Assembly (NCBI GenBank): GCA_963714095.1
Contig: OY970230.1
Coordinates: 198,206 to 262,205, forward strand
Length of the DNA: 64,000 nt
From: Candidatus Gottesmanbacteria bacterium
GTDB taxonomy: Bacteria; Patescibacteriota; Microgenomatia; UBA10105; UBA927
Direction of reading: 5' to 3'
The position numbers and the translations under genes were made by a program. This document shows positions 1 to 64,000 of this stretch, piece by piece; position 1 is the first letter of the stretch, and the number at the start of each line of letters is the position of its first letter. The notes under the pieces were generated by a model that was not told the DNA's origin, searched no databases, and was given only the letters and a program-made list of their open reading frames with translations.

Positions 1-605
1 TGATCTATCTCGTCCGTCACGGGGAAACGGAATGGAACGTGAAAAGAGTAATGCAGGGAAAGACAGACATCCGCTTAAACGCTTTAGGACGGAAACAAGC
101 TAGAACTGTAGCAATCACCCTTAAAAATATTCACTTTGATGCATTTTATTCTTCGCCTCTTACCCGCACGATGGAAACAGCAAAAATAATTAACAAATTT
201 CACCATCTATCAATAATTACTGACAGTGATCTGCAGGAAAGAAACTTTGGTAGCCTTGAGGGTAAGTCCTACGAAGAAGTAAATAGGTTTCATCCGGGTC
301 TCATATTTAGTGAAATATGGAATTATCCGAACTTTAGGCCACCGGATGGTGAAAGCGCGTCGGACGTACTCAAACGGGCGAAGCGATTTTCAGTTAAAAT
401 CTTACGGATTCATAAGGGCCAACATGTTCTTGTTGTTTCACACGGAGACGTGCTTCGCTCTATTATCGGATCTTTTATGAACATCCACCCTAAATATTTT
501 TTAGATGTGTATGTAGGAAACACCGGTTTAACCGTACTGGAAACATCAGGCAAAGGTGAACCAACATTACATGTCATGAATTATAAAACTCCAATAAATC
601 ATTAG
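1..605 (+). CDS. histidine phosphatase family protein (phosphoglycerate-mutase-like), 5' end outside window
   Basis: Translation in the track's frame extends to the window edge as LIYLVRHGETEWN, the RHG catalytic-His motif of histidine phosphatases. A later VVSHGDVLRS second-His motif is also present. The track ORF starts internally at 39. Confidence 0.7.
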   Translation, partial: IYLVRHGETEWNVKRVMQGKTDIRLNALGRKQARTVAITLKNIHFDAFYSSPLTRTMETAKIINKFHHLSIITDSDLQERNFGSLEGKSYEEVNRFHPGLIFSEIWNYPNFRPPDGESASDVLKRAKRFSVKILRIHKGQHVLVVSHGDVLRSIIGSFMNIHPKYFLDVYVGNTGLTVLETSGKGEPTLHVMNYKTPINH

Positions 606-1075
606 AGCGTGTAATCTTTGGAGAACTGGCTTTTGGCGCCGGAGGTGTCGGTAAATTCCAGATTCAGCGTTACTTTTGAAACTCCGGGGTCGGGTGTGCA
701 GACATTCCTTGAGCAGGTGCCCAGATAGATTTCCTGGCTGATGGCGTCCTTTCCGGTCACGTCCATCGGCTTACTTCCGCTCGTTACGCCTTTCACAAGC
801 CCGTTACTGTCATAGGTAAGCTCATAGGCAATGCTGGCCATTTTGCTGCCCATTCCCTTCACACTGATGTCGACGGTGTTGGCAGCAGTCGCACTTTTGG
901 TAAAATCAACGCTGATGGACGCGTCAACCGAAGGAACCGGGGTAGTGGTAATATCCGTCGTCGTTTGAGTCGTCGCGGGCGGCGTACCGGAAAAAACCGC
1001 TTTATACACAACAAATCCCGTAACCAAAAGTAAAACTACTAAAACGCTGATAATAATTCTGATCTTTTTGCTCAT
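602..1075 (-). CDS. small membrane-anchored Thr/Pro-rich surface protein (hypothetical)
   Basis: N-terminal hydrophobic helix (IIISVLVVLLLVTGFVVY) followed by the Thr-rich stretch PPATTQTTTDITTTPVPS. Two Cys residues lie in CSRNVC. No recognisable enzyme motif. Confidence 0.4.
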   Translation of the reverse strand: MSKKIRIIISVLVVLLLVTGFVVYKAVFSGTPPATTQTTTDITTTPVPSVDASISVDFTKSATAANTVDISVKGMGSKMASIAYELTYDSNGLVKGVTSGSKPMDVTGKDAISQEIYLGTCSRNVCTPDPGVSKVTLNLEFTDTSGAKSQFSKDYTL

Positions 1076-1084
1076 ATTTCCAGC

Positions 1085-2371
1085 TTACCCGTTTCCCAAT
1101 TTTTCGTCAATATAGGCCGCGAGTTTACTGATATTGACGCGGTCCTGGCGAGTCGTGTCGCGGTCACGCACCGTTACCGTATCATCCTCCAGGGTTGTGT
1201 AGTCGACTGTAATGCACCATGGTGTGCCGGCTTCATCCTGCGCCAGATACCGCTTGCCGATGTTCCCGCGGTCATCCCACGCAGTCAGAAAGCGCGTTTT
1301 GATGCTGTCATAGACAGTTTTAGCCGTACGAACGAGCTCAGGTTTGTTGGCAACCAGCGGGAATACGGCGGCCTTTTTTGGAGCCAACCGCGGATCAAGT
1401 TTCAGGACAATCCGCTTTTCCTCCTGAACATACGCCTCCAGTAGGAAAAACAACGCAGCACGGTCAACGCCTCCGGATGTTTCGATAACCCACGGCGTAT
1501 ATTCTACGCCTGCGATATCATCTCTGTATTTCAGCTTATGATTCCCCAAATCAAAATCGCCGCGGTGATGGATTCCCTCAAATTCGCTCCATCCGAACGG
1601 CGCATTATATTCAATATCCGTTGCGCGCCGTGCATAGTGCGCCCGCTCATCGTCCCGGTGATCCCGAAACCGCAGATGTGAAACATCCATACCCAGTGAC
1701 GTATACCATTTGATACGCGCTTCTTTCCAGTACTCAAACCATTTATCCCCTTCCGTATCGTCGGGTTTGACAAAAAACTCCAACTCCATCTGTTCAAACT
1801 CCCGTGAGCGGAAGGTAAAATTCCCCGGGGTTATTTCATTCCTAAATGCTTTTCCGATTTGGGCAATACCAAAGGGAATTTTTATACGGGTTGAATCAAC
1901 GACATTTCTGAAATTTACGAAAACCCCCTGTGTGATTTCTCCGCGAAGATACACTTTCTCTTTTGGCTCAGTAACACCCAAGTAAACTTCCGTCAGAAGA
2001 TTAAACTGTTTTGGCTGCGTCCATTCTATTTTCTCTTTATGCTCCTTCTGGTGATCTGTAAGGAGCTCCTGTTTATCAGCACGGAACCGCTTATGGCAAA
2101 TTTTACATTCAACTAAGGGATCGGCAAACGCTTTCGTGTGGCCTGAAGCTTCCCAGACGACAGGGTTCATGATGATGGCGGCATCCATGCCCACGACGTC
2201 ATCGCGCAGCTGCACCATCGTGCGCCACCACTCGTTTTTGATATTCTTTTTCAGTTCCACACCTAAGGGGCCGTAATCCCAGAACCCGGTAATGCCTCCG
2301 TAAATCTCACTGCCCGGATAAATAAATCCGCGGCGTTTGGCAAGAGCTACAATGCTGTCCAGACTGGTCAT
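1085..2371 (-). CDS. glyQS: glycine--tRNA ligase (class II, alpha2 type)
   Basis: Full-length 428 aa with conserved GlyQS motifs: N-terminal RRGFIYPGSEIYGG, FWDYGPLG and a class II aaRS core. Confidence 0.9.
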   Translation of the reverse strand: MTSLDSIVALAKRRGFIYPGSEIYGGITGFWDYGPLGVELKKNIKNEWWRTMVQLRDDVVGMDAAIIMNPVVWEASGHTKAFADPLVECKICHKRFRADKQELLTDHQKEHKEKIEWTQPKQFNLLTEVYLGVTEPKEKVYLRGEITQGVFVNFRNVVDSTRIKIPFGIAQIGKAFRNEITPGNFTFRSREFEQMELEFFVKPDDTEGDKWFEYWKEARIKWYTSLGMDVSHLRFRDHRDDERAHYARRATDIEYNAPFGWSEFEGIHHRGDFDLGNHKLKYRDDIAGVEYTPWVIETSGGVDRAALFFLLEAYVQEEKRIVLKLDPRLAPKKAAVFPLVANKPELVRTAKTVYDSIKTRFLTAWDDRGNIGKRYLAQDEAGTPWCITVDYTTLEDDTVTVRDRDTTRQDRVNISKLAAYIDEKLGNG

Positions 2372-2383
2372 AGTGAAATTGTA

Positions 2384-2944
2384 TCAAATGTTGAAGTGGG
2401 ACACCAGCCGCACGGTTTTAAGCCGCCGTTCCAACAACTGTTCAACATAGGAATCCAATGATCCTGTCGGGGGCCTGCGTCCCCGTTCCAAATATCCAAG
2501 CTCGCGAAGGAGGGCCGCGGCAAAACGCTCCCGAAGTACATCAATACGTTCACCTTTCACGGAGGAAAGAGCGGCAAGAGCATCGCAAAGAAGCAAAAAG
2601 ACATCTTCGTGCGCCTGCCCGGCTGGAAGTAATCCGTCAATAAGTTCGCACAGATAATAGGCGGCGCCGATGCGATGAAGATCCGACCGTACTCCTTGGT
2701 ATGAAGCAATCGGCGATACTTCCGTCAGGGTTTCCATCCCGCTTCCTATGTGGATCGTCGCAATAACGCGGTTAAATATCTCAATATGAGGTCCGCGTTT
2801 ACTGGATATTTTGCGTACCCCTTTTGCAAGCCACCGCATTTTGCCGGATTGTCTGGTAAATACCGTCAGAATTCTGTCTGCCTCGCCAACATTGTGTCGT
2901 TTGAGAATAACGCCTTCGACCGTATACACACGCGGAGGCGGCAT
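2384..2944 (-). CDS. recO: DNA repair protein RecO-like
   Basis: N-terminal OB-fold pattern EGVILKRHNVGEADRILTVFTRQSGKM, typical of RecO. It sits immediately upstream of glyQS, as in many bacteria. It is short (186 aa), so it may be a compact RecO. Confidence 0.6.
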   Translation of the reverse strand: MPPPRVYTVEGVILKRHNVGEADRILTVFTRQSGKMRWLAKGVRKISSKRGPHIEIFNRVIATIHIGSGMETLTEVSPIASYQGVRSDLHRIGAAYYLCELIDGLLPAGQAHEDVFLLLCDALAALSSVKGERIDVLRERFAAALLRELGYLERGRRPPTGSLDSYVEQLLERRLKTVRLVSHFNI

Positions 2945-2945
2945 G

Positions 2946-4940
2946 TTAGAAGGTAAATTCTGTATCAGACAGGAGGGTTGTATTCACTTTTTCGTTCCCG
3001 TTTAGCTTCAGTATAAAATTCTGATCAGATGAACCGGACTGGCGCTGGACTAGGAGGTGATATTTTCCGTCAGTTTCTTTGACCGGCGACGAATACGTGA
3101 GTGTCAGTTGCGCAACACCCAACGGGTTCACGGTAAGGAAACCCTGGAACATCGTCTTTCCCAAACTCGACGCGGTGGTCATGGGTGTCGCCTTCCCGTC
3201 TTGCGGTGACTGGGTCCCCTGACTTTGCTTGAGCTGGCTCCCCGCCGGCACATAGATGCGGATCCAATCCCGAAGCGGAGCATTCAGACACAATCCGCCG
3301 CTGGCCAAACCGCAATCGCTGCCCGGATACGGATTTTTGTAGTCAATCGTGAGATTGGTCGTCATCGTGCCATCACCGTTCACCGTTGTATCTTTTGTGA
3401 TCTTTTCCGAAACGAACATATTGGATTTGGCGCCGCCCATGTTCGCTTCGTTAATCGTAAGATAATCCCACCCCTGCCCTTCCTTATACTTCAATATTGC
3501 GGCACTTTCCGATGCTGTCATAATACGTCCGGCCATATTAAAATTCTCTGCGGCTTTTTGGATTGTGGGGTCAGTAAAATACGTCTGTATATGTTTATCC
3601 GTAATCTCTGTCAAGAGCATCTGGAAGAGGTTTCCCCAATATTTTGACGGGGAAACGCCGAGGGCCATTTGTAACATCTGGCGCATCAGCTCACCGATTT
3701 CGCCTTTCCGGTCAGTACGGACATAATTAACCGGCCTCGAAGAATAATCCTCAAGCTCGTAAATCGCCTCAGCACAATTGCAGCGGGGATCAATAGCCGC
3801 ACTAAATACTCTCCCGCTTGCGTTGATGGGGCCCAATATTTTGAGCGCATCTACGAGTACATGCGTATCCATGGTGATAATACCGTCTATGTTGTGTTCT
3901 GTCCCGGACGTATTATCGTACATTGACTGAAATTGCTGCATGGAAATTTTAAAATCCGGTGATAAATTCGAATCCCGGATATTTAAATTGTAAACACCCG
4001 GCAAATACGCAAGAATTTCCGGTGGTGCAGGATATTTTTTGGTAAGCGCTGCATCGAGAGAATAAATATCATCGGATTTCTCCAGAATTGCTTTTCCGCC
4101 GACGAACCGAAACTGCGCATATGATGTCATGAATCCACCTGTCGGCCGCAGCTCCTTGTCATTTTGGAAAATCACCAGGTACCGCTTTTCCGCAGGATAC
4201 CCCAGAATTTTCGGCAGATTAGTAAGGAGGGGCTGGGCGTTCACAAACAAGTTCGCGGCATTTTCTATAACCTCCTTGGCTCCGACCAGCTGAGGCCGTA
4301 TAGAAGTTTTGCCGATGTGATCCGGATAGCGGTTGGGGTCGATATAATCAATTTCTTTCCGTAACGTATCGATACTCGACGCCATGGTGTTGATTTTCGG
4401 AACCAAGGCGTTCATGGTTTTGACTGCAGTCTGGATCCGGTCGTCTGCCGTTCCCGAAACGAAATTACTTTTACCCTTGAGTCCTAAAAGATCAGCGTTC
4501 GGTTCCAAAGCAGCGACAGCCGCGTCCCCCGCATCAAGCCCCGCAAATCCGGCTTTTATGGCATGATCGCCGTCTGAGATATACGCGCCTAAAAACGGAA
4601 CATGTTCCAAAGGAAGTACTTTGTTATATTCGTCTCGAAGTGCAGTCAGGCTCGTCCTCGTTGCCGCGAGCCCTTCTTTGGTTTTGACAATGTCCTGTTT
4701 TTTAATCGCCGCGCCAGTCTCACGAGCGGCGGCAATGACGGCCGGTGCTTTGGAAATCACTCCGCGCAGCGGTAAAAGCATAATGCCGATAATGACAAAA
4801 ATAAGGACAAGGATTCCCAAAGGAATAGCGATAATTTTCCACGGAAATGATTTTTTTGTATGCATAGGTGGCGGTACTATCGGCATCACCCGCGGAGCAG
4901 GTGTCGTCGGTAAATTAATTTTTTTCAGTTCCTCGGGCAT
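2946..4940 (-). CDS. membrane-anchored extracytoplasmic protein, DUF4012-like
   Basis: Pro-rich N-terminus, a single TM (IIAIPLGILVLIFVIIGIMLL), then a large soluble domain. The motif VIFQNDKELRPTGGFMTSYAQ resembles DUF4012 proteins that frequently neighbour sugar-transferase genes. Assignment from memory, not searchable here. Confidence 0.45.
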   Translation of the reverse strand: MPEELKKINLPTTPAPRVMPIVPPPMHTKKSFPWKIIAIPLGILVLIFVIIGIMLLPLRGVISKAPAVIAAARETGAAIKKQDIVKTKEGLAATRTSLTALRDEYNKVLPLEHVPFLGAYISDGDHAIKAGFAGLDAGDAAVAALEPNADLLGLKGKSNFVSGTADDRIQTAVKTMNALVPKINTMASSIDTLRKEIDYIDPNRYPDHIGKTSIRPQLVGAKEVIENAANLFVNAQPLLTNLPKILGYPAEKRYLVIFQNDKELRPTGGFMTSYAQFRFVGGKAILEKSDDIYSLDAALTKKYPAPPEILAYLPGVYNLNIRDSNLSPDFKISMQQFQSMYDNTSGTEHNIDGIITMDTHVLVDALKILGPINASGRVFSAAIDPRCNCAEAIYELEDYSSRPVNYVRTDRKGEIGELMRQMLQMALGVSPSKYWGNLFQMLLTEITDKHIQTYFTDPTIQKAAENFNMAGRIMTASESAAILKYKEGQGWDYLTINEANMGGAKSNMFVSEKITKDTTVNGDGTMTTNLTIDYKNPYPGSDCGLASGGLCLNAPLRDWIRIYVPAGSQLKQSQGTQSPQDGKATPMTTASSLGKTMFQGFLTVNPLGVAQLTLTYSSPVKETDGKYHLLVQRQSGSSDQNFILKLNGNEKVNTTLLSDTEFTF

Positions 4941-4995
4941 GTTCTTTATTGTCTCGTATTTGCCAGGTACTTGTCAATGGACCGCGGACGGAAGA

Positions 4996-5634
4996 CTAGA
5001 CTGCGCCTTTACCGGAGATCATTGCCCACGGACTCCTGAAAAGTATGGCGATATCCATGAGCAGTGACCGTTTTTTTACGTAATCCGCATCCATTTTAAT
5101 CCGTTTATCAAAATTCACCTCGCTTCTCCCCGACACCTGCCAATGCCCGGTAATGCCAGGTTTGGCAGACAGCACAATTTTCACTAAATTTTTGGTATGC
5201 GGGTATTTCCGCTGCTGTTCCACGAGTTCGTCCGGATAATACGGACGGGGTCCCACGAGACTCATGTCTCCGCGGATCACATTCACAAGCTGGGGAATTT
5301 CATCAAGAGAATGTTTCCTTATAAACCGTCCCACCCGAGTGACCCGGGGATCATCCAACAGTTTGTAACTATTCCGTTTATATTCGCTGTACAGTTTTGC
5401 CAACTTAGGATCACTCCGGAGCTGTTCATGGGCATTCACGACCATGGAGCGGAATTTAAAGAGTTTAAAGAGTTTCCCGTTTTTTCCGACCCGCTGGGGA
5501 GTATCGGCAAATACCGGACCTTCACTATCCAAAACAATTGCGACGGCTGTAATAAGGCTGATCGGCAGAAACAAAAGGAATATGAATATGCTTCCCACAA
5601 GATCAATGCATCGTTTAATAAACGTGTATATCAT
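4996..5634 (-). CDS. polyprenyl-phosphate sugar-1-phosphate transferase (small PglC/WbaP-C-terminal type initiating phosphoglycosyl transferase)
   Basis: Single N-terminal membrane helix. Conserved bacterial sugar transferase motifs: [25 protein letters not shown] and [21 protein letters not shown]. Confidence 0.85.
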
Positions 5635-5646
5635 ACGTTGAACCCC

Positions 5647-6729
5647 TCAGGTAAGATGCTCGTTTTGGGTACCCTTTAAACTTTCAACGAGTTTTTTAAT
5701 TTTCGGAACGGAGGATTTGTTGCAGACCAGAATCACATCGTTTGTTGCAACGATAAGGGCATCCTTCACGTCTATCGTCGTCACCAGCTGATCCGTGTAA
5801 TTATAGACCAATGAATCTTCCGTGTCCGTCAGGAGCACTTTTCCCTCCGTTACGTTTTTATCCGCAGCCTCCTCAAGCGCTTCTTTTAATGCTTCCCACG
5901 CCCCGATATCACTCCATCCGATATCCTCAGAAATAACATAGGCAGTAGACGGATTCAGATTTTCCAGAATCAGATTATCAAAACTGTTTTTTTCCAATGT
6001 AGGATAGACGCTGGCAAGCGTTTCCTCGAACCGATCTGTATGCCAGCTCTCGGAAATACGGGAAAGTCCCGCATATATATTCGGTGCAAACTGTTTATAT
6101 TGCGACCATAAAAATTGCGGCGTGGTGACAAAGTATCCTAGATTCCAAGCATGATGATCACTTTCAAAGTACCGTTTCGCTGTTTTTGCGTCAGGCCGGT
6201 ATTGACAGTCAACAAACGAATAAATTGGAATTTCGTTGGCGGTCATCATTCTTTTACCGTACTCAATCCACCCCAAATTTTCACTGGCAAACCGTGGTTT
6301 TTGCGCAACAAACACTATCCTGTTGGAATCTTTTTTTACAATTTCTCCTGCAGCAACAAGAATTTTCCGGAACAGTGCTTCCTTTTTTACCAAATGATCG
6401 CTCCACACAATGACCATAGGCTCCAGAGGAAAATCCCGGACAAGGAGTGACGTAATCAAACCAACCGCAGGCCCGACATCCCGCATCTCCGGCTCGCCTA
6501 TCACGTGATCAGGCGGCAATTCCCCTAATTGTTTTTGGACGATCGCAACATACGGCGCGCCCGTGGAAACATAGATGTCCTTCCATGAAAAGTCCGGCAG
6601 CAATCTGTTGGCTGCCAGCTGCAAGGTTGAGGAACTTCCTATAATTTTTTCAAACTGTTTCGGAGATTTTTTCCGGGAAAGCGGCCATAACCGCGTTCCC
6701 ACTCCTCCTGCAAAAATGACTGCTTTCAT
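5647..6729 (-). CDS. sugar-phosphate nucleotidyltransferase, mannose-1-phosphate guanylyltransferase-like
   Basis: N-terminal IFAGGVGTRLWPLSRKKSPKQF nucleotidyltransferase signature (GGxGTRLxPL). ~360 aa, without a cupin/isomerase domain. Confidence 0.7.
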   Translation of the reverse strand: MKAVIFAGGVGTRLWPLSRKKSPKQFEKIIGSSSTLQLAANRLLPDFSWKDIYVSTGAPYVAIVQKQLGELPPDHVIGEPEMRDVGPAVGLITSLLVRDFPLEPMVIVWSDHLVKKEALFRKILVAAGEIVKKDSNRIVFVAQKPRFASENLGWIEYGKRMMTANEIPIYSFVDCQYRPDAKTAKRYFESDHHAWNLGYFVTTPQFLWSQYKQFAPNIYAGLSRISESWHTDRFEETLASVYPTLEKNSFDNLILENLNPSTAYVISEDIGWSDIGAWEALKEALEEAADKNVTEGKVLLTDTEDSLVYNYTDQLVTTIDVKDALIVATNDVILVCNKSSVPKIKKLVESLKGTQNEHLT

Positions 6730-7817
6730 TGTATTTTTGTGGCGAGTCTTTCAACCGTGACCCGCATTTCTTTTTTAAATCTTTCTATACCAAAACGTTC
6801 TGCGTTAGCTCTGCATGAACCGCTATCATACCACCCTTTGTTAAATATATGCAAAGCGCGGATCAACGATTCTTTTGTCTGTGCATCAAACAAAATTCCT
6901 GTTTTCCCTTCGATCACAGTTTCCGCCATGCCGCTCTGTCGATAACAGATAACCGGCTTACCGCACGATTGTGCTTCAAGAGCGATTAAACCAAAATCCT
7001 CATCGCCTGCGAACACAAAAGCACGGCACCTTTGATAATAGGCAACAAGATCTGCGTCTGTCAAATAACGCGTAATAAAAGTGATATTATTTTTTGCCCT
7101 CCTCTGCAACACCCGATTGCCCAATCCGCTCCCGATAATTATGAGCGGCCAGCCAAGCTCGTTAAACGCATCAATGACGAGATCTATGCGCTTGTATGGG
7201 ACAAAGCGGGATACCAAAAGAAAATAATTTTCCTTATTCTTTGCAATTCTAAATGTATTCGTATCTATCGGAGGATAAATCACCGTATCGACGTTGCGAT
7301 GATAATATTTCTTTATACGATCCGCGACGTGGCTCGAAATAGTAATGTAATAATCAGGCCGGGAAGAGGCAATTAAATCCCACCGCTTCAGGGTTGGTGT
7401 AAACATTTTCAACATACGTGCGGATACATAATCGGCCCGTTCCATATAGGTCGAATTTCCGCTCCATAAATACCGTGTCGGCGTAAGGCAATAGCAAATA
7501 TGGACGGTGCCCGGCTTGGTAATGATGTTTTTGGCTTCGGCAGACGTCACTGATAGAACCACATCGTACGCGTCAAAAGAAAATGACTCAAACGCCATAG
7601 GGGTAAGCCACGGAAACAGTTCGTGATGCCTTTTTGCAAACGGCACATGCTGCAGAAACGAAGTGTGAACGTCAAAAACGTCTGCCCATGACGCACGGCG
7701 CGGATCATAGACTGCGGTAAAAAGAGGCGCGTCCGGCCAAATCTCATGAAGAGCGAGTAAGACTCGTTCCGCCCCGCCCCATTTATTAACCCGGTCGTAC
7801 ACCAGTGCAATTTTCAT
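6726..7817 (-). CDS. glycosyltransferase family 4 (GT-B)
   Basis: N-term MKIALVYDRVNKWGGAERV and C-terminal GLIALEAQSCGKPVICY donor-binding motif. 4-nt overlap with the downstream gene. Confidence 0.8.
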   Translation of the reverse strand: MKIALVYDRVNKWGGAERVLLALHEIWPDAPLFTAVYDPRRASWADVFDVHTSFLQHVPFAKRHHELFPWLTPMAFESFSFDAYDVVLSVTSAEAKNIITKPGTVHICYCLTPTRYLWSGNSTYMERADYVSARMLKMFTPTLKRWDLIASSRPDYYITISSHVADRIKKYYHRNVDTVIYPPIDTNTFRIAKNKENYFLLVSRFVPYKRIDLVIDAFNELGWPLIIIGSGLGNRVLQRRAKNNITFITRYLTDADLVAYYQRCRAFVFAGDEDFGLIALEAQSCGKPVICYRQSGMAETVIEGKTGILFDAQTKESLIRALHIFNKGWYDSGSCRANAERFGIERFKKEMRVTVERLATKIQ

Positions 7818-8271
7818 ATATTTTTAACGTATCACTCGCCATTTTGTGCCAGGAATATTTTTTCACAATACTTGAATCAACTGGTGGTCTTTTTTTTGCT
7901 GCACGGGTCAAAATTTTTGCAAGATCCTCTGCGCTGTGCGGATCAAAATAGATTGCACAGTTCCCGAGTATCTCATGAAACACAGGAATGTCGCTTACTA
8001 TCACGGGACAATTATTTGCAAGAGCTTCAAGGGCCGGAAGACCGAACCCTTCCATAAGCGAAGGAAACACGAGCGCCTGGGCATTTTTATATAACTCTGA
8101 AAGTTCTACGTCGGTTACGGTTTTGGGTTGTACCCCTAATCGTTTATAGAAAAAATCATCGTTCCCGACAAAAACAACCCGTACACCGGCCTTCAATGCA
8201 GCGCGCATAAGTAACTCCACATTCTTATGCGGGTATGCATTCCCCACGTATAAAAAATAGTTATCCTTCAT
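7786..8271 (-). CDS. GT4 C-terminal (donor-binding) domain only; half of a split GT4
   Basis: Begins YFLYVGNAYPHKNVELLMRA, the start of the GT-B C-domain. Contains EGFGLPALEALANNCPVIVSD. 161 aa. Its start overlaps the stop of the N-domain ORF (8261..8782) by 11 nt. Confidence 0.6.
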   Translation of the reverse strand: MKDNYFLYVGNAYPHKNVELLMRAALKAGVRVVFVGNDDFFYKRLGVQPKTVTDVELSELYKNAQALVFPSLMEGFGLPALEALANNCPVIVSDIPVFHEILGNCAIYFDPHSAEDLAKILTRAAKKRPPVDSSIVKKYSWHKMASDTLKIYENCTGVRPG

Positions 8272-8782
8272 AAATAACTTCTATCTGCTCGGACAACACA
8301 TCAAAATGATCAAGAATTTCTTTTTTCGTACTTTCCGAAACGGCAATTATTTTTTCGCTCCAGAAAATTGCTTTTAACAGAGAAATATAATATCCCAGGC
8401 GGCGGATTTTGTAGAAAACATACGACAGCGTCGTTGCTTTTCCTGTGTCAAAATGCAAAATCGTCAGGTCGTGGATGGTCACGATACATTTTCCGAAATA
8501 GAAAAGCGGGACATTAAAATAGGGAACATGCAAAAGATCGAGATGCTCACTGTTAAAAATCGCCGGCATGAACAGCTGTTCAGTGACACTATGCCATGGA
8601 ATGTCCGCTAACCGTTTCGTCCATCTGGCATTAGGCAATGCAAACGAATCAAACGCAGATTTCCGTAAAAAAACCACGTAGGAATTTTTATCATCAATCT
8701 TCCCCAATTCTGCAATAAGATTGCGGACATATCGTCCGACGCCGGTCTCGTTTACAAGACGTGCATCTATGCCTATCTTCAT
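8261..8782 (-). CDS. GT4 N-terminal (acceptor) domain only; half of a split GT4
   Basis: MKIGIDARLVNETGVGRYVRNL N-domain signature. Ends ...EQIEVIYEG immediately after the N-domain terminal motif. 173 aa. Confidence 0.6.
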   Translation of the reverse strand: MKIGIDARLVNETGVGRYVRNLIAELGKIDDKNSYVVFLRKSAFDSFALPNARWTKRLADIPWHSVTEQLFMPAIFNSEHLDLLHVPYFNVPLFYFGKCIVTIHDLTILHFDTGKATTLSYVFYKIRRLGYYISLLKAIFWSEKIIAVSESTKKEILDHFDVLSEQIEVIYEG

Positions 8783-9648
8783 ATAGAAAATTGTTTTAAG
8801 AAAAATAACCGCATCGAATAAAATAGATTAATGACGAGAGATACAACCGGTCCGTATTTTTTCGCATAATGTTTTTTGTAAAACAGCCAGTTATACTCAT
8901 GAAAATAAATCTCGGTTATAACCGCCCGCGAACGAAGAGCACTGCTTCTTCCGCTCTGCTTCTTCTTATGAAGGACTATCGCCTCCGGATTAAACCACAC
9001 TTCCCAACCCTTCTGTTTAAACCGGTACGCCCAATCGATATCCTCAGCATACATAAAATAATCTTCATCAAGGAGACCCACCTCATGTATTGCCTCACTC
9101 CTAGCAAAGAAAAATGCACCGCTCACGCAGTCCACCTGATGGGGAATCGTGATATTTTTGTACCCCATGTGATACTGCCCGAAGATGCGCGACTCTGGGA
9201 ATAATTTTTCAAGACCAATCATATACGTGAAAGCTGCCCACGGCGTCGGGAATCCCCTGTGGCACGCCGGATCCATCTTTCCGTTTGCCAATTCCAGCCG
9301 GCAGGTGGCAGCCCCCGCCTTCAGGTGCCCGTCCATAAACCGCAGCATCGCGCCGATGGAGCCCTCCCGGATCTCCGTATCTGAATTTAACAGTAAAATA
9401 TATTTTCCTTTGGCAATTTTTATCCCTTTGTTATTCGCTTTGGCAAACCCTAAATTCTTCGTGTTCAAAATGAGCCGTATGTCGGGAATCTTTTTGAATA
9501 GTTCCGTGCTTCCGTCGGACGACCCGTTATCTACCACGATAATTTCCAACACTACTCCTTCCGACCACTTCCGTATCGAGTCCAGACATGCCTTCGTCAT
9601 GTCTTTTGTGTTGTAATTGACAATAATAATGGAAAGCTCAGTGTTCAT
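8779..9648 (-). CDS. glycosyltransferase family 2 (GT-A)
   Basis: LSIIIVNYNTKDMTKACLDSI ... VVDNGSSDGS GT2 N-terminal signature. Confidence 0.8.
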   Translation of the reverse strand: MNTELSIIIVNYNTKDMTKACLDSIRKWSEGVVLEIIVVDNGSSDGSTELFKKIPDIRLILNTKNLGFAKANNKGIKIAKGKYILLLNSDTEIREGSIGAMLRFMDGHLKAGAATCRLELANGKMDPACHRGFPTPWAAFTYMIGLEKLFPESRIFGQYHMGYKNITIPHQVDCVSGAFFFARSEAIHEVGLLDEDYFMYAEDIDWAYRFKQKGWEVWFNPEAIVLHKKKQSGRSSALRSRAVITEIYFHEYNWLFYKKHYAKKYGPVVSLVINLFYSMRLFFLKQFSI

Positions 9649-10786
9649 ACGCTTCTATCCAAACTCTGTCCTGTTGTTGGGCTATCCTGTCCCACGAATA
9701 TTCTTTTTCTATAAGCGCACGGGCGTTATGTACGATATCCGCACGCTTTTTTGCGTCACGAAGTTTTACTATCGATTCCAAAATTTCATCAGTAGTATCG
9801 GCAACCAAAAAATGTTTTTCTGCTTCTCCCTGCATCCCCGCGATTCCCAAAGAAGAAGCTACAACCGGCAGTCCTGCTGCCATCGCTTCCAATATTTTAT
9901 ATTTTGTCCCGCCCCCGATACGTATAGGAGCCAGCATAATGTCTGCACCGTTGAGTTCATCCTGAATACTGTCTACGCTGCCGGCATAATACGGACCGCG
10001 CGGAGCATATTTACCCACGATACGAAGCTGAGCGTCGGGGTACACTTTGCCAATCGCTGGCCAAATATCATGGATAATGTACTGGGCTGCGTCCCTGTTT
10101 TCCATCCACCGGAAATTCCCGACATATAAAAATTTTGGATTTTTGGACATTATTTTTTTCGGACGGAATGCAAACGCCTTCGTATCTACGCCGTTGGGCA
10201 CGACGGAAACATTGGGCTGCCCTATATACGACCGGTCACTTTCCGACACGGAAATTATCTTTGTTGCCTTTCTCCACACATGCCGTTCCCACAATTTCAT
10301 TTTTATGACATCGCGTAAAAGCAGCGGCCGCAGTACACCGATTTTAAATTTCCTCACATAGGATTCATACACGGTATGTTCAATGTTATGTTCGGCTACA
10401 ACTATAGGAATACGGTGCTCCGTCGGAATCGAGGGCCATACGTATCCCGGCTCGATATGGATACAATCATAGTTACCCATGGAAATCTCATCAGATAAAA
10501 GCGCAAGCATCTCACTGTTATGATAACTTTGCCATAATAACGGGTATGAACCGATCATGGATTTTAATAGATATTTCGGCTGCCACACGCGTCCGCGGTG
10601 TACCGTTGTGACACTTTTACAAAATGACAATTCCGGCAAGTATTTCTTTTCACTTTCTGACCGGATAAACGAATAAAGATGGATCTCGTGTATTCCCGCG
10701 AGGCGTTTCAGTAAATTATATATGCGGATCTGACCTCCGGAGTACAGCGGGTATGGCAATATTGCTGATACGAATAAAATCTTCAT
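9638..10786 (-). CDS. glycosyltransferase family 4
   Basis: MKILFVSAILPYPLYSGGQIRIYNL N-domain and KYKILEAMAAGLPVVASS C-domain motif. Confidence 0.8.
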   Translation of the reverse strand: MKILFVSAILPYPLYSGGQIRIYNLLKRLAGIHEIHLYSFIRSESEKKYLPELSFCKSVTTVHRGRVWQPKYLLKSMIGSYPLLWQSYHNSEMLALLSDEISMGNYDCIHIEPGYVWPSIPTEHRIPIVVAEHNIEHTVYESYVRKFKIGVLRPLLLRDVIKMKLWERHVWRKATKIISVSESDRSYIGQPNVSVVPNGVDTKAFAFRPKKIMSKNPKFLYVGNFRWMENRDAAQYIIHDIWPAIGKVYPDAQLRIVGKYAPRGPYYAGSVDSIQDELNGADIMLAPIRIGGGTKYKILEAMAAGLPVVASSLGIAGMQGEAEKHFLVADTTDEILESIVKLRDAKKRADIVHNARALIEKEYSWDRIAQQQDRVWIEAYEH

Positions 10787-10790
10787 GAAT

Positions 10791-12236
10791 TTACTTTGCC
10801 GCAGCAGGTGTCGCTTCTTTTGGCTTTGTTAAATCAATGATTGCAAATGTATCGTTCCGTACTAATACCGTGTACTTTGCGGCAAGGTCGCGGGTCTCAG
10901 TATCGGCATCGGTTGGTGACACGGTGACGTATGCAGTTGCTCCCATGGCGATTTTCTTATCGATATCAAACCCCTCGGGCCAACCCTGACGCTGGGTCTG
11001 ATACAAAAATGTCGTGTCTCCGTTATATGGCGCTATCACTTTGGCATCTTTCGGAAGTATAGCGTCGGCGGCTTTCCCCGCCGCAACAATTTCAGGATGA
11101 TTAATCCAATAATATGTCCGTATCGTAAACCATGAAAAACCGAGCGCCGCGGCTATACTTAGAATCGCGACGATAATCCCGGGAATTTTCATTCTGAACA
11201 GTGATACGAAGCCTTTCGCGGTATAAATCGCGACAACCGGAAGAATAAGAATTTGATAATAATCATGCTGGACGTTGCCTGTGGCAAAAATAATAAAATA
11301 CAGAAGAGTTCCGACGGCTAACCATCGGAAAATCCATCCTTCTTTTTTATCCGCAGATGACGCCAGGCCTAAACCGAACGGGATAAGCCCCCAGAATCCG
11401 AGGATAAGATCTCCCAAACGGGTCGCAAAAAGCCAGTGAAACCATGCGCCTTTGAAGCGGATACCGTTGCCGTTTAATAACCATGTACTTGCCGGAATGC
11501 CTTCCGGAAATTGAAGTATCCAGCGGCGCCATAATAAAAGTGGGATCACCGAAATAGTGCCGTACAGAAGGTATTTAAAAAATGTTTGTTTCGAAATACC
11601 AGATTGCCTAAAAATAATATACGGGATGGGAATAAGAAGAAATACCGCCATGGGTTTAGACAACAATGCCAATGCGCCTGCAATAGCGCTGACAATGACC
11701 CAGCGAAAATTTTTCCTCCGCCCGACCAGCCACAAACTCAACACGGACCAGAATACCATCTGCGGATCCGGCAGTATGGTTCTGCCGTAGTACATACTGT
11801 ACGGCAGTACAGCAAAAAGAAATGCAGCAAACAAACCGGTAACAGGGTCAATATATTGGGCTACCAATAGTCCTAAGACAACCGTTGTTCCGGCGGATGC
11901 CGCGATCGTCACGATTCGGAGCCACACTTCAATCGGAATCTTCGGAATACTCAATTTGCCCAATACCGCAATAACCTGATAGATCGGGAATTCCACCATC
12001 CGCCAGCCCTGCGGGTTATCTTTACCGGATTGAATGTTCGAGAGGTCATCATATCTCGGGTGTAGTGGGTCTATCCCGAACCGCAAAAAATTCCGGGCAA
12101 CAGCAGCGGTATCGGCCTGGCGCCAACTATGCCAGTCCGCGACCGGATACGTAATATGGTATAACCGCACACCACAAGCCGCCACGCCAATACAAAACAA
12201 AAGGGGAATAAAATATTTAGCGATAAATTTTCCCAT
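10791..12236 (-). CDS. GT-C fold membrane glycosyltransferase, GT39/ArnT-like
   Basis: Polytopic, about 11 predicted helices. First loop WHSWRQADTAAVARNF...RYDDLS has the acidic DD motif. YSMYYGRTILPDPQMVF resembles the ArnT/PMT family. Confidence 0.6.
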   Translation of the reverse strand: MGKFIAKYFIPLLFCIGVAACGVRLYHITYPVADWHSWRQADTAAVARNFLRFGIDPLHPRYDDLSNIQSGKDNPQGWRMVEFPIYQVIAVLGKLSIPKIPIEVWLRIVTIAASAGTTVVLGLLVAQYIDPVTGLFAAFLFAVLPYSMYYGRTILPDPQMVFWSVLSLWLVGRRKNFRWVIVSAIAGALALLSKPMAVFLLIPIPYIIFRQSGISKQTFFKYLLYGTISVIPLLLWRRWILQFPEGIPASTWLLNGNGIRFKGAWFHWLFATRLGDLILGFWGLIPFGLGLASSADKKEGWIFRWLAVGTLLYFIIFATGNVQHDYYQILILPVVAIYTAKGFVSLFRMKIPGIIVAILSIAAALGFSWFTIRTYYWINHPEIVAAGKAADAILPKDAKVIAPYNGDTTFLYQTQRQGWPEGFDIDKKIAMGATAYVTVSPTDADTETRDLAAKYTVLVRNDTFAIIDLTKPKEATPAAAK

Positions 12237-12239
12237 ACA

Positions 12240-15233
12240 TTATTTTTCGACTTTCATAAGCTGTTTCAACTGATAGTTTTCGAAAATAAATCTCTCCGCT
12301 GCAAACCCTACTTGTACTGGCGTGCTATATGCGGCTTCAGGCGTTGAAACGTTTGTCGTCGTATACCCATATGCATTCAACCGGAAAATATGCCACAAAG
12401 GATCCGCTAACCCTGTCGGGAAAATCCACGCGCGCCCGTACCTGATTGGCGTATTGATAAATATGAAACTGGTATATTGCCGAAGCGGGAAAAATTGCTT
12501 ACTTAAAGCAAGAAGTGTATTCTGGGAAACGGAACTTGCTTTTTTCCAATCAGTACTCAAACGCCCGATTTCCGACACATTCCATACGATAAGTCCTGCG
12601 ATTGCGGCAACGACAACGAATTTCACGGCGGCCTGCCGTGAGCGTTTCCACCATACAGATATCCCCGTACCCAGTGCCACAATAAAAAATCCGCTCGCGG
12701 CAAACACGTACCGTTCACTCATGTTTCCCAACCCGATAAATGCCAAAAGTGCAACGAAGCCGCATAATGCCCAGAAAAACACTGCGCGGTACGCGGCAAC
12801 GCGGCGCCAAACTTTCCATACGCATGCGGCAACGCCACCGATAAGCAATAACCCAGTCCCCACGGCAATCATGCGATGAATCCGCAGATACTCCCGCAGT
12901 ATTCCCCAGGATTCAATGACGCGGGTTCCGAAAAAGGTTGAGACGACATAGCCGACGGTGTTTCCGATAACGTTAAACGGCAACGTCGAGAGTTTGTAGC
13001 CATAATCTCCTGATGGAGGCACAGCACCCGAAGCAGTCCTGACAATCCAATACAGCGGTATTGCTATCAAAGGTAAGAACGTTGTCCAGTGGCGTTTACC
13101 CAGTATTACCCACGCAACGAGACAGTAAATAAGAGGCGCGACGATCATCCCATCATATGAGAGCATAGCGGACACGAGTAAAAGGAGTGACGCACAATAT
13201 ACTACCCATTTACCCCATGTAGGGCGCCGTCCGTACATCACCAAAAGAACGATACTGCCGAACAAACTGGCTGCAGAAAGTAAACTGCTCTGCCCTGAAA
13301 TCCAAAAAACATTTTCGTTGTGTATGGCAAGTGAAGTAAAGAGCAAGGCAAAAACCAGCGCTACCCAACGTTTGACGTCCGTCAGAACCAGCAGAAGATA
13401 CACAAAATACGCGCTTACGGCCAAAAGCAGGTACGACAAGAAGTGATACCCTTCGGGCTTCAGCCAAAACACCGCATACAGGACAAAATACCAAAACTTC
13501 GGTATCGGACGATAAAAAAATCCCTGGGCATTCGTAAAGTACGAAAGCAAACCCGAGAACGGCGTACTGGCTGCCCACCGCAGCCAGGTAAAATCATCCG
13601 CGACGAAATAGTTAGAAATGGAAGAACCGAAAAGCACAATGGCTGCCAGAAATAAATACATGGCATATGCGATATCATGCGTTAATGCGCGCCACATCAG
13701 TCTCATATAATCCGTAAACCGAAATTCAACCGTCGTAAGGAGTGCAAGCGCGACTCCAAGGAGTAACCATAACGTAAAGGCCACCTTCGACGCTTCAAAC
13801 ACGTCAATAAGAATCCCGTTAAATATTAAACCCGTGAGACCTCCGAATACGCCGACAACAAACGCCTTCTGATATCCGACGAGCGTTTCTTTCCGCCTGA
13901 AAAATATAACATAGGCGGCAAGAAGTATCCCTAAAAACGCAACAGTTCCCAATATGCCGGTTTCACCCAGCATCCTGACATAATCGCCGTCGGATGCCAC
14001 TGATAGCGTCGAATAGCCGCTCCCCAACAGGATATTCCGTTTGAAAGCGGTCATTGCTAGAGGCCACTCCCCCTGCAGACGCGTCGTGATGGAAATGTCA
14101 TAAACGAGCGCCTTCTGGATGAGGAAGCTTCCGGAAACCGTAGCGATTTCTCCCGTTCCGCTTTCGAGACTCACGCTGGTGTAAGAAATCGTCTTTACCT
14201 GGCTCGAAGCCGAAGCAGGCGCCTGCGACGCAGGCAAACCGATATATTCACTTCCTGTCGGCAAATTTTCCACAGCCGGAGATGCAGACTGCTGAACAAC
14301 CGCAGTTGTCCCTTCGAGGGACGCAAGTGTCCCGACCGGTTTACCGGTAGACAAATCCACAATGACGTCATTATATCTGAATGTTTTATAAAACCGATCC
14401 GATGCACCATTAAAAAAATTCAGCAGGAAAAAACTGAAGAGTATAACCGGAATGATAAACCATTTCTTTTTATACCAAAAAAGCATCACGCTTATCGCGA
14501 CAAGATACACGAGAAACGACGTCCGTGATTGTGTGAGAAACAGCATGACGAGCGATCCGACGGACACCATGAAAAATATAATTTTCTGCCACAGTTTATT
14601 GGCCGCAAATACAAACGCGGTAAGAATCGGAACGGTGAAAACGACAAATGCAGCAAGATCATAATGTCCTCCAAAGGTTGAAGGGATGCGCGCCGTAGGC
14701 GGAAGACGAAGCGGTATTCCCTTTGCGAACTGCTCGTTCATCGTCAAAAATGCCGGCCAGCCGAAAAATTTTTCACCAAGTCCGTATACGATAATGCCTA
14801 CTGTTGTTCCCACAAGCGTCCAGATGACCGCCGTAACCAACGACTTCTTCCTGGCAACGACGTCAAATGCTATAAAAAACAGCATCATGTATTCTATCCG
14901 CCGGAGCCAATGCAGCAAAACAAGATGGGGGAAATACCCGACAAGCTTTGGACCGATAAAAATCATGGAAAAGACAGCCGAAATAAGGCCGACGCCCCAA
15001 AAAACAAGAATCGGCCATGTAAGCGGCGTTTTCGGAATATGACGCTGCTGTAGGCGCAGCAGAACATACACACCAACTGCAGCCGCAACAAAAAAATCTT
15101 CCAGGCGTATATAAACAAACGTCCGGATAACATTAATAAGCGGCAACTTCGGATAGAGCGGAATAAACGCCAAAAAAAACAATATCGTCAGTCCGCCGAT
15201 GTTACTGGTTAACCAATGCAAGGCCTTCTTCAT
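12240..15233 (-). CDS. large membrane protein: O-antigen ligase/polymerase-like (Wzy_C) N-half fused to GT-C-like C-half
   Basis: N-half has about 12 TM with LFLTQSRTSFLVYLVAISVMLFW, the O-antigen ligase SR motif. C-half has an additional multi-TM domain starting near FVADDFTWLRWAA (DD loop motif as in GT-C enzymes). 997 aa. Confidence 0.5.
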   Translation of the reverse strand: MKKALHWLTSNIGGLTILFFLAFIPLYPKLPLINVIRTFVYIRLEDFFVAAAVGVYVLLRLQQRHIPKTPLTWPILVFWGVGLISAVFSMIFIGPKLVGYFPHLVLLHWLRRIEYMMLFFIAFDVVARKKSLVTAVIWTLVGTTVGIIVYGLGEKFFGWPAFLTMNEQFAKGIPLRLPPTARIPSTFGGHYDLAAFVVFTVPILTAFVFAANKLWQKIIFFMVSVGSLVMLFLTQSRTSFLVYLVAISVMLFWYKKKWFIIPVILFSFFLLNFFNGASDRFYKTFRYNDVIVDLSTGKPVGTLASLEGTTAVVQQSASPAVENLPTGSEYIGLPASQAPASASSQVKTISYTSVSLESGTGEIATVSGSFLIQKALVYDISITTRLQGEWPLAMTAFKRNILLGSGYSTLSVASDGDYVRMLGETGILGTVAFLGILLAAYVIFFRRKETLVGYQKAFVVGVFGGLTGLIFNGILIDVFEASKVAFTLWLLLGVALALLTTVEFRFTDYMRLMWRALTHDIAYAMYLFLAAIVLFGSSISNYFVADDFTWLRWAASTPFSGLLSYFTNAQGFFYRPIPKFWYFVLYAVFWLKPEGYHFLSYLLLAVSAYFVYLLLVLTDVKRWVALVFALLFTSLAIHNENVFWISGQSSLLSAASLFGSIVLLVMYGRRPTWGKWVVYCASLLLLVSAMLSYDGMIVAPLIYCLVAWVILGKRHWTTFLPLIAIPLYWIVRTASGAVPPSGDYGYKLSTLPFNVIGNTVGYVVSTFFGTRVIESWGILREYLRIHRMIAVGTGLLLIGGVAACVWKVWRRVAAYRAVFFWALCGFVALLAFIGLGNMSERYVFAASGFFIVALGTGISVWWKRSRQAAVKFVVVAAIAGLIVWNVSEIGRLSTDWKKASSVSQNTLLALSKQFFPLRQYTSFIFINTPIRYGRAWIFPTGLADPLWHIFRLNAYGYTTTNVSTPEAAYSTPVQVGFAAERFIFENYQLKQLMKVEK

Positions 15234-16071
15234 ATATTGTGACCAAATCCTGCTTTCCGAGGATTTTACCGATACTAATTGAAACGGTCGCCTTAACCGT
15301 CAACATAAATTTTAACACAGATACCTCCTGCGGTGTTTTGTGCTTCCGATAAAAATACAGAAGCCCGCGGAATATATTTGCCACTGGCGCCCGCTTATTG
15401 CCGCTGGAAGCGGCACCGGTATGAATAAAGCGCGCGTCAGGAGTAAAAAAGACGGAATATCCTTTTCGAGCCGCACGATAGAGAAATTCTATCTCATCCA
15501 TATACATAAATATCCCCTGATCGAATAACCCCACATCATAAAAAGAGTCCCTAGTGCCGAGTAAACATGCTCCTGACACCCAACCAACACGCCTCGTATG
15601 GTCCGGCGAATACCGGGTTATCGATATCTTATCTCCGCGGCAAAACAACATGAGAAATATATACCAAAGGGAAAACTCGGGCCCGCAGGACGGCTGAAGC
15701 GATCCATCCTCGTTGTAGAGTTTTCCTCCGACGAAAGATTTAGGATGTGCCAGAGCAAATTCATATAATTTTTCAAAAGCACCATTGAGCGCATCGATAT
15801 CGGAATTGAGCATAAGAACATAGGTCCCCTTCGCAATATGAAGACCCATGTTATTGGCGGTACCATAACCTACATTTTCCTTATTGAGTATTTTTATTAC
15901 CTGAGGAAATTGTGTATTCAACATCGCAACAGAACCGTCACGGGACGCATTATCGACAACAATGATTTCATATGTCAACTTGGAATGTTTAAGAGTCTCA
16001 ACGATTGACCGCAGACACCGCCCCGTCAAGTGTTTAGTGTTAAAACTGGGGATAATAATTGATAGATCCAT
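15202..16071 (-). CDS. glycosyltransferase family 2
   Basis: LSIIIPSFNTKHLTGRCLRSI ... IIVVDNASRDGS. Confidence 0.8.
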   Translation of the reverse strand: MDLSIIIPSFNTKHLTGRCLRSIVETLKHSKLTYEIIVVDNASRDGSVAMLNTQFPQVIKILNKENVGYGTANNMGLHIAKGTYVLMLNSDIDALNGAFEKLYEFALAHPKSFVGGKLYNEDGSLQPSCGPEFSLWYIFLMLFCRGDKISITRYSPDHTRRVGWVSGACLLGTRDSFYDVGLFDQGIFMYMDEIEFLYRAARKGYSVFFTPDARFIHTGAASSGNKRAPVANIFRGLLYFYRKHKTPQEVSVLKFMLTVKATVSISIGKILGKQDLVTIYEEGLALVNQ

Positions 16072-16074
16072 ACG

Positions 16075-16638
16075 TCACTGGAAGAGCCTCGAAAACTTCA
16101 GCGTATAGTGAAGATTTTTCGACCGGTCTCGGATATGGCTAGCCGGGACCCCCCCGACCACTTCGTAGTCTCCCACGTCTTTGGTGACGACTGCCCCGGA
16201 TGCTATGACTGCCCCGCGTCCTACATGGACACCGGGTAAAATCGTAACTCTCGTTCCTATGACTGCATAATCATCGATAACAACCGGCGCCGCGACTTCG
16301 ACAAAATCCGGGCTATCTATATCATGCTCCATGGTGTAAATGCGTACTTCACCGGCAATCGACACATTATTGCCTATTTTTAATGGGTGTCCATTCGATT
16401 TTAGATAGGTAACGAAATTTTTCATCCGGCCGTCTAAAAATGCATCATTACCTATCACGGTATTGTGCCCTATCGCGACACCCGCCGGCTGATTAAACTC
16501 CGCACGCCAGTGAATAGAAGAGTCCTTTCCGATTTTAATCCGGAAGAGTGTCCGGTAAAGAAATAAACGAATCGTATGACTCGGAATATAGCCGGTAAGC
16601 GTACAAAGATATACCCAAAAATCTATGAGTGCCCTCAT
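16075..16638 (-). CDS. hexapeptide-repeat (LbH) sugar O-acetyltransferase
   Basis: Hexapeptide repeats: IGNNVSIAGEVRIY ... VTILPGVHVGRGAVIASGAVVTKDV. Start trimmed to MRALIDF. That ATG overlaps the upstream GT4 stop (ATGA at 16635-16638). Confidence 0.75.
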   Translation of the reverse strand: MRALIDFWVYLCTLTGYIPSHTIRLFLYRTLFRIKIGKDSSIHWRAEFNQPAGVAIGHNTVIGNDAFLDGRMKNFVTYLKSNGHPLKIGNNVSIAGEVRIYTMEHDIDSPDFVEVAAPVVIDDYAVIGTRVTILPGVHVGRGAVIASGAVVTKDVGDYEVVGGVPASHIRDRSKNLHYTLKFSRLFQ

Positions 16639-17768
16639 ACTTTGCCTCCCACTTTTTCCAATACCTCCAGTGTCTGTTGTGCCGCTTTTTCCCATGTAAA
16701 TTTTTTCACCTGTGCAAGTCCCGCGTCCACACGCTGCCGCCCTTGTATCAGGTTTCTCTGCCGTACTGCCGTAAGAAGCCCGGCAGCGATACTTTCTGCA
16801 CTACCCGCGTCCACATAAATCCCTGCCCTGCCAGCTATCTCAGGAAGACTGGAAACGTTCGAAACGACTACTGGGCATTTATACGCCATCGCCTCCAGAA
16901 CCGGAAGCCCAAACCCTTCGTACAGGCTCGGGAGAGCAAAACAGAGCGCATGTTTGTAAAAAGACGGAAGTTCACCATCAGGCACAAAATCCAAAAATTT
17001 TACGCTCTGAATGACTCCGAATTTTTTCGGAGCGGCAAGGATATCCTCATACAGCCAACCCTTTTTCCCGATGATGACAAGCTGAAGATCGGAGAACTTC
17101 TGCTTATTGGTTCCGATAAACCGTGCAAACGCCTCGATGAGCTTCACATAATTTTTTCTTGGCTGAATCGTGCCTACAGATAGGATAAAATTCCTGCTCA
17201 TATCGTATTTTTTTGTCAACGTTTCAATTGGAACAGAGGAAGTCGTTTTTTTATCCATAGTGAAACCGGGATACATCACAAAAACCCTATCCCCGGATAC
17301 GTGATATTGCCTAATTATAGCATTTTTGCTGAACTCGCTTATCGTCAGTATCCTTGCCGCATGTGCGACTCCATACCCTGTCCATTGCTTCAGCTGATAC
17401 AGATCCTTCGGTTTAAACATTTCGGGATACAACAGGTACGACAAATCCATAATCGCCATCACCCTGGGAACGCGTACAAAACGGGGTATATAGTGCGTCG
17501 GAGAAAACATAACATCAAGTGCAGGCTCCTCTTTCCGAATCGCCAGAGGCAATCCCACCAACGTCCATAATTTCGACGGTCTGCATACGCGATACTGCCA
17601 GTACCTCGTTTCTTTCGGCATATCATTTTGCGCAGACCCGGGCAAAAACACAGTTACGTTGTGCCCAGCCATGAGCGGATAAAGATGCACAAGAATTTCG
17701 TACGCGTACCGGCCGATACCCACGCGGTTAACGACATTTGCTTCATACCCGTCGATTCCTATATTCAT
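16635..17768 (-). CDS. glycosyltransferase family 4
   Basis: MNIGIDGYEANVVNRVGIGRYAYEIL N-domain and EGFGLPVLEAMAYKCPVVVSNVSSLPE C-domain. Confidence 0.8.
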   Translation of the reverse strand: MNIGIDGYEANVVNRVGIGRYAYEILVHLYPLMAGHNVTVFLPGSAQNDMPKETRYWQYRVCRPSKLWTLVGLPLAIRKEEPALDVMFSPTHYIPRFVRVPRVMAIMDLSYLLYPEMFKPKDLYQLKQWTGYGVAHAARILTISEFSKNAIIRQYHVSGDRVFVMYPGFTMDKKTTSSVPIETLTKKYDMSRNFILSVGTIQPRKNYVKLIEAFARFIGTNKQKFSDLQLVIIGKKGWLYEDILAAPKKFGVIQSVKFLDFVPDGELPSFYKHALCFALPSLYEGFGLPVLEAMAYKCPVVVSNVSSLPEIAGRAGIYVDAGSAESIAAGLLTAVRQRNLIQGRQRVDAGLAQVKKFTWEKAAQQTLEVLEKVGGKV

Positions 17769-18325
17769 AATGAAAACCCCGGATATATAACGTGGAGTTT
17801 GCTTTCAGGAATGTGCAACAGCTCCATAATGTCTTTTTTTGTCGATTCACTGTCACAAAAAATGGCTGCGCATTCTTTTTTCACCCACCTGAGCCTCCGT
17901 GCATGCGTAGCCACAATACCCATATCCATTTCCTTTAGAAAACGTATCGTCGAAAGATCATGAACGGTTGTCACACCTTTTGCATGGAATAGCGGCGGCT
18001 GCGTCCAATCGCTGCTCCAAAAAACATCCAACGGCCCGGTAAATGTTTCAACAGGCAGAACATGAAAACTGTTCCACATGATGTCCAAGAGTTTCGGCGG
18101 AAGAGGAATCCTCTTTAATTCTACATTTGGATTTATCTTCCTCATTTCCTGAAAAAACTCTTCAAATATATGTTTTTTCCGGAGTGATGCGCCGAATAAA
18201 ACATATGTATTTCCCTTATCAATTTTTAAAAGCGTTTTAACCATGCGCCGGACATAGGCTGCCACTCCGGTGCCCTCGTAGACTATCTGGCTGATATCTA
18301 TTCCGATACGCATATACCCTATCAT
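17765..18325 (-). CDS. stand-alone GT4 N-terminal domain protein (truncated or orphan)
   Basis: RIGIDISQIVYEGTGVAAYVRRMV N-domain signature. Terminates at ...KLHVIYPGFSL, the N-domain end. Its stop overlaps the start of the next complete GT4 (ATGA). Confidence 0.5.
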   Translation of the reverse strand: MIGYMRIGIDISQIVYEGTGVAAYVRRMVKTLLKIDKGNTYVLFGASLRKKHIFEEFFQEMRKINPNVELKRIPLPPKLLDIMWNSFHVLPVETFTGPLDVFWSSDWTQPPLFHAKGVTTVHDLSTIRFLKEMDMGIVATHARRLRWVKKECAAIFCDSESTKKDIMELLHIPESKLHVIYPGFSL

Positions 18326-18326
18326 C

Positions 18327-19940
18327 TCATTTTTCAGGTAAATAATACAAAAACTCCTGTGCTTTTGCCCGTTGCTGTTGTGTTAACCCTGATACTAAAG
18401 ACTTTTTTATATAGAGACATGTAGGTTTTCCTTCCGAATACCACTGTGCATAGAAAGGTAAAAATTGGGACGGAAAACGCGGATGAACCGGTGCGTCCGG
18501 AGTGCAAAAATCATACAGGATATCCGGCGGATCATGGGTAAACATATCGATCATGGCGTTATAATATTTATCTTTAAATCGGATCGGGTAGTAAAACGAA
18601 TATGAATAAGAAGAACTCCTGCCTGATGCGACATACAAAAACTCATCCGCTCCGTTGGTAAAAAGCGTTTGCTGAGGCACAGTTACTGCTTTAATAACTT
18701 CACTTATCTGCAAATAATTCCCGTAATTGGTGATAAACTCCGTCTGCTCGTCAACGTGCTGGTAGATGAAAGATCGCGGAGAAAATAACACGTAGGCAAC
18801 TAAGCACCCTATGATAATAAAAAATATGTATCGTTTACGGACTACCCAAAGCATTTCATAAAAAAGATACAACGACGAAAACAGGAAAATACCATACCAG
18901 TTTATTTCGTGAAACGCTTCAAAATATTGCAAACCCGGAATTGCAGGCCGGAGATTTGCCAAACCCAAAACAATAAAAAGGAATCCCAATACCCACATGT
19001 TTTTCTTTGTTTTCAGCCACAGAAAAACAGAAAAACCAAAAACGACAGTCAAACATATCAATTGAATACGAAAATCATTCCACCTTCCGGCAATAAGAAT
19101 ATAGAGGGGGTAAAAAAATGACTTAACGACGCCGGTACCGAAAAAATGACCCGCTTGCAGCTCGCTGGGTAATCCTGTCTGTAAATTCAGGGTAATAACA
19201 TTATAAACAAAATCACGGACAGGAAACAATATGAATAATCCCGCGGTTAAAATAAAAAATATAGCGAGGGCGATTTTACCGACATTTTTGAAAAACACAG
19301 GGCGGATAATAATGCCAAAAAGAAATATCGCTACCAACACGTACGGTTCTCGCATAAACACAACAAACCATAGACACAGGGCTGTTAAAACGATCTCCCA
19401 ATGGAACACAGGTTTCTTGCGGAGCGTATGCAATCCCAAACCGGTTAGGTACACGAGGGGATATACGATAAAACCTTCAGCCAGAAACCTATCACCAAAA
19501 ACATAAAATTTTGAAAATTCATATAAGAGTGTATATGCAAATCCGGTTATTCCGAACCTCCAACAGATAAAAACGTCAAAAACAAATCCAAACACTAATA
19601 AAAACTGCCGGTGTTGCAATAACAATGCATATATATTAACCGGATGCCCATAGTGCTGAATAACCAAACTAAGATATGCCATAAGCGGCATGTGGTTAAA
19701 GTAAATTTGTGAATACAGTTGCTTGCCCTTCCCAATAAAATATCCGCCAACATAGTTAAAACAGTCATCGAAACAACCAAACGCATTAATTTTCGGAATA
19801 TAGATCTTATAAAGAAAATAATACACAGGGATAAGAAGAATAAACCAGATCGTCAGGCGTACTAACGGATGTGATAAAACGGCGTTCCATGCAAAAGCAT
19901 TATTCTTTTTTTGCATAAGGATCAGGGGAATAACCATCAC
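18327..19940 (-). CDS. polytopic membrane protein, GT-C-like (hypothetical)
   Basis: About 12 hydrophobic helices. Early loop CFDDCFNY acidic motif. The 5' end overlaps galE, so the true start may be an internal Met. Confidence 0.35.
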   Translation of the reverse strand: MMVIPLILMQKKNNAFAWNAVLSHPLVRLTIWFILLIPVYYFLYKIYIPKINAFGCFDDCFNYVGGYFIGKGKQLYSQIYFNHMPLMAYLSLVIQHYGHPVNIYALLLQHRQFLLVFGFVFDVFICWRFGITGFAYTLLYEFSKFYVFGDRFLAEGFIVYPLVYLTGLGLHTLRKKPVFHWEIVLTALCLWFVVFMREPYVLVAIFLFGIIIRPVFFKNVGKIALAIFFILTAGLFILFPVRDFVYNVITLNLQTGLPSELQAGHFFGTGVVKSFFYPLYILIAGRWNDFRIQLICLTVVFGFSVFLWLKTKKNMWVLGFLFIVLGLANLRPAIPGLQYFEAFHEINWYGIFLFSSLYLFYEMLWVVRKRYIFFIIIGCLVAYVLFSPRSFIYQHVDEQTEFITNYGNYLQISEVIKAVTVPQQTLFTNGADEFLYVASGRSSSYSYSFYYPIRFKDKYYNAMIDMFTHDPPDILYDFCTPDAPVHPRFPSQFLPFYAQWYSEGKPTCLYIKKSLVSGLTQQQRAKAQEFLYYLPEK

Positions 19941-20910
19941 GATGATTTTTATGCCATTTCCAGGCAGATGAAACGATAGTTTCTATATCTGAGTATTTTG
20001 GCCGCCAGCCGAATTCTTTCTTAAAATGTGTGGAGTCTGCAACGAGACTGTGCGGATCACCCGCCCGCCGCGGTGCCTCCCGCACGGCAAAATCTACCCC
20101 GGTCACCTTTTTAACCTCCGCGACAACTTCCTTATTTGTCATCCCATCCCCTGTTGCGAGGTTATATACGTCGGTTTTATGACCATGAGTTAATGCGTCC
20201 AGCGCCAATAAATGCGCCTCCGCAAGGTCCTCAATATGAATGTAGTCCCGCAGACACGACCCGTCGCGCGTCGGATAATCAGTTCCATACAGCAAAAATT
20301 CTTTCTGCTTTCCCATAGCCACACGGATCGCAACCGGAATAATATGTGTTTCAGGGAGATGATCTTCGCCGTTATCACCGCCCAGCGCTGCACCGCATGC
20401 ATTAAAATACCGGAGACTGATACTTCTTATATGATGCTGATAATCCGTCACGCGTAATAGCTCCTCGAAACACCATTTCGACAGCCCGTACGGGCTCGTG
20501 GGATTTTTTGCATGACTCTCCGGTATCGGAATAATTGTCGGATTTCCGTAGACGGCGGCAGTGGAAGAAAAAATAATTGTATCAACCCCATGCTCCTGCA
20601 TCACAGCGAGGAGTGTCATGGGCGCAATAATATTATTTTTCATGTATTTAATAGGATCCCGGACGGATTCTTCCACCATGAGGTATCCGGCAAAATGGAT
20701 GACTGCTTCAATCGAATATTTTGAAAAAATCGGCTCGAGCGTTGCTTTATCTTTAATATTACCCACGATAAGAGGCACCGTGGCCGGTAACGCCTGCCTG
20801 TGGCCGTATTCGAGGGAATCCACGACGATCGGGTGGTAGCCCCGCGCAACAAGCATCCGCACCATATTGCTTCCGATATAGCCGGCGCCTCCGGTAACAA
20901 GCACGTTCAT
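19900..20910 (-). CDS. galE: UDP-glucose 4-epimerase
   Basis: MNVLVTGGAGYIGSNMVRML Rossmann motif and YGLSKWCFE catalytic YxxxK. Length 336 aa, typical of GalE. Confidence 0.8.
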   Translation of the reverse strand: MNVLVTGGAGYIGSNMVRMLVARGYHPIVVDSLEYGHRQALPATVPLIVGNIKDKATLEPIFSKYSIEAVIHFAGYLMVEESVRDPIKYMKNNIIAPMTLLAVMQEHGVDTIIFSSTAAVYGNPTIIPIPESHAKNPTSPYGLSKWCFEELLRVTDYQHHIRSISLRYFNACGAALGGDNGEDHLPETHIIPVAIRVAMGKQKEFLLYGTDYPTRDGSCLRDYIHIEDLAEAHLLALDALTHGHKTDVYNLATGDGMTNKEVVAEVKKVTGVDFAVREAPRRAGDPHSLVADSTHFKKEFGWRPKYSDIETIVSSAWKWHKNHRDGYSPDPYAKKE

Positions 20911-20914
20911 TCCT

Positions 20915-21136
20915 CTATTTTACTTTATTGGGCCGCAGGAGGGAAATCAGAAGGAAAGAGAGCGTGAACGCAGCACCATACCAAGTCAGACGCTCGGCGG
21001 TAAAAAAAGTCCACGTAGCAAATAACGGAATCGCCAAAACCCAGCTTGCGAGGCCGGCAAACAGAAATAACCGGGGCTTTCTAATTAAAAGTAATACGAC
21101 AAATACCAGAAAAAATCCTATATCCTGCGGCTTCAT
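20915..21136 (-). CDS. small two-helix membrane protein (hypothetical)
   Basis: 73 aa, two hydrophobic segments. 4-nt coupling overlap with the downstream UXS gene. No recognisable motif. Confidence 0.3.
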   Translation of the reverse strand: MKPQDIGFFLVFVVLLLIRKPRLFLFAGLASWVLAIPLFATWTFFTAERLTWYGAAFTLSFLLISLLRPNKVK

Positions 21137-22077
21137 TGTTTGTAATATGCAATCGTTTTATGTAACCCATCTTCGACGGTCACCTTTGGCGTCCATTGTA
21201 AACGGGTTTTTATCTTTGTTATATCCGGCTTACGCTGGGTCGGATCATCCTCCGGCAATGCTTCAAAAGTAATGGGGGACGCCGATCCTGTCAGCACCTT
21301 AATTTTTTGAGCAAGATCTTTAACCGTGTACTCTTCCGGATTTCCCAGATTAAATACTTCACCTTTGAGGTTGTCGGCGAGCATAACCGCCAGAATTCCG
21401 GATACGAGATCCGAAACGTAACAAAATGACCGGGTCTGTGAACCGCTCCCAAATACCGTCAACGGTTTTTCTTCAAGGGCCTGGTTAATAAAATTTGAAA
21501 CCACACGACCATCATCTTTGCGCATCCTCGGGCCGTAGGTGTTGAATATGCGGATAATACGGGCATCAAGGCCGTATTTCCGAACATAAACCATTGTGAT
21601 TGCCTCTGCAAACCGCTTGGATTCATCGTAACATGCGCGGACTCCGTTAGGATTCACGTTCCCCCAATACAATTCTGTCTGCGGATGCTCCTTTGGATCC
21701 CCGTATACTTCCGATGTGGATGCCTCTAAATATCGTGATGTATGATCCCGCGCAAACTGCAACATATGAATGGTCCCAACTGAGTTGACCAACGCAATTT
21801 CCTCGGAGAGTTTTTTAAAATCCATCGGCGAAGCCGGAGACGCAAGGTTAAAGACGTAATCAATGTGTCCTAGAATATCGGGAGCTGACTCGATAATATC
21901 GTGGCGCAAAAACGAGAAATTTGAGTTTTGTTTCGCCGATTCAATATTTTTTTCAGATCCTGTCAGAAGATTATCTATGCACAATACTTTGTGCCCGAGT
22001 CCCAGTAACGCATCACAAAGGTGCGATCCGATAAATCCTGCCCCGCCGCTAACTACGCTGGTTTTTTGATCTGTCAT
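21133..22077 (-). CDS. UDP-glucuronate decarboxylase (UDP-xylose synthase)
   Basis: Strong UXS family pattern: SGGAGFIGSHLCDALLGLGHKVLCIDNLLTGSEKNI, ASTSEVYGDP, RACYDESKR, RIFNTYGPRM and DGRVVSNFINQAL. Start trimmed to MTDQKTS. Confidence 0.85.
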   Translation of the reverse strand: MTDQKTSVVSGGAGFIGSHLCDALLGLGHKVLCIDNLLTGSEKNIESAKQNSNFSFLRHDIIESAPDILGHIDYVFNLASPASPMDFKKLSEEIALVNSVGTIHMLQFARDHTSRYLEASTSEVYGDPKEHPQTELYWGNVNPNGVRACYDESKRFAEAITMVYVRKYGLDARIIRIFNTYGPRMRKDDGRVVSNFINQALEEKPLTVFGSGSQTRSFCYVSDLVSGILAVMLADNLKGEVFNLGNPEEYTVKDLAQKIKVLTGSASPITFEALPEDDPTQRKPDITKIKTRLQWTPKVTVEDGLHKTIAYYKQ

Positions 22078-22081
22078 GCAT

Positions 22082-22792
22082 CTATTGTAGCATACGGATA
22101 CGGATGGCTCCTGCAAGCGACCGCAGGAGTTCTTTCACGTTTGCATTGGAAGCTCCATGTGTTCTGTCCCGGAAACTTATGGGGACTTCCGTTATTCGAA
22201 AACTGTTCTGCTTCAGTTTATATGCTATTTCCGACAGTACGATAAACCCGGTTTCATGAAGGTGCACGCGCACCAAAAATTCCGCTGCTTTTCGGGAGTA
22301 TAATCGGAAACCGTTGGTATAATCCGTTAAGTGCAACCCAAGCCATATGCTTAACAAGGCGTTAATTACTCTGCTTTGAATAAGTCGACGCCACGGCCAT
22401 TTTACAATATGGCTCTGTTTAAGATACCGCGAACCGATAACCAAATCTGCCCCGCGGCGTACGGCTAAAAACCGTCCGAACTCTGCCGGTGAATGCGCTA
22501 GATCTGCATCCATCTCAAAACAATATTGTATTTCCTTATGTTTGAGGGCTTCAGCTAATCCCCGAATGACGGCACTCCCTCTGCCCATTTTGTGCTCGCG
22601 GGAAATAAGAACCACGTTGGGAAAATCCCTTTGAAGCATTCCTGACAGTTGTATTACTTCGTTGGCAGGAGAGTCATCAACAACCACGATCAGAGCATCC
22701 GGGAGGTATTTTTCTATATCTTTTAATAAAATACTTAAATTTTTTTGTTCGTTATACGCCGGAATAATGACTGAAATACCTTGATTATTCAT
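22082..22792 (-). CDS. GT2 polyprenol-phosphate glycosyltransferase (DPM1/Ppm1/ArnC-like)
   Basis: ISVIIPAYNEQKNLSILL ... VVVDDSPANEV ... EMDADLAHSP pattern of dolichyl/polyprenyl-phosphate sugar synthases. 236 aa. Confidence 0.7.
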   Translation of the reverse strand: MNNQGISVIIPAYNEQKNLSILLKDIEKYLPDALIVVVDDSPANEVIQLSGMLQRDFPNVVLISREHKMGRGSAVIRGLAEALKHKEIQYCFEMDADLAHSPAEFGRFLAVRRGADLVIGSRYLKQSHIVKWPWRRLIQSRVINALLSIWLGLHLTDYTNGFRLYSRKAAEFLVRVHLHETGFIVLSEIAYKLKQNSFRITEVPISFRDRTHGASNANVKELLRSLAGAIRIRMLQ

Positions 22793-22813
22793 ATAAGTAT
22801 TTAATATTCACGG

Positions 22814-25096
22814 CTAATTTTTTTCAAATATTGCTATTTGTGCGTTATCGAATATCTTTGTCAGGTGTAACGACGTAATTTCATAATCGGAAATATCAGA
22901 GCCCAGATATCTGGGGATAACAATAAGTTTACTGTCGTAATCTGATATCTTAAGAACGTTATCTTCCGGTCTCATAACCATTTCCCACTTTTTGCCGGTT
23001 ATCGTTTGTCCTATACGGTAGTCAGTATATACAATCGGTTTTACTGCTTTATATATCGGCAGTATCGAATTATCTACCTGCTCTACATACAACACGCTCT
23101 TTTTTTGATTTTTAATAATTTGCAGCGCATGTATTTCATACGTTGTAAGGGCATACTTGCTCCTTGAATAAACAACAGTTACTGCAAGAGACAACAGAAT
23201 GAGGGGAGGGATAATACTGCATAACACTAACATATTCCTCGTTTTGTACTTCCGGAATATAACGATAGCAATCGTAACCAGCACAATTGCAAGAACAGCG
23301 AGGGATGCAAATACAGCCCCGTATGTTGTTTTATCGAGAGGAAAATACGGAACATGCATATACAGAAATACCATCAGCGCATAATAGGCCCAATACAGAT
23401 ATTTCTTTACCTTTCCTGAAGGTCTAACGATGAATACATAATGAAGGACAAACAGGATAAAAAACGGCAGAACTTTACTGACGTACACGGTGGTTAAAAC
23501 GGGAAAAAGATGTAAAGAAAAAAGAATGATAAGTGGTATTGTCTCTTTTTTGTCAAAAAGAAAGGTTACATTTTGTACTAAAAACGGAAACGCAATAAGG
23601 AGCGGAAGGAGTAATAATAAAAACTCATTCACTGATGTCCGGATATTTTTTCTGATGCAACAGATGACGGCGAAATAGAGAATGTAGAGGACACAGAGAA
23701 TCTGAAATGGGCTCATTCCCGGTTTTTCCTGATCAAACGAGAAACTTTTTCCGCCGCGACTCTCAGGGTACACCTGTACTCCCGTCGGAGTAAAATATGC
23801 AACTTTATCGTTTCCTGCATACAGCTCTACATCGTTTCCTTTTTCCTTCGTCGTAAGCTGGTCGCTCGTTTTTCTGATGAAAATACCCTGATCGGGAAAG
23901 GTCATTGAATCAATAATTTCCTGCTCATTTATTCTTAAGGTTGGCTGACTGTTCGGAAGGATATCGAAATCCTCCGGAATCTTATCTGCGTAATTCCTTA
24001 GATCAACGAAAGAAACAACGCCGTTTATTTTCTGCACCGTCGCCCGGTAGTTTTCCGACATATACCAGAATGACTGATTGTTTGAGTCGTAATCCGTTGA
24101 GAGAAAATGGGTTCTGCCTGCAAATACTTTCTTCTGCGCCAAAAACCGCTGGGCGTACTCCTGTGCCGGCACTATATCTACTTTGCCGGATGCCTGTATT
24201 TCCCTGGCTTTGGTGAGCATCGTTTTATACGATTGCTGAAATGTTTCGAGTGTTTCTCCGTTCTCCAGTCCCATCACGAAATTGCCGAATGGTTTCTGCA
24301 AAAAAATCGAGGCAAGGTAGTCGACGTACTCCGGTGTATATCCTCTCGCCGAATAATCCTGCAGACTATACAAAGGATCTGCATACCCTTTAAGGGGATC
24401 CCGTATCGCCCACTGCAGAATTACCACCTTTGTGCTTTCGGCAAACGATGCTGCCGGTATTCCCTCATTCCCTTTTGAAGGAAGATACGGAATATCCCAC
24501 GGAGTCCCCCAAATGGAATACGTATCCAAATTAAATTGGTCTGCCGCCCTCAGAGCTGCGGTGATCCCGTATTTTTCCTGCATATAAGAAAGCGAGTCTC
24601 CGCCGATCCACCAGGCGCCGACTGTCTTGGGATAATATCCGAAAATTTCCTTAAATTTAAAAAAGGCCGCGTCTATCAACTTTCGTCTTTCGCTCTGATC
24701 ATAGGAGCTTAATAATAATCCGTCGGAAAAGTACCATTCCCCCTGTCCCCGAAACTGAACGTTGGATTTCTGGGCATAATTCCTGTCAATCTCAAACAGC
24801 AATCCGAATTCCTGGCCCTTCATTTCCTGTTTGGCAAATTCGGTCATGTCTTTATTCTCCAAAGCTCCATATTGAAACAGCCACGTCGCATAAACACCGA
24901 CCTCACTCGTAACCTGCCACTGAGCTTTCAGGCTGGCAAGCAAATCATCAGACGCGTGTCCGAGTCCGTTCCCCCGGACAAGATTGATGACGGTAATTGC
25001 GGGACGTGAGGCACTATCCTGAGCTTCGGAATGACACGGGAAGCAGAAAAAGAAAACAATGATTAAAAAAGTAAACAGAACAATTCTTTTTATCAC
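22814..25096 (-). CDS. membrane protein: signal peptide, large extracytoplasmic domain, C-terminal multi-TM domain (hypothetical)
   Basis: N-term LFTFLIIVFFFCFPCHSEAQD signal-like segment. About 450 aa soluble region. Then about 9 hydrophobic helices in the last 280 aa. Confidence 0.4.
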   Translation of the reverse strand: MIKRIVLFTFLIIVFFFCFPCHSEAQDSASRPAITVINLVRGNGLGHASDDLLASLKAQWQVTSEVGVYATWLFQYGALENKDMTEFAKQEMKGQEFGLLFEIDRNYAQKSNVQFRGQGEWYFSDGLLLSSYDQSERRKLIDAAFFKFKEIFGYYPKTVGAWWIGGDSLSYMQEKYGITAALRAADQFNLDTYSIWGTPWDIPYLPSKGNEGIPAASFAESTKVVILQWAIRDPLKGYADPLYSLQDYSARGYTPEYVDYLASIFLQKPFGNFVMGLENGETLETFQQSYKTMLTKAREIQASGKVDIVPAQEYAQRFLAQKKVFAGRTHFLSTDYDSNNQSFWYMSENYRATVQKINGVVSFVDLRNYADKIPEDFDILPNSQPTLRINEQEIIDSMTFPDQGIFIRKTSDQLTTKEKGNDVELYAGNDKVAYFTPTGVQVYPESRGGKSFSFDQEKPGMSPFQILCVLYILYFAVICCIRKNIRTSVNEFLLLLLPLLIAFPFLVQNVTFLFDKKETIPLIILFSLHLFPVLTTVYVSKVLPFFILFVLHYVFIVRPSGKVKKYLYWAYYALMVFLYMHVPYFPLDKTTYGAVFASLAVLAIVLVTIAIVIFRKYKTRNMLVLCSIIPPLILLSLAVTVVYSRSKYALTTYEIHALQIIKNQKKSVLYVEQVDNSILPIYKAVKPIVYTDYRIGQTITGKKWEMVMRPEDNVLKISDYDSKLIVIPRYLGSDISDYEITSLHLTKIFDNAQIAIFEKN

Positions 25097-25120
25097 AATG
25101 AATTATTTTAAAACATACCC

Positions 25121-26980
25121 TTATTTCGCATCTATACGAAGTATCAGGTATTTCGTGTCTTCATAGACTGTTTCGTATGTTGCGGTAAGCAATTTTTCGT
25201 CAACGGCATACGGAAAATCGTTTTTCTTCCATCTCGGAATAAGGATATATGAGATATTACTTGCTTTGGCAGCCGAGATATCACCCTGGTACACCCTAGA
25301 AACAACAGGCGACCGGTCTACCCAGCCGACATTCCCGTAAAAACCGAAATAATTGGTCCTCCCTGCTAAAACTACCGGGTCTATGATGTCCGAATATGAC
25401 ACAAAAATCGCGTCTCGTTGTGTGTTTTTTTTAATCCAGGAAATAACCGCGGCTGTATCCTTATCTACCAGCGGATACGCGAACTCATTCTTTACGACCA
25501 TAAGGTCGATAGCACCTGATACCGTAAGGGTAAATAAAAGAGCGAGTGCAAGCAGTCTAAATCCGACTCTTTTCCGCCGCAAAAGCCAAACAATTCCGCA
25601 TGCGGCACTGATATTGACACCGATGATGAGAACTGACAGAAATTTCTGGTCAAATCCATGCTTCCCGTACGCCGCATACAGGCATAGAGCAGCAAAAAAC
25701 AGAAAGAACGGAGCGATGACACCTCTTCGTTGTTTAGGAATTACGAAAAAACCCGCAACTGCAACGAACGGCAATATGCCGAGATTTTCCCACAAATACT
25801 GAAAAATGTTCCATTGCGGTAACCGGCCCGTTCCCTGTAATGATAACCCCAGTGACCATACGCTTTTCCATACGGAAACAAACGGCAAAACTGACATCAC
25901 AACCGTTCCTAGTGCGCACACGGAAAACGTAACCGACTCACGCCATCGTCTCCTCAAAAGCATAAGAAGAACAATGATTGCTCCGACAAGTGCACTGACA
26001 GGTATGTTCCAAAAAAACATACCGCCGGTTAATACACCCAATACGGCGCCGTTGAAATTCGTTAACCGTTTATCATCGGACAGCTTGAGGAGACACATAA
26101 TCAGGAAAAGCCCGAGCGCAATACTAAAAGCCAGATGCCGCTGATTCACATAATTATTGAGCGTCATAAAAACGGAAATAACGGATCCGTCATACGGTCC
26201 GGCAAACGGGTACGCGGGAAGTCTCCAGGTGGTATGAAAAAATGCAAAGTTAAAACCTTTTTGGGGTATGAAATACCAAAACGTCAGCGTACTGTGCGTA
26301 ATTGTCAACAATACCGCAACCCATCCGGCGAGTTTCGTTTGTTTCAGAAATACTTGCGGCAAAAAATAAACAATTATGAGAAGTGACGCAAATGAAACTA
26401 TGCTGGGAATATTCATAGCCCATACGATCGGAACACCGAAATATTCCCAGAGAGCGACGAAAAAATAGAAAAGGAAATGATAAAAAAATGGCAGTCCAGA
26501 CTGAAACGGAGACATAAACGGAATATTATTTCCCCATGAAAATGACCGCACGATCCCGAGTGAATGCCCGAAATCAAACACGTTATTACTTCCGACAAAT
26601 AATGTTCCGCCTGTTCCTGCACGAAACGTTTTCATCATCAGCCACGAACTGAAAAGAACTGAAAAAAGGACGATAAGTACGTCACCAAATGTCAGGACAG
26701 ACGTTGAATTCGATTTTTTTATTTTCACAAAACGGCTTAAGATGAATACTACTGCGATAAAGAGAACCGTGCTCCAAAGAATCGATTCTCCGGTTTGCCT
26801 CAGTAAACTTGCCAATATATAGGTTGTCGGTACTCCGATACCGATGCCGACTATCATGGAACCGACAAACGCAAGCAATACAGGCATTCCGGAAAACCAT
26901 TTTTTTACGACGATCGAACCCAAAAACGTTAATGAAATAATGTAGAGAGCAAGAATGAGCAAATGGATACCCTGTTGCAT
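25121..26980 (-). CDS. polytopic membrane protein with C-terminal soluble domain (GT-C-like candidate)
   Basis: About 14 hydrophobic helices followed by an ~130-aa hydrophilic C-terminus. Confidence 0.35.
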   Translation of the reverse strand: MQQGIHLLILALYIISLTFLGSIVVKKWFSGMPVLLAFVGSMIVGIGIGVPTTYILASLLRQTGESILWSTVLFIAVVFILSRFVKIKKSNSTSVLTFGDVLIVLFSVLFSSWLMMKTFRAGTGGTLFVGSNNVFDFGHSLGIVRSFSWGNNIPFMSPFQSGLPFFYHFLFYFFVALWEYFGVPIVWAMNIPSIVSFASLLIIVYFLPQVFLKQTKLAGWVAVLLTITHSTLTFWYFIPQKGFNFAFFHTTWRLPAYPFAGPYDGSVISVFMTLNNYVNQRHLAFSIALGLFLIMCLLKLSDDKRLTNFNGAVLGVLTGGMFFWNIPVSALVGAIIVLLMLLRRRWRESVTFSVCALGTVVMSVLPFVSVWKSVWSLGLSLQGTGRLPQWNIFQYLWENLGILPFVAVAGFFVIPKQRRGVIAPFFLFFAALCLYAAYGKHGFDQKFLSVLIIGVNISAACGIVWLLRRKRVGFRLLALALLFTLTVSGAIDLMVVKNEFAYPLVDKDTAAVISWIKKNTQRDAIFVSYSDIIDPVVLAGRTNYFGFYGNVGWVDRSPVVSRVYQGDISAAKASNISYILIPRWKKNDFPYAVDEKLLTATYETVYEDTKYLILRIDAK

Positions 26981-26983
26981 ATG

Positions 26984-28726
26984 TTATTTCCGGCGTTTCA
27001 GTATAAGTATTACTGCTGAACTGACGAGCGTAATACTACTGATTCCGACACCTATATTTGCCAGTATTTGTTGTCTGGCGACGATCGGAGGAATTGTACT
27101 AATCATAGTAAACTGAGTATTTTTAAAAACCGCTACACCGGTAAAATCAGTGTCCTCAATAAGTGTCGTATTTTTAAGAGCATCTATTAGGAGGCTGCGT
27201 TCGTCGGGATTAAAACGGTAATCCGTAAGGAAAAACTGCTTCGTGAGATCAGTCGGCACGATCACATATCCGACTCCTGAATCTGCCAGACTCTTCATAA
27301 ATTCAGGCGTTTTAATCATGGCGATAACGGCAGATATTGAAGCGCCATTAAACAGTTCATTGGATGTCAGCAATGGGTGAACCTCTGACGTATATGCAAA
27401 CGGGTCGTTTTGAGGTATCCATAACGTGCGCGATGGTTTTGCATCCCCGACCAGTACATCTTTCAGGCGGACGTAATCGGCGGAAATTCGCGGTGGCAGG
27501 AAATTGCCCCGCATTTGGCCTAAAAAAACCGGCCGGATGGTAAAACACCAATACAACAGAAAGATGGTCCATATAAGTATTTCATTTATATGAATTTTTT
27601 CCGTGAGCCGCTGAAGTGTATACGGGATTAAAACGGAATATCCAAGAGCAGTAAAAACATATACTTTCGTGGGATCGCGGAACATGACAAATCCGGGTAT
27701 ATGGATAAACATCCACTGAAAAATTTCTCCGAACGGATCATTGACGCCTTTTGCAAGAAACACACCCAGAAGCGCGAGCACACCGAAAAAAAATATTTTT
27801 CTTGACCGATCCGCGGCTTTTTTTTCAACGAACAAAAACGCGCAAAATGCCAGGAGAGGCAAAATGAGAAATTCCGGCTGCAGGAAATAGACTTTTCCGA
27901 ATAAATTTTCCGGCCAATTCGGATGAAGAAGTGAAAGCGCATGGGAAAAATCCGCAGAGCTTAAAAATTTGAGCATGCCGGGACTCGTAAATTGATCTCC
28001 GAGTGATTGTATCCCACCTCCGCCAAACACCGTCGGCAAAATCCAAAAAGCGTGCGAACAAAGTCCGATGATGCCGGGGACAATAAACGTCGAAATAATT
28101 ATCGTGCCGATATATTTACTTCCGTACAGATACCAATGGAGAAAAAAATATAAACCTATAGCGATAACTGCAAGATATGCCAATCGTATATCGAGTACTA
28201 TTAACAACGCAAAATATAAACCGTTTCCAATAGACGTTCGTATATTCTGTTGTACGGGGGTATCAATACCCTCCGTAAACTTCAGAAACACCAAGGGCAG
28301 AAATGCAAATGCCCAGGCAACACCCAACTGACCTCCGCTGAAAAGAAGGAGAAAATATGTATTTGTGGTATAAATTACGGAACCCAACACGGCAAACAAG
28401 GGTCTATTAACACATCTTCTGACCAGCCGATATGATGAATACACTGCCAGAACAAAAGCGATGATCCAAAATAGTTTGTCTATGAAAAACCATGAAAATC
28501 CGAGCAGTGATAGTATTTTCAACACGAAACGGTACGGATATTCAAGCCACAAACGGGGCAACAGACTTTGCCCGAAACCTTTTGTCGTATCCCAAACGGG
28601 CGGCAACCATGAAAACTGCCGGATTTGTTCTTCAAACAAAAACGGCGCATCACCGGAAGCAAAAAATATCATACGCGATGAATCCTTTGTTGATCTTTTC
28701 GCACTGTCAGAATAATAGCAACGCAA
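26984..28726 (-). CDS. polytopic membrane protein, paralog of 28669..31629
   Basis: Shares the motif HIPGFVMFRDPTKVYVFTAL with HVPGFAIFRSSFYKFAPLV in the next protein. Multi-TM. Confidence 0.4.
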   Translation of the reverse strand: MRCYYSDSAKRSTKDSSRMIFFASGDAPFLFEEQIRQFSWLPPVWDTTKGFGQSLLPRLWLEYPYRFVLKILSLLGFSWFFIDKLFWIIAFVLAVYSSYRLVRRCVNRPLFAVLGSVIYTTNTYFLLLFSGGQLGVAWAFAFLPLVFLKFTEGIDTPVQQNIRTSIGNGLYFALLIVLDIRLAYLAVIAIGLYFFLHWYLYGSKYIGTIIISTFIVPGIIGLCSHAFWILPTVFGGGGIQSLGDQFTSPGMLKFLSSADFSHALSLLHPNWPENLFGKVYFLQPEFLILPLLAFCAFLFVEKKAADRSRKIFFFGVLALLGVFLAKGVNDPFGEIFQWMFIHIPGFVMFRDPTKVYVFTALGYSVLIPYTLQRLTEKIHINEILIWTIFLLYWCFTIRPVFLGQMRGNFLPPRISADYVRLKDVLVGDAKPSRTLWIPQNDPFAYTSEVHPLLTSNELFNGASISAVIAMIKTPEFMKSLADSGVGYVIVPTDLTKQFFLTDYRFNPDERSLLIDALKNTTLIEDTDFTGVAVFKNTQFTMISTIPPIVARQQILANIGVGISSITLVSSAVILILKRRK

Positions 28727-31629
28727 ACGAAACCCGCAATGGTTATCACGGCCCCGATATAAAATATGCTCTGCGGTTGATAATAGATGGTTGCATCATA
28801 TGTTCCCTTTGTATCTATAATCCAACCGTTGGCAAAACCGTTTGTCAGGACATGCCGGCTTTCCTGTAAGGTCTCCCCGTTGATTTTTATCTTCCACCGC
28901 GCGTCGAAGCCGGCGTTGTAGAGTAACAAAAATGCTTTTTGGGCATTATTGATGTGCACTGTGACATTTGTAGGATTCTTTTGAATAAATGTAACAGCCG
29001 GCGAAGAGATGTTTATGGATTCATGATTCCGGTGGGCATAAACGGCGGGTTGCTGCCTGGGAACATTATCGGCCGCAGCAGTAAGTTCAACTGTGTGAAA
29101 GCCTGCGGTCAAATAGACATTTTTTGGATTGGTAACTAATGATCCGTCTAATTTGAGAGTCTGGGAGGAGACATCATAAACGAGCAGCTGGTAATTGGCA
29201 TCAGTATCCACGGTCAACCCATACCGGTATTCCTGTTGTCCGTCTCCCATCCAAACCAAAGGTTGTACGCGGACAATCATTGTCTGGAAATACGACTCAA
29301 ATTCCGGATCCTTCCCTAATTCTCTTTGCTGGGCCAGAAAATAAGCCAAAATACGGTTTGCATAGACCGTTTTATCGCGTCCGGAAAGATTGTCCATAAT
29401 CTTCACAGCATCGTTCATCGCCAATTCGTACCGCGCTTGTGCCGATTGTAACCGGGCAATATTATTTTCCGTGCGGAATTCCATATACTCTCCCAGTCTG
29501 GTCTGTGCGTGGGCAATAAGTACGTCGATCTTTGCAGAGCCGGTCTTCGCGTTATTATTTTCACGCTCTTCTTTCCATGTTATGTATGGATATGCCACGG
29601 AACCGGGGAGTATGCGCGGCCGGAGTATCGTGATTCCTGATACATATTTATTCCATTCTGCCGTTTTGCAAAAATAACATTCACCACCGTACACAATAGA
29701 TGTAGCCAGGGAAGTAGCCGGACCCGCTCCCGTTCCATCCCCGATTTCGACGACCGGCACCGCAGGTTCAACTCCTACGATATCCGAACCGCTCGCGGAT
29801 AAATCCCCCTGAAAATCTGTCACCGCACCTGCGGCTTGGACAATCGGAGGTGCGGATCCCGGCAAATCCCATAACTGCCACTCCCCTTTGTCAAACGTTT
29901 TCGTTAAACCGAAAGCGGTAGCAATAGGCACAAAATCAGGGGCAGGTTGAGGCTTGGAAAACTGAACATCGCGCCGGACCAAAATAGAACGGACTCGAAG
30001 TATGGATGCCAGATTGAAAAATGAACGCCTATCATGACTATCCAGTGCCTCATACATACGGTTCACCAGCTCGCCACCTGTACCGGTGGCGTCATTGGCA
30101 ATAATCGGAACGGTCGAGATTAATCTCGGAAGCACGTCGAGACTGTAAAACCCCCACCGATACGTATCAATCGGCTGATTAATAAACCCCGCGTCAAGCG
30201 GCGGATAGATGAGGATATTCCCTGAATACGGGTCTGCGCTATTCATAACTTTTGCCGTGTCTGTTACATAAGGCGGAACCGAGACGCGCGTGGTAAAATC
30301 TTTGGAGAATTGAAATATGTCCGATACAAAAAACGGATAGTGATACACGAATAAACCCGTAATGAAACCCGCGGCAATAAGAGCCTGCACCAGTCTTCCT
30401 TTTATGGATTGCAGAACGGAGTTCAGCATAAAACCGGAAAGAATAATCATCGGAATCCACACTAACGGCGCAAATTTATAAAAGCTTGAACGGAAAATTG
30501 CAAATCCCGGCACGTGACGCATCGCCCAAATAAATGCCACACCGAACGGGGGATGCGATCCAGCGGCCAGTACCAACCCTATGAGCAAAAGTATGTAGAG
30601 ACATACAAGGAACCAGATCTGACGGATATTTTTTCTTTTCCATAACAGGAATATTGAACCGACAAAAACGATAATTGCAGGAATAAAACTTGCAATAATC
30701 AAAAGATGGTTGGTAAGAAATTGATGCGCAAACGGATTATAGACATTGTCATACCAATCGGGGATTCCCTGTAAACGCAGAAGATTTATAATGCTCGCAT
30801 TTTTGCTGATCACACCTTCCCATGCAATGAGCCCCTCAATTCCCCCATAAGCTCCTACCGTCTGACTGTATGTTCCGAGATATAGACTGAGCTGCGGTAA
30901 AACCCAATAGGCATTGACAGTCAAAAACGAAACGGACATGCCGCACGCGATGAAACATAACCGCTTCAGCACCCCCCGTCCGTCTTTGCGGATTGCAATG
31001 ATAGAAAAAATAATAAATGAACATACCAGCCCGACAAGCGTTGCCCCATACAACGGCGGAGACCCTCCCCCGTTCAGAATAAAATAGAGAAGCCCGAAGG
31101 CAATTGCATGCCTGACAATATTCTTCTTACGGATAATTGTCCGGTACAGAAGAGCAACTGCTATAGGGAGCGCGGCAAACAGTGAAAATTCTGCCCGCTC
31201 CGCAATAAACCACCCCTGTAAAATATAAAAATTGTACATCGCAAATGCCGATGACCACAGACGTAAAAATCTGTATTGCTTCTGCGGAAATACGAGATAT
31301 ATACCTAGCCACATGCCGAAACCGATAAGAAAAAACCACAATACGAGAGCGATTCGTTGACCCCAAAGGATCGATCCTGTAAGTACTGAAAATAGCGTTT
31401 CCGGAAACTGCGTCACAAGAAATGCCTTGTATAACGCCCAATCTATCCCGAAGTTCACAATCGGATTCCACGAATAAAACAAATTTTTTAGATTTACCAC
31501 TGGCATCAGCCGGAATCCACTATCATGCCCGAGAAGCATCTGACTACCACTCAACCAATGAAGAGGTAAAAGAGATGTAATGAATATAAACAGGAGTTCA
31601 ATAAAATATGCACGTCGAATATATTTCAT
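28669..31629 (-). CDS. very large polytopic membrane protein with extracytoplasmic C-terminal domain (GT-C-like candidate)
   Basis: 986 aa. N-terminal ~450 aa multi-TM with early GHDSGF acidic loop. Large hydrophilic middle/C region. Final TM near the C-terminus. Confidence 0.4.
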   Translation of the reverse strand: MKYIRRAYFIELLFIFITSLLPLHWLSGSQMLLGHDSGFRLMPVVNLKNLFYSWNPIVNFGIDWALYKAFLVTQFPETLFSVLTGSILWGQRIALVLWFFLIGFGMWLGIYLVFPQKQYRFLRLWSSAFAMYNFYILQGWFIAERAEFSLFAALPIAVALLYRTIIRKKNIVRHAIAFGLLYFILNGGGSPPLYGATLVGLVCSFIIFSIIAIRKDGRGVLKRLCFIACGMSVSFLTVNAYWVLPQLSLYLGTYSQTVGAYGGIEGLIAWEGVISKNASIINLLRLQGIPDWYDNVYNPFAHQFLTNHLLIIASFIPAIIVFVGSIFLLWKRKNIRQIWFLVCLYILLLIGLVLAAGSHPPFGVAFIWAMRHVPGFAIFRSSFYKFAPLVWIPMIILSGFMLNSVLQSIKGRLVQALIAAGFITGLFVYHYPFFVSDIFQFSKDFTTRVSVPPYVTDTAKVMNSADPYSGNILIYPPLDAGFINQPIDTYRWGFYSLDVLPRLISTVPIIANDATGTGGELVNRMYEALDSHDRRSFFNLASILRVRSILVRRDVQFSKPQPAPDFVPIATAFGLTKTFDKGEWQLWDLPGSAPPIVQAAGAVTDFQGDLSASGSDIVGVEPAVPVVEIGDGTGAGPATSLATSIVYGGECYFCKTAEWNKYVSGITILRPRILPGSVAYPYITWKEERENNNAKTGSAKIDVLIAHAQTRLGEYMEFRTENNIARLQSAQARYELAMNDAVKIMDNLSGRDKTVYANRILAYFLAQQRELGKDPEFESYFQTMIVRVQPLVWMGDGQQEYRYGLTVDTDANYQLLVYDVSSQTLKLDGSLVTNPKNVYLTAGFHTVELTAAADNVPRQQPAVYAHRNHESINISSPAVTFIQKNPTNVTVHINNAQKAFLLLYNAGFDARWKIKINGETLQESRHVLTNGFANGWIIDTKGTYDATIYYQPQSIFYIGAVITIAGFVCVAIILTVRKDQQRIHRV

Positions 31630-33356
31630 ATCTTTTCTCGTTTCTTAAAAATTTCAATAGTTGATCCATCGATGGGAACGAAAACGTCACGAAAACGATC
31701 GTATCCCAACGATTCTATCACTGTGGCATTAACGCCCCCAGGTACTTTATCCAACACATAATCGGCCTGATGTAACTCCAACTTTTTGGGCAATACGGCA
31801 TCTTTCGGCACTTCTGTGTCCATAACCATTATATCTCGCTGCTCGTACGTCAGAATGGACAGGAACGCATTATCAAGCGGCTCAAAGGCAAACAGCTTAA
31901 CAACGTCTGGCTTTCCGGGCCCTTTCCAATCATTACGAATTGTTGACACCATCACATCCGCATTAACAAATTCTTTATTCGGCGGCCACACTATGGGCGT
32001 CAGATATATACGGCGCGGATGATGAATAAATTCCGGGAGAACAATATCCTTTAAACCCTGTTTCCCCATCGGACCAATTGCCCAAAACGCACCGAAATAA
32101 CTGCAAACGGCAACCACCACGAAACAAACCGTGAAAAATCTTCTGACCGCCGAATGTTGGATGCCCGCAAGGGGTAATACGGCCAAAAAAGCCATATAGG
32201 GATACAAAGGCACGATGAACCGGTCTTCCTTCCACACCGCCATACCAGTAAAAAACAGATACGGCACCGCGACACCCAGAAGGGGCACCCCATATCGTTT
32301 CCATTTCCATAGTGCAATAAGCACACCGACCGCAAACGGAATAAAAATCCAAACCGTATTCTGGGACATAATGTTGAAATAATACATGACGGATCTTGTT
32401 GATAACGTATTTGCCATATCGGGGCTGCGGTATTGTGCCACCCACTCTGCTCCGTACGTCTGGTTGTTCTTAACGTATACGTCAAAAAAAATGTGGGCGT
32501 TGGGAATGTAATATGCAAAAATCGGTACAACTACTCCGATAATCAAAAATAAGACAATGTTAACGATAATGTTCTTTCTGACTTTCTTTTCCCTCACAGC
32601 CTGCCCGACAGACATAATAAATACCGCCAGCGCCGGCCCCAACACAAATACCGGTCCAACCCAACGCGTCAGTGATGCCAGTGCCAGAAAAACTGCCGCA
32701 ACGAGAGTTTCTTTTGTTTTTACGAAACTATTTGTTTTGAGAAGAAATACGACCGACCATATACAGAACGTGCTCACCGCTGTTTCCGTATATGTAAAAT
32801 GTGAATAAAACAATACGTTTCCTAAACTTGCAAATACTATTGCGACAAGAAGTGATTTTTTTTGAGTAAAATACGTTCTGGCTATTACATACGTCCCGAT
32901 AATCGCCGCAAGGTAAAAAAGTCCGTTCAGAAGCAATGCCATCTTGTACGTATACGCTGTTCCGAAAATCAGTAATAATAGTGCTATAACAATACTGAAT
33001 ACCGGCTGCCGGTATCCGCTCGCCGCAAGAATACTCCCCCACGAAACTGACAATGGATGACGGAATTGATCATACAAATTCACTGCCAGAGAAAGATATT
33101 GATGTTCGTCCCATTGGGGATATTGATGAGATCTATAGATATAAAAAGCAAATGAAAGATAAACAAAAACAAGAAGACTTATACTTATCAGACTAAAAAG
33201 TTTATGGTGCGATTGAAGCTGACCCTTGTTGTTTTTTTGTAGCTCTCTTTCATAAAATAACCTCATATTGTTTCGTTGGTTCGTATGCAATACTATGTAC
33301 CTATTATATCCTGACTTTACCGAAAATCTTGATAATAAATAATAACACAGTTGCAA
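31626..33356 (-). CDS. GT-C fold membrane glycosyltransferase, GT39/ArnT-like
   Basis: Early loop WDEHQYLSLAVNLYD. FYSHFTYTETAVSTFCIW resembles the PMT/ArnT signature region. Multi-TM N-half and soluble C-half. Confidence 0.45.
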   Translation of the reverse strand: MQLCYYLLSRFSVKSGYNRYIVLHTNQRNNMRLFYERELQKNNKGQLQSHHKLFSLISISLLVFVYLSFAFYIYRSHQYPQWDEHQYLSLAVNLYDQFRHPLSVSWGSILAASGYRQPVFSIVIALLLLIFGTAYTYKMALLLNGLFYLAAIIGTYVIARTYFTQKKSLLVAIVFASLGNVLFYSHFTYTETAVSTFCIWSVVFLLKTNSFVKTKETLVAAVFLALASLTRWVGPVFVLGPALAVFIMSVGQAVREKKVRKNIIVNIVLFLIIGVVVPIFAYYIPNAHIFFDVYVKNNQTYGAEWVAQYRSPDMANTLSTRSVMYYFNIMSQNTVWIFIPFAVGVLIALWKWKRYGVPLLGVAVPYLFFTGMAVWKEDRFIVPLYPYMAFLAVLPLAGIQHSAVRRFFTVCFVVVAVCSYFGAFWAIGPMGKQGLKDIVLPEFIHHPRRIYLTPIVWPPNKEFVNADVMVSTIRNDWKGPGKPDVVKLFAFEPLDNAFLSILTYEQRDIMVMDTEVPKDAVLPKKLELHQADYVLDKVPGGVNATVIESLGYDRFRDVFVPIDGSTIEIFKKREKI

Positions 33357-33381
33357 AAATTTAACTAAACCGCAAAGCCTT

Positions 33382-34593
33382 ATGAACCGACAACCCTCTC
33401 CCCATTATGCATTTTTAGACGGCCTCAAAGGAATTGCTATTGTCATGATTGTCGCGTTTCACCTACAATTTATATATTCAGGATTTTCCGATTATTTAAG
33501 CAAGCTCCTAGCGTTTAGCGGTGTATGGGTAAATATGTTTTTCGTAATTTCCGCGTTTACCCTCACGGCGAGCGTCTATAATCAGCGTTTATTTAATTTT
33601 TTCCGGTATTTCTATAAACGTTTTCTTCGGATAACACCAGCATATTACGTAATGCTTGTTATTGCGTTTATCGTTATGCCAACTATGGTCAGAACATTTC
33701 TGTGGGGAAATAATATCCAGAATCTATTTCAACACATTCTCTTCATTAACACAGCCCCGTTTAATCATACCAATCAAGTTTCAATTCTGGGAGTGGAATG
33801 GTATATACCGGTACAATTTTGGCTCTATCTTGTCATACCATTTATCGTAATCACCCTTAGGGGAAATGGTATTATATTTTCGGCGCTTTTATTGGTATCG
33901 TTGTTTCTTCATTCAGATAAAAACGCACTCTTCCATTATCAGAATTTTTTTGATTTCGCCTCAAGTATACAGAACTTTCTCTGGGTCTATGTATTTGCTA
34001 TCGGTGCTCAAATGGTGCGTATGAATAAAAAAATTCATCTGTCGTTCTCATCCATTATCACAGGACTGGGAATTCTGGCAGGCTCTGTTTATTTTATTCT
34101 CACTATCCAAACTAAAAGTGAACGGTTCTATATAACTGCATTGATCGTCATGTTATATCAGATCCTCTTGAAAACACGCATTATCCGCCGCGTATCAACA
34201 ACCCATTCCTCGTTGGTACCGATACTCGAACATATTGACGTTCTTATATTATTTATTTTGTTTTATAAATATATCCTGAATTGGTACTTTGTAAAAAACC
34301 CTCATGAATTTATGGCATTCTGGTCAATTGCGCTGGTTATTGCGTCATATGCCCGCCCATGGTTCCTCCAGAAGTTATTGGAAAATCGTGCTGTTGTACT
34401 GCTGGGGAAATATAGTTATGAGATCTATCTCACGCATTTTTTCGTTATTACGGCGGTAGGTTATATTATTCCAAAACAAGGGCCATACATCCGCACGCTC
34501 TACATTCTTCCCATCATCGCCATTCTCTCGTATCTTTTACGCCAATTTGTTTCCAAACCTGCGCTGGATTTATATCCACTCAAAAATCAATAA
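33382..34593 (+). CDS. acyltransferase family 3 (OafA-like membrane O-acyltransferase)
   Basis: FLDGLKGIAIVMIVAFHL start motif and about 10 TM helices, typical of AT3 family. On the + strand, divergent from the upstream block. Confidence 0.75.
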   Translation: MNRQPSPHYAFLDGLKGIAIVMIVAFHLQFIYSGFSDYLSKLLAFSGVWVNMFFVISAFTLTASVYNQRLFNFFRYFYKRFLRITPAYYVMLVIAFIVMPTMVRTFLWGNNIQNLFQHILFINTAPFNHTNQVSILGVEWYIPVQFWLYLVIPFIVITLRGNGIIFSALLLVSLFLHSDKNALFHYQNFFDFASSIQNFLWVYVFAIGAQMVRMNKKIHLSFSSIITGLGILAGSVYFILTIQTKSERFYITALIVMLYQILLKTRIIRRVSTTHSSLVPILEHIDVLILFILFYKYILNWYFVKNPHEFMAFWSIALVIASYARPWFLQKLLENRAVVLLGKYSYEIYLTHFFVITAVGYIIPKQGPYIRTLYILPIIAILSYLLRQFVSKPALDLYPLKNQ

Positions 34594-35612
34594 CTTATGT
34601 ATCGTTTCATTACCCTATGATAACCATAACGTACTTCAGAGTATCCGTACGCCATGAGCGTCATGAAACATGCAATAGGATGCAGGAACCATGCGCCTTC
34701 ATGAACCGCAATGTAGCCTCGGATACTCAACGAAAGCGGTTCAATAAATGTCAGTGAATAGATAATAAACAGTAATAAATTTTTCCGGTCTGTGGCAGAA
34801 TGAGGATCGTAGACCAAATAATGACGCTTGGATTTTAACGGATCATAATATCGCCCCTTATACTCAACACGGCGTTTAAGAAATGAGACAATACTCGATC
34901 CTGTATAATGAATTATCGAATTATTAACAGCAGCAAATTCGGTATATCCCTTCTCAACAAGCATCGCAAATGCGTCGGTATGGAGGAAGGTATCAGGATT
35001 CAGATTGACCTTCATTATCAGATCTCTCCGGAACATATGTCCGTTATCACCAAGAGTGGGTAACGTATCCTTTGTATAAGATAAAATTGTATACCCATGT
35101 GTTCGCTTTCGTTCAATTCCTTTATGATATTCCGATTCAAACCGCGGAAGCTTATCGGATTTATCAAGATAGTAAAGAAGAGGGTCATTAATACCGAATA
35201 ACGCACAATATTTTGTAAAGGCGGGCATTGATGCCTCGTACGTATTATATTTACTGAACGCGCAAACGACGTTCCTGTTTTGAACAAACGGTTGAACCAT
35301 CTGTTGTAACCAATTTTTGCTGGGGAGAATATTATCCGGTTCAAGAATCAAAATAAGTTCTCCCCTGGCAAGTTGAATCCCCAGAGATATCCGTACCTGT
35401 GCCTTTTCTAATAAATCTTTTCGTACAACGACGCGTGTATTATATTGTTTAATAAAATCAAGCGTCTCTTTGGGTGAACCGGCGTCCATAACGATATGTT
35501 CGATTTTTGAACAGGGATAATCCTGATTACGAATTGCTGTAAGCATCTTTCTCCATAGAAAAATTGGTGTATTATATGATCCAGTAATAATAGTTATAGA
35601 CGGATGAACCAT
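34587..35612 (-). CDS. glycosyltransferase family 2-like
   Basis: ITIITGSYNTPIFLWRKMLTAIRNQDYP ... IVMDAGS GT-A N-terminal pattern. Confidence 0.55.
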   Translation of the reverse strand: MVHPSITIITGSYNTPIFLWRKMLTAIRNQDYPCSKIEHIVMDAGSPKETLDFIKQYNTRVVVRKDLLEKAQVRISLGIQLARGELILILEPDNILPSKNWLQQMVQPFVQNRNVVCAFSKYNTYEASMPAFTKYCALFGINDPLLYYLDKSDKLPRFESEYHKGIERKRTHGYTILSYTKDTLPTLGDNGHMFRRDLIMKVNLNPDTFLHTDAFAMLVEKGYTEFAAVNNSIIHYTGSSIVSFLKRRVEYKGRYYDPLKSKRHYLVYDPHSATDRKNLLLFIIYSLTFIEPLSLSIRGYIAVHEGAWFLHPIACFMTLMAYGYSEVRYGYHRVMKRYISY

Positions 35613-35768
35613 AATAAAATTATAAATTCTCTTTTTTATGATCCTCGTAGCGTTGAGAATAATATTTCGCTATTATCGAACATATTTTAAAAATGAATGT
35701 ACGATATCTAAATAATTTGGTTATTTACAATAATATTAACTTCATCTCTGATATTTGTAGGGAAAATA
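35613..35768. promoter_or_regulatory. AT-rich intergenic region upstream of the minus-strand gene 34587..35612
   Basis: 156-nt non-coding gap, strongly AT-rich. Position consistent with a promoter; no motif verified. Confidence 0.25.
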
Positions 35769-36455
35769 TTATTTAATTCGTCGAATAAATTTAGCAGGAA
35801 TACCGGAAACAATTGTATAGCTTTGTACATCTTTTGTAACCACCGATCCGGCACCAATAATAGCACCTTTACCTATGGTTACCCCACACAAAATAGCCAC
35901 TCCCGTTCCAATCCACACATCTTCACCAATATGTACTCCGCCGGTACTACCTGTTTGAAACCGTTTAGGAATTTTTGTATTTTTATAACCATGGTCCAAT
36001 GTATACACTCGTACGTGATCCGAAATCATCGTATTATCTCCGATTTCAATAAGCCCCCCTAACCCATCAATAAAACTACCGATGGAAAGCGAAAAGTTTT
36101 TCCCAATTCGCACTCCGTCCGGTCCCGACCATATAGCGGCCCTGTCATAAATCATACTATTATCACCTATTGATATTTTTCCTGAAGCGAAAAGTGTTAC
36201 ATAATCCTTAATCCAGATGTTACGGCCAAGATGAATTTTTGAACCTCGAATAAATTTACACCCACGTCCGATCAGAATTAACCCATTGGAAGAAATTTGA
36301 ATTTTGGAAAATAAACCTCGTAAAATACACAAAAATAATCCTGAACCGGAGGAGAATATATGAGAAATCAAGTCATCAACTAAGGCATGAACCAATTCAT
36401 CGTTGTTCGATACATGATAATACTGCCGTAACAAACTTATTCTTCTTGATTTCAT
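35769..36455 (-). CDS. hexapeptide-repeat (LbH) acetyltransferase
   Basis: Repeats [35 protein letters not shown]. Confidence 0.7.
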
Positions 36456-36577
36456 AGTTAAAATAGAATATTACGCAATCACCTTGATCACTTGAATATA
36501 AAATCACCTAATTTTAATTTCGTTTTATTCCAATATCTATCGTAATAGTTTTGCATATATGACAGCTATGATAAGAT
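36456..36577. promoter_or_regulatory. divergent promoter region between 35769..36455 (-) and 36578..37765 (+)
   Basis: 122-nt AT-rich gap between divergently oriented genes. Confidence 0.3.
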
Positions 36578-37765
36578 ATGTTGCATTATACAAATACCGA
36601 AGCAAGAATGAAACATCTCAAAAGTGTACTGTATATTAATTTCGCACCGTACGATAACGCGGGAAAAATTCTGGATTATCTGCTCACGCGATATGAATAT
36701 GTTTATCATTTTTCCTTCAATTTCCATTATCTGCATAATGCGGAAAATGATAGTTCTTTGGTTATTTACAAACACCGTGTCATTATATCGAGACAATCAA
36801 TATTTCAACTCTTACCCCACCCCGGACTTATCTTTCTTCTTTTGCCGATACGATCGATTATATTTCTTCTGGAAATAATCCGTTATAGCAAAACAATAAA
36901 TAAACGGTACGGTGAAATAGATGATTATTTTACTGTTAATGCTTATACGGCATGGTGCGGCCTAATCCTTAAAAGATTACATTTTGTAAAGAGAACGATA
37001 TTCTGGGTATGGGATTATTATCCGCCGCACGATAAAAGCAAAGTTGTTACCTTTATGCGGTGGCTCTATTGGCACTTCGATAAACGAGCAACCCATTCTG
37101 ATAGGCTTATTTTTCTTAATCACCGGCTTGAAAATCTCAGAAAAAAAAATGGGATTTTACCCGCCTCGAAGCGTTACCCTATTATCGGAATCGGAACCAA
37201 TCTCATACAGATGAAACGAAAAATATCCGATTCACTCTTATTTATAGGCGTATTGAAACATAGTCAGGGGTTGGAATTACTTATACGGAATAGCGATAAA
37301 CTTCACCGCGCATATCCAAAACTGGATGTGCATATTATTGGCACCGGCCCGGAAGAAAATTATCTTAAAAGTATTGCAACACAGAGCTCTGTACCGTTTT
37401 ATTTCCATGGAATTCAGGATGTGTTTTCAACGACAGCAAAAAATATTATCAAAAAAACTTCAATCGGAATAGCACCATATAAACCAGAGGCGGGAAACGT
37501 TTCTTATTACGGTGACCCGTCCAAAATAAAAAACTATATCGGATACGGATTGCCGGTCATCACAACAAATGTCTTTGAATTTGCCAAAGAGATTCGCAAT
37601 TCTCATGCGGGCATAGTCATACAATATGATATTAATGCTTTTATCCGAGCATTAAACACAATCTATAAAACGTACGGCGAATATGCCGAAAACGCACATA
37701 ATTTGGCTAAAAAATACGACTACAGAACTAACTATGCAGATATGTTTGAGGATAATGAAGGGTAA
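36578..37765 (+). CDS. glycosyltransferase family 4
   Basis: C-domain pattern FIGVLKHSQGLELLIRN...HIIGTGPEENYLK...GIAPYKPEAGNVSYYGDPSKIKNYIGYGLPVI. Confidence 0.7.
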   Translation: MLHYTNTEARMKHLKSVLYINFAPYDNAGKILDYLLTRYEYVYHFSFNFHYLHNAENDSSLVIYKHRVIISRQSIFQLLPHPGLIFLLLPIRSIIFLLEIIRYSKTINKRYGEIDDYFTVNAYTAWCGLILKRLHFVKRTIFWVWDYYPPHDKSKVVTFMRWLYWHFDKRATHSDRLIFLNHRLENLRKKNGILPASKRYPIIGIGTNLIQMKRKISDSLLFIGVLKHSQGLELLIRNSDKLHRAYPKLDVHIIGTGPEENYLKSIATQSSVPFYFHGIQDVFSTTAKNIIKKTSIGIAPYKPEAGNVSYYGDPSKIKNYIGYGLPVITTNVFEFAKEIRNSHAGIVIQYDINAFIRALNTIYKTYGEYAENAHNLAKKYDYRTNYADMFEDNEG

Positions 37766-37773
37766 TAGAAAAC

Positions 37774-38823
37774 TCAATGTTTTCCTGCATTAAAACACAT
37801 ATCTGACAGAATCTGATCAATAGTATATGTATAATTCCACTTGGGGTAATGTCGTTTAAATTTATTTACATCAGATATATACCAAATATGATCTCCTATC
37901 CGTGGTCTATCAACATATCGAACACGAATTTTTTTGTCAAGTAATTTTTCAACTTTCCGGATTGCTTCAAGAATAGAAATACTGGCATGTCTGGATCCGC
38001 CGATATTGTAAACCTCACCGCTCCTTGGTTTCTTATATACCTCATAAAATGCTCTTATCAGATCCATTGAATGGATATTGTCGCGAACCTGTTTCCCCTT
38101 ATAACCCAGAATAGTATATTCCGTGTCTTCTTTGATGCATTTTACAAGATATGCTAAAAACCCGTGAAGTTTAACTGCGGAATGCATTGGTCCTGTAAGG
38201 CATCCGCCCCTAAACACGGTTGTTTTCAAGCCAAAATATCTTCCGTACTCCTGAACCATAAGATCAGCAGAGGTCTTTGAAACTCCAAAAATACTGTGTG
38301 TTGTATGGTCCAGACTCATCGTTTCATCAATTCCGTTATATAAGTGATGGCTGCGAGGAAGTTCCCATCGTGTTTGTTTTTCAATAAACGGCAGCAGGTT
38401 CGGGCTGTCACCATAAACTTTATTGGTTGAGGTAAATATAAATACCGCTTTCGGACAATATTTTCTGTATTGCTCTAATAAGAGAAGTGTCCCATATGCA
38501 TTAACCGAAAAATCCGTTAATGGTTCTTTTGCTGCCCAATCGTGTGACGGCTGGGCCGCCGTATGTATAATTAAATCAAAGGTATGATGAGAAAATAGAT
38601 TCCGTATTTTTATTTCATCACGTATATCAATTGTATGATGGTGATAATTACTAAATAATTTTATTAATCGTTTTTTGCTCCACGTTGTGTCACCATCTTT
38701 ACCAAAAAAATACGATCGCAGGTTATTATCTATACCATGAACGTCAAAATCTTTTGCACAAAAAAAAGCTACCGCTTCGGATCCAATAAGGCCATTCGAT
38801 CCTGTTATGAGAACTTTTTTCAT
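37774..38823 (-). CDS. NAD-dependent sugar-nucleotide epimerase, CDP-paratose 2-epimerase (RfbE)-like
   Basis: [16 protein letters not shown] Rossmann motif. [37 protein letters not shown] and EVYNIGG align with my recollection of the RfbE/CDP-tyvelose epimerase family. Confidence 0.6.
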
Positions 38824-39983
38824 ACCTTCTGAAATGCTTGATCAAATAAATTATCCCAATTATAGGATTCCGCCATATGACGTGCAAGCAATCGGGCACG
38901 ACAGATTTTCTTTGAATCCTTCATAAGCGAAGTTAAGAGCGTAACCAACGCATTCTTTGTATATGGTATTACATACCCACAGCCTTTTTTAACAAGTTCT
39001 TTTGCAACGTATGGCACCTTTGTGGTGATAACGGGTATCCCTGCCAAAAGATATTGCTTTATTTTTGACTGATCAGCATAAAAGGAAAACGGATGATCAG
39101 AGGTATATAGTGCTAATCCAATGGCCGATTTTGAGAGTCGACTAATAATATATTTTTGGTCATCGGAAAATCCAAGGAAATGGACTCTCGACGTTACGCC
39201 ATACTCATGTGCAATTTTTTTTAGAGTACCTTCATAATACCCCGAACCGATAACAATCAGACAAACCTTTTTAAATCTGCCAGCAAGTTGAGGTAACGCT
39301 TCTATTGCCAGTTGTACACCCTGTTCTTTTGTTAAAAACCCAAGATATGCGATTTCAAATGGATTAAACACTGTTAAATGGCCCGCGGACCTTCGTGATA
39401 AGTGAACACCATGAGGAACCACTATTTGATGCGGAAACTTCACACCCCATCTTTGTTCCCTTGCTTTTATCATACGGGGTGTGAGATTCCATGTTGAAGT
39501 AGCATAACGAGCACATAACATCTCTAAATAATGATAAAAACGATTTACTATTTTATTCTTAAATCTAACAGGAACATAATCGATAACGTAATATATTGTT
39601 TTTTTTACAATACCTATTCGCATAAGAATAATTCCGCAAAATGCGTTAAGGTTACCGGCTCCTATAAAGTAATCGACACGCCCTTTTAAAACATAAACAG
39701 ACCAAAACAGTGTAACAAATGAATCTTTTAGATACGCAATAAATTCAGGAAGCCTCATTCGGATAAAATGACCGCGTTTTTGGAGAACACCGAATTCGTA
39801 TAACGAATACGAAGATTCTACTATTGGATTGTGTGCTGTTTGATATGGATGGCTAATGAAAAGCACTCTCAGGGCGTGCTTCTTTAATAAATAATCACGA
39901 ACTTCATGCGGTATACCATGAACAATATCATGGCAGACGACAACTGCGCTTTTTGAGGTAAAATCCATATTCATATCACTCAT
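38820..39983 (-). CDS. glycosyltransferase family 4
   Basis: GT-B C-domain pattern [10 protein letters not shown]...HFLGFSDDQ...[21 protein letters not shown]. Confidence 0.65.
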
Positions 39984-40020
39984 ACCTCGTATAATATATT
40001 TCTACCATGGTAGTCTGAAG

Positions 40021-41694
40021 TTAATATTCCTTGCTCAATTGCTCACGAACAACACCACGAATATCGTTTGATATATCCCTCACAATATGTATGTCTCCGA
40101 AATAAGATAATGCGATGATTTGGTCGGTTTTTAATAAAGAATTATGTTTAAATAGATCTATTAACGCGTGAGTGTCCGTAAAATATCCGAAACCCATACC
40201 GTTAACTTCTCGATATCCTTGTTGATTTACCCCCCACAAAAAAGCATCTTTTTGAGACAGCAATGCAGGGGACACTTTACCGCTTTTGTAGTACATGCAC
40301 ATCAGCGTATACCCTATCCCCTGTTGAAACGGTAAATGTTGATTCGGAATCAGATAAAAATTCTCCACGTTACCGGATATATAAAATATCGGGTTTTTGG
40401 GAGGCATAGGTATAATAGTTAAAACCTGTTTAATAACGGATTGGCGTTCCTCTGCAACAACAATCTGGCCTCCGACATCTCGTCTGATGAATTGTATATT
40501 CTTATACAAATATCCAAGGCAAATCAACAAAATTAAAGAAACAACGCTTCGACGTATAAACGCAGACGTTGACTTTAGCTTGCTTAAGAAAATATCCGTA
40601 TAGATACCAAGTAATATTCCCCCTCCCGCCATGCTGAAGTAAAAATATCGGGAATCCAAATAACTTGACCCTCTTATAAGGACGGCATATGGTAAAAAGC
40701 TACAAAGAATCAAAAATGTTCCAGCAAAAATTACATTCCTCTTGTCTTTCAATATAACTGCTGTAATTGCGATACCTATTAATAAAATAATCGAGACGGA
40801 AAGAAATAGCGTATCTGTATAATGAGAAATTAAACCCAACGACGGGCTTATTTTGACAACTAACGGGTAAGGAATAAATACCTGTGAAAAAGAAATAACC
40901 GGATAAAAAATTACATTCTTACTAATTTGTACAACACCACCGGAAGACTGACCGACAAAGGCACCAACTTGCGTCGATGGCTGCATGAATTGGATAATAT
41001 TGACAAAAACGATAATAGAAAAAAATAGTATTAATGGCAAAAACAGTTTGATAATTTTTCGTAATTTCAATTTCCCGCGATTGAGCAACAGAAGCAGTAC
41101 AGGCAAAAAAATAACCAGACTGATACTAAGCTCTTTCAAATAATAGGACATAATCAGGCATAATTGAGCCCAGACAACATATATATTTTTATTTTTCCGT
41201 ATATACATGACGGTCAATAAGATAGAAAACAAACTTAAAAAAGATGATGCAAGCGTAGGTGGACTCGTGGCAAACCAACTTAAGGCCTGAATTCCGTTAT
41301 ACGATGCAACAAAAAACATCCCTGCTACCCATGCGGCAATAAGATTTCCAGTGAGCAGACTGACAATCCCAAATACAAGAATTCCGTTTGCAGCGTGCAT
41401 AATGATAGAAAATAGGGCAAACGGCCATACCTGGAACGGGAAAATACGAAAAAATATGTAAAGGATTGGCACCGTCAGCGGGCGCCCAGTTCCCAATAAA
41501 AGCTGAAACCACGTTTCCCCTTTTAAGTTTCCGCTTAGACCGTTCGATAGGAACAACCCTAATCCAGCCCACTCGTCCTGTTGATAAAACGTTTTGAATA
41601 ATCCGCTGTATGCGGTGATAGTCAATACAAGGGAACACAGAGAAAAAATAATAAAAGATGTCTTTGAAAAACTAGACTGCTTCTTCATAATCAT
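40021..41694 (-). CDS. polytopic membrane protein (GT-C-like or polymerase candidate)
   Basis: About 13 hydrophobic helices. Early loop FYQQDEWAGLGLF acidic motif. Confidence 0.35.
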   Translation of the reverse strand: MIMKKQSSFSKTSFIIFSLCSLVLTITAYSGLFKTFYQQDEWAGLGLFLSNGLSGNLKGETWFQLLLGTGRPLTVPILYIFFRIFPFQVWPFALFSIIMHAANGILVFGIVSLLTGNLIAAWVAGMFFVASYNGIQALSWFATSPPTLASSFLSLFSILLTVMYIRKNKNIYVVWAQLCLIMSYYLKELSISLVIFLPVLLLLLNRGKLKLRKIIKLFLPLILFFSIIVFVNIIQFMQPSTQVGAFVGQSSGGVVQISKNVIFYPVISFSQVFIPYPLVVKISPSLGLISHYTDTLFLSVSIILLIGIAITAVILKDKRNVIFAGTFLILCSFLPYAVLIRGSSYLDSRYFYFSMAGGGILLGIYTDIFLSKLKSTSAFIRRSVVSLILLICLGYLYKNIQFIRRDVGGQIVVAEERQSVIKQVLTIIPMPPKNPIFYISGNVENFYLIPNQHLPFQQGIGYTLMCMYYKSGKVSPALLSQKDAFLWGVNQQGYREVNGMGFGYFTDTHALIDLFKHNSLLKTDQIIALSYFGDIHIVRDISNDIRGVVREQLSKEY

Positions 41695-42709
41695 ATTTTC
41701 CCGAAAGAAAAGATGCGTAATAACGGTAATTCGGATACTTCATGATCATGGGAAATAGTTGTGAGTCTGCTTTTTTCCGTATAACCCGCTGAATATAGGC
41801 ACGTTGATGCATCGTTTTCCCAATTGAACGAATATTCCACCATATTGCCCGATGAATTGCCAACCATAATGAAAATTTACCTCTGAGGAGCATATACCAT
41901 GCCATACAAAGGGACAAAAACAGGTGAAACGGAACTATTTCAAAAATCGCGGGCGTACCAAGATTCTTGGTATAGGAATTAATCCTGTTTTTAAACGAAT
42001 GAAACTGAATAAATGCGTTATTCATGGAACTGCTCGTTGCGCCCATTTTGTGGTAAATAATGGATTTATATGCATACACAATTTTATACCCCGCAAGCCA
42101 CACACGGTGACACATATCAGTTTCCTCAAAATATGCAAAATAATCAGGATCGAATATATTTCCATTAATAGATATCAGGCTCAAAACAGATTTTTTAAAC
42201 ATCATACATGCGCCTTTGGCTGTATAGAGATAAATCTGTTTATCGTATTTCGGCTGGTCTTTTTTTCCGAAACCGTAATGATACAAAAAACCCGTCGGCG
42301 TCAGAAATGCGCCCACACTATCGTATGTATCGGGCCTATCCATAAGAAGAATTTTACTTTGAGCACACGCGATTTTTTTATCGGTTTCCAATATCTCAAC
42401 TAATTCCGTGAGAAACGTTTTCGTCACCCGCGTGTCGTTATTAAGAAACAAAACATATTTCCCTTTCGATTCCCTATACCCGATGTTATTGGCATCTGAG
42501 AAACCAAGATTCTTTTTGTTTATAAGAATTTTAGTTTTGGGGTACTGTTTTTTAACCCAATCCACCGAACCGTCTTTAGAAGCGTTATCAACGAAAATTA
42601 TTTCATAATTTTTATAGTCCTGTTTCGCAAGCGAACCAAAACATTCCGGCAACCACTGTATTCCGTTCCAATTTACTATAATAATAGATACTAACTGATT
42701 GATTTTCAT
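41672..42709 (-). CDS. glycosyltransferase family 2
   Basis: VSIIIVNWNGIQWLPECFGSLAKQ ... IIFVDNASKDGS. Confidence 0.8.
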   Translation of the reverse strand: MKINQLVSIIIVNWNGIQWLPECFGSLAKQDYKNYEIIFVDNASKDGSVDWVKKQYPKTKILINKKNLGFSDANNIGYRESKGKYVLFLNNDTRVTKTFLTELVEILETDKKIACAQSKILLMDRPDTYDSVGAFLTPTGFLYHYGFGKKDQPKYDKQIYLYTAKGACMMFKKSVLSLISINGNIFDPDYFAYFEETDMCHRVWLAGYKIVYAYKSIIYHKMGATSSSMNNAFIQFHSFKNRINSYTKNLGTPAIFEIVPFHLFLSLCMAWYMLLRGKFSLWLAIHRAIWWNIRSIGKTMHQRAYIQRVIRKKADSQLFPMIMKYPNYRYYASFLSGKYDYEEAV

Positions 42710-42771
42710 ATAAACGGACCTGTGTTCATTTATTTCTTATTGCAAATGCTAGAATTATATACGTATCAATA

Positions 42772-43587
42772 CTATCTTTTTGTAAATACGAACAATCCGC
42801 ATCCGTAATCCGAATTTGCTAAAATACGCTGAGCTATGTGCTCTCGAAAATTTCCTTGATCATCAACACCAGATAGTTCAACAAGTTGTAAATCTTTAAA
42901 ATAATCAAGTATTTGTTGGGGAGAATGGACCCTGTGGGCATTAAAACATAAACGTGGTTTTCCTACCGGAAGAGAAAAATAGAGTTTACCATGTTTAGAA
43001 AGCACACGAACGAGTTCTTTGCATGCTTTCTTTGTCCCATAAGGATCTAAACGATCACCATATCTGCCCAACCCAATATGTTCAGCAACGTGAAGGCAAG
43101 ATAAGGAATCAATTGAGTTGTCCCTAAACGGCAAATCAAGTATATTACCCTTCTGTGAATCAAGATTATGTAATTTTGCCTGGAGTGGACGTATATCAAT
43201 AAACGTTACTTTAGTGAAAGAAGATAAATGACCAACCAAAAAAATACTTGATCCTATATCATAGTGGTGTTTTACACGGGATTCATAAATTTTTTTACTT
43301 GCCCATGTATCCTGATAAAAATAGTGCTTATCAAAATCTGTTTTTGGTGTCCGGTCATAAATCATAGGATATGTATCAAGTAATGCAAGAGGCTCCGCCC
43401 CTTTCATGGCGGCGTATCGAATCATATCGTAAACGTACCGACCATATCGGGGTATCGAAATAAATAACCTTATTGGATCGATGATAGGATTAATGCTTCG
43501 ATATATAAAGTATTCAACATCAAGACGAACGTTATGGAATTTCTTCATAGGGAGGATTGTATAGTTTTTCCATTTCGTTGTATACAA
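42772..43587 (-). CDS. putative class I SAM-dependent methyltransferase (DUF268-like)
   Basis: HYDIGSSIFLVGH (SAM-binding-like) and LPFRDNSIDSLSCLHVAEHIGLGRYGDRLDPYG resemble the DUF268 methyltransferase-fold family. Recalled similarity only. Confidence 0.45.
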   Translation of the reverse strand: MYTTKWKNYTILPMKKFHNVRLDVEYFIYRSINPIIDPIRLFISIPRYGRYVYDMIRYAAMKGAEPLALLDTYPMIYDRTPKTDFDKHYFYQDTWASKKIYESRVKHHYDIGSSIFLVGHLSSFTKVTFIDIRPLQAKLHNLDSQKGNILDLPFRDNSIDSLSCLHVAEHIGLGRYGDRLDPYGTKKACKELVRVLSKHGKLYFSLPVGKPRLCFNAHRVHSPQQILDYFKDLQLVELSGVDDQGNFREHIAQRILANSDYGCGLFVFTKR

Positions 43588-43593
43588 ATCCCT

Positions 43594-44421
43594 TCATAAA
43601 GTTATCCTTCCAACTAAATAGCCAATCCCCAATACTCCCATTTCGCATGACTTCATAAACAACATACCTATTCCAACGAAAGGATTTGTAAATAATAGGC
43701 GAGGTTGAGAGAAAAATAAACCAAAACGGGAATGAATACTTCCCTGCCGCCGTCCATATTGTGCATTAGATTTCTTTTTCAGATATTGCGGCACTCGTTT
43801 ACCGTAATAATATTTCTTACTCAGAGTTTTAATAAGCGATAACCGTCCTTCATTATGGAAGATATATGAGGCAATTCGTCCGATAGAGTCTTTCCCGTAT
43901 CTTTCTTTTAGTCGCTGCGGCAAATCATAGTCTTCCGGTCCTGTAAGTTCTTCATCATAACCGCCGAGTTTAATAAATATATCCTTCCGGTAAAAACGTG
44001 CCGCTTCGATCCATTCAACACCTTCGTAAAAGGATCTCTCCAATGCCTTACAGTCTGACCAAAATCCGGCACCGACCGATCGCTCGGGAATAATAACGGC
44101 AGTGTATTTATTCGTTAGCACTGTTTTAACACACTCCAGAACAATATTGGGTGATAATATCATGTCGGCGTCTACGAAAAGAAGATAGTCTCCTTTTGCC
44201 TTTTTTGCACCAAAATTACGCTGGGCAGACCGTTCCGGCCCCCTATCATAGACCAAAGCATCCAGTTCTTCCGCTATATTTTTTGTCCCGTCTGAAGATG
44301 CATTATCTACAACTATCAATTCAATGAACTGATATGATTGTTTTTGTATACTGGAAAGGCATGCGCGAATATTAGCTTCCTCATTACGCGTTGTAACAAT
44401 GACAGATACGAGTGTTTTCAT
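43594..44421 (-). CDS. glycosyltransferase family 2
   Basis: VSVIVTTRNEEANIRACLSSIQKQ ... LIVVDNASSDGT. Start trimmed to the ATG of MKTLVSVIV. The ORF-track 5' extension is not GT2-like. Confidence 0.75.
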   Translation of the reverse strand: MKTLVSVIVTTRNEEANIRACLSSIQKQSYQFIELIVVDNASSDGTKNIAEELDALVYDRGPERSAQRNFGAKKAKGDYLLFVDADMILSPNIVLECVKTVLTNKYTAVIIPERSVGAGFWSDCKALERSFYEGVEWIEAARFYRKDIFIKLGGYDEELTGPEDYDLPQRLKERYGKDSIGRIASYIFHNEGRLSLIKTLSKKYYYGKRVPQYLKKKSNAQYGRRQGSIHSRFGLFFSQPRLLFTNPFVGIGMLFMKSCEMGVLGIGYLVGRITL

Positions 44422-44500
44422 AAGTACAATTTCCTTGATTGTATCAAAAGCCGGACATTTCTTCTTGTAAGACATATAGAAGCGTCCTATACTTATCCGC

Positions 44501-45010
44501 ATGAATCGTTCAGGTATTACTTTTGTCTTATTATTCATTCTATTACTGTCCCTTTGCACAACCGTACATGCCACGTCATGCCAAACGATACCAATGGAGC
44601 AAAAAATGTATCTTAAAATTATGGATCTTCGTGATAGGGCAATGATCTTTTTTCTCATGGACCCGCTCAAGAAAATTTCATATAGGCAAAAACGGGCGGA
44701 TGAACTCTATCAACAGGCTTCCCAAACTACCAATCCCTCGCTCACATATGCGGAAGCACTTCGGGCGGAAGATTCAATAACGCAACTTGTGAGTGATATT
44801 CGGTCATTACCAAATACCGAAAAAGTTGATATCGTTAGTTTAGAACAGTCAATGCGGCAGCATCAGCAAATTATTTCTTCAATGAAAACTAATTGTGATT
44901 GGAGCCTGATTAACCAGTTTATTCAAAAAAACAGATTTATTGCAAGACAACTCTATTTTGAACGATTACCGACTGATAAAAACCAGCAGTTATTTAAGGA
45001 AATCCGATAA
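44501..45010 (+). CDS. small secreted protein (hypothetical)
   Basis: Signal peptide FVLLFILLLSLCTTVHATS, then a hydrophilic, probably helical 145-aa domain. Plus-strand island between minus-strand genes. Confidence 0.4.
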   Translation: MNRSGITFVLLFILLLSLCTTVHATSCQTIPMEQKMYLKIMDLRDRAMIFFLMDPLKKISYRQKRADELYQQASQTTNPSLTYAEALRAEDSITQLVSDIRSLPNTEKVDIVSLEQSMRQHQQIISSMKTNCDWSLINQFIQKNRFIARQLYFERLPTDKNQQLFKEIR

Positions 45011-46997
45011 CACGAATAGAAATATCTTTCCATTGACATGTGCCGAGATTCTGTTGAAATATCCGGATACCCTGAAGTTCCTCTCCTGCAAATTGTTCTA
45101 CTGCGCGTGAATCGGGATAGACATTTAGTTCACCGGCAAAATCCGCCGGTTGTTCAGAAAAACGATACCACGTAGTGCCGTCCGAGGAACCAAAAATATA
45201 CGCACTTGCGATAGGGTACGCACATTCGGGCTTAACAAAGTTAAACTCAATTCTTTTCACCCTGTTTTGCTTTTCCATACGCAATTCCAACAGATCAGAC
45301 GCCTTTTCCGTCACCTCAAACTTCTCATTTCTTTCATGGGTCATATCTACGCCGTGCGCAAGATGCAACGGGTCGTTTTTCCATATATACAGAAGCGGAA
45401 CACCATCAATCTGAACCGTATAAACCGGAGTGAGCATATTACGCAGAAAACGCATCCGGAAAAAATCATTGACGTTCAAACCCGGATATGTCAATTCCAT
45501 TACATATTCTCCTTGTTGCGCATAGAGGTCGGAATTCGTACCCACGAGGACTAAATCGTTCCGAAAATAGACCGTTGGAACCGCCGAAAAAATTGCGGTA
45601 CCGAGAGCTATCTTTGATCCGAGTTCGGCATGAGCATTAATCCAAAGAGCTCCCTGTTTATATGCATTTCCATACGTATTATTTGCGCCATCCAAACCAT
45701 ATTTCATGGCGCCGGGTAATCCTCCGATGAGTGCGTTATAATACACGTTTTCGTTCGGATGTAATTGAACCATTGTATAGATAATCGGTATATATCCCGA
45801 AATCGCAATCAGAATAATGATCTGCCGTATCGCCCGCCTTTTTTGCAATCGCATAACATGTTCAACTGCTACTCCACAAAGGAGTGATAAGGGGATCATA
45901 TACTCCATAATTTGACGCAGGCTGCCGCCATATAAATACTCGAGGGGAATTGTTGCCCGACCTACTGTAACAAAAATCCAAAGTAACCAAAGAAAAACCG
46001 CGCTGCTTTTACCGAAAGCATATTTCCAGCCAATAACACTCCCCGTCAAAAAAAACAGAAGCGTCGGAATTGGCATCGACGTGCATAACACTACTATGGT
46101 ATTCCAGTCTGAACAATGCACGAACCAGGGAATCGTACCAAAATAATATCCGCAGCTATTTGCGGCATTGGATACTCCCAAATAATACTGAATTACCTGG
46201 AATGTCTTCTGAATCGGCGATGACCACAATGCCGGATACGATATGAAAAACATCCCATATGCAATAATCGGAATAACGATACAGGAGGTAATAACTATCC
46301 GCCGGAGCGGTTTTTTCTCCCACCACCTCAGGGATATAAACCACGGAATGAGAATAAATACAGAAAATACTATATTGAACTTGGTCCCGAGGGATAATCC
46401 GAAAAAAATTGCCGAAACGAAAACCGGCCAATATTTTTTGTATTCAACGGCGAACCATAGAAAAAATAGCGCACCTGTATAATATGAAGCAACCAACGGA
46501 TCCTTAATATTAAAATGCTGTTCGGCAAACAACAGCGGCAACGTGATTAAGGAACACACCGAAAAAAAAGACGCTACAGGACCAAAAACCAGATATGACC
46601 AGCATCCGACTAGGACGACCATGAAGAGAGTCATAAGCAAAACATACACTTCATAGCTTTCAATATCTCCGACTAATCCAAATTTACCCCACAGAATTCT
46701 GTTTGTTGCCGCCATCAAAATGTCAGAAAGCGGCGGGTGACCAATAGTCATTTTCGTCGTCCATGCCCAATCTAACGGACTATTCTGGTAATAACTTAAC
46801 CTTTTGGATTTGAGATCAGGCTTGTCAGTTTTACCAGTTTCAAAAAATCGTAAATAGATATTTCCCCGGACCAAATGCTGATACGTGTCCCAATTTACAC
46901 CGTAATCGTAGATGGTTTTAAACGATAATACGGAAAAAACCGCGATAAGGAAGAGTGTCGGAAATATTCGCCATTTCATATTTTTTGCATACAGCAA
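44994..46997 (-). CDS. GT-C fold membrane glycosyltransferase-like with soluble C-terminal domain
   Basis: Early loop DYGVNWDTYQHLVRGNIYLRFF. About 13 TM in the first 400 aa. About 220-aa hydrophilic C-terminal domain. Confidence 0.45.
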   Translation of the reverse strand: MLYAKNMKWRIFPTLFLIAVFSVLSFKTIYDYGVNWDTYQHLVRGNIYLRFFETGKTDKPDLKSKRLSYYQNSPLDWAWTTKMTIGHPPLSDILMAATNRILWGKFGLVGDIESYEVYVLLMTLFMVVLVGCWSYLVFGPVASFFSVCSLITLPLLFAEQHFNIKDPLVASYYTGALFFLWFAVEYKKYWPVFVSAIFFGLSLGTKFNIVFSVFILIPWFISLRWWEKKPLRRIVITSCIVIPIIAYGMFFISYPALWSSPIQKTFQVIQYYLGVSNAANSCGYYFGTIPWFVHCSDWNTIVVLCTSMPIPTLLFFLTGSVIGWKYAFGKSSAVFLWLLWIFVTVGRATIPLEYLYGGSLRQIMEYMIPLSLLCGVAVEHVMRLQKRRAIRQIIILIAISGYIPIIYTMVQLHPNENVYYNALIGGLPGAMKYGLDGANNTYGNAYKQGALWINAHAELGSKIALGTAIFSAVPTVYFRNDLVLVGTNSDLYAQQGEYVMELTYPGLNVNDFFRMRFLRNMLTPVYTVQIDGVPLLYIWKNDPLHLAHGVDMTHERNEKFEVTEKASDLLELRMEKQNRVKRIEFNFVKPECAYPIASAYIFGSSDGTTWYRFSEQPADFAGELNVYPDSRAVEQFAGEELQGIRIFQQNLGTCQWKDISIRVIGFP

Positions 46998-47680
46998 TAA
47001 ATATTGGTAAACCCCCGTTCCTTTTGATATTCCTCGTCCAATTTTCGCTCAAAAAATCGGGCGAAAAATGGGGATCTGCGGAAAATCCATTTTGATATAT
47101 AAAGATTTAAAATCCAGGCTGTTTCCCACCATGCACCGGCACATTGGATTTTAACAATCTTCATGCCTGACCCCCGGACATACGCGATAATCGAACCTAC
47201 CGTATAATGCCTGTGGCCAGTTAACCAAAACGCCGGATCCAATAACGTGCTAATAATAAACCGGTGCGGCGTAGAAATATAACACGCACCACCCCGTTTC
47301 AGTACGCGGGAAATCTCCCGAAACATTATATATTCCGTTCCTTTTGGAATGTGCTCGAGAACTTCCCACGATACGACTGTATCAAACGAACGTTTTGGAA
47401 AAGGTATTACTGTGGCGCTGCCGACGATAAAATGAATTTTTTTGTCATAAATAGACCGCTTCGCCGTACGAAAATCTTCCTCAGTCAACTCAGTTCCCAC
47501 GATAGATCGGACGTTATTTTTTTTCGCAAATACCTCAAACCACCCATACCCGCAGCCGATATCGAGAACTTTTTTATATGTTATATCACCGATCCGTACA
47601 AAAGAAGCCGTAAAACGCAGACGTTCATGAAGCGGAGCATATGGCGATACCTTGGTGATATTTTTCATACAGGGCGACAA
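46976..47680 (-). CDS. class I SAM-dependent methyltransferase
   Basis: VLDIGCGYGWFEV motif I, VVSWEVLEHI and LKRGGACYISTP motifs. Confidence 0.75.
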   Translation of the reverse strand: MSPCMKNITKVSPYAPLHERLRFTASFVRIGDITYKKVLDIGCGYGWFEVFAKKNNVRSIVGTELTEEDFRTAKRSIYDKKIHFIVGSATVIPFPKRSFDTVVSWEVLEHIPKGTEYIMFREISRVLKRGGACYISTPHRFIISTLLDPAFWLTGHRHYTVGSIIAYVRGSGMKIVKIQCAGAWWETAWILNLYISKWIFRRSPFFARFFERKLDEEYQKERGFTNIYCCMQKI

Positions 47681-47720
47681 ATAACTCCTTGCTTATACCT
47701 ATGATTCGCACAAAATACCC

Positions 47721-49031
47721 TTATCGCAGGTTTTGTAATCGGAAAAATGATTCCAATGTTTTTTCTATATATCCGATCATTTGAACTGTAATACCGGGCC
47801 AGACTCCTATCCAAAATCCGTAATTCATAACCGTGTCTGAATTTTTCATAGATCCGGAAATACGTATATCTTTTCTACCGATATAGGCGGGGTGACGAAG
47901 AAGGTTTCCGGCAAACAGATTTCGGGTCCCGATGTTATGTTCCTCCAAATACTTGACCAATTCCAGCCGTGTAAATGGCGCAGTATCTTTGACAACCAGC
48001 ATAAATCCGAACCAGCAGGGGTCAGAGACCGGATCCCACTCGGGCAAAATAAAATATTTCTCATATTTTTTGAAAAAATCATATAGAAGGGTGAAATTTC
48101 TCTTACGCTTTTTTATAAATACGGGAAGTTTTTTTAACTGGGCAACGCCGATAGCCGCCTGAAAATCAGTCAGCTTGAGATTGTAACCGATTTGAGAATA
48201 AATATATTTATGATCGTATCCTTTCGGCAGTTCCCCAAGCTGCCAGCCAAAACGCCGTTTGCATGTATTGTCCTTCCCCGTATCGCACCAGCAATCCCTC
48301 CCCCAATCACGGAACTGACGCAGAGCCTTATGAATCAGAGGATTATTCGTCACAATCGCCCCGCCTTCGCCCATGGTAATCTGATGTGCCGGATAAAAAG
48401 AAAAGGTCCCGATATGGCCAAACGTGCTTAACTTTTTGCCCTGATATGTCGATCCGAGCCCGTCGCAGCAATCCTCAATAAACCATAGATTATACTTCAC
48501 TACGAGCCGCATAATGCCCTCTATGGGCAAAGGATTCCCGAGGGTATGTGCAAGCATGATAACCCTTGTTTTCTTCGTTATAGCCTGTTCTATAGCCTCA
48601 CACGTAGGATTTCTTGTCCCCAAATCAACATCTACGAATACCGGCACGCATTTATTCTGAATAATAGGATTAACGGTCGTCGGAAAGGCACACGCTGCGG
48701 CGATGATTTCATCTCCCGGCTTGAGTGCTTTTTTGCCGAATACGGAAGACGTGAGGGCGGTCAATGCCAGCAAGTTGGCGGAAGATCCGGAATTTACCAG
48801 TGTTACGTATCGTATGCCGAGATACGAAGCAAAATTCTTTTCAAACTTTTTGGCAAACTCCCCCTCCGTCCACCACCCGTCCAGCACTGCTTCCGCACCA
48901 CTGAGCAATTCCTGTTGGTCAAACACTTTCCCGGAAACCGGTACTGAAGACTTTCCGGGTTTAAATGGACGGGTGGAATATTTCTGACGTGCGTATGAAC
49001 GAATTAGCCCTGCAATATTTGCTGGCATCAT
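47721..49031 (-). CDS. PMP-dependent nucleotide-sugar 3-dehydrase, E1 (CDP-6-deoxy-D-xylo-4-hexulose-3-dehydrase, RfbH/DdhC)-like
   Basis: DegT-family fold with NSGSSANLLALTAL. The normally conserved Schiff-base Lys is replaced by His (SFYPAHQITMGEGG), the hallmark of E1/ColD dehydrases. Cys cluster DCWCDTGKDNTCKRRF is consistent with the E1 Fe-S site. 436 aa. Confidence 0.7.
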   Translation of the reverse strand: MMPANIAGLIRSYARQKYSTRPFKPGKSSVPVSGKVFDQQELLSGAEAVLDGWWTEGEFAKKFEKNFASYLGIRYVTLVNSGSSANLLALTALTSSVFGKKALKPGDEIIAAACAFPTTVNPIIQNKCVPVFVDVDLGTRNPTCEAIEQAITKKTRVIMLAHTLGNPLPIEGIMRLVVKYNLWFIEDCCDGLGSTYQGKKLSTFGHIGTFSFYPAHQITMGEGGAIVTNNPLIHKALRQFRDWGRDCWCDTGKDNTCKRRFGWQLGELPKGYDHKYIYSQIGYNLKLTDFQAAIGVAQLKKLPVFIKKRKRNFTLLYDFFKKYEKYFILPEWDPVSDPCWFGFMLVVKDTAPFTRLELVKYLEEHNIGTRNLFAGNLLRHPAYIGRKDIRISGSMKNSDTVMNYGFWIGVWPGITVQMIGYIEKTLESFFRLQNLR

Positions 49032-49954
49032 ATATTTTTCTTCAAAATCGACTGAATTGTTTCTATAATTTGGTTGACAGTCAAACCGTTGGCCTCTCTC
49101 ATATATTCCTGCAAACCCATACCTTTCGTAAACCTATCGGGTACACCGATTCGCCTGAAAGGAATTGCATTACCGTGTTCCGCGAGTATTTCCGATACTG
49201 CGCTTCCTAATCCTCCGATTACACTGTGTTCCTCCAAAGTAAATATCGCTTTCGTGTATTTTGCGGAATCCAAAATCAATTGCTGATCTATGGGTTTTAT
49301 TGTATGCATACTGATCAACCGTCCCTGCATTCCCTGAATGGCAAGTTTCTCAACCACATCTATACCGCGTGCGACAAGCGTTGATGTTGCAATAAGACAA
49401 TAGTCCTTTCCTTTCCTCAGGATAATACCCTTACCAATTTTAAAATGCGGCGGCTTATCATACAAACGAGGTTCTCCGGCTTTCCCGATCCGCAGATAGA
49501 CGGGACCTTTGTGCATCAAGGCGGCCCGCGTCGCTAGCTCCGCCTCTATCGGATCTGCCGGGCAGACTATTGTCATGTTCGGGAGGGTTCGCATTATACC
49601 GATATCTTCCAGACTATGATGTGTATGTCCGTAGGGACCGTATGCGAATCCCGCCCCAACACCGACAATTTTAACATTCAAATTTTGATAGCAAATATCA
49701 TTCCTCACCTGTTCAAAATTCCGCATGGTAACAAACGGAATAATAGAATAGATAATAGGAATTTTTCCCTCAAGCGCCATACCCGCCGCGACCCCTGTCA
49801 TGTTCTGCTCGGCAATCCCCATATTAATATATTGCCGGGGCACCTCATGAATATACTTTTCAAAAACGGAATATCCCAAATCTCCTGTAAGCAGGATGAT
49901 CCGTCTATCTTGTTTTGCCAACTGAAGTATCGTTTTCGTAAATGCTATTCTCAT
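49028..49954 (-). CDS. transketolase, C-terminal (pyrimidine-binding) subunit
   Basis: ITISSHVADRIKKYY... hmm not applicable; actual motifs: GIAEQNMTGVAAGMALEG, HTHHSLEDIGIMRTLPNMTIV. 308 aa. Confidence 0.8.
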   Translation of the reverse strand: MRIAFTKTILQLAKQDRRIILLTGDLGYSVFEKYIHEVPRQYINMGIAEQNMTGVAAGMALEGKIPIIYSIIPFVTMRNFEQVRNDICYQNLNVKIVGVGAGFAYGPYGHTHHSLEDIGIMRTLPNMTIVCPADPIEAELATRAALMHKGPVYLRIGKAGEPRLYDKPPHFKIGKGIILRKGKDYCLIATSTLVARGIDVVEKLAIQGMQGRLISMHTIKPIDQQLILDSAKYTKAIFTLEEHSVIGGLGSAVSEILAEHGNAIPFRRIGVPDRFTKGMGLQEYMREANGLTVNQIIETIQSILKKNI

Positions 49955-50784
49955 ACTGCTTCCAAATCCTTTAATGCTTTATCAAACTCCTTTTCCGTCG
50001 GAGCTTTATACTGGGACGAAACTGTGCCTATATACCTGGCTACACCCCCAAGACCTTTTATCGTATGAGCGATAATTACCGATGGCTTTCCGTTTCGGAA
50101 TGGAAGAGTTCTAAACGTTTGGATAACTTTCTTAATATTATGCCCGTCTACCTCCGCGACTTCCCAATCAAAACTTTGCCATTTTTCTTTCAACGGTTCC
50201 AGATCTAACACATCTTTGGTGAATCCGAAGCCCTGCAGCTTATTATAATCGACGATAGCAATAAGGTTATCCAGCTTATGATATCCGGCAAACAATATAG
50301 CTTCCCATGTAGAACCTTCATCACATTCACCGTCGGACAGTACAGCGAATACTCGATAAGCCTTTTTATCCTGTTTCCCTACCCACGCCATTCCTGCAGC
50401 CATGGGTAACCCGTGGCCCAGAGAACCGGACGAAATTTCAATACCCGCGATACCTCGTACCGAATGTCCCGGCAATAATCCGCCGTCATGCTCATAGCCT
50501 TTCAACAGTTTTTTATCAAAGAAGCCACGTTCTGCAAGTACGGCATACAGAGCTTTAGCGTCATGCGCTTTGCTGAATACCAGCCTGTCCCGACGTGGAT
50601 TCACCGGATCGCCGGGATATACCTTCATTATCCGAAAATACAACGCTACCAAAATTTCCACACACGATAGCGCGCCGCCCGTATGTGCACTCTGAGCCAG
50701 ATAGCTCATCGTCAGAATATCCCGACGGATATCTCTTGCAATAGTTTCTAACGTTTTTCTTTTACTACGGGTAATTGTTCTCAT
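49951..50784 (-). CDS. transketolase, N-terminal (ThDP-binding) subunit
   Basis: GSLGHGLPMAAGMAW and VLSDGECDEGSTWEA ThDP-binding motifs. The track start is a TTG; trimmed to the ATG of MRTITRS. Confidence 0.8.
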   Translation of the reverse strand: MRTITRSKRKTLETIARDIRRDILTMSYLAQSAHTGGALSCVEILVALYFRIMKVYPGDPVNPRRDRLVFSKAHDAKALYAVLAERGFFDKKLLKGYEHDGGLLPGHSVRGIAGIEISSGSLGHGLPMAAGMAWVGKQDKKAYRVFAVLSDGECDEGSTWEAILFAGYHKLDNLIAIVDYNKLQGFGFTKDVLDLEPLKEKWQSFDWEVAEVDGHNIKKVIQTFRTLPFRNGKPSVIIAHTIKGLGGVARYIGTVSSQYKAPTEKEFDKALKDLEAV

Positions 50785-50796
50785 CTTCAGTATCAA

Positions 50797-50921
50797 TATA
50801 ATAATTATTTATCGTTTTACGCATGATCAACCTCACTATACTTTTTTAAACCCTGCATTCGTTTCAGAAACATTTTCCTCTTCGTTCTATCAGGGGATGC
50901 ACGCTTCTCTGCTTTTCTTCG
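50797..50921. promoter_or_regulatory. intergenic region upstream of the split-transketolase pair
   Basis: 125-nt non-coding gap between the aminotransferase stop and the transketolase start. Candidate internal promoter; no motif verified. Confidence 0.2.
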
Positions 50922-52034
50922 TTACCGATATCGAATAAGTTTTGTGAGCTTCTCACAAATGAATGCAACGTCCGATTCTGTTATATCGGCGGCAGACGGC
51001 AGGTTGAATCCATATTTCTCTACTTTTGCGGCTTCAGGATTAGGGAATCGGCGCTCGTACATGGGAAATCCGCTCATCCGGGGAAACGCGACCCTTCCAT
51101 GAATATTCCATCGTTCCAATTTACTTACCAAATCCTTATTGGATATTTTTTTTGAAGTGAGTAAAGCGGAGGGATATGCGTAATTACTGCGGCATCCGGG
51201 CCTTTCTTTAATGAGTTTTAATTCATGTACATCTTTCAGCCGTGAGTAATACCAGCCGAATATTCTCCGTTTTTTTGCAACGAGTTCTTCTATGCGCTCG
51301 ACCTGAGCAAGCGCCAGGGCTGCTGTCACATTTGCCATTTGATATTCATATCCCAGTGAATCACACCAAAAATTGAATTTCCTATTCGTTCTGCCCATGT
51401 TACTGAAAAGAATAGCTTTATCAAGGTATGCCTTATTATTTGTAATAAACATCCCGCCTTCACCAGAAACGGCGATTTTTGCCCCATGAAATGAATAGGC
51501 GCCGACGTCACCGAACGTGCCCACTTTCTTTCCTTTATATAAGGAGCCGAGCGAAGGAGCCGCATCTTCAATAACTTTAAGTTTATACTTTCCGGCAATT
51601 CGCATTATTTCATCCATTTCCGCCGGATGCCCGAAGGTATGAACGAGCATAATACCTTTCGTCTTTTTTGTAATTGCGCGTTCTACGGCTTTGGGATCAA
51701 TACACCATGTATCAGGATCAATATCAACAAATACAGGAGTTGCACCCGTATATGCGATCACGTGAGCGGTTGCGGCCCAACTGGTATCCACACATATTAC
51801 CTCGTCACCTTTTTGAAAACCGCAGACCAAACATGCAAGATGGAGTGAATGTGTTGCACAAAAACCGGCTAAAGAATACTTCGCACCGGTATAGTCACAC
51901 ATACGTTTTTCTAGTTTCTTTATATGCTTGTCAAATGTTGAGTACCACCCTGTCTTAACAGCATCGACAACATAATCAACTTCTTTTTGAGTCATCGATG
52001 GACCTGCAAAACTAATCCTTTTATATTTTTTCAT
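50922..52034 (-). CDS. DegT/DnrJ/EryC1/StrS-family PLP-dependent nucleotide-sugar aminotransferase
   Basis: Lys retained in AYSFHGAKIAVSGEGG. VIEDAAPSLGS motif. 370 aa. Confidence 0.8.
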   Translation of the reverse strand: MKKYKRISFAGPSMTQKEVDYVVDAVKTGWYSTFDKHIKKLEKRMCDYTGAKYSLAGFCATHSLHLACLVCGFQKGDEVICVDTSWAATAHVIAYTGATPVFVDIDPDTWCIDPKAVERAITKKTKGIMLVHTFGHPAEMDEIMRIAGKYKLKVIEDAAPSLGSLYKGKKVGTFGDVGAYSFHGAKIAVSGEGGMFITNNKAYLDKAILFSNMGRTNRKFNFWCDSLGYEYQMANVTAALALAQVERIEELVAKKRRIFGWYYSRLKDVHELKLIKERPGCRSNYAYPSALLTSKKISNKDLVSKLERWNIHGRVAFPRMSGFPMYERRFPNPEAAKVEKYGFNLPSAADITESDVAFICEKLTKLIRYR

Positions 52035-52719
52035 ACGGTAATTTCATAACTACACTATATCGTTTTATTGTTCCTTTATAACCTTTGGGTGCATTTTGCC
52101 ATTCAATTCTATCAGATTTAACAATCCTGATCATGGGCGTCCGTTTCACTTCAGTAAAATCAAGCTTTCGGTAAAGGCGAATGGCTCTTATATTATCAGA
52201 CGTTGTAGACAGCATATACGTTTTAATTCCAAATTCAACCCTGCCCCAACATATCATATGACGTATCGCATCTTCTATAATTCCGGGGTATAAATTCACA
52301 CCACGCACAATATTATCTATTTCGCAGATACGTTTTTGAAAATTAAAACGATACAAGCCGATATGACCGATGTACCGGTTTTTTACTTTTATCATAAATA
52401 AAATCCTGTCGGGTTCATTCACAACTTTATCGCGCAACCATTTTTCGGTTCCTTCCAAGGTAACCGGGAATATTGCAGGAAACCATTGCTCATGCTTTTT
52501 TCTCCATAACGCGAGTAGTTTAATAATTTTTTTATCAGTTCTCTGGTTGTCCGTAACGAGAACTAAATAATAACGAATTTTTCTAAAAATTATTTTAATT
52601 TGTAATTTTTTTCCGTGTTTAAGCAATGAAATTTTGTCTTTCACCAAACTGCTGATATCTCGCTCCGTTAATTTCATAATCAACCTAATGCTCTGTCTTT
52701 TATTCTTTCGATATATCAA
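52021..52719 (-). CDS. putative GNAT-type N-acetyltransferase (amino-sugar N-acylation)
   Basis: About 200 aa. IGHIGLYRF...CEIDNIVRG...AIRLYRKLDF resembles the GNAT acetyl-CoA-binding region. Lies directly downstream of the aminotransferase, as WecD does to WecE. The true start is probably internal (MKLTERD). Confidence 0.45.
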   Translation of the reverse strand: MIYRKNKRQSIRLIMKLTERDISSLVKDKISLLKHGKKLQIKIIFRKIRYYLVLVTDNQRTDKKIIKLLALWRKKHEQWFPAIFPVTLEGTEKWLRDKVVNEPDRILFMIKVKNRYIGHIGLYRFNFQKRICEIDNIVRGVNLYPGIIEDAIRHMICWGRVEFGIKTYMLSTTSDNIRAIRLYRKLDFTEVKRTPMIRIVKSDRIEWQNAPKGYKGTIKRYSVVMKLPYEKI

Positions 52720-52723
52720 CTAA

Positions 52724-53686
52724 TTATTTCAAGATAGAATTATACCAGCGGCGGATTAAAGGAAGTGTGTTTTTAATCGAATATGTAGGTCTCCATCCCA
52801 GATTGATAATCTTCCCTGCATTCAAATGCTGGTACGGAATTTCGTTCTTCGCCGAGTTTTCTATAACATACGGTATTTTTCTTTTTAGTATCCTTTCTGT
52901 TTGCCTGATGAGAGCTATCACTGAACACGAGTCGCTGGAGGATAAATTAAATGCCTCCCCATTAGTTTTATCTCTATGTTCAAGAAGGAACAAATAGCCG
53001 GATACTACATCTTCAACGTAAATATAGTCCCGGACATATGAACCGTCACTTCGAATAACCAATTTTTCTTTCGTGACAACTGCTTTCATTATTCCCGGAA
53101 TAATCCGTGAAAAATTCAGATCACCTTCTCCGTAAATATTTCCTGCCCGTGTAACGACGATAGGCAAATGGTATGTTTTTGCGTATGCGTGTGCGAGAAG
53201 ATCCGTTGCCGATTTAGAAACCTCATATGGATGGTCGCCTCTCAAAGGATCCGTCTCGATATAGGGTTTCCTGCTTTTTCCGTAGCTTTTATCAGACGAT
53301 GCAACAATGACTCCTTTCACATGAGTAAAAAGTCGTGCCGCATCGAGAATATAGGTGGTACCCATGATATTAGTTTCAATTGTTTCCACGGGATTTTCGT
53401 AGGCAGTAGGCACTATTGCCTGAGCGGCTAAGTGGAAAATATAGTCAATTTCATATTTTGACACGATATCAAAAACCCGATCTTTATCTTTAAGGTCACA
53501 TGAAACAAGAACGGTATTTTTTGATAACCGTTCGGTCATGAAATATGAACGGGGGTCTAATGATCGAAACGGCACAAATACCGTTGCATGCCTCCCTAGT
53601 AAGGCTTTCACAAGATGACTTCCAACAAACCCCGTTCCGCCTGTGACCAGAATGTTCTTTCCTGTTAATCTTTCCATATTTTCCAT
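52724..53686 (-). CDS. extended-SDR nucleotide-sugar dehydratase/reductase (CDP-glucose 4,6-dehydratase or CDP-dideoxyhexose synthase candidate)
   Basis: ILVTGGTGFVGSHL Rossmann motif. FHLAAQAIV, SSDKSYG and catalytic YEVSK. 320 aa. Adjacent to the cytidylyltransferase. Confidence 0.55.
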   Translation of the reverse strand: MENMERLTGKNILVTGGTGFVGSHLVKALLGRHATVFVPFRSLDPRSYFMTERLSKNTVLVSCDLKDKDRVFDIVSKYEIDYIFHLAAQAIVPTAYENPVETIETNIMGTTYILDAARLFTHVKGVIVASSDKSYGKSRKPYIETDPLRGDHPYEVSKSATDLLAHAYAKTYHLPIVVTRAGNIYGEGDLNFSRIIPGIMKAVVTKEKLVIRSDGSYVRDYIYVEDVVSGYLFLLEHRDKTNGEAFNLSSSDSCSVIALIRQTERILKRKIPYVIENSAKNEIPYQHLNAGKIINLGWRPTYSIKNTLPLIRRWYNSILK

Positions 53687-54441
53687 TCAGGATTCCGTTT
53701 CCATAATGTATTAAGACGTTCCAAATCCGCATATGTATCCATCGATTGCCAAAAACCTTTATGGACAAAAAGAGATAGCTCCCGGTCTTTAACAAGCCTT
53801 TTTAGTGCCTCATGTTCATATTCAGCCGGCCGCAGATAATTAAAAAACTTTTTATCAAATACCATAAATCCGCCGTTTACCCAATCCTGTAAAACAGGTT
53901 TTTCGACAAACTCCGTTACCCTGTGTTTAACATTTTGCCGGACCATTCCGTATTTACTTTTCGGATACACGCCAGTTATGGTACCGATTGTTTTTTGTTT
54001 TCTGTGAAACTGAACTAATTGCCGGATATTGATATTAGACACACCGTCCCCGTACGTAACCATAAAATCTTTATCAGTTTTCGGGATATAATCTTTTACA
54101 CGTATTATTCTTTCACCCGGAAGTGTCCCCTCTCCCGTATCTACAAAGGTAATTTTGAAATTATCGGCGGCAGATGGGTTTTTATGAAAAATCGCTGAGC
54201 CGGATTTTGTGGATAACGTAAAATTTTGTGAAAAATATTTTTGATTTAAAAAATACTCCTTAATCATATCCCCCTTATACCCGAGGGCAATGATAAAATC
54301 ATTAAACCCGTAGTACGCATACATTTTCATGATATGCCACAGGATTGGTTTATTGCCGACCAACACCATGGGTTTTGGTTTAAACTCTGTTTCCTCCTTT
54401 AATCTGTATCCTATACCGCCACATAAAATAATCGTCTTCAT
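53665..54441 (-). CDS. rfbF: glucose-1-phosphate cytidylyltransferase
   Basis: MKTIILCGGIGYRLKEETEFKPKPMVLVGNKPILWHIMKMYAYYGFNDFIIALGYKGDMIKEYF matches RfbF/DdhA closely. 258 aa, the expected length. Confidence 0.8.
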   Translation of the reverse strand: MKTIILCGGIGYRLKEETEFKPKPMVLVGNKPILWHIMKMYAYYGFNDFIIALGYKGDMIKEYFLNQKYFSQNFTLSTKSGSAIFHKNPSAADNFKITFVDTGEGTLPGERIIRVKDYIPKTDKDFMVTYGDGVSNINIRQLVQFHRKQKTIGTITGVYPKSKYGMVRQNVKHRVTEFVEKPVLQDWVNGGFMVFDKKFFNYLRPAEYEHEALKRLVKDRELSLFVHKGFWQSMDTYADLERLNTLWKRNPEWKIWKD

Positions 54442-54498
54442 ATTTAGTGGCCTATTATAACATTTATTGTCTTTTCGAAAAGTTTTACCGGGGCAGTT

Positions 54499-55608
54499 TT
54501 AGATGTGTATTGCTTTATTTAATAAATGGAGACTTTGTTTAACGGCATCTGTCCAACGCAGGTTGGCTACCCACTTTCTGGCGTTTATTTGATATTCTTT
54601 ATAGTGTAATTTGTCTCTATATAATTTCACCGCCTCCCGTGCCATTTCTCGGGGCGAGCAGCTTTCGATAACCATCCCTGTTTTTCCATGAATGACAACG
54701 TCCCTCAATCCGGGAACGTTATAAACAATTGCAGGTGTGCCTACGGACGCAGCCTCAAGAACAACAAGTCCCCACCCCTCTTTCACAGATGCGTGAAGAA
54801 GAAGGTGTGCCCGTGCCATACGGTTATATTTTTCTTTTTCAGAAACGTTTCCAAAAAAGATTACCCGTTCTTTTATACCGTATTCCGTTATCATTCTTTT
54901 CAATTCATCGATATACTCAGGCTCACCGCCTCCGATAATCCATAACACTGCATCCGTCTGTTCACGCACAATAAACGAAAACGCTTTAATAACCTCCTCG
55001 ATACCCTTCATACGGACGACACGGGATACAAACAGGTATGTAGGATGTATTTCTTTATTTTTCGAGGTTATATGAAACCGGCCGTGTACGGTAATCGGAC
55101 AGGGAATATTTACGCATTGTGATCGGGGAATACCGCGGGATACCAGTTCATCAATCGTCGACGGCGCATCCGTCCAAAAATAACAGTGACGATACAATCG
55201 GAAACACCATCGTTCCAGAAATTTTCCGATGACGTTTTTGGGAAACGAAAACATATAATCCCATATTTCTCCTGCTATCTCATGAATAAAAACGACGACC
55301 GGTTTCCCAGTGAAGAGCGTAGAAAAAAAAGGAAATCCGTGCACCTCGTCGACAATGATATCAAAAGCATTCCTGTGAGTAAGCAAGTAAAATGGGACGT
55401 ACAGATATATTGTGAGTGAGCCCGCCCGCCGGATAAAACGGACACTCTGAACCGTTTCTTCTTTTTTAGCACCGGAATATGCGGCAGTGAGCCATGTCAC
55501 ATCATTCCCCGCTGCCACCCACCCCTTTGCATGCTCAAAGGTCACTACTTCGGCCCCTCCGGATTTCGGATGACGAACATCACGCCAATTAAGTATTAAT
55601 ATGCGCAT
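54499..55608 (-). CDS. glycosyltransferase family 4
   Basis: MRILILNWRDVRHPKSGGAEV N-domain and EGWGLVVLEAASVGTPAIV C-domain. Confidence 0.8.
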   Translation of the reverse strand: MRILILNWRDVRHPKSGGAEVVTFEHAKGWVAAGNDVTWLTAAYSGAKKEETVQSVRFIRRAGSLTIYLYVPFYLLTHRNAFDIIVDEVHGFPFFSTLFTGKPVVVFIHEIAGEIWDYMFSFPKNVIGKFLERWCFRLYRHCYFWTDAPSTIDELVSRGIPRSQCVNIPCPITVHGRFHITSKNKEIHPTYLFVSRVVRMKGIEEVIKAFSFIVREQTDAVLWIIGGGEPEYIDELKRMITEYGIKERVIFFGNVSEKEKYNRMARAHLLLHASVKEGWGLVVLEAASVGTPAIVYNVPGLRDVVIHGKTGMVIESCSPREMAREAVKLYRDKLHYKEYQINARKWVANLRWTDAVKQSLHLLNKAIHI

Positions 55609-55616
55609 AATTCTTC

Positions 55617-56807
55617 CTATTTATGTCCGGCAGTAAATACCTTTATGATTGTTTGGATTTCTCCAGTCGTCAGTTCCGGATTATTGCCAAAATATAATCC
55701 TTGTTCATGTATGAGCTTCACGTTGACGCATTCGCGGAAATTACCCTTCACGTATTTGGTAAAAAACGGTTGTTCTGTCATATCGCCGCCGACAACCGGC
55801 CTGATTTCAATCCTGTTACCGCAGGCCTTTACTAACGAATCCCGGATTGCGGTTGATTTGCATATAACGGGCACGGCAAAATTTGAAATTGTATCCATGT
55901 GATCATATCGTATAGGATAGTAATCCGGCGACTGATAAATTCTTCCGGCAATTTTTTTAAAATTATTCTGCCGTTTCTTAATTATTTCAGGGAGAAATTT
56001 AATTTGAATTTGTCCTAGATACCCGGTAATTTCCGTCGGACGGAAATTATACCCTAAATCATAGAACGTATACCGCCCATAAAACGACGGGTTTGCAAGA
56101 AATTTTCTCCGGGCCGTCTGTTCCGGAACTGACAGATTTCTATCCCAACCGTGAGCCCGCACCATGATGAGCATACTCGCGAGATCACTGTTATCTGTAC
56201 AAACCGCACCTCCTTCGACTGTTGACATGTGGTGTCCAACGTAAAACGAAAATGTACCTGCCTCTCCGAAATTACCGAGTTTTTTGGCATGATAAACAGA
56301 TCCCAGAGATTCACAGTTGTCTTCTACGAACAGCATGCCGCGTTTATTGCAGAGATCCATAACTTTATCAATATCGTCACATAATCCGAGAAGGTTTGTA
56401 AGGAGAAGTGCTTTTAGTTTATACCTAGCTAATGTGTTTAACAGGGTTCTACTGGATACATTCAGGGTGTCTAGTTCCACGTCAACTGGTACCGGCTTCA
56501 GACCCAACTGAATAAGCGGCATAACGTTGGTAGACCATGTGACGGCGGAAAATCCGACCATGTCTCCTTTGTGAATTTTACCTAGATTAAGAAGGGCCTG
56601 AATAAGCGCTAAATTTGCGGAACTGCCGCTGTTGAGCAATACACAGTATTTTTTCCCCTGCCAGAAAGCAAATTGTTTCTCAAATGCTTCGCACTCCTTA
56701 CCGAAACTTAACTGTTTGGCGACCAATAAAAATTGGATCAGCTTCCGTTTTGTTTCGTTTTCTTTATAAAATGTCGATTTTATAAGTGTAATCATGTTAA
56801 TGAACAA
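55617..56807 (-). CDS. DegT-family His-variant sugar dehydratase (ColD/E1-like 3-dehydratase paralog)
   Basis: NSGSSANLALIQAL. Lys replaced by His in FSFYVGHHMSTVEGG. 396 aa and no C-terminal Cys cluster, resembling ColD-type GDP-4-keto-6-deoxymannose 3-dehydratase. Confidence 0.6.
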   Translation of the reverse strand: MFINMITLIKSTFYKENETKRKLIQFLLVAKQLSFGKECEAFEKQFAFWQGKKYCVLLNSGSSANLALIQALLNLGKIHKGDMVGFSAVTWSTNVMPLIQLGLKPVPVDVELDTLNVSSRTLLNTLARYKLKALLLTNLLGLCDDIDKVMDLCNKRGMLFVEDNCESLGSVYHAKKLGNFGEAGTFSFYVGHHMSTVEGGAVCTDNSDLASMLIMVRAHGWDRNLSVPEQTARRKFLANPSFYGRYTFYDLGYNFRPTEITGYLGQIQIKFLPEIIKKRQNNFKKIAGRIYQSPDYYPIRYDHMDTISNFAVPVICKSTAIRDSLVKACGNRIEIRPVVGGDMTEQPFFTKYVKGNFRECVNVKLIHEQGLYFGNNPELTTGEIQTIIKVFTAGHK

Positions 56808-56823
56808 AATTGCGCGTCGTAAA

Positions 56824-57615
56824 TTACCCTATGTTTATGCGGAAATTCAATTCCGGATCAAACCGCCACTTTCGTTTGCTTGCATCATCATAATAATGAA
56901 GAATACGCAAACGATAAAATACTGCAAGAGTATCATTCAGCGTATTGTAAATGACCGGCAGAAATTTTCTCCAGGAAATGCTCGATTTTGCGGAAAATAA
57001 ATTAATTTCTATCGGCGCTTCATATATTTTTCTGTATCCTAAATAATATGCCACGGCAAGTATTTCAATATCGAAGGCAAATTGTTTTACGAGGAGTCTC
57101 GGAAGAACATCTTCTAGAAGCTTTCGCCTGTATATTTTCATCCCCACCTGCGTATCACGCACATTTAGTCCGAATAATATTCTCGTAATTTGTTGATATA
57201 CCCACGAAATAATTTTTCGTATATACGGATACTCTACTTTTGAATCCGGGTGGCGTTTACTTCCGATAATTGCATCCGCATGTTGAAACTCAAATTCTGC
57301 AAGCATGAGAGGAAGTGCTTCCGGCTTAAGATCTCCCCCCGCATCCATAAAACCGACAACATCTCCTTTTGCCTGAGAAAAACCGAATCGCACTGCATAT
57401 CCCTTTCCGTGATTGGTTTGATAACCTGTTATATGAACCCGAGAATCATGTATTGTTTTAATTTCTTCTGTGCTCTTATCCAATTTTCCGTCAATGACCG
57501 GAATAATCTCAAAATCTCTATGCATCTTTGATAATACGTTGATGATATCCGTGATATCACGTTTAATTGTTTTTTCCTGTTTATAGACCGGAATAATAAG
57601 ACTAAATTTTTTCAT
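56824..57615 (-). CDS. GT2 polyprenol-phosphate glycosyltransferase-like
   Basis: FSLIIPVYKQEKTIKRDI ... VIDGKLDKST ... GFMDAGGD pattern. Confidence 0.7.
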   Translation of the reverse strand: MKKFSLIIPVYKQEKTIKRDITDIINVLSKMHRDFEIIPVIDGKLDKSTEEIKTIHDSRVHITGYQTNHGKGYAVRFGFSQAKGDVVGFMDAGGDLKPEALPLMLAEFEFQHADAIIGSKRHPDSKVEYPYIRKIISWVYQQITRILFGLNVRDTQVGMKIYRRKLLEDVLPRLLVKQFAFDIEILAVAYYLGYRKIYEAPIEINLFSAKSSISWRKFLPVIYNTLNDTLAVFYRLRILHYYDDASKRKWRFDPELNFRINIG

Positions 57616-58858
57616 GGGATCCTAAAAGATAATATCCTCCGGCAATTATATCGTAAAGCATACATACGCTGATATTAATATAAATAACTCCGATTATACT
57701 CGAATGGAACATACTTATACCGATAATCTGCACGACCGCCGCTCCCATAGAAAATAACCAAATATGCAGTTTTCCAACGGCCAGACATGACATTGCGATG
57801 ATGTTGGCCACGGAAAACAGGCCCAGGAAAATCCCGAACAGCCCCAGCATTGCCCCTGCCCCGGCATATGCGTTTCCAAAAAGCATACCTACGATAAAGT
57901 TCGGGAACACAAAATAAAGAATGGTTATGGCAACCGATATTGCTCCAACTATTCCGACGGCAGAAAAAATAAGTTTTTTTGTTTTGGAGCCCGTGGCTAC
58001 CCGCTCAGAAGCAATCGGAAAAAGCACTATTGGAACAGCCGATGACGCGTAAAATATAATTTTTCCGAGAATCGCCAGCGCGGCATACAATCCTGCGTCA
58101 TGCGCACTGAAAAAATGTCTGACGAGTATGATATCCGTTGAGTAAAGTGATGTAATACCAAGCTGCATGAGAAGCGTTGGTACTGCAAAGGCAAACATAT
58201 CACGGCCTTTAAGTTTTGTTGGCCGCGCCTTTACCGACAACACGAATCGAAGCGGAATAAAATACAAAGCGTAAACAATAATACTCGCCAGTACCGCAGC
58301 CAACATCACTCCCGGGACTCCCCACGCGACCAAAGGAATACTCACCAAAAGTTTTACAAGGATGGCAAGAGCTCCCATAACGCCCACCCAAATAAATTTT
58401 TGATATCCGTTCAGCATGCCTGCTGTTGCAACTGTTACCAGTGAAACAACGAACAATGCATAGAGGAGCATAATCAATACTGAAGACGATAAATGAAGAA
58501 ATGATGTTATATACGGTCCTGTTATGAGAATAATCGGCACACCAACCACGGTGACTATCACAAATACTTTCGTTGCTTCAATGAAGAGCGATTTCGCCTG
58601 TCCGACTTCGCCATGTGCTTTAAAACCTGAAACAAATTTCACGATCACGGTTTGCGCAACCGTCAGCGGCACGGTAAATATATAGAGGAGCGATAAAAGA
58701 GAAGCTAATGCGCCATAGCCGGACGGACCAAGAAGTCTTCCCATTATCAGGTGATACAGGTACGAAAGCACATTGGCGCTCATGGTCCCGACAAAGACGA
58801 TAGCGCTGCTCCGTGCTAATTTATTTGAGGTAAACTTCTGTATAAATCCTTTATTCAT
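57602..58858 (-). CDS. Wzx-type oligosaccharide flippase (MOP superfamily)
   Basis: 418 aa, about 12 TM. N-term ARSSAIVFVGTMSANVLSYLYHLIMGRLLGPSGYG is typical of polysaccharide biosynthesis / Wzx proteins. Confidence 0.7.
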   Translation of the reverse strand: MNKGFIQKFTSNKLARSSAIVFVGTMSANVLSYLYHLIMGRLLGPSGYGALASLLSLLYIFTVPLTVAQTVIVKFVSGFKAHGEVGQAKSLFIEATKVFVIVTVVGVPIILITGPYITSFLHLSSSVLIMLLYALFVVSLVTVATAGMLNGYQKFIWVGVMGALAILVKLLVSIPLVAWGVPGVMLAAVLASIIVYALYFIPLRFVLSVKARPTKLKGRDMFAFAVPTLLMQLGITSLYSTDIILVRHFFSAHDAGLYAALAILGKIIFYASSAVPIVLFPIASERVATGSKTKKLIFSAVGIVGAISVAITILYFVFPNFIVGMLFGNAYAGAGAMLGLFGIFLGLFSVANIIAMSCLAVGKLHIWLFSMGAAVVQIIGISMFHSSIIGVIYINISVCMLYDIIAGGYYLLGSHEKI

Positions 58859-58872
58859 ACGTTATCGCGTAT

Positions 58873-60336
58873 CTAGCGCCATTCCTCTGTTTGCCTGTAT
58901 ATCTCACTGGAGTTGATACGTTGATACCCCGCCTTACTAAGCTCTGCACTTGAACTGCCGGACAAATCCAAAAAAGACGTGCCCCCTATACGAAATGATT
59001 GCCGATTTTCAACATTATTTGATGGTATCATATTCATTCCGATTTTAATTCCTGCCTCACCTGCCCGCCCTTCCGCCTCCAGGAACAGCTCTAGGGCTAA
59101 GGGTAAAGGATATTGAGCTTTATAATCATACAAAGCAATGTGTTTTCCTGGGTACCGTGAATATAACGATGTTTTCCAAATCTTAACTAATTGATCTACC
59201 ACATTAACTTTTCCTGTAATCTCTCTACAATCGGATGTAAAGCTCATTATAACAACGAATAGACAAACTAGAATTCCCAGGAATCGAGATTTCATAAATA
59301 TCTTATAAACTACCCAGGCGGAAAGGGTGAGGATAAATGGCTGAAGAAATACCGTATAGCTATCGAATAAAGGAACGTGTGAGTAGCGGAGCATACCTAA
59401 AATTCCGAAAAAAGAACAAATAATTACAATAAATTCAGCAACAATTTTTTTTCTGATGCATCCATATATAAATAACACCGAGACCAATATCATAAAGCCT
59501 GCTCCTATAAATTGATTGCCTCCGATTATTCTTCCCCATGTCGTTGGCCAATAAATTGTAAGGTATGTCAACCATCTTCTTCCTAAAGCTTCCAGTGGTA
59601 TGCGATACTGATCAAAACGGATGTAATAGATCATATTTCTCATATTAACGAACCCGTTCCGTATATCGAATAGTAATATCGGTAATGCACCAATAATACC
59701 GCCTGCGAGTAACAAAAGAACATTTGATACGTGAAATTTTTTCTCCGTGATTTGTGCGATTAAAACACAAATTCCGAGGATAAAAAGACCGCTACCCTGA
59801 AGATGAAAAGACGCACCCGTTGAAATCAAAAAACCTAATGCAAAGATATAACGGTTCTTACCTGATCGTAAAAAACGAACAACTGACCATAATGCGAATA
59901 TCGATATTATTGCCAAGGGAGATTCATTTGTCAGGCTGACTGATTGAGCGATTTGAGCGGTTGATACCGCGCTAAATAATCCCAATAAAATTCCAAACTT
60001 CGTATCAATTAACTCTGTACCAAACTGAATCATCAAGTAAACAAAAAAAACATATATCAAAGTCAAAACTATCCAGGGAGTTAAGACAGAAGCCGGATAT
60101 AACGCGGTTGCCGCCATAATAAACCAATACCACTGACCACCTGTTTGAAATGGTCCAGCTGACGAAAAAGGTCCGAGAAGCGGAATTTTATGTTCAGCGA
60201 GAGCCGCACGGGCAACAAGAGCGTCATGAGCTTGATCATACCCGAGCTCCCAACGATTACCATAATCGTAAAACCTCAAAATAAATGCCAAGAGAACAAT
60301 GCCTACTGTAACGATAATTATGCTATGTTTCTTCAT
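58873..60336 (-). CDS. GT-C fold membrane glycosyltransferase, GT39/ArnT-like
   Basis: First loop YDYGNRWELGYDQAHDALVARAAL. Polytopic. Adjacent to the DPM-like GT2 (ArnC/ArnT-like pairing). Confidence 0.6.
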   Translation of the reverse strand: MKKHSIIIVTVGIVLLAFILRFYDYGNRWELGYDQAHDALVARAALAEHKIPLLGPFSSAGPFQTGGQWYWFIMAATALYPASVLTPWIVLTLIYVFFVYLMIQFGTELIDTKFGILLGLFSAVSTAQIAQSVSLTNESPLAIISIFALWSVVRFLRSGKNRYIFALGFLISTGASFHLQGSGLFILGICVLIAQITEKKFHVSNVLLLLAGGIIGALPILLFDIRNGFVNMRNMIYYIRFDQYRIPLEALGRRWLTYLTIYWPTTWGRIIGGNQFIGAGFMILVSVLFIYGCIRKKIVAEFIVIICSFFGILGMLRYSHVPLFDSYTVFLQPFILTLSAWVVYKIFMKSRFLGILVCLFVVIMSFTSDCREITGKVNVVDQLVKIWKTSLYSRYPGKHIALYDYKAQYPLPLALELFLEAEGRAGEAGIKIGMNMIPSNNVENRQSFRIGGTSFLDLSGSSSAELSKAGYQRINSSEIYRQTEEWR

Positions 60337-60352
60337 GAAGACTACACAGTTA

Positions 60353-61039
60353 CTAATTTATAAACCGGTATTTAATGATCGTCCAGAAAGCAATAATGCC
60401 GTCACGCCATGTCAGTTTTTTCCCTTCATTAAACTTTCTTCCGTAATAGGAAATAGGGACTTCATATATTTGGTACCCGTTTTTAAGTACTTTGACTGTA
60501 AGTTCCGGTTCGACATCAAACCGCTTGGCACGAATCGTGATTCCGTTCAGCACCCCATGCCGGAATACTTTGTAACAGGTTTCCATATCCGTGATATCGG
60601 TATTGAATAATATGTTTGTTACAAATGTCACAAATTTATTCCCCTGCGCATAAATGAACATAGTTGAAAGATGTGGGCCCAAAAATCGCGAGCCGTACAC
60701 CACATCAACGTGCGGGTTGTCAAATGGAGATAAAAGCACGGGGTAATCGTTCGGACTATATTCCAAATCCGCATCCTGAACCAAGATCACGTCTCCCGTA
60801 GCTTTTTTAAATCCGATGCTTAAGGCGTTTCCCTTTCCTTCATTTTTTTCTTTGTAAATAACACGTACCTTCTTCTCCCAGGATTTCAAAACCGTTTTTG
60901 TGCGGTCTTTTGATCCGTCATCAACAACAATTATTTCCTTTGACCAGCCGGGTATGGCAACCTTTTCGATCCGCTGAAGGATTTCGTTAATCGTATGTTC
61001 TTCGTTATACACGGGTACGATAACGGAAAGTTTTTTCAC
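60353..61039 (-). CDS. GT2 polyprenol-phosphate glycosyltransferase (DPM1/ArnC-like)
   Basis: LSVIVPVYNEEHTINEIL ... VVDDGSKDRT ... QDADLEYSP. 228 aa, soluble. Confidence 0.8.
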   Translation of the reverse strand: MKKLSVIVPVYNEEHTINEILQRIEKVAIPGWSKEIIVVDDGSKDRTKTVLKSWEKKVRVIYKEKNEGKGNALSIGFKKATGDVILVQDADLEYSPNDYPVLLSPFDNPHVDVVYGSRFLGPHLSTMFIYAQGNKFVTFVTNILFNTDITDMETCYKVFRHGVLNGITIRAKRFDVEPELTVKVLKNGYQIYEVPISYYGRKFNEGKKLTWRDGIIAFWTIIKYRFIN

Positions 61040-62076
61040 ACCAATGCCCTTTCATACGCCGCGACAGTCTCCACTACGACTCTTTTCCAGGTAAACTGTT
61101 TTACCCATACCAATTGACGCATCGCCTGAGCTCGTCTGTCGACAGTAAGCATTTTCTTTATGCCCGCAAGGATCTCTTCCGGTTTTGGTGACACCTGTAA
61201 CGCCGGCCCTGCTATCTCTTTGAGGCTTGAGGTATTTGTGCAAACAACCGGGCAACCGCAGGCCATAGCTTCCAGTACCGGCAGACCGAATCCCTCATAG
61301 TAAGAGGGTTGTACATAGACCGAAGCCATGGAGTAAAAACCAGCAAGATCAGCCAGAGGCACGTTTCCCGGACAAATAACCACGTGTTCCAAATCATGCT
61401 CAAGAATAAACTGATTGATTTCCTGCGTTTCGGTGAGCGTCTCGCAAAATGCTCGGCCGACAAGAACTAATTTATATTCTAATAATTCACTGTGTTGACG
61501 AAGCGCTGCAAAAGCCTGCAATAGCCCGATCACATTTTTATTCCAATTGACGTCCCCGACAAAAAGAATATATTGTTTTGGTAAGGCATATTTCTTTCGT
61601 ATAGCAGCTACTAATTTTGAATCGGTAACCGGATGATACATCGCGTCACGAGCTAAATAAACAGTATCGACAATCTCTTTTTTAACGCCTACAATCCGTA
61701 CAATATCATTTTTTGAAGCGTTTGAGTCAGCAATAATTCGACTCGCGCCTCGAAGTGACAATTTCTGGACCTGCCATTTGATGTTGCCGCGGATGCCTGC
61801 CGGAAATTTGTACGGGAACACCAGAGGAATAAGGTCGTGAACCGTCACCAAAGTCGGCTCCGGTTTAACCAGAGGCAACGTCAGGAAAAACGGGTCAAAA
61901 TACGGATAATGCACGATATCTGCATCGTCCGGCACACGCTGATGACCTGTAAAATAAATATATGTGTGCTGTTTTCCGTATTTTTCCAACCCATCAATAA
62001 GATTCTTCGTATACACACCGATCCCCCGTGCGCGATGCGCGGATTCCAAAGGAGTTATGTCTATTGCTACCTTCAT
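61036..62076 (-). CDS. glycosyltransferase family 4
   Basis: MKVAIDITPLESAHRARGIGVYTKNL N-domain and EGFGLPVLEAMACGCPVVCTNTSSLKE C-domain. Start trimmed from the track ORF. ATGA overlap with the upstream gene. Confidence 0.75.
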   Translation of the reverse strand: MKVAIDITPLESAHRARGIGVYTKNLIDGLEKYGKQHTYIYFTGHQRVPDDADIVHYPYFDPFFLTLPLVKPEPTLVTVHDLIPLVFPYKFPAGIRGNIKWQVQKLSLRGASRIIADSNASKNDIVRIVGVKKEIVDTVYLARDAMYHPVTDSKLVAAIRKKYALPKQYILFVGDVNWNKNVIGLLQAFAALRQHSELLEYKLVLVGRAFCETLTETQEINQFILEHDLEHVVICPGNVPLADLAGFYSMASVYVQPSYYEGFGLPVLEAMACGCPVVCTNTSSLKEIAGPALQVSPKPEEILAGIKKMLTVDRRAQAMRQLVWVKQFTWKRVVVETVAAYERALV

Positions 62077-63641
62077 TGTAAAGAAGTATACCCTAAAATG
62101 ACCAGAACGGCCACGCTTATAACTGAAAGCGCATCCGCGACTTTTCGCACGGGCGTATCGGCAAACCACACGCGGATAGCGTGAGTTCCCTGCGGCACGG
62201 ATATATGTATGATGCCGTCACCTCTATAGTTGATGGGGACTTCTTTGCCGTCAACGGATGCTGTCCATCCGGGAAAATACAGCGTACTCACCGTTACAGT
62301 ACCGGCTTTGTCCATAAGGACGGTAAAATCCTTTTCCATGTACTCCCAACGAGTCTTCTGGGTCATCTGCCCGTTTTCAATTGCATACGGTGCTGCCGGC
62401 CGAGTAGTTTTCCATCCTGTCCAGATCGTCGAGAAACTGTTTCCCATAGACGAGGTTCCGTCGGTAAAATTCGGCCTTGCCAGGTAGTATGCCTCGTTTC
62501 GCGGTTCATAAAGAACCGGACGTGCGTAGGACGCGGCAAGCGCGACACTCAAAACAGCCAAGAATAACCCCCACCACGGACGTTTTAGTCTACTAGTCCA
62601 TACTGCCGCGCTGAAACCGGCAACCGGAATAACAAATGATAACAATCTCCAGGGGTATTGCACAAACGAGAGAGGCTTTATAAGCTCCCACAGAGGAGTA
62701 GAAATCGGCAACATAAAAACGATGCACAAACCGATGATACTCAAAAAATACGCAAATAATTTCGTGTAAGCGCTTTTTGGCTTACGCAACAAAACCCATA
62801 ATGCTCCTGCCATTGCCAACATCGGGGCTATTCCTATCTGTACGGACATGGCAGTACCAAAACTTCCGGTTCCTGAAAAACCTGTTCCCCAGGATGGAAT
62901 TAATAGTTCATACCAGTCAACAAAATATTGCCGGAAGTTCACGGTATTGAGACCCACAACATATTTGGATTCGATAAGTGCCGGCAGCCAGAAAAATGCG
63001 GAAAGTCCGATCCCACCAAGCATCCATAGGGCTCCTTTTTTATTCCGAATAAGAGCATACCCCAGTAAAAACGGCGTATAAAGCATCGCCATGATGTTGT
63101 GCGAAAGAATAAGGAGCCCATATACAATAGCGAACCAGAATAACTTTTTCTTTTCCAGCAGGTAAAAGCACAACAAAAGAAATGCAGTCGCCCAGACTTC
63201 ACCGATCGATCCGCGCACGTACATATCGACAAAAAGATACGGGACAAAGGCGGCAACGATTGATCCGACTGCGGACGGAAGGGCACCAAACAGGGTCAGT
63301 AGCCAGAGAAAAGCCGCCGCTGAGAGTGCTATATACCCCAAACCCATACTCATCTGAAATGCGTATACAGCATCATGAGTCAACATGCGCATAAATGAAC
63401 CGATATAGTCAGGCATGGGGTACTGATAATTAAAAATGGGTATCCCGTACCCGCTGTTCATATCCGGCGCCCATCGGGGAACTATGTATCCGGCTCCCAA
63501 CATCCGGGAAAATTCGACGATGCGGATAATATGATATTCACCGTCATGTGTCGGTATATACGCCTTACCAAACAGTGGACTGACCGCAAAAAAAATTGCC
63601 GCAATACATATGACGGCGGAGAGGACTACAGTTTTTTTCAT
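62073..63641 (-). CDS. polytopic membrane protein (GT-C-like candidate)
   Basis: 522 aa, about 13 TM. Early loop IPTHDGEYHIIRIVEF. Confidence 0.35.
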   Translation of the reverse strand: MKKTVVLSAVICIAAIFFAVSPLFGKAYIPTHDGEYHIIRIVEFSRMLGAGYIVPRWAPDMNSGYGIPIFNYQYPMPDYIGSFMRMLTHDAVYAFQMSMGLGYIALSAAAFLWLLTLFGALPSAVGSIVAAFVPYLFVDMYVRGSIGEVWATAFLLLCFYLLEKKKLFWFAIVYGLLILSHNIMAMLYTPFLLGYALIRNKKGALWMLGGIGLSAFFWLPALIESKYVVGLNTVNFRQYFVDWYELLIPSWGTGFSGTGSFGTAMSVQIGIAPMLAMAGALWVLLRKPKSAYTKLFAYFLSIIGLCIVFMLPISTPLWELIKPLSFVQYPWRLLSFVIPVAGFSAAVWTSRLKRPWWGLFLAVLSVALAASYARPVLYEPRNEAYYLARPNFTDGTSSMGNSFSTIWTGWKTTRPAAPYAIENGQMTQKTRWEYMEKDFTVLMDKAGTVTVSTLYFPGWTASVDGKEVPINYRGDGIIHISVPQGTHAIRVWFADTPVRKVADALSVISVAVLVILGYTSLQ

Positions 63642-64000
63642 ACCTTTCGTTTCGCAAGATACCGGAATCCGAGATATCCCGCATAGAAGACTAAAGGAAT
63701 GACGGTTAATCCGGAACGAAGAGCGGGCCCGGGTCCTTCATAATACCCCATCCACATATACGGAAGATTCCGTAGTTCCAAGGCAAATGAGAGTACTATC
63801 GTAAATCCCCACAAATACCGATGTGACGCAAACGGCAATAATGCTGCGGTTGCAACGAGCCATACTGCATACCATGGATACAATTCTTCGCGGATCGGGG
63901 CAACGATAAAAAAGACCGCTGCCAGAAAAATATATGCATATACGAGCATCCGTTCAAAAGAGACATTCCGGAAAAACAGAAGTGGCGCCAATACAACCGT
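63638..64000 (-). CDS. membrane protein, probably 5'-truncated by the window edge
   Basis: Three or four hydrophobic helices. The frame may be open to the window boundary. Confidence 0.3.
   Translation of the reverse strand, partial: TVVLAPLLFFRNVSFERMLVYAYIFLAAVFFIVAPIREELYPWYAVWLVATAALLPFASHRYLWGFTIVLSFALELRNLPYMWMGYYEGPGPALRSGLTVIPLVFYAGYLGFRYLAKRKV

Follow-up and report, generated by a model that had tools for sequence, protein, structure and literature searches.

A large glycan locus, probably a cell-envelope mosaic of several pathways, in a Microgenomates-group bacterium

The stretch of 64,000 nucleotides analysed here (the window) comes from a Patescibacteria/Microgenomates bacterium, whose closest named relatives are Gottesmanbacteria/Microgenomates (CPR), and holds an unbroken run of glycan genes that amounts to at least 6% of a genome of ~1.09 Mb. 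A preliminary description, made from the letters alone, had inferred a probably CPR-like organism, correctly, and had proposed a glycan locus of ~59 kb. Pfam and NCBIfam scans, which took in all 55 large open reading frames (ORFs), bear the locus out: each of the 51 ORFs in 4996-64000 belongs to it, and 49 of them received a glycan-related assignment, the only two without one being a 73-aa ORF (20915-21136) and a 760-aa ORF (22814-25096). The description had named failed family assignment as grounds for rejection; the HMM scans placed almost all ORFs in glycan families.

The limits first given, 4996 and 64000, are too narrow at both ends. The locus starts with a conserved DUF4012 gene that is part of it (2946..4940; 664 aa, one N-terminal transmembrane helix [TM], Pfam DUF4012 79.9 bits) and that adjoins the phosphoglycosyl transferase (PGT) gene in the related loci L051, L078, and L084. 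Past the window end the locus runs on for at least 4.8 kb, and an independent 7.8-kb contig adds a minimum of five genes past 64000: those of a GT-C-like 380-aa protein, a 162-aa protein, a GT2, and a PMT_2-like 542-aa protein, and one further ORF. The window end cuts the gene of the 380-aa membrane protein, leaving its 3′ part (63638..64000), while L088 holds the complete gene with further glycan genes upstream. The precomputed Pfam tag of this protein is MptA_B_family, which a fresh Pfam scan did not reproduce.

Genes are tightly packed and nearly all point the same way, with 47 of 50 large ORFs (48 of 51 when the 73-aa ORF is counted) on the minus strand; coordinates here refer to that strand unless marked plus. 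Neighbors overlap or lie within 25 nt at 37 of 45 same-strand junctions. The description was right about strand and packing but not about 4-nt ATGA overlaps at most junctions: there are nine (eight ATGA, one GTGA), and four more if internal ATG starts are used, that is, 9-13 of 45.

The locus encodes a single PGT, a single Wzx-type flippase, and a single WaaL/Wzy-like domain, as had been proposed. The PGT (4996..5634, 212 aa, Bac_transf 202 bits) is a small initiating enzyme with the catalytic domain only, matching the NCBIfam EPS_sugtrans/WbaP models over their C-terminal domain, and the flippase (57602..58858) has at least nine TM and a Polysacc_synt_3 score of 37.2 bits (cut-off 23). GT2/GT4 genes, initially put at roughly 20, number 18 ORFs, three of them half-size. 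Full GT4 enzymes number seven, at 6726..7817 (Glycos_transf_1, 95.5 bits), 9638..10786 (Glyco_trans_1_4 69.7 bits, Glyco_transf_4 44 bits), 16635..17768 (Glycos_transf_1, 110.6 bits), 36578..37765 on the plus strand (Glyco_trans_1_4, 47.4 bits), and 38820..39983, 54499..55608, and 61036..62169 (Glycos_transf_1; 60, 132.4, and 109.1 bits). The three half-size ORFs comprise one GT4 split in two, with a C-terminal half at 7786..8271 (161 aa, Glycos_transf_1 78.9 bits) and an N-terminal half at 8261..8782 (173 aa, Glyco_transf_4 42.1 bits), and one stand-alone GT4 N-terminal domain at 17765..18325 (186 aa, Glyco_transf_4 41.8 bits). The split (7786..8782) recurs in L084 with the same 11-nt overlap and is a single ORF in L078; the stand-alone domain is conserved as its own 180-187-aa ORF in L081, L083, L084, and L089.

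Eight GT2 enzymes complete the set, all matching Glycos_transf_2. Five lie at 8779..9648 (95 bits), 15202..16071 (85.5 bits), 34587..35612 (47.3 bits), 41672..42709 (97.4 bits), and 43594..44670 (94.4 bits, from residue 89, with the true start probably close to 44421). The other three are small DPM1/ArnC/GtrB-like proteins, all encoded near GT-C genes. The first (22082..22792, 236 aa), which in the PDB best matches the P. furiosus Dol-P-Man synthase 5mlz (E 8e-24) and then ArnC, is a probable polyprenyl-phosphate-sugar synthase. The second (56824..57615, 263 aa, 86.3 bits) matches 5mlz at E 4e-11 and ArnC at E 1.5e-10, and the third (60353..61039, 228 aa, 125.8 bits), which adjoins a GT-C gene, matches 5mlz (E 3e-22), then ArnC and GtrB. 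Together, the three probably supply lipid-linked sugar donors. A GtrA/ArnEF-type flippase for polyprenyl-phosphate sugars, a chain-length regulator, and an LCP-type wall ligase were expected and not found in the locus.

The earlier count of about 11 GT-C-like polytopic proteins also stands, with 10 stand-alone proteins, the C-terminal half of a 997-aa protein, and the ORF cut by the window end; five of these candidates rest on sub-threshold Pfam matches or topology. Above threshold are a PMT_2/ArnT-type enzyme (10791..12236, 481 aa, PMT_2 35.5 bits, cut-off 26.1) with the motif RQAD in the loop after TM1, and a YfhO/PTPS_related protein (62073..63641, 522 aa; PTPS_related 30.3 bits, cut-off 26.4; YfhO 24.8 bits; a weak PgfM1 match). 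PMT_2-like candidates below that cut-off lie at 31626..33356 (576 aa, 25.2 bits, loop motif WDEHQY), 44994..46997 (667 aa, 22.1 bits and topology, 254-aa C-terminal domain), and 58873..60336 (487 aa, 20.5 bits, loop motif YDQAHD). GT-C-like by topology only, with no Pfam or NCBIfam match, are a 537-aa protein of GC 0.38 (18327..19940), which has a 77% homologue in L089 and is absent from L084 and L081, and a 557-aa protein (40021..41694) with QQDEW in the loop after TM1, ~9 TM, and a 154-aa C-terminal domain.

The 997-aa protein (12240..15233) is a fusion with a two-module fold, in which a WaaL/Wzy_C-like module (1-500), the only such domain in the locus, precedes a GT-C module (~505-997). Further along the window, a 619-aa protein of GT-C fold (25121..26980) represents a family without Pfam matches. 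It can be tied to the AftD-like 986-aa protein (28669..31629), which consists of an N-terminal GT-C-like module, a ~500-aa external region, and C-terminal TM, belongs to a family of 2891 cluster representatives, and has AftD as its best PDB profile match (E 3e-4): hhalign aligns the two families over 461 columns with 93% probability (E 3.5e-7) and D36 opposite D136. Three families have conserved acidic residues where the first external loop begins (D136, D36, and D546/D547). Between these two genes, a polytopic 580-aa protein (26984..28726) with a BLASTP match to the product of 28669-31629 (E 7e-8) and a weak MmpA-family match (36.7 bits) is probably another GT-C.

The 760-aa protein (22814..25096), with a signal peptide, a ~430-aa external domain, and ~6 TM, has no Pfam or PDB match. 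Its topology is not that of a GT-C; it is a partner of the neighboring GT-C, its homologue being fused to that of the 619-aa protein in L084 as well as in four further proteins. The 73-aa ORF (20915..21136, 2-3 TM) is conserved, with 59-82% identical ORFs at the matching position in four relatives.

All the nucleotide-sugar routes that had been proposed, namely, GDP-Man, UDP-Gal, UDP-Xyl, and CDP-hexose, have matching enzymes. GDP-Man would be supplied by a mannose-1-phosphate guanylyltransferase-like protein (5647..6729; NTP_transferase and ManC beta-helix) that scores 213 bits with TIGR01479, below the cut-off because it lacks the PMI domain. GalE (19900..20910; TIGR01179 398.8 bits, cut-off 262.3) and a UDP-glucuronate decarboxylase, or UDP-xylose synthase (UXS; 21133..22116; phmmer match to human UXS1, 4gll, E 1.3e-99), follow. 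The CDP-hexose enzymes are an RfbH/E1-type CDP-6-deoxy-4-hexulose 3-dehydrase (47721..49031; NF011936 650.5 bits, cut-off 423), a CDP-glucose 4,6-dehydratase-like SDR (52724..53686; best match TIGR02622, 189.5 bits, under the cut-off of 278), and a glucose-1-phosphate cytidylyltransferase-like protein (53665..54441; TIGR02623 272.8 bits full-length, cut-off 300). Also encoded are a transketolase-like ThDP enzyme in C-terminal (49028..49954; Transket_pyr and Transketolase_C) and N-terminal (49951..50796; Transketolase_N 111.7 bits) subunits, a DegT-family sugar aminotransferase (50922..52034; 330 bits, LegC/PseC-like under cut-offs), and an RfbH-like DegT-family PLP enzyme (55617..56807; 216 bits). 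A further SDR epimerase/dehydratase (37774..38823; Epimerase 132.8 bits) matches no NCBIfam model above its cut-off. A UDP-glucose dehydrogenase feeding UXS and an E3 reductase for RfbH were sought in the locus and not found.

Acetyl- and methyltransferases, also anticipated, are represented by four and two genes, respectively. The former comprise a WcaF-like hexapeptide-repeat O-acetyltransferase (16075..16695; Hexapep, WcaF family 83 bits), for which a start at 16638 is probable and gives a 4-nt overlap, a membrane O-acyltransferase on the plus strand (33382..34593; Acyl_transf_3 98.4 bits), a WbbJ/WcaF-like hexapeptide-repeat enzyme (35769..36455; Hexapep 48.7 bits), and a GNAT N-acetyltransferase (52021..52719; Acetyltransf_3 37.7 bits). 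Both methyltransferases are SAM-dependent (42772..43587, DUF268 42.2 and Methyltransf_11 32 bits; 46976..47680, Methyltransf_11 64.8 bits).

Comparison with relatives divides the locus in two. A collinear core (~2.9-31.6 kb of the window) is shared by L084, L089, L081, L083, L078, L026, and L051, in the order DUF4012, PGT, GDP-Man enzyme, GT4 and GT2 genes, PMT_2 GT-C, and 997-aa fusion, then GT2, acetyltransferase, GT4 pair, GalE, 73-aa ORF, UXS, and GT-C trio. The distal half, by the evidence of five relatives each viewed through a ~22-kb window, is variable: its modules are rearranged, the CDP-sugar module lying between the 619-aa and 760-aa gene homologues in L089, and RfbH close upstream of the 986-aa homologue in L081 with only a methyltransferase gene between. 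GC in the distal half is below that of the core (0.36-0.38 at 33-44 kb vs. 0.45-0.49).

A kept core with rearranged modules favors a mosaic locus that unites several pathways rather than a single one. The locus is rather likely to be the main one for cell-envelope glycans in a Microgenomates-group bacterium (CPR/Patescibacteria), with several pathways co-located. The earlier suggestion of a complex heteroglycan or several glycoconjugates agrees with the HMM and structure evidence, the relatives favoring several pathways. In the proposed scheme, the small PGT would initiate a polyprenyl-diphosphate-linked oligosaccharide at the cytoplasmic face, GT4 and GT2 enzymes would lengthen it, drawing on locus-made GDP-Man, UDP-Gal, UDP-Xyl, and CDP-deoxy or amino sugars, Wzx would flip it across the membrane, and the 997-aa protein would, through its WaaL-like module, transfer or polymerize the glycan onto an acceptor outside, which could be a wall polymer, lipid anchor, or surface protein. 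In parallel, at least three DPM1/ArnC-like GT2 enzymes may make polyprenyl-phosphate monosaccharides that 10-12 GT-C enzymes would use outside the membrane for glycan extension or decoration, on the pattern of mycobacterial arabinogalactan/LAM assembly and of three-component glycosylation systems. Six transferases would add O-acetyl, N-acetyl, and methyl groups. Family membership alone is the basis for predicting donors, acceptors, and linkages. Loci of this kind are already familiar; what is unfamiliar here is the size, the abundance of membrane glycosyltransferases, and one conserved fusion enzyme.

Given the metagenomic source and the GC heterogeneity, one might ask whether the locus is an artefact joining glycan clusters of different genomes, the chimera that the preliminary description had flagged. 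This is very improbable. Three independent assemblies match at 99.87-100%, an ENA contig over 2245-25233 (99.87%) and Logan contigs over 11245-25233 and 57309-60661 (99.99-100%), while 62073-63641 also occurs on a further Logan contig, where its product is identical; no chimerism appears where they overlap the window (2.2-25.2 kb and 57.3-63.6 kb). Furthermore, the window has no long repeats by which contigs could be mis-joined, a recorded 1,088,247-bp contig encodes proteins identical to its own, identical proteins from 12, 22, 25, 58, and 62 kb occur on contigs of 0.2-1 Mb and/or >1 Mb, and the core order is unchanged in a relative at 78% nucleotide identity.

A single linear pathway, in which the whole 65+ kb builds one very complex repeat-unit heteropolysaccharide from a few long operons, would suit the lone PGT, Wzx, and Wzy_C/WaaL-like domain and the tight, nearly uniform strand. 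We consider it improbable, since relatives keep the core yet lack or relocate individual modules, parts differ by ~10 points in GC, and two or three plus-strand genes with several gaps of 120-570 nt indicate several units. Moreover, where a GT-C enzyme has a DPM1-like donor synthase of its own, it works independently of any Wzx/Wzy repeat unit in all characterized systems known to us. Less improbable, though still unlikely, is a mainly general protein O-glycosylation system, with the WaaL/Wzy_C-like module as a PglL- or PilO-like O-oligosaccharyltransferase that equips S-layer proteins or type IV pilins with the lipid-linked glycan and PMT_2-type GT-C enzymes O-mannosylating secreted proteins. 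Protein O-oligosaccharyltransferases do occur in the Wzy_C family, and CPR bacteria, which lack LPS, are unlikely to offer a lipid A-core acceptor. The presence of glycoproteins or a glycosylated S-layer in CPR has been proposed (PMC3812714), and for Saccharibacteria there is a prediction of pilin glycosylation (PMC11623550). However, ORF scans found no S-layer, pilin, or other acceptor gene in or beside the locus, 10-12 GT-C and 18 GT2/GT4 ORFs far exceed the needs of known O-glycosylation loci, and the similarities of AftA, AftD, and MmpA type speak for the assembly of a polymer or lipoglycan. Protein O-glycosylation would fit as one part of the mosaic, not as an alternative to the whole.

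The DNA from position 4996 to the end of the window belongs to a generally familiar type of glycan biosynthesis cluster, set apart by how much of a very small genome it occupies, by how many GT-C enzymes it encodes, and by a conserved fusion enzyme and several unannotated membrane protein families. Fifty-five large ORFs were scanned against Pfam, and most of them against NCBIfam. From 4996 onward there are 51 ORFs, including a 73-aa ORF found in an apparent gap, and all but two, the 73-aa protein and a 760-aa membrane protein (22814-25096), have a glycan-related assignment, bearing out the glycan density and family assignments of the preliminary description. The inventory comprises one small phosphoglycosyl transferase (PGT, 4996-5634; Bac_transf, 202 bits against a cut-off of 27), one MOP-family Wzx flippase (Polysacc_synt_3, 37.2 bits against 23; at least nine TM helices), eight GT2 genes, and a GT4 set of seven full genes, one gene split into two overlapping ORFs and one stand-alone N-terminal domain. 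The only Wzy_C-like domain resides in a 997-aa protein (12240-15233), besides which ten large polytopic membrane proteins have a GT-C-like layout; the 760-aa protein is of a different type. Eleven sugar-nucleotide enzymes, four acyl or acetyl transferases and two methyltransferases accompany them, and the window end cuts one further membrane-protein gene. The initial count of roughly 20 GT2/GT4 enzymes was close, the actual number being 18 ORFs, and that of about 11 GT-C-like proteins agrees with the ten stand-alone proteins plus one fused module.

By ORF listing and composition, minus-strand genes form an almost unbroken run across the window: 47 of the 50 large ORFs (48 of 51 with the 73-aa ORF) lie on that strand, and 37 of 45 same-strand junctions overlap or leave a gap of at most 25 nt. 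The long polycistronic units proposed earlier are still likely, but the 4-nt ATGA overlaps said to link most genes occur at only nine of the 45 junctions, or at 13 if internal ATG starts are allowed. Consensus promoter and terminator counts between 33 and 52 kb were no better than in shuffled sequence. A 222-nt "gap" at 20.9-21.1 kb was considered as an operon break and rejected, since it holds the conserved 73-aa ORF (20915-21136), which encodes two to three TM helices, lies between the genes for UXS (21133-22116) and GalE, and is found at the same position in four relatives at 59-82% identity; its product gave no significant family match. The largest gap in the locus contains a plus-strand ORF (44501-45010) whose 169-aa product has a clear signal peptide and no Pfam match; it may be a real secreted protein.

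Ahead of the PGT gene lie, in the flank, genes for a histidine phosphatase, a small ORF, a class II aminoacyl-tRNA synthetase (GlyRS-like), RecO and a DUF4012 protein. The last of these (2946-4940; 664 aa, one TM helix) adjoins PGT in all four fetched loci that carry it, namely L051 (WWE3), L078, L084 and L085, the latter a 552-kb contig from the same organism, and may supply a chain-length or export role otherwise missing from the locus. Past 64000, a 7.8-kb contig provides the rest of the cut gene (380 aa), followed by a 162-aa ORF, a GT2 gene, a gene for a 542-aa PMT_2-like protein and one more ORF. The DUF4012 linkage and these additional genes therefore extend the locus at least from 2.9 to approximately 68.4 kb in window coordinates. 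Proteins identical to those of the window are on record on a 1,088,247-bp contig, and a locus of at least 65 kb makes up at least ~6% of this ~1.09-Mb genome. The histidine-phosphatase-family gene (39-605, plus strand) flanks the locus; a distant paralogue (26% identity) is found between the 73-aa ORF and GalE in the related locus L089 (14162-14812).

The O-antigen ligase WaaL (PDB 7TPJ/7TPG) is built of 12 helices, the ninth and tenth of which are joined by a large external loop. The 997-aa protein has twelve helices before residue 500 and a fold closest to that of WaaL, including the large external loop, and differs from it in a Pfam Wzy_C score below threshold (residues 224-428; 23.7 bits against 31.7) and in a fused C-terminal GT-C module, whose next external loop opens with D546/D547, invariant in 50 sequences of the family. 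Polymerase and ligase are indistinguishable in silico for such a Wzy_C-like domain. The protein is 47-79% identical across more than 100 homologues, and the WaaL and GT-C fusion has more than 1900 homologues. Because CPR bacteria have been reported to be without lipid A and LPS (PMC3812714), the acceptor must differ from the lipid A-core used by WaaL.

The GT-C fold, with a conserved N-terminal TM module and a long first external loop, occurs among the membrane proteins, and the evidence for it varies from one protein to the next. The PMT_2 model matches the product of 10791-12236 at 35.5 bits, above the threshold of 26.1, and those of 31626-33356 (25.2), 44994-46997 (22.1) and 58873-60336 (20.5) below it; the product of 62073-63641 matches PTPS_related above threshold. 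The conserved acidic residue that opens the first external loop, as expected of a GT-C catalytic residue, is D136 in at least 90% of 65 sequences of the 619-aa protein family (25121-26980) and D36, invariant in 55 sequences, in the family of the 986-aa protein (28669-31629). The latter family, with 2891 cluster representatives, aligns with the 619-aa family in a profile-profile comparison over 461 columns (93% probability, E 3.5e-7), D36 falling on D136, and its best, marginal, PDB profile match is AftD (E 3e-4). The 580-aa protein (26984-28726) has BLAST similarity to the 986-aa protein, and those encoded at 18327-19940 (537 aa) and 40021-41694 are GT-C-like by topology only. Comparison by hhalign of the 619-, 986- and 997-aa family profiles with other single membrane proteins returned nothing, that of family alignment profile A2 with A1 reached no significance, and in PDB sequence searches neither the 760-aa protein nor the profiles of the 619-aa and 997-aa families gave a match. 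No Pfam or NCBIfam match above threshold places any of these proteins in the mycobacterial Aft, Emb or Mpt families; the likeness is limited to fold similarity to AftA, the AftD match at E 3e-4 and weak MmpA matches; our own Pfam scan did not bear out a precomputed MptA_B tag. The 760-aa protein, with a signal peptide, an external domain of ~430 aa and ~6 TM helices, was rejected as a GT-C enzyme on topology. It is nonetheless functionally tied to the 619-aa GT-C protein, because the two, encoded separately here (22814-26980), form one 1356-aa ORF in the related locus L084 (687-4757) and fusion proteins of 1279-1319 aa in four other relatives.

Among the sugar-nucleotide enzymes, GalE scores 399 bits against an NCBIfam cut-off of 262, the UXS protein matches human UDP-glucuronate decarboxylase at E 1e-99, and 47721-49031 encodes RfbH (E1; NF011936, 650.5 bits against 423). 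Glucose-1-phosphate cytidylyltransferase (272.8 bits, cut-off 300.25) and CDP-glucose 4,6-dehydratase (189.5 bits, cut-off 278.45) are the best matches for their respective ORFs and lie below the cut-offs; the GDP-mannose enzyme is without an isomerase domain. Among the window ORFs, neither a UDP-glucose dehydrogenase nor a ferredoxin-reductase-type candidate for the E3 (RfbI/AscD) iron-sulfur flavoprotein reductase was found. Three small GT2 proteins (22082-22792, 56824-57615 and 60353-61039) have an archaeal dolichol-phosphate-mannose synthase as their best PDB match, followed by ArnC and GtrB. Each is encoded beside or near GT-C genes, 60353-61039 adjoining the GT-C gene 58873-60336 and 22082-22792 lying near the GT-C run. 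From the presence of these three DPM1/ArnC-like genes we infer that the GT-C enzymes would use polyprenyl-phosphate sugar donors; no GtrA or EamA/SMR match, as expected of a GtrA- or ArnE/F-type flippase, occurs in any window ORF. Within 47721-50796, the neighbor that follows RfbH is a transketolase-like ThDP enzyme split in two, and in the relatives L081 and L089 RfbH lies instead near an acetolactate-synthase-type ThDP enzyme with a YerE-like domain set. These arrangements suggest that differing ThDP enzymes could extend a 3,6-dideoxyhexose by a two-carbon branch.

Comparison with relatives separates a conserved core from rearranged modules. In L084, at ~78% nucleotide identity, gene order is the same from the 580-aa homologue to RecO and GlyRS. 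The more distant Microgenomates loci L081, L083 and L089 keep the 986/580/619-aa trio (incomplete in L083 and L089), the block of UXS, 73-aa ORF and GalE, and the block of GT4 N-domain ORF, GT4, acetyltransferase, GT2 and 997-aa gene, and portions of the PGT-proximal block are kept in L078, L026 and the WWE3 genome L051. Absent from both L084 and L081 are the 537-aa gene and the DPM1-like GT2 gene 22082-22792. In L089 the CDP-sugar module sits between the 619-aa and 760-aa homologues, and in L081 only a methyltransferase gene separates RfbH from the 986-aa homologue, close upstream of which it is placed; in the window, RfbH and the 986-aa gene are separated by ~16 kb of lower-GC genes (31.6-47.7 kb). 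GC content is 0.45-0.49 in the core against 0.36-0.38 at 33-44 kb. Together, the synteny among relatives and this GC contrast argue for a conserved core joined by rearranged, partly foreign-looking modules. For three of the membrane proteins, homologues bear the labels Gottesmanbacteria, Levybacteria, Daviesbacteria, Microgenomates group or Patescibacteria group, the first four lying within the last, that is, within the CPR. In a species-representative genome set, the three best matches of the GlyRS-like protein share 69-73% identity with it, and one of these three carries the label Patescibacteria group; a protein from a Saccharibacteria MAG shares 57%. Several MAG contigs with close or syntenic relatives (L001, L026 and L078) carry the labels Gammaproteobacteria or Pseudomonadales; since both the genes on these contigs and their order match Patescibacteria, the taxonomy was probably misassigned or the contigs wrongly binned.

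Several known systems share parts of this organization. Wzx/Wzy loci for O-antigen, capsule and EPS, and the lactococcal cwps dual-chain system, likewise start with a PGT, extend with cytoplasmic GT2 and GT4 enzymes, carry a membrane protein of the Wzy_C family together with a Wzx flippase, include NDP-sugar genes and acetyl and methyl modifiers, and join a conserved part to a variable one. In contrast, the present locus is ~3 times larger than is typical and has 10-12 GT-C enzymes; its Wzy_C-like protein is highly conserved rather than hypervariable and is fused to a GT-C module; and no Wzz/PCP protein (no Wzz/GNVR match in any window ORF), export component or LCP ligase was found in it. The arabinogalactan and LM/LAM machinery of Corynebacterineae (Emb, AftA-D, MptA-C, PimE) resembles the locus in its many tandem GT-C enzymes and polyprenyl-phosphate-sugar synthases, in the AftD-like layout and marginal AftD match of the 986-aa family, and in weak MmpA matches and the precomputed MptA_B tag. 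However, that machinery is actinobacterial and the window organism belongs to the CPR with a ~1-Mb genome, sequence membership above threshold is lacking, and no decaprenyl-phospho-arabinose pathway genes were seen in the window. Three-component systems (GtrA/B/C, ArnC/E/F/T, CsbB/GtcA/YfhO) are alike in pairing DPM1/ArnC/GtrB-like GT2 genes with GT-C genes and in a YfhO/PTPS_related protein; they differ in their GtrA- or ArnE/F-family flippase, for which the window has no detected counterpart, in the C-terminal TM helices of GtrB and ArnC, which the window GT2 proteins do not have, and in that here a few donor synthases serve many GT-C genes.

Could so large a locus be an artefact of assembly? 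Agreement with independently assembled sequence makes this unlikely: the 552-kb ENA contig (ERZ25039480 contig_73729) is 99.87% identical over 2245-25233, the Logan contigs of another assembly reach 99.99% identity over 11245-25233 and 100% over 57309-60661, and 62073-63641 is found, with an identical product, on one more Logan contig. Thus, where assemblies overlap (2245-25233, 57309-60661 and 62073-63641), there is no sign of the chimera that the preliminary description had allowed for. Nor was any tRNA, Rfam family or long repeat found in the window, on which ground recent duplication, IS elements and repeat-mediated mis-assembly can be set aside. The 552-kb contig does show seven gap openings in 23 kb; at its positions 15586-17422 (window 7786-9648) the GT2 gene 8779-9648 is annotated in two pieces, and the region of the split GT4 is different as well. 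These differences have the look of indel errors in the assembly and not of true variation.

As to how the locus works, its gene families and folds are established, and for the substrates, order of action and acceptor we infer a scheme in which PGT would initiate a chain, GT4 and GT2 enzymes would extend it in the cytoplasm and Wzx would flip it across the membrane, where the WaaL-like module would transfer or polymerize it outside; GT-C enzymes would then extend or decorate it outside the cell with polyprenyl-phosphate sugars, and acetyl and methyl groups would be added. That the entire locus serves one pathway is unlikely, and protein O-glycosylation by its WaaL-like and PMT-like parts is a serious rival for part of it. 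Our tentative reading, to which we would not yet commit, is that Microgenomates CPR might build their main envelope polymer on a lineage-specific, largely extracytoplasmic assembly line. At its center would stand the ~1000-aa WaaL-like ligase/GT-C fusion, along with several GT-C families unrecognized by domain libraries, one of them recurrently fused to the 760-aa partner. Such a line would be an analogue in logic of mycobacterial arabinogalactan and LAM assembly, evolved in 1-Mb genomes, with variable add-on modules yielding strain-specific surfaces. Were this true, those surfaces would matter for host attachment or phage evasion.

CPR bacteria are abundant, mostly uncultured and thought to live attached to other cells, and to our knowledge their surface chemistry is essentially unknown. 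Their genomes were found to hold abundant glycosyltransferases, and polysaccharides, glycoproteins or a glycosylated S-layer have been suggested (Kantor et al., 2013, PMC3812714); a 2025 paper repeats the remark on glycosyltransferases (PMC12153355), and a study of Saccharibacteria calls glycosylation in that CPR group unexplored (PMC11623550). Our literature searches returned no description of a Microgenomates glycan locus or of a WaaL and GT-C fusion. The analysis supplies a specific set of conserved genes, with their architecture, for an envelope glycan of Microgenomates, and gives a fold to unannotated families (the 619-aa GT-C, the 986-aa AftD-like protein and the 997-aa WaaL and GT-C fusion). 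The locus provides targets for heterologous expression, for glycan-directed labelling or enrichment of cells and for the study of strain-level surface variation.

Two half-size forms of GT4 recur among the relatives. The split GT4 (7786-8782) consists of two ORFs with an 11-nt overlap (ATGAAGGATAA), the break falling at the interdomain linker; L084 (16499-17546; ~78% nucleotide identity) has this break and overlap too, and in the distant relative L078 (2186-3286) the gene is a single intact ORF. The stand-alone N-terminal domain (17765-18325, 186 aa), lies directly upstream of a full-length GT4 gene, and four relatives likewise encode it separately, in ORFs of 180-187 aa. That these ORFs are pseudogene fragments was rejected, since relatives at 68-79% identity retain both the stand-alone N-domain and the split with its 11-nt overlap. 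The split gene looks like one for a functional two-subunit GT-B enzyme and not a frameshift error, and the stand-alone N-domain protein may be an accessory subunit.

Follow-up and report, generated by a model that had tools for sequence, protein, structure and literature searches.

Glycosyltransferases of the GT-B fold require both of their domains to build an active site. The locus described here, in a Candidatus Gottesmanbacteria genome, raises the question of whether two overlapping ORFs, each encoding one domain of a GT4 enzyme, specify a working glycosyltransferase or the remains of a broken gene. It is argued below that the pair is probably a functional two-gene GT4 of the GT-B fold, belonging to an operon for a polyprenol-linked glycan, the products of which would be translationally coupled and would act as a non-covalent heterodimer.

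Two half-genes within a glycan operon

The window, which is the whole stretch of 64,000 nucleotides that was analysed, contains both of the expected parts of a GT4 enzyme, namely an N-terminal Rossmann-like GT4 domain and a C-terminal nucleotide-sugar-binding domain bearing the E-x7-E motif. Rather than sharing one polypeptide with a linker, however, they are encoded by two ORFs in different frames. ORF translation and Pfam searches bear out the earlier note, which had described an N-domain-only and a C-domain-only ORF on the minus strand. The features of the pair are as follows.

8261..8782, minus strand: N-half gene, a stand-alone GT4 N-terminal, acceptor-side Rossmann-like domain (173 aa; C-terminal end ...EQIEVIYEG-TAA)
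7786..8271, minus strand: C-half gene, a stand-alone GT4 C-terminal, nucleotide-sugar-side domain (161 aa; N-terminus MKDNYFLYVGN)
8261..8271, minus strand: stop/start overlap, 11 nt including the stop, ATGAAGGATAA (C-half ATG at 8271..8269, N-half TAA at 8263..8261)
8264..8272, minus strand: dual-coding codons TAT-GAA-GGA, N-half Tyr171-Glu172-Gly173, which include the C-half ATG-AAG-GA
8729..8746, minus strand: TGVGRY, glycine-rich loop of the N-half
8026..8052, minus strand: EGFGLPALE, E-x7-E motif of the C-half (GT4 donor-site signature)
7810..7857, minus strand: helix predicted at the C-terminal end of the C-half, YSWHKMASDTLKIYEN (residues 139-154 of this half; model helix 314-329)

On the minus strand, the junction between the halves reads GTTATTTATGAAGGATAA. 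The C-half ATG begins 8 nt ahead of the N-half TAA, as the earlier note had read from the sequence, and the C-half occupies the +1 frame relative to the N-half. Because this frame is open for just 9 nt upstream of the ATG, no alternative C-half start codon is possible. The N-half ends in ...QIEVIYEG and the C-half begins (M)KDNYFLYVGNAYPHK, with only K-D-N ahead of YFLYVGN and the inter-domain linker absent.

Against Pfam, the N-half matches PF13439 (Glyco_transf_4) only (1.2e-10; profile positions 3-165 of 170), while the C-half matches PF00534 (Glycos_transf_1; 4.3e-22, from profile position 14) as well as PF13692. Neither half matches Alg14 (PF08660) or Glyco_tran_28_C (PF04101) in Pfam at E <= 0.01, where GT4-type families alone were found. 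A phmmer search of the N-half against PDB sequences returned no match, and in NCBIfam the N-half had none and those of the C-half were all sub-threshold; thus, no specific enzyme name is assigned to the split GT4. The characteristic motifs are intact: G[VI]GRY together with T[IV]HD, which form invariant columns of the alignment, occur in 119/120 N-half homologues, and EG[FL][GA]x4E occurs in 119/120 C-half homologues.

When the two halves were concatenated and modelled with AlphaFold without an alignment, the pLDDT was 38.9. The main model was made from halves joined directly, without a linker, using an unpaired block alignment, and is accordingly no test of a heterodimer; within it each half is predicted as a confident beta/alpha Rossmann-like domain (mean pLDDT 90.3). 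Its top structural matches, as found by Foldseek over both domains with probability 1.0, are the retaining GT4 enzymes MshA, BshA, PglA, PimA and WaaG. The domains match these individually, but the relative domain arrangement has no support from this linker-less, unpaired model (pTM 0.64; TM 0.35-0.42 and rmsd 13-18 A against solved GT4 structures). In single-chain GT-B enzymes the C-terminal helix packs back onto the N-domain, and the corresponding helix of the C-half may by analogy make a contact between the subunits.

The pair is embedded in a run of glycan genes, all on the same strand.

10791..12236, minus strand: PMT_2/GT-C-like membrane glycosyltransferase
9638..10786, minus strand: GT4 gene
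8779..9648, minus strand: GT2 gene directly upstream of the N-half, which it overlaps by 4 nt (ATGA)
6726..7817, minus strand: full-length GT4 gene downstream, overlapping the C-half by 32 nt, with its own start ATG inside TATGAA
5647..6729, minus strand: mannose-1-phosphate guanylyltransferase-like (ManC-like) gene (NCBIfam TIGR01479, 5.7e-63, below the curated cut-off)
4996..5634, minus strand: polyprenyl-phosphate glycosylphosphotransferase (NCBIfam TIGR03025, 3.3e-73, below the curated cut-off)

Successive genes of this operon overlap by 11, 4, 11, 32 and 4 nt, and the overlap between the N-half and C-half is therefore typical of real gene boundaries here. The neighbourhood is also retained elsewhere: a GT2 gene precedes the orthologue at 14/15 split and 82/116 fused loci, and a GT4 gene follows it at 8/10 split and 76/109 fused loci. 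Scanning the full 64-kb window against Rfam gave no match. Elsewhere in the window, at 17765..18325, is a second stand-alone GT4 N-domain ORF, which is widely conserved and has no free C-domain adjacent to it; N-domains can therefore persist alone in the Gottesmanbacteria-like lineage.

Conservation and recurrent fission of the gene

The split is deeply conserved. The sequence is identical in the NCBI contig of 1,088,247 bp and in the Logan assembly of run ERR11571142. The C-terminus is [YH]EG in 72 of the 120 best N-half homologues and [YH]E[AS][AP] in a further 25, all of them shorter than 200 aa and matching PF13439 only, such that about 97 of the 120 clusters carry one of two junction types. 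About 70 clusters from Gottesmanbacteria and other Patescibacteria (64-87% identity) share the same ...YEG-stop and are paired with MKD-YFLYVGN C-halves, the homologues of which are likewise stand-alone ORFs of 152-205 aa. Because the same architecture occurs in about 100 homologous protein clusters, a chance ORF pattern is excluded. Junction types agree in 40 N/C pairs, in which the halves were paired by equal length of their contigs rather than by record.

In all 26 split loci examined as DNA, the C-half lies directly 3' of the N-half, with no gap, and its start overlaps the upstream stop as in a coupled gene pair. At 25 of them the overlap measures 4, 11 or 14 nt; at L132, the single locus of what is termed type C below, it is 8 or 29 nt, the C-half start being ambiguous between two ATGs. 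The exact junction geometry of the window is repeated in 14 other type A loci. Although the position of the N-half stop is constant, its codon is not, being TAA, TAG or TGA in type A and TGA or TAA in type B. No further stops were seen in the split loci, an apparent break in the C-half of L016 being a run of N.

At the same place in the operon, between GT2 and GT4, orthologues that are more distant are single proteins of 340-426 aa. These fused forms occur in MAGs of Gottesmanbacteria, Levybacteria, Woesebacteria and other Patescibacteria (for example at loci L007, L008, L013 and L089), and share the motifs of the split form, with N-domains 44-68% identical to it. Unlike the split form, they are encoded by one ORF and carry a hypervariable, low-complexity linker of 14-45 aa between YEG and YFLYVGN, where the window has K-D-N only; the linker that the earlier note had found missing is indeed gone. 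That note would also have taken it as a refutation if the orthologues were all single intact ORFs, whereas single ORFs appear only among orthologues whose identity to the N-half of the window is 68% or less.

Fission of this gene has been recurrent and independent. Sequence comparison distinguishes no fewer than five separate events (types A-E), all at the inter-domain linker. Types A and B are each monophyletic in 54 of 60 bootstraps, and the groupings A+B, A+C and B+C were recovered in 0 of 60; these trees were built by neighbour-joining on corrected p-distances with 60 bootstraps, not by maximum likelihood. For types C, D and E, every one of the nearest relatives is fused. The alternative of one ancient fission, later reversed by many re-fusions, was rejected as unparsimonious, given the 139 fused against 18 split loci in the comparison and split types that never group; the fused neighbours of types C, D and E and the differing linker remnants at the junctions also oppose it.

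All five types use an ATG latent in the codons TAT-GAR, with overlaps of 4-14 nt (the type C start being ambiguous, as above), and this out-of-frame (+1) ATG is already present in 79 of the 110 fused orthologues that carry the YE[GAS] motif. The ancestor would have been a single-chain enzyme of about 360 aa, from which the hypervariable linker was probably removed by an out-of-frame deletion, an event that is old rather than recent. Such a deletion would place a stop directly after the conserved Tyr-Glu-Gly and, at the same stroke, bring the ATG hidden in the Tyr-Glu codons (tATGaa) into frame with the C-domain.

Reassembly, recoding or decay

Substitution rates indicate that both halves are under purifying selection. 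In type A, dN/dS ranges from 0.05 to 0.14 in the N-half and from 0.07 to 0.26 in the C-half; these values are approximate, since synonymous sites have reached saturation (dS 1-2 or undefined). In type B, pN/pS is 0.20-0.37. The ratio of dN in the C-half to that in the N-half is 1.77 in split loci versus 1.65 in fused orthologues, and the split loci therefore show no extra relaxation. These rates bear on the proposal that the halves do not reassemble but serve separate roles, for instance in sugar-nucleotide binding and in acceptor binding or scaffolding, or have other partners. The conserved stand-alone N-domain at 17765..18325, with no free C-domain adjoining, lends this proposal some support. 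The proposal is nevertheless unlikely, since the halves are adjacent and overlapping at every one of the 26 loci, evolve at the same relative rate as when fused, and retain catalytic and substrate-side motifs in both domains of a fold whose active site depends on the two together.

The codons of the overlap are more constrained than their neighbours. TAT-GAA-GGA occurs without change in 13/13 type A loci, whereas other conserved codons of type A vary synonymously (7/8 Tyr, 5/5 Glu and 4/4 Gly), and TAT is kept in 6/6 type B loci. One type A member, L005, has TAC instead, along with a new ATG in an ATGA overlap of a different frame relation. The pattern indicates that the overlap is translated in both frames, with its codons frozen by dual coding.

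Another reading is programmed +1 ribosomal frameshifting, by which, as with prfB, a linker-less single-chain GT4 would be made and the two ORFs would be an artefact of annotation. Except in L005, the C frame lies +1 from the N frame; the shift window adjoins the stop; and CCC, which is shift-prone in principle, directly precedes TGA at some type B loci. Yet every locus opens the C frame with an ATG whose T is frozen, neither of which recoding needs, and the classic ATGA overlap of L005 has the other frame relation. Moreover, the last sense codons differ by type (GGA, GCC, CCC, GTC, AAT), codon-anticodon rules suggest that the GGA-TAA of type A offers no +1 re-pairing, and the concatenated linker-less chain was not modelled as a canonical GT-B. 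Frameshifting is thus considered very unlikely.

The least probable reading, scarcely to be credited, is one raised in the earlier note, namely a 1-2 nt assembly error or a recent frameshift or deletion in a single-chain GT4 that left two decaying ORFs: it would account for the fused orthologues of 340-426 aa that occupy this operon position, the deleted linker and the frames set one base apart, and the frameshifted N-half of P0067, from another assembly of a near-identical strain, means that indel errors do occur in such data, but the lesion is not private, the same junction being present in the second assembly and in the closest 70 or so clusters at 64-87% identity, with dN/dS of 0.05-0.26, motifs intact in 119/120 homologues of each half, no added stops or other lesions, and frozen overlap codons.

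The two-gene enzyme remains the preferred reading, and a mechanism can be proposed for it. Ribosomes would finish the N-half 8 nt beyond the C-half ATG, with initiation coupled to termination, so that the C-half would be made in amounts similar to the N-half. Only around half of the type A loci have a Shine-Dalgarno-like GAGG or AAGG, placed 6 nt ahead of the C-half ATG, and the window has a weak version (GAAG). A Shine-Dalgarno sequence was therefore rejected as the main driver of C-half initiation, and termination-coupled initiation is preferred because the signal is not conserved. The two Rossmann-like domains would come together without a covalent link and enclose the catalytic cleft between them, with the C-terminal helix of the C-half probably clamping onto the N-half. 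The activity is likely to be a retaining transfer of a hexosyl, possibly mannosyl, group onto a lipid-linked glycan, although the donor sugar is a guess made solely from the neighbouring ManC-like gene. As a natural two-subunit glycosyltransferase, which the earlier note had offered as its other reading, the pair is upheld by deep conservation, selection, the frozen overlap, the fixed stop position and recurrent fission, while association of the halves, their coupling and the resulting activity are what we infer from these.

Relation to known two-chain enzymes and significance

Split enzymes of the MurG-like family are inverting, whereas GT4 enzymes are retaining. The natural split GT-B pairs on record, Alg14/Alg13 and EpsE/EpsF, are both MurG-like (PMC8993221, PMC4973528). 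Like the split GT4, each is encoded as two chains, divided between its N- and C-terminal Rossmann-like domains, and the prokaryotic pairs are encoded by adjacent genes in N-then-C order, as is seen here from the genes. The prokaryotic pairs also act on lipid-linked glycans, as the split GT4 presumably does. Alg14/Alg13 is a eukaryotic UDP-GlcNAc transferase and EpsE/EpsF is bacterial or archaeal; both belong to families PF08660 and PF04101, neither of which the split GT4 matches. Accordingly, the comparison with Alg13/Alg14 drawn in the earlier note holds as an analogy and fails as family membership, and the split GT4 is best explained as an analogue, not a relative, of these pairs. The MurG-like split has been described as essentially one ancient event with re-fusions afterwards, in contrast to the at least five recent independent fissions apparent within one GT4 orthologue group in which fused orthologues are still abundant.

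The single-chain retaining GT4 enzymes MshA (3c48), BshA (5d00), PglA (8dqd), PimA (2gej) and WaaG (2iv7) share the folds, Pfam families and E-x7-E motif of the split form, but each is one polypeptide with a covalent linker, at only 14-20% identity. The closest experimental parallel is artificial: when the linker of the GT-B enzyme UGT74B1 was cut and its N and C domains were co-expressed, they self-assembled into an active dimer (PMC10937113). That construct was made from a GT1-family enzyme of a plant and expressed from two plasmids; it is not a natural, selected pair of overlapping genes.

No description of a split GT4 was found in the searchable literature, in which natural two-chain GT-B enzymes have hitherto been confined to the MurG-like Alg14/Alg13 and EpsE/EpsF lineage. 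The locus also points to a repeatable route of fission. Since the conserved TAT-GAR already holds an out-of-frame ATG, a frameshifting indel in the dispensable linker would yield a stop and a ready, overlapping start together. For the design of split or mix-and-match glycosyltransferases, the places where nature has cut the chain, together with the 40 N/C pairs, could serve as a guide.

A more speculative notion, and an improbable one, is that free-standing GT4 half-domains are exchangeable modules in Gottesmanbacteria, the donor-binding C-half pairing with more than one acceptor-binding N-domain, such as the present N-half and that at 17765..18325, or that fission loosens domain closure. If so, a minimal genome would gain more or broader glycosyltransferase specificities from fewer residues, and repeated fission at the same linker would be adaptive, not merely tolerated. 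GT4 halves of this kind in Patescibacteria genomes should not be labelled as pseudogenes or "partial" proteins. Together, these loci amount to a natural, replicated experiment in which GT4 tolerates a backbone cut at its inter-domain linker and selection retains both pieces.

The split gene pair and its occurrence

A GT4 gene of the window is divided into two overlapping ORFs, the N-half (GT4 N-domain) and the C-half (GT4 C-domain):

8261..8782, minus strand, N-half ORF, 173 aa, C-terminus ...EQIEVIYEG followed by TAA
7786..8271, minus strand, C-half ORF, 161 aa, N-terminus MKDNYFLYVGN

Pfam matches the N-half to Glyco_transf_4 (PF13439) only, over profile positions 3-165 of 170, and the C-half to Glycos_transf_1 (PF00534), beginning at profile position 14. 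At the junction, which reads GTTATTTATGAAGGATAA on the minus strand, the C-half ATG (8271..8269) sits within the Tyr171-Glu172 codons of the N-half (TAT GAA) and begins 8 nt ahead of the TAA, giving an overlap of 11 nt. The C-half frame is +1 relative to that of the N-half and is open just 9 nt upstream of this ATG, which is thus the sole possible start. The ORFs, the junction and the Pfam matches bear out every detail of the split GT4 proposed in the earlier note, including its missing linker. Fused orthologues, in which one ORF holds both domains, have the consensus ...V-T-Y-E-G-[V/I]-D-(14-45 low-complexity, hypervariable residues)-[K/E]-D-P-Y-F-L-Y-V-G-N; the window pair reads ...V-I-Y-E-G-stop and M-K-D-N-Y-F-L-Y-V-G-N, the entire 14-45-residue linker being gone and the K-D ahead of the first C-domain strand kept.

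Proteins identical to both halves are encoded on a 1,088,247-bp NCBI contig, and an independent Logan assembly of run ERR11571142 has them as well. Among the best 120 N-half homologues (46-100% identity), 72 are shorter than 200 aa with an [YH]EG terminus and 25 more end in [YH]E[AS][AP]; the few longer proteins are all fused forms truncated by the contig. The C-half search returned stand-alone ORFs of 152-205 aa, and junction types are concordant in 40 N/C pairs (pairing inferred from equally long contigs). Scans of GTDB genomes and JGI metagenomes yielded 161 loci: 139 have a single fused ORF (340-426 aa), 18 are split and 4 are cut by contig ends; look-ups added 8 split loci. Orthologues, which had been envisaged as either one ORF or two, are therefore of both kinds. 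A near-identical N-half copy in an ENA assembly (P0067; contig of 552,456 bp) is out of frame past about residue 118, probably owing to an indel error in that assembly of a close strain; oddly, it is the 50%-cluster representative returned for the N-half family. Many GTDB records with this Patescibacteria-type operon (TPA assemblies; L005, L008-L010, L013, L016 and others) bear the title "uncultured Gammaproteobacteria bacterium", which looks like a mislabel.

Recurrent fission within one linker

Fused and split forms share an operon slot and are thus positional orthologues: the upstream neighbour is a GT2 in 82/116 fused and 14/15 split loci, and the downstream one is a GT4 in 76/109 fused and 8/10 split loci.

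Table. Split junction types (N-half end / C-half start; overlap; remarks). L numbers are homologous loci from other genomes or metagenomes.
Type A: VIYEG-stop / MKD[NKSD]YFLYVGN; 11 nt; the window's type, L005 being a variant
Type B: VTYE[AS][AP]-stop / MK[LQ]P[ED]KYFLYVGN; 14 nt
Type C (L132): ...YESGELENV-stop / MSKKPYLLYVGN
Type D (L162): VEVTYEG-stop / MKVDYFVYTGN; 11 nt; GGAGG 6 nt upstream
Type E (L163-165): VTYESN-stop / MSQINIKKPYLLYVGN; 14 nt; different genomic neighbourhood

An NJ analysis of 147 N+C sequences recovers type A and type B each as monophyletic in 54 of 60 bootstraps, and none of the 60 contains an A+B, A+C or B+C grouping. In a 257-sequence set, types C, D and E have only fused proteins as their nearest relatives. 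From these relationships and the five junction types, we conclude that at least five independent fissions occurred, all within one linker. The latent Tyr-Glu ATG is certainly used in four of the five types; in type C the TATGAA ATG is present, but another ATG, closer to the stop, is an equally possible start. The type E pair (L163-L165) adjoins rpsF-ssb-rpsR and a methyltransferase, not a glycan operon, and a LAGLIDADG homing-endonuclease ORF lies directly downstream (3806-4298, minus strand).

Of the 110 fused orthologues that have YE[GAS], 79 already spell the Tyr-Glu pair as TAT-GAR, so the +1-frame ATG predates the split. The type A junction is exactly what an out-of-frame deletion running from the AAGG of tat-gAA-GGn to that of AAG-GAt would leave, and the route may have been microhomology-mediated. 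For type B, one inserted base that creates TGA could give the junction from an ancestor with YEAAD...; a linker remnant of 10-17 residues persists in some type B C-halves.

Selection on both halves and dual coding

Across 13 type A loci, the N-half has a dN/dS (Nei-Gojobori) of 0.05-0.14 and the C-half one of 0.07-0.26, with synonymous sites saturated (dS about 1-2); in six type B loci, pN/pS is 0.20-0.37 for both halves. The C-domain/N-domain dN ratio is 1.77 in split loci versus 1.65 in fused orthologues, such that neither half was relaxed after fission. The E-x7-E motif is kept in 119/120 homologues, as are the N-domain GVGRY/TIHD motifs. Independent functions for the halves are unlikely, being argued against by these unchanged relative rates, by the retained motifs of both domains and by the strict adjacency of the two ORFs.

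The most direct evidence of selection after the split is a dual-coding freeze. Tyr171-Glu172-Gly173 is TAT-GAA-GGA in 13/13 type A loci, and other conserved codons for these residues vary synonymously (Tyr 7/8, Glu 5/5, Gly 4/4). L005, the only clade member with TAC, has gained another ATG, 10 nt further downstream, in a classic ATGA overlap. The position of the N-half stop is fixed and its identity varies (TAA/TAG/TGA in type A, TGA/TAA in type B), the C-frame residue shifting in step with it in both types. Together, the freeze, the replacement ATG and the fixed stop position mean that the overlap is translated in both frames with the C-half ATG in use, and that the tight stop/start overlap is maintained. 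Programmed +1 frameshifting there is unlikely, given the lack of a conserved slippery site, the differing last sense codons of the types, the other frame relation of L005 and the conservation of the C-half ATG. A recent frameshift/deletion pseudogene or an assembly error, also raised in the earlier note, is excluded by conservation of the split and the selection data.

Translation, assembly and other half-domains

Overlaps of 11, 4, 11, 32 and 4 nt occur at 5/7 gene junctions of the operon, so that an 11-nt overlap is ordinary for it. At three consecutive junctions, the downstream ATG lies inside a TATGAA in the Tyr-Glu codons of the upstream gene:

9638..9648, minus strand
8261..8271, minus strand (N-half/C-half)
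7786..7817, minus strand

A Shine-Dalgarno-like GAGG/AAGG precedes the C-half ATG by 6 nt in only about half of the type A loci, and the window's version is weak; because this signal is patchy and weak, initiation of the C-half coupled to N-half termination would be favoured.

When the halves are concatenated directly and modelled with AlphaFold (unpaired alignment), pLDDT is 90.3, so both are well-formed Rossmann-like domains; the best PDB matches of the model are the retaining GT4 enzymes MshA, BshA, PglA, PimA and WaaG (probability 1.0). With a pTM of 0.64 and TM of 0.35-0.42, however, the model does not support a particular mutual arrangement of the domains. The pair fits the GT4 enzymes by sequence and domain fold, the one departure seen being that it is not a single polypeptide. 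Non-covalent assembly is plausible by analogy, because a linker-cut GT-B enzyme forms an active dimer when its halves are co-expressed (PMC10937113) and the MurG-like Alg14/Alg13 and EpsE/EpsF pairs function as two chains (PMC8993221, PMC4973528). The earlier comparison with Alg13/Alg14, and likewise one with EpsE/EpsF, holds for the architecture, but not for family membership, as the pair has no PF08660/PF04101 match. No description of a natural split GT4 was found within the searchable literature. The same operon encodes a polyprenyl-phosphate glycosylphosphotransferase, a ManC-like guanylyltransferase, a GT2, two further GT4s and a PMT_2-like GT-C, a content that suggests lipid-linked glycan assembly; the donor might possibly be GDP-mannose.

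A second stand-alone N-domain, the orphan N-domain, precedes a complete GT4:

17765..18325, minus strand, GT4 N-domain-only ORF (PF13439 positions 3-166 of 170), 186 aa as listed
16635..17768, minus strand, complete 377-aa GT4, in a 4-nt ATGA overlap with the orphan ORF

The orphan, probably a protein of 182 aa starting at Met5, ends VIYPGFSL-stop at the same domain boundary as the N-half and has no adjacent free C-domain. Its search gave 854 matches with E < 1e-3; all of the best 120, those listed, are of 171-198 aa with PF13439 only, and the orphan is thus widely conserved in Gottesmanbacteria. The downstream GT4 is called as two ORFs in L168 (3001-5079) and L169 (GCA_000998925.1; 3001-4767), with N-parts of 236-302 aa and C-domains of 165-202 aa, and is intact in L166 (374 aa). 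Fission may affect this second orthologue group and, given the orphan and its split downstream neighbour in relatives, free GT4 half-domains seem to recur in this lineage. Elsewhere, G+C is 0.37-0.39 at 32001..44000 versus 0.43-0.48 in most of the remaining window, and no Rfam family attains its gathering score anywhere in 1..64000.

The main interest of the pair lies in a fission replicated at one site via a pre-existing latent start codon, along with clean dual-coding evidence for the production of both halves.

Follow-up and report, generated by a model that had tools for sequence, protein, structure and literature searches.

The window, i.e., the whole 64,000-nucleotide stretch analysed here, belongs to the ~1 Mb genome of a Candidatus Gottesmanbacteria bacterium (Microgenomates, Patescibacteria), whose largest contig is ~1.09 Mb, and constitutes the greater part of a single, very large locus for cell-envelope glycan of at least 61 kb. 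According to its Pfam content, it contains many cytoplasmic GT2/GT4 enzymes and nucleotide-sugar genes, alongside the genes listed in Table 1, which are named hereafter by their first coordinate. An earlier note on this DNA had singled out eleven ORFs as encoding polytopic GT-C-like membrane proteins. All of them were found, on the minus strand, and they occupy 21.1 kb, i.e., 33% of the window. Their polytopic nature was borne out by Kyte-Doolittle profiles, with 8-13 hydrophobic segments per single-domain protein and 23 in the 997-aa protein, and by the helix maps of two AF2 models. Two further GT-C candidates lie just outside the window end. The gene whose 3' end closes the window has a precomputed match to MptA_B_family (PF26314) for its 380-aa product on L002, a match that was not reproduced in our own Pfam scan, and it is followed, outside the window, by a gene for a 542-aa PMT_2-like product (PMT_2 E 7e-4).

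Table 1. Coordinates and assignments of the genes and domains discussed in the text.
Coordinates	Strand	Feature	Details
4996..5634	-	Initiating phosphoglycosyl transferase	Pfam Bac_transf 202 bits
10791..12236	-	GT-C enzyme, PMT_2 family, 481 aa	Pfam PMT_2 35.5 bits, cut-off 26.1
12240..13880	-	C-half (aa 452-997) of 997-aa fusion	PMT_2-like GT-C domain, DDFTW motif
13881..15233	-	N-half (aa 1-451) of 997-aa fusion	Wzy_C / O-antigen polymerase-ligase-like domain
18327..19940	-	Predicted GT-C-fold protein, 537 aa	Invariant FGCFDDCF just past TM1
22082..22792	-	GT2, candidate polyprenyl-phosphate sugar synthase, 236 aa	In core block
22814..25096	-	Membrane protein, 760 aa	Outer domain ~440 aa, then ~6 helices
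25121..26980	-	Predicted GT-C-fold protein, 619 aa	Three extra N-terminal helices, small C-terminal outer domain
26984..28672	-	AftD/MmpA-like paralogue of upstream gene 28669, 562 aa	TM1 absent
28669..31629	-	AftD-like (DUF3367) GT-C, 986 aa	Membrane domain ~450 aa with GHDSGF
31626..33356	-	PMT_2-like GT-C candidate, 576 aa (called as 546-aa)	WDEHQY past TM1
33382..34593	+	Membrane acyltransferase, likely glycan O-acylase	Pfam Acyl_transf_3 98.4 bits
40021..41694	-	Divergent PMT_2-type GT-C, 557 aa	QQDEW past TM1
44994..46997	-	PMT_2-like GT-C candidate, 667 aa	C-terminal outer domain ~250 aa
56824..57615	-	GT2, candidate polyprenyl-phosphate sugar synthase, 263 aa	
57602..58858	-	Wzx-type flippase	Pfam Polysacc_synt_3 37.2 bits, Polysacc_synt 28.8 bits
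58873..60336	-	PMT_2-like GT-C candidate, 487 aa	Adjoins polyprenyl-phosphate sugar synthase gene
60353..61039	-	GT2, candidate polyprenyl-phosphate sugar synthase, 228 aa	Adjoins GT-C gene 58873-60336
62073..63641	-	PTPS_related/YfhO-type GT-C, 522 aa	Pfam PTPS_related 30.3 bits (cut-off 26.4)
63638..64000	-	Further gene, 3' end	Product 380 aa, extends beyond window end

The GT-C reading was supported for all eleven proteins, with a strength varying from one protein to another. Only two of the eleven passed a Pfam threshold on their own, namely 10791 with PMT_2 (PF13231; ArnT/Pmt-like, CAZy GT39/GT83 area; gathering cut-off 26.1 bits) and 62073 with PTPS_related. The former also matched Pfam PMT (24.4 bits, cut-off 22.7, profile positions 81-196 of 245), and the latter scored 24.8 bits against YfhO, under the cut-off of 28.5. 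Three proteins fell slightly under the PMT_2 cut-off with alignments spanning the whole 160-position profile, i.e., 31626 (25.2 bits, E 2.2e-5, positions 4-156), 44994 (22.1 bits, E 2e-4, positions 2-152) and 58873 (20.5 bits, E 6e-4, positions 7-158). Four more (40021, the C-half of 12240, 28669 and 26984) were tied to PMT_2 or to the AftD-like DUF3367 through profiles or homologues. No PMT_2 match was obtained for 40021 itself in the Pfam scan; its homologues comprise 1119 representative clusters, and 26 of 72 homologues matched PMT_2, with a best E of 1.9e-9. The HMM of this family recognised the C-half of 12240 (36 bits, p 1.6e-13), and hhalign related the two with 94% probability over 399 columns, the D-D of the C-half pairing with the D-E of the family. 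The same HMM matched 44994 (p 7e-4) in the region of its PMT_2 match, and 58873 was aligned to the family by hhalign with 45% probability. By these matches, 10791, 31626, 40021, 44994, 58873 and the C-half of 12240 form a PMT_2-like set. Besides, an exact-sequence look-up of the products of 25121, 44994 and 38820 returned no match, which for 44994, with its TTG start, is likely due to a different called start.

In 28669, the membrane domain leads into an outer domain of ~500 aa, behind which the chain ends in an anchor helix, an AftD-like architecture. PF11847 is carried by 7 of 48 of its homologues, and 28669 itself gave no match to this profile in the Pfam scan. Its best PDB profile match was AftD (6w98/6wbx), to which the C-terminal domain aligned co-linearly, with an E of only 0.08. 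The adjacent 26984 was recognised by the 28669-family HMM (43 bits, p 6.7e-16) and by blastp with 28669 (E 3e-8), and scored 36.7 bits against NCBIfam MmpA, far under the cut-off.

The last two proteins, 18327 and 25121, belong to families absent from Pfam and NCBIfam, which are well populated, ~110 members of one and >370 of the other having been found. The earlier note had anticipated a GT-C core in predicted structures, and two AF2 models display it, which establishes the fold for two proteins at the level of structure prediction. Both families can now be given a predicted fold and a putative motif for catalysis, and they may qualify as new CAZy families. Matches of the 18327 model to the PDB by Foldseek were marginal (EmbB E 0.03, AftA E 0.04, TM-score 0.33-0.40). 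Searches of PDB sequences with the 25121, 18327, 40021 and 28669 family profiles gave nothing significant, AftD alone appearing at the E of 0.08 given above, and no significant match was found for four single proteins. Next to 25121, the membrane protein 22814 gave no match in Pfam, NCBIfam and PDB searches. Its orthologue accompanies the 18327 family in the related locus L006, where it adjoins the 18327 orthologue, and was also found in L011.

The earlier note had described these genes as an expansion, a word that proved wrong, since by sequence the eleven fall into nine unrelated groups and are not recent duplicates. Recent paralogous expansion was rejected as pairwise blastp and phmmer linked 26984 to 28669 only. 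All methods considered, 26984/28669 and 40021/12240 C-half were the detectably similar pairs, and hhalign of the 25121, 18327 and 40021 family profiles indicated no relation among them (probability at most 8%). Scans of genome contigs and of metagenome contigs yielded only two and three related loci, respectively. A core block with five GT-C genes retains its synteny in three other contigs from Microgenomates, in the order AftD-like protein, TM1-less paralogue, 25121 family and, further on, Wzy-GT-C fusion and PMT_2 protein. The fusion of a Wzy_C-like with a PMT_2-like domain is conserved in four related loci, and to our knowledge no equivalent has been described. Its N-half scored 23.7-23.9 bits against Pfam Wzy_C (PF04932), under the gathering cut-off of 31.7, and matched NCBIfam IctB weakly. 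The L011 orthologue carries a precomputed PF04932 match with an E of 1e-5 or better. The N-half is hence best termed Wzy-like, its membership of Wzy_C being unproven.

An acidic motif shortly after TM1, the hallmark on which the earlier note relied, was confirmed for the nine motifs that it quoted. They were located directly past TM1, at residues 31-82, the motif of the 997-aa protein being at residue 545, past the first helix of the C-half. The exceptions are 25121, which has no acidic residue past helix 1 and whose conserved Asp (D136) lies in a large loop past the fourth helix, and 26984, in which TM1 is missing. Conservation of the acidic residue among orthologues was also upheld in the three deep motif-bearing alignments: D58/D59 are invariant across 61 homologues of 18327, conservation of D40, E41 and W42 reaches at least 90% over 92 homologues of 40021, and none of 44 homologues of 28669 departs from G34 and D36. 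DDFTW is kept in 4/4 orthologues of the fusion, and WDEHQY in the sole available orthologue of 31626. The first outer loop of 10791 (residues 24-85) is highly conserved, and D34, D43 and D64 are kept in two orthologues (L010, L011), D34 and D43 being nearer TM1. In the RYDDLS motif quoted for this protein, the second Asp is kept in these two orthologues and the first is not. In 10/10 proteins, the segment preceding the motif helix has 1-4 K/R and almost no D/E, and the loop that follows is acidic or neutral. Under the positive-inside rule, the basis on which orientation was assigned, this distribution places the loop outside and agrees with the outward-facing loop proposed earlier.

Three small GT2 proteins probably supply lipid-linked donors. 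For 22082, the best PDB relative was the P. furiosus Dol-P-Man synthase 5mlz (E 8e-24), followed by ArnC, with AglJ/PpgS/ArnC-like NCBIfam matches. Likewise, 60353 was closest to 5mlz (E 3e-22), then to ArnC and GtrB (5ekp), with AglJ and Dol-P-hexose transferase-like NCBIfam matches. The best NCBIfam matches of 56824 were ArnC, PgfS and PpgS, each under its cut-off. The presence of these three synthase-like genes in the window lends support to the earlier suggestion that polyprenyl-phosphate sugars are the donors. No small flippase for such sugars (GtrA/GtcA/ArnEF/SMR/MATE-type) was recognised in the window, nor was a GtrA-like one found in the intergenic gaps, the single gap >200 nt holding a plus-strand secreted ORF. 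The flippase candidates in the window are Wzx and a conserved 73-aa membrane ORF.

Overall, we consider it probable that the eleven proteins are GT-C membrane glycosyltransferases of one envelope glycan locus, operating as follows. As judged from family content, the phosphoglycosyl transferase and the cytoplasmic GT2/GT4 enzymes would make a lipid-linked oligosaccharide, which Wzx would flip across the membrane and the Wzy-like N-half of 12240 would polymerise or ligate, so completing a polysaccharide pathway. Single sugars would be loaded onto polyprenyl phosphate by the three small GT2, as they resemble Dol-P-Man synthase, ArnC and GtrB. At the outer face of the membrane, the GT-C enzymes would then move these sugars onto proteins or the elongating glycan, using the conserved Asp of the first outer loop, an analogy drawn from ArnT, PglB and Pmt.

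Because the GT-C fold also occurs in proteins without proven transferase activity, such as PIG-U and GAB1 of the GPI transamidase and MmpA of corynebacteria, the fold alone is not proof of transferase activity. Some of the eleven could hence be scaffolds, lipid-carrier handlers or transport accessories, an alternative that we regard as rather unlikely. The ORF of 26984 was initially delimited as 26984-28726, and its true start is M19 (28672), a few residues ahead of a conserved G-D. As it lacks TM1 and always lies directly after 28669, of which it may be a partner subunit, it is the strongest non-transferase candidate and might be non-catalytic; MmpA, the named protein closest to it, is not known to act as a transferase (PMC8698533). 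Yet its N-terminus and G-D are kept in 6/6 orthologues, and this G-D corresponds, by inspection and orthologue alignment (a MAFFT pair alignment misaligned the N-termini), to the invariant G34/D36 of 28669, which argues for a retained active-site loop. Without TM1, such a "first loop" would have to consist of an N-terminal tail that is brought to the other side of the membrane. The other ten proteins show the standard N-in TM1 and acidic outer loop, which speaks against a non-transferase role. It is unlikely that the GT-C enzymes mainly glycosylate proteins (S-layer, pilins, lipoproteins; cf. Pmt, PglB/AglB, PglL, TMEM260) instead of extending or decorating a polysaccharide. That they are unrelated polytopic transporters or permeases carrying an Asp past TM1 by chance is highly improbable and largely refuted; most pairs among them do lack sequence similarity and the motif taken alone is weak evidence for GT-C, an Asp occurring within 20 residues after TM1 in 9/10 proteins and after 44% of their remaining hydrophobic segments (binomial P ~0.004).

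Returning to the eleven as glycosyltransferases, GT-C proteins are the machinery of extracytoplasmic glycosylation, from N- and O-glycosylation to lipid A modification and the mycobacterial targets of ethambutol, and most bacteria have a handful of them. Spending 21 kb on eleven such genes in a ~1 Mb genome, together with the conservation of the five-gene core, implies a heavy investment in an external surface glycan, and suggests that much of it is assembled at the outer side of the cell membrane. These bacteria are ultra-small, uncultured and probably dependent on a host, and it is likely through the surface glycan that they meet hosts and phages. More tentatively, the locus could encode an envelope heteropolysaccharide conserved in Microgenomates and probably essential, largely built on the outer face by at least 11-13 GT-C enzymes, as an analogue of mycobacterial arabinogalactan in a bacterium with a ~1 Mb genome. 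As parts of the same tentative scheme, the 18327 (FGCFDDCF) and 25121 families, which have no sequence relative in Pfam, NCBIfam or the PDB, would be glycosyltransferases, the Wzy-GT-C fusion would couple polymerisation to side-chain addition, and the second protein of the AftD-like pair, having lost TM1, would work only with the first.

Our search of the literature on GT-C, ArnT and glycosyltransferases found no paper describing GT-C proteins in CPR, Patescibacteria or Gottesmanbacteria. The first system to be compared is the assembly of mycobacterial and corynebacterial arabinogalactan and lipoarabinomannan from decaprenyl-phosphate sugars (EmbA/B/C, AftA-D, MptA/B, PimE). Here, by contrast, the locus belongs to a different phylum, the Patescibacteria, and to a ~1 Mb genome, most proteins are alike at the fold level only, Wzx and a Wzy-like domain are also present, and 11-13 GT-C genes are gathered in one ~68 kb locus. 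DprE, UbiA-type phosphoribosyltransferase and arabinose genes were not seen at the locus. Three-component systems (GtrA/GtrB/Gtr*; ArnC/ArnEF/ArnT; CsbB/GtcA/YfhO), defined along with the GT-C fold (PMC11127046) and including the GT136 pentofuranose system (PMC11127046), resemble the locus in placing a small GT2 synthase beside a GT-C gene, as for 60353-61039 and 58873-60336, a further synthase (22082-22792) being in the core block. The PTPS_related and YfhO matches of 62073 recall CsbB/GtcA/YfhO. However, such systems use one GT-C per modification, usually 1-3 per locus, whereas three synthases face eleven GT-C proteins here.

As in Pmt (GT39) and ArnT (GT83), i.e., Pfam PMT/PMT_2, whole-profile PMT_2 matches are found and the first outer loop bears an acidic motif, but the PMT_2 scores range from 20.5 to 35.5 bits around the cut-off of 26.1. 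Pfam matched no MIR domain in any of the eleven, and PMT itself was matched over part of its profile, in 10791. The Bac_transf protein, Wzx, Wzy_C-like domain, GT2/GT4 enzymes and nucleotide-sugar genes are in line with Wzx/Wzy O-antigen and capsule pathways. Unlike these pathways, with their Wzy polymerase and WaaL ligase, the Wzy_C-like domain is fused here to a PMT_2-like GT-C. Read from its sequence, the locus would represent the known mechanism of extracytoplasmic glycosylation, packed unusually densely and including new families as well as odd architectures, namely the Wzy-GT-C fusion and the TM1-less AftD-like protein.

The GT-C interpretation proposed in the earlier note for eleven large membrane proteins of the window was supported by sequence family links, by an acidic loop that is conserved where family alignments are deep, and by two structure predictions. 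All eleven ORFs were found as listed and their products are polytopic according to a hydrophobic-segment scan; together, these genes take up 33% of the window. The nine quoted acidic motifs were all recovered, each directly after the first hydrophobic helix, at residues 31-82 or, in the 997-aa protein 12240 (proteins are named by the start coordinate of their ORF), at residue 545. Following the positive-inside rule, the motif loop is placed outward in 10/10 proteins, the region before the first helix being rich in K/R and the loop after it not. An Asp occurred within 20 residues after 9/10 of these first helices vs 44% of other hydrophobic segments (P ~0.004); as a bare pattern, the acidic motif carries little information. 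The eleven sequences had also been described as an expansion. This description did not hold, the proteins being almost wholly dissimilar with a sole blastp match between 26984 and 28669 (E 3e-8). Given this near-total mutual dissimilarity, a recent expansion was rejected and the eleven are regarded as a collection of different families.

Nine of the eleven proteins are linked to GT-C families by sequence (see table). Among the matched families, PTPS_related and YfhO are members of the Pfam GT-C clan. No PMT_2 match was obtained in Pfam for 40021 itself, the link being provided by members of its family, and the D-D of the 12240 C-terminal half aligns with the D-E of this family in hhalign. The best PDB match of the 28669 family profile was AftD, co-linear at only E 0.08. 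Partial homology between MmpA, weakly matched by 26984, and the membrane part of AftD has been reported (PMC8698533). For the two remaining proteins, 18327 and 25121, and for all their homologues, Pfam, NCBIfam and the PDB sequences gave no match; it is for these two that structures were predicted. In Foldseek, the top three hits of the 18327 model were EmbB and AftA, at marginal values (E 0.03-0.08, TM-score 0.33-0.40), hence both families are remote from any solved structure. The model of 18327 displays the layout expected of a GT-C enzyme, with TM1 at 25-53 followed by short loop helices (57-70 and 86-98) and then by the next membrane helices. Judging from the predicted models, the GT-C fold of both proteins was counted as established.

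Conservation of the acidic residues was then considered family by family. In the 18327 family, D58 and D59 of FGCFDDCF are invariant among 61 sequences; in the 40021 family (92 sequences), conservation of D40, E41 and W42 reaches 90% or more; and in the 28669 family, G34 and D36 are invariant, with H35, S37 and G38 conserved at 90% or more. Likewise, DDFTW of 12240 was present in 4/4 orthologues and the G-D of 26984 in 6/6. The RYDDLS motif of 10791 stood only in part, since D64 is kept and D63 is not in the two orthologues, where D34 and D43 are kept as well and the loop 24-85 is nearly identical throughout. The exception to a placement after TM1 is 25121, whose conserved D136 sits in a large loop that follows helix four; judging from its charges, this protein may have three additional helices at the N-terminus and an N-out start.

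Features of the glycan locus and sequence links of the GT-C candidates (names are ORF start coordinates)
Feature	Coordinates	Strand	Remarks
DUF4012 protein, 664 aa, single-pass	2946-4940		start of locus, adjoins phosphoglycosyl transferase
Split GT4, N-half and C-half as separate ORFs	8261-8782 + 7786-8271		within 7786-8782
Lone GT4 N-half, 186 aa	17765-18325		ahead of full GT4
73-aa hydrophobic ORF	20915-21136		between two SDR genes; same place in L009, L010, L011
760-aa protein	22814-25096		signal/TM1, ~440-aa outer domain, ~six helices, C-terminal domain
169-aa ORF	44501-45010	+	signal-peptide-like N-terminus; only sizeable gap
CDP-hexose module	47721-56807		glucose-1-phosphate cytidylyltransferase-like (272.8 bits), CDP-glucose 4,6-dehydratase-like; three DegT aminotransferases, GNAT, transketolase encoded in two parts (N and C)
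Region beyond window end (L002 729-4790)	~63638-67700		380-aa product, 162-aa DUF5667-like ORF, GT2, 542-aa PMT_2-like protein
10791		-	PMT_2 35.5 bits (cut-off 26.1); PMT 24.4 bits (cut-off 22.7)
12240, N-half	12240-15233 (whole ORF)	-	Wzy_C 23.9 bits, below cut-off; precomputed Wzy_C match in L011 orthologue
12240, C-half		-	40021-family HMM 36 bits, p 1.6e-13; hhalign 94% over 399 columns
26984		-	28669-family HMM 43 bits, p 6.7e-16; weak NCBIfam MmpA match
28669		-	PF11847 (DUF3367, AftD family) in 7/48 homologues
31626		-	PMT_2 25.2 bits, E 2.2e-5, below cut-off 26.1; whole profile spanned
40021		-	1119 representative clusters; PMT_2 matched by 26/72 members, best 1.9e-9
44994		-	PMT_2 22.1 bits, E 2e-4, below cut-off 26.1; whole profile spanned
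58873		-	PMT_2 20.5 bits, E 6e-4, below cut-off 26.1; whole profile spanned
62073		-	PTPS_related 30.3 bits (cut-off 26.4); YfhO 24.8 bits, below cut-off 28.5

According to the gene map, nearly all genes of the window lie on the minus strand. A histidine phosphatase, a glycine-tRNA ligase and RecO occupy the left edge, the ligase sharing at least 90% identity with one from Candidatus Gottesmanbacteria, and gene content and Pfam matches delineate one glycan-biosynthesis locus from ~2.9 kb to the right edge. Among the genes of this locus are one for a phosphoglycosyl transferase (Bac_transf), one resembling mannose-1-phosphate guanylyltransferase, ~9 of GT4 and ~8 of GT2 type, four for SDR epimerases/dehydratases (one clear GalE, 398.8 bits), two hexapeptide acyltransferases, a GNAT, two methyltransferases, an Acyl_transf_3 gene and a Wzx flippase. 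The CDP-hexose module suggests that an unusual sugar is made, of the dideoxy, amino or branched type. All named homologues came from Microgenomates, Gottesmanbacteria, Levybacteria or Patescibacteria. Beyond the window end, the 542-aa product matched PMT_2 (E 7e-4) and the 380-aa product had a precomputed MptA_B_family match that was not reproduced by our own Pfam scan; including these two, at least 13 GT-C candidates are present in ~68 kb. The DUF5667 match of the 162-aa ORF in this region is weak, as is a second one in 28669 (residues 673-747).

A core block of the locus recurs in three other Microgenomates contigs (L009, L010, L011). It comprises, in order, an AftD-like gene (~990 aa), its TM1-less paralogue (~550-590 aa), a 25121-family protein (~620 aa), an SDR, the 73-aa membrane ORF, a second SDR (GalE), a GT4 N-half, a GT4, a hexapeptide acyltransferase, a GT2, a Wzy-GT-C fusion (~1000 aa) and a PMT_2 protein. 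The split and lone-half GT4 ORFs show the same arrangements in these relatives and so are genuine genes, not the product of frameshifts in sequencing. Only some of the three contigs carry the 18327 and 22814 families. The 760-aa protein 22814, for which no match was found in Pfam, NCBIfam or PDB sequences, has a 72% identical orthologue in L011 (4193-6463) and another directly upstream of an 18327-family gene in L006 (13359-15674). The fusion protein 12240, joining a Wzy_C/IctB-like N-half to a PMT_2-like GT-C C-half, is kept in the Microgenomates relatives L004, L007, L009, L010 and L011. The AftD/MmpA-like 26984 family lacks TM1 in 6/6 orthologues, which start a few residues ahead of the conserved G-D, and its gene is always directly downstream of, or overlapping, a full-length AftD-like gene (L004, L006, L007, L009, L010). 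The AftD-like 28669 family ends with a C-terminal membrane helix, and 26984 and 28669 may form a two-subunit enzyme. The remaining GT-C genes, outside the conserved block, sit in the right half, where G+C is 0.36-0.41 (33000-47000 and 52000-60000) vs 0.45-0.49 in the conserved left half; this right half appears to be where the locus varies, and was possibly exchanged.

Lipid-linked donors are probably supplied by three small GT2 proteins (22082, 56824 and 60353), which by sequence resemble polyprenyl-phosphate sugar synthases. The best solved relative of 22082 and 60353 was the Pyrococcus Dol-P-Man synthase 5mlz (E 8e-24 and 3e-22, respectively), followed by ArnC and, for 60353, also GtrB. The NCBIfam models matched by the three proteins were those for AglJ, PpgS, ArnC, PgfS and Dol-P-hexose transferase, and every score stayed under the equivalog cut-off. 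The combination of a GT-C enzyme and a lipid-linked donor is the hallmark of three-component extracytoplasmic glycosylation (PMC11127046), and the arrangement of synthase-like GT2 and GT-C genes of such systems is present in this locus too, 60353 adjoining the GT-C gene 58873. No GtrA-type flippase was found in the window, whose sole sizeable intergenic gap holds the secreted plus-strand ORF. The 73-aa ORF had a single match, weak and of Lycopene_cyc type (E 0.013); its product might be an accessory subunit or a small flippase.

A large envelope-glycan assembly line is the best reading of the locus. A lipid-linked oligosaccharide would be made in the cytoplasm, flipped and polymerised, and many GT-C enzymes would extend or decorate the flipped glycan outside the membrane with polyprenyl-phosphate sugars. 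The GT-C activity itself, the donors, the acceptors (polysaccharide or protein) and catalysis by every member are what we infer from these data. None of the papers searched linked CPR/Patescibacteria with GT-C enzymes. The locus would represent a known mechanism whose form here is unusual and undescribed. Its closest known counterparts are the mycobacterial arabinogalactan/LAM assembly and the Gtr/Arn/CsbB-YfhO three-component systems. Compared with these, the locus differs in phylum, in genome size and in how many GT-C genes it holds and how densely they are packed. Two of its families lack all sequence annotation, and it has a Wzy-GT-C fusion and an AftD-like pair with one member devoid of TM1.
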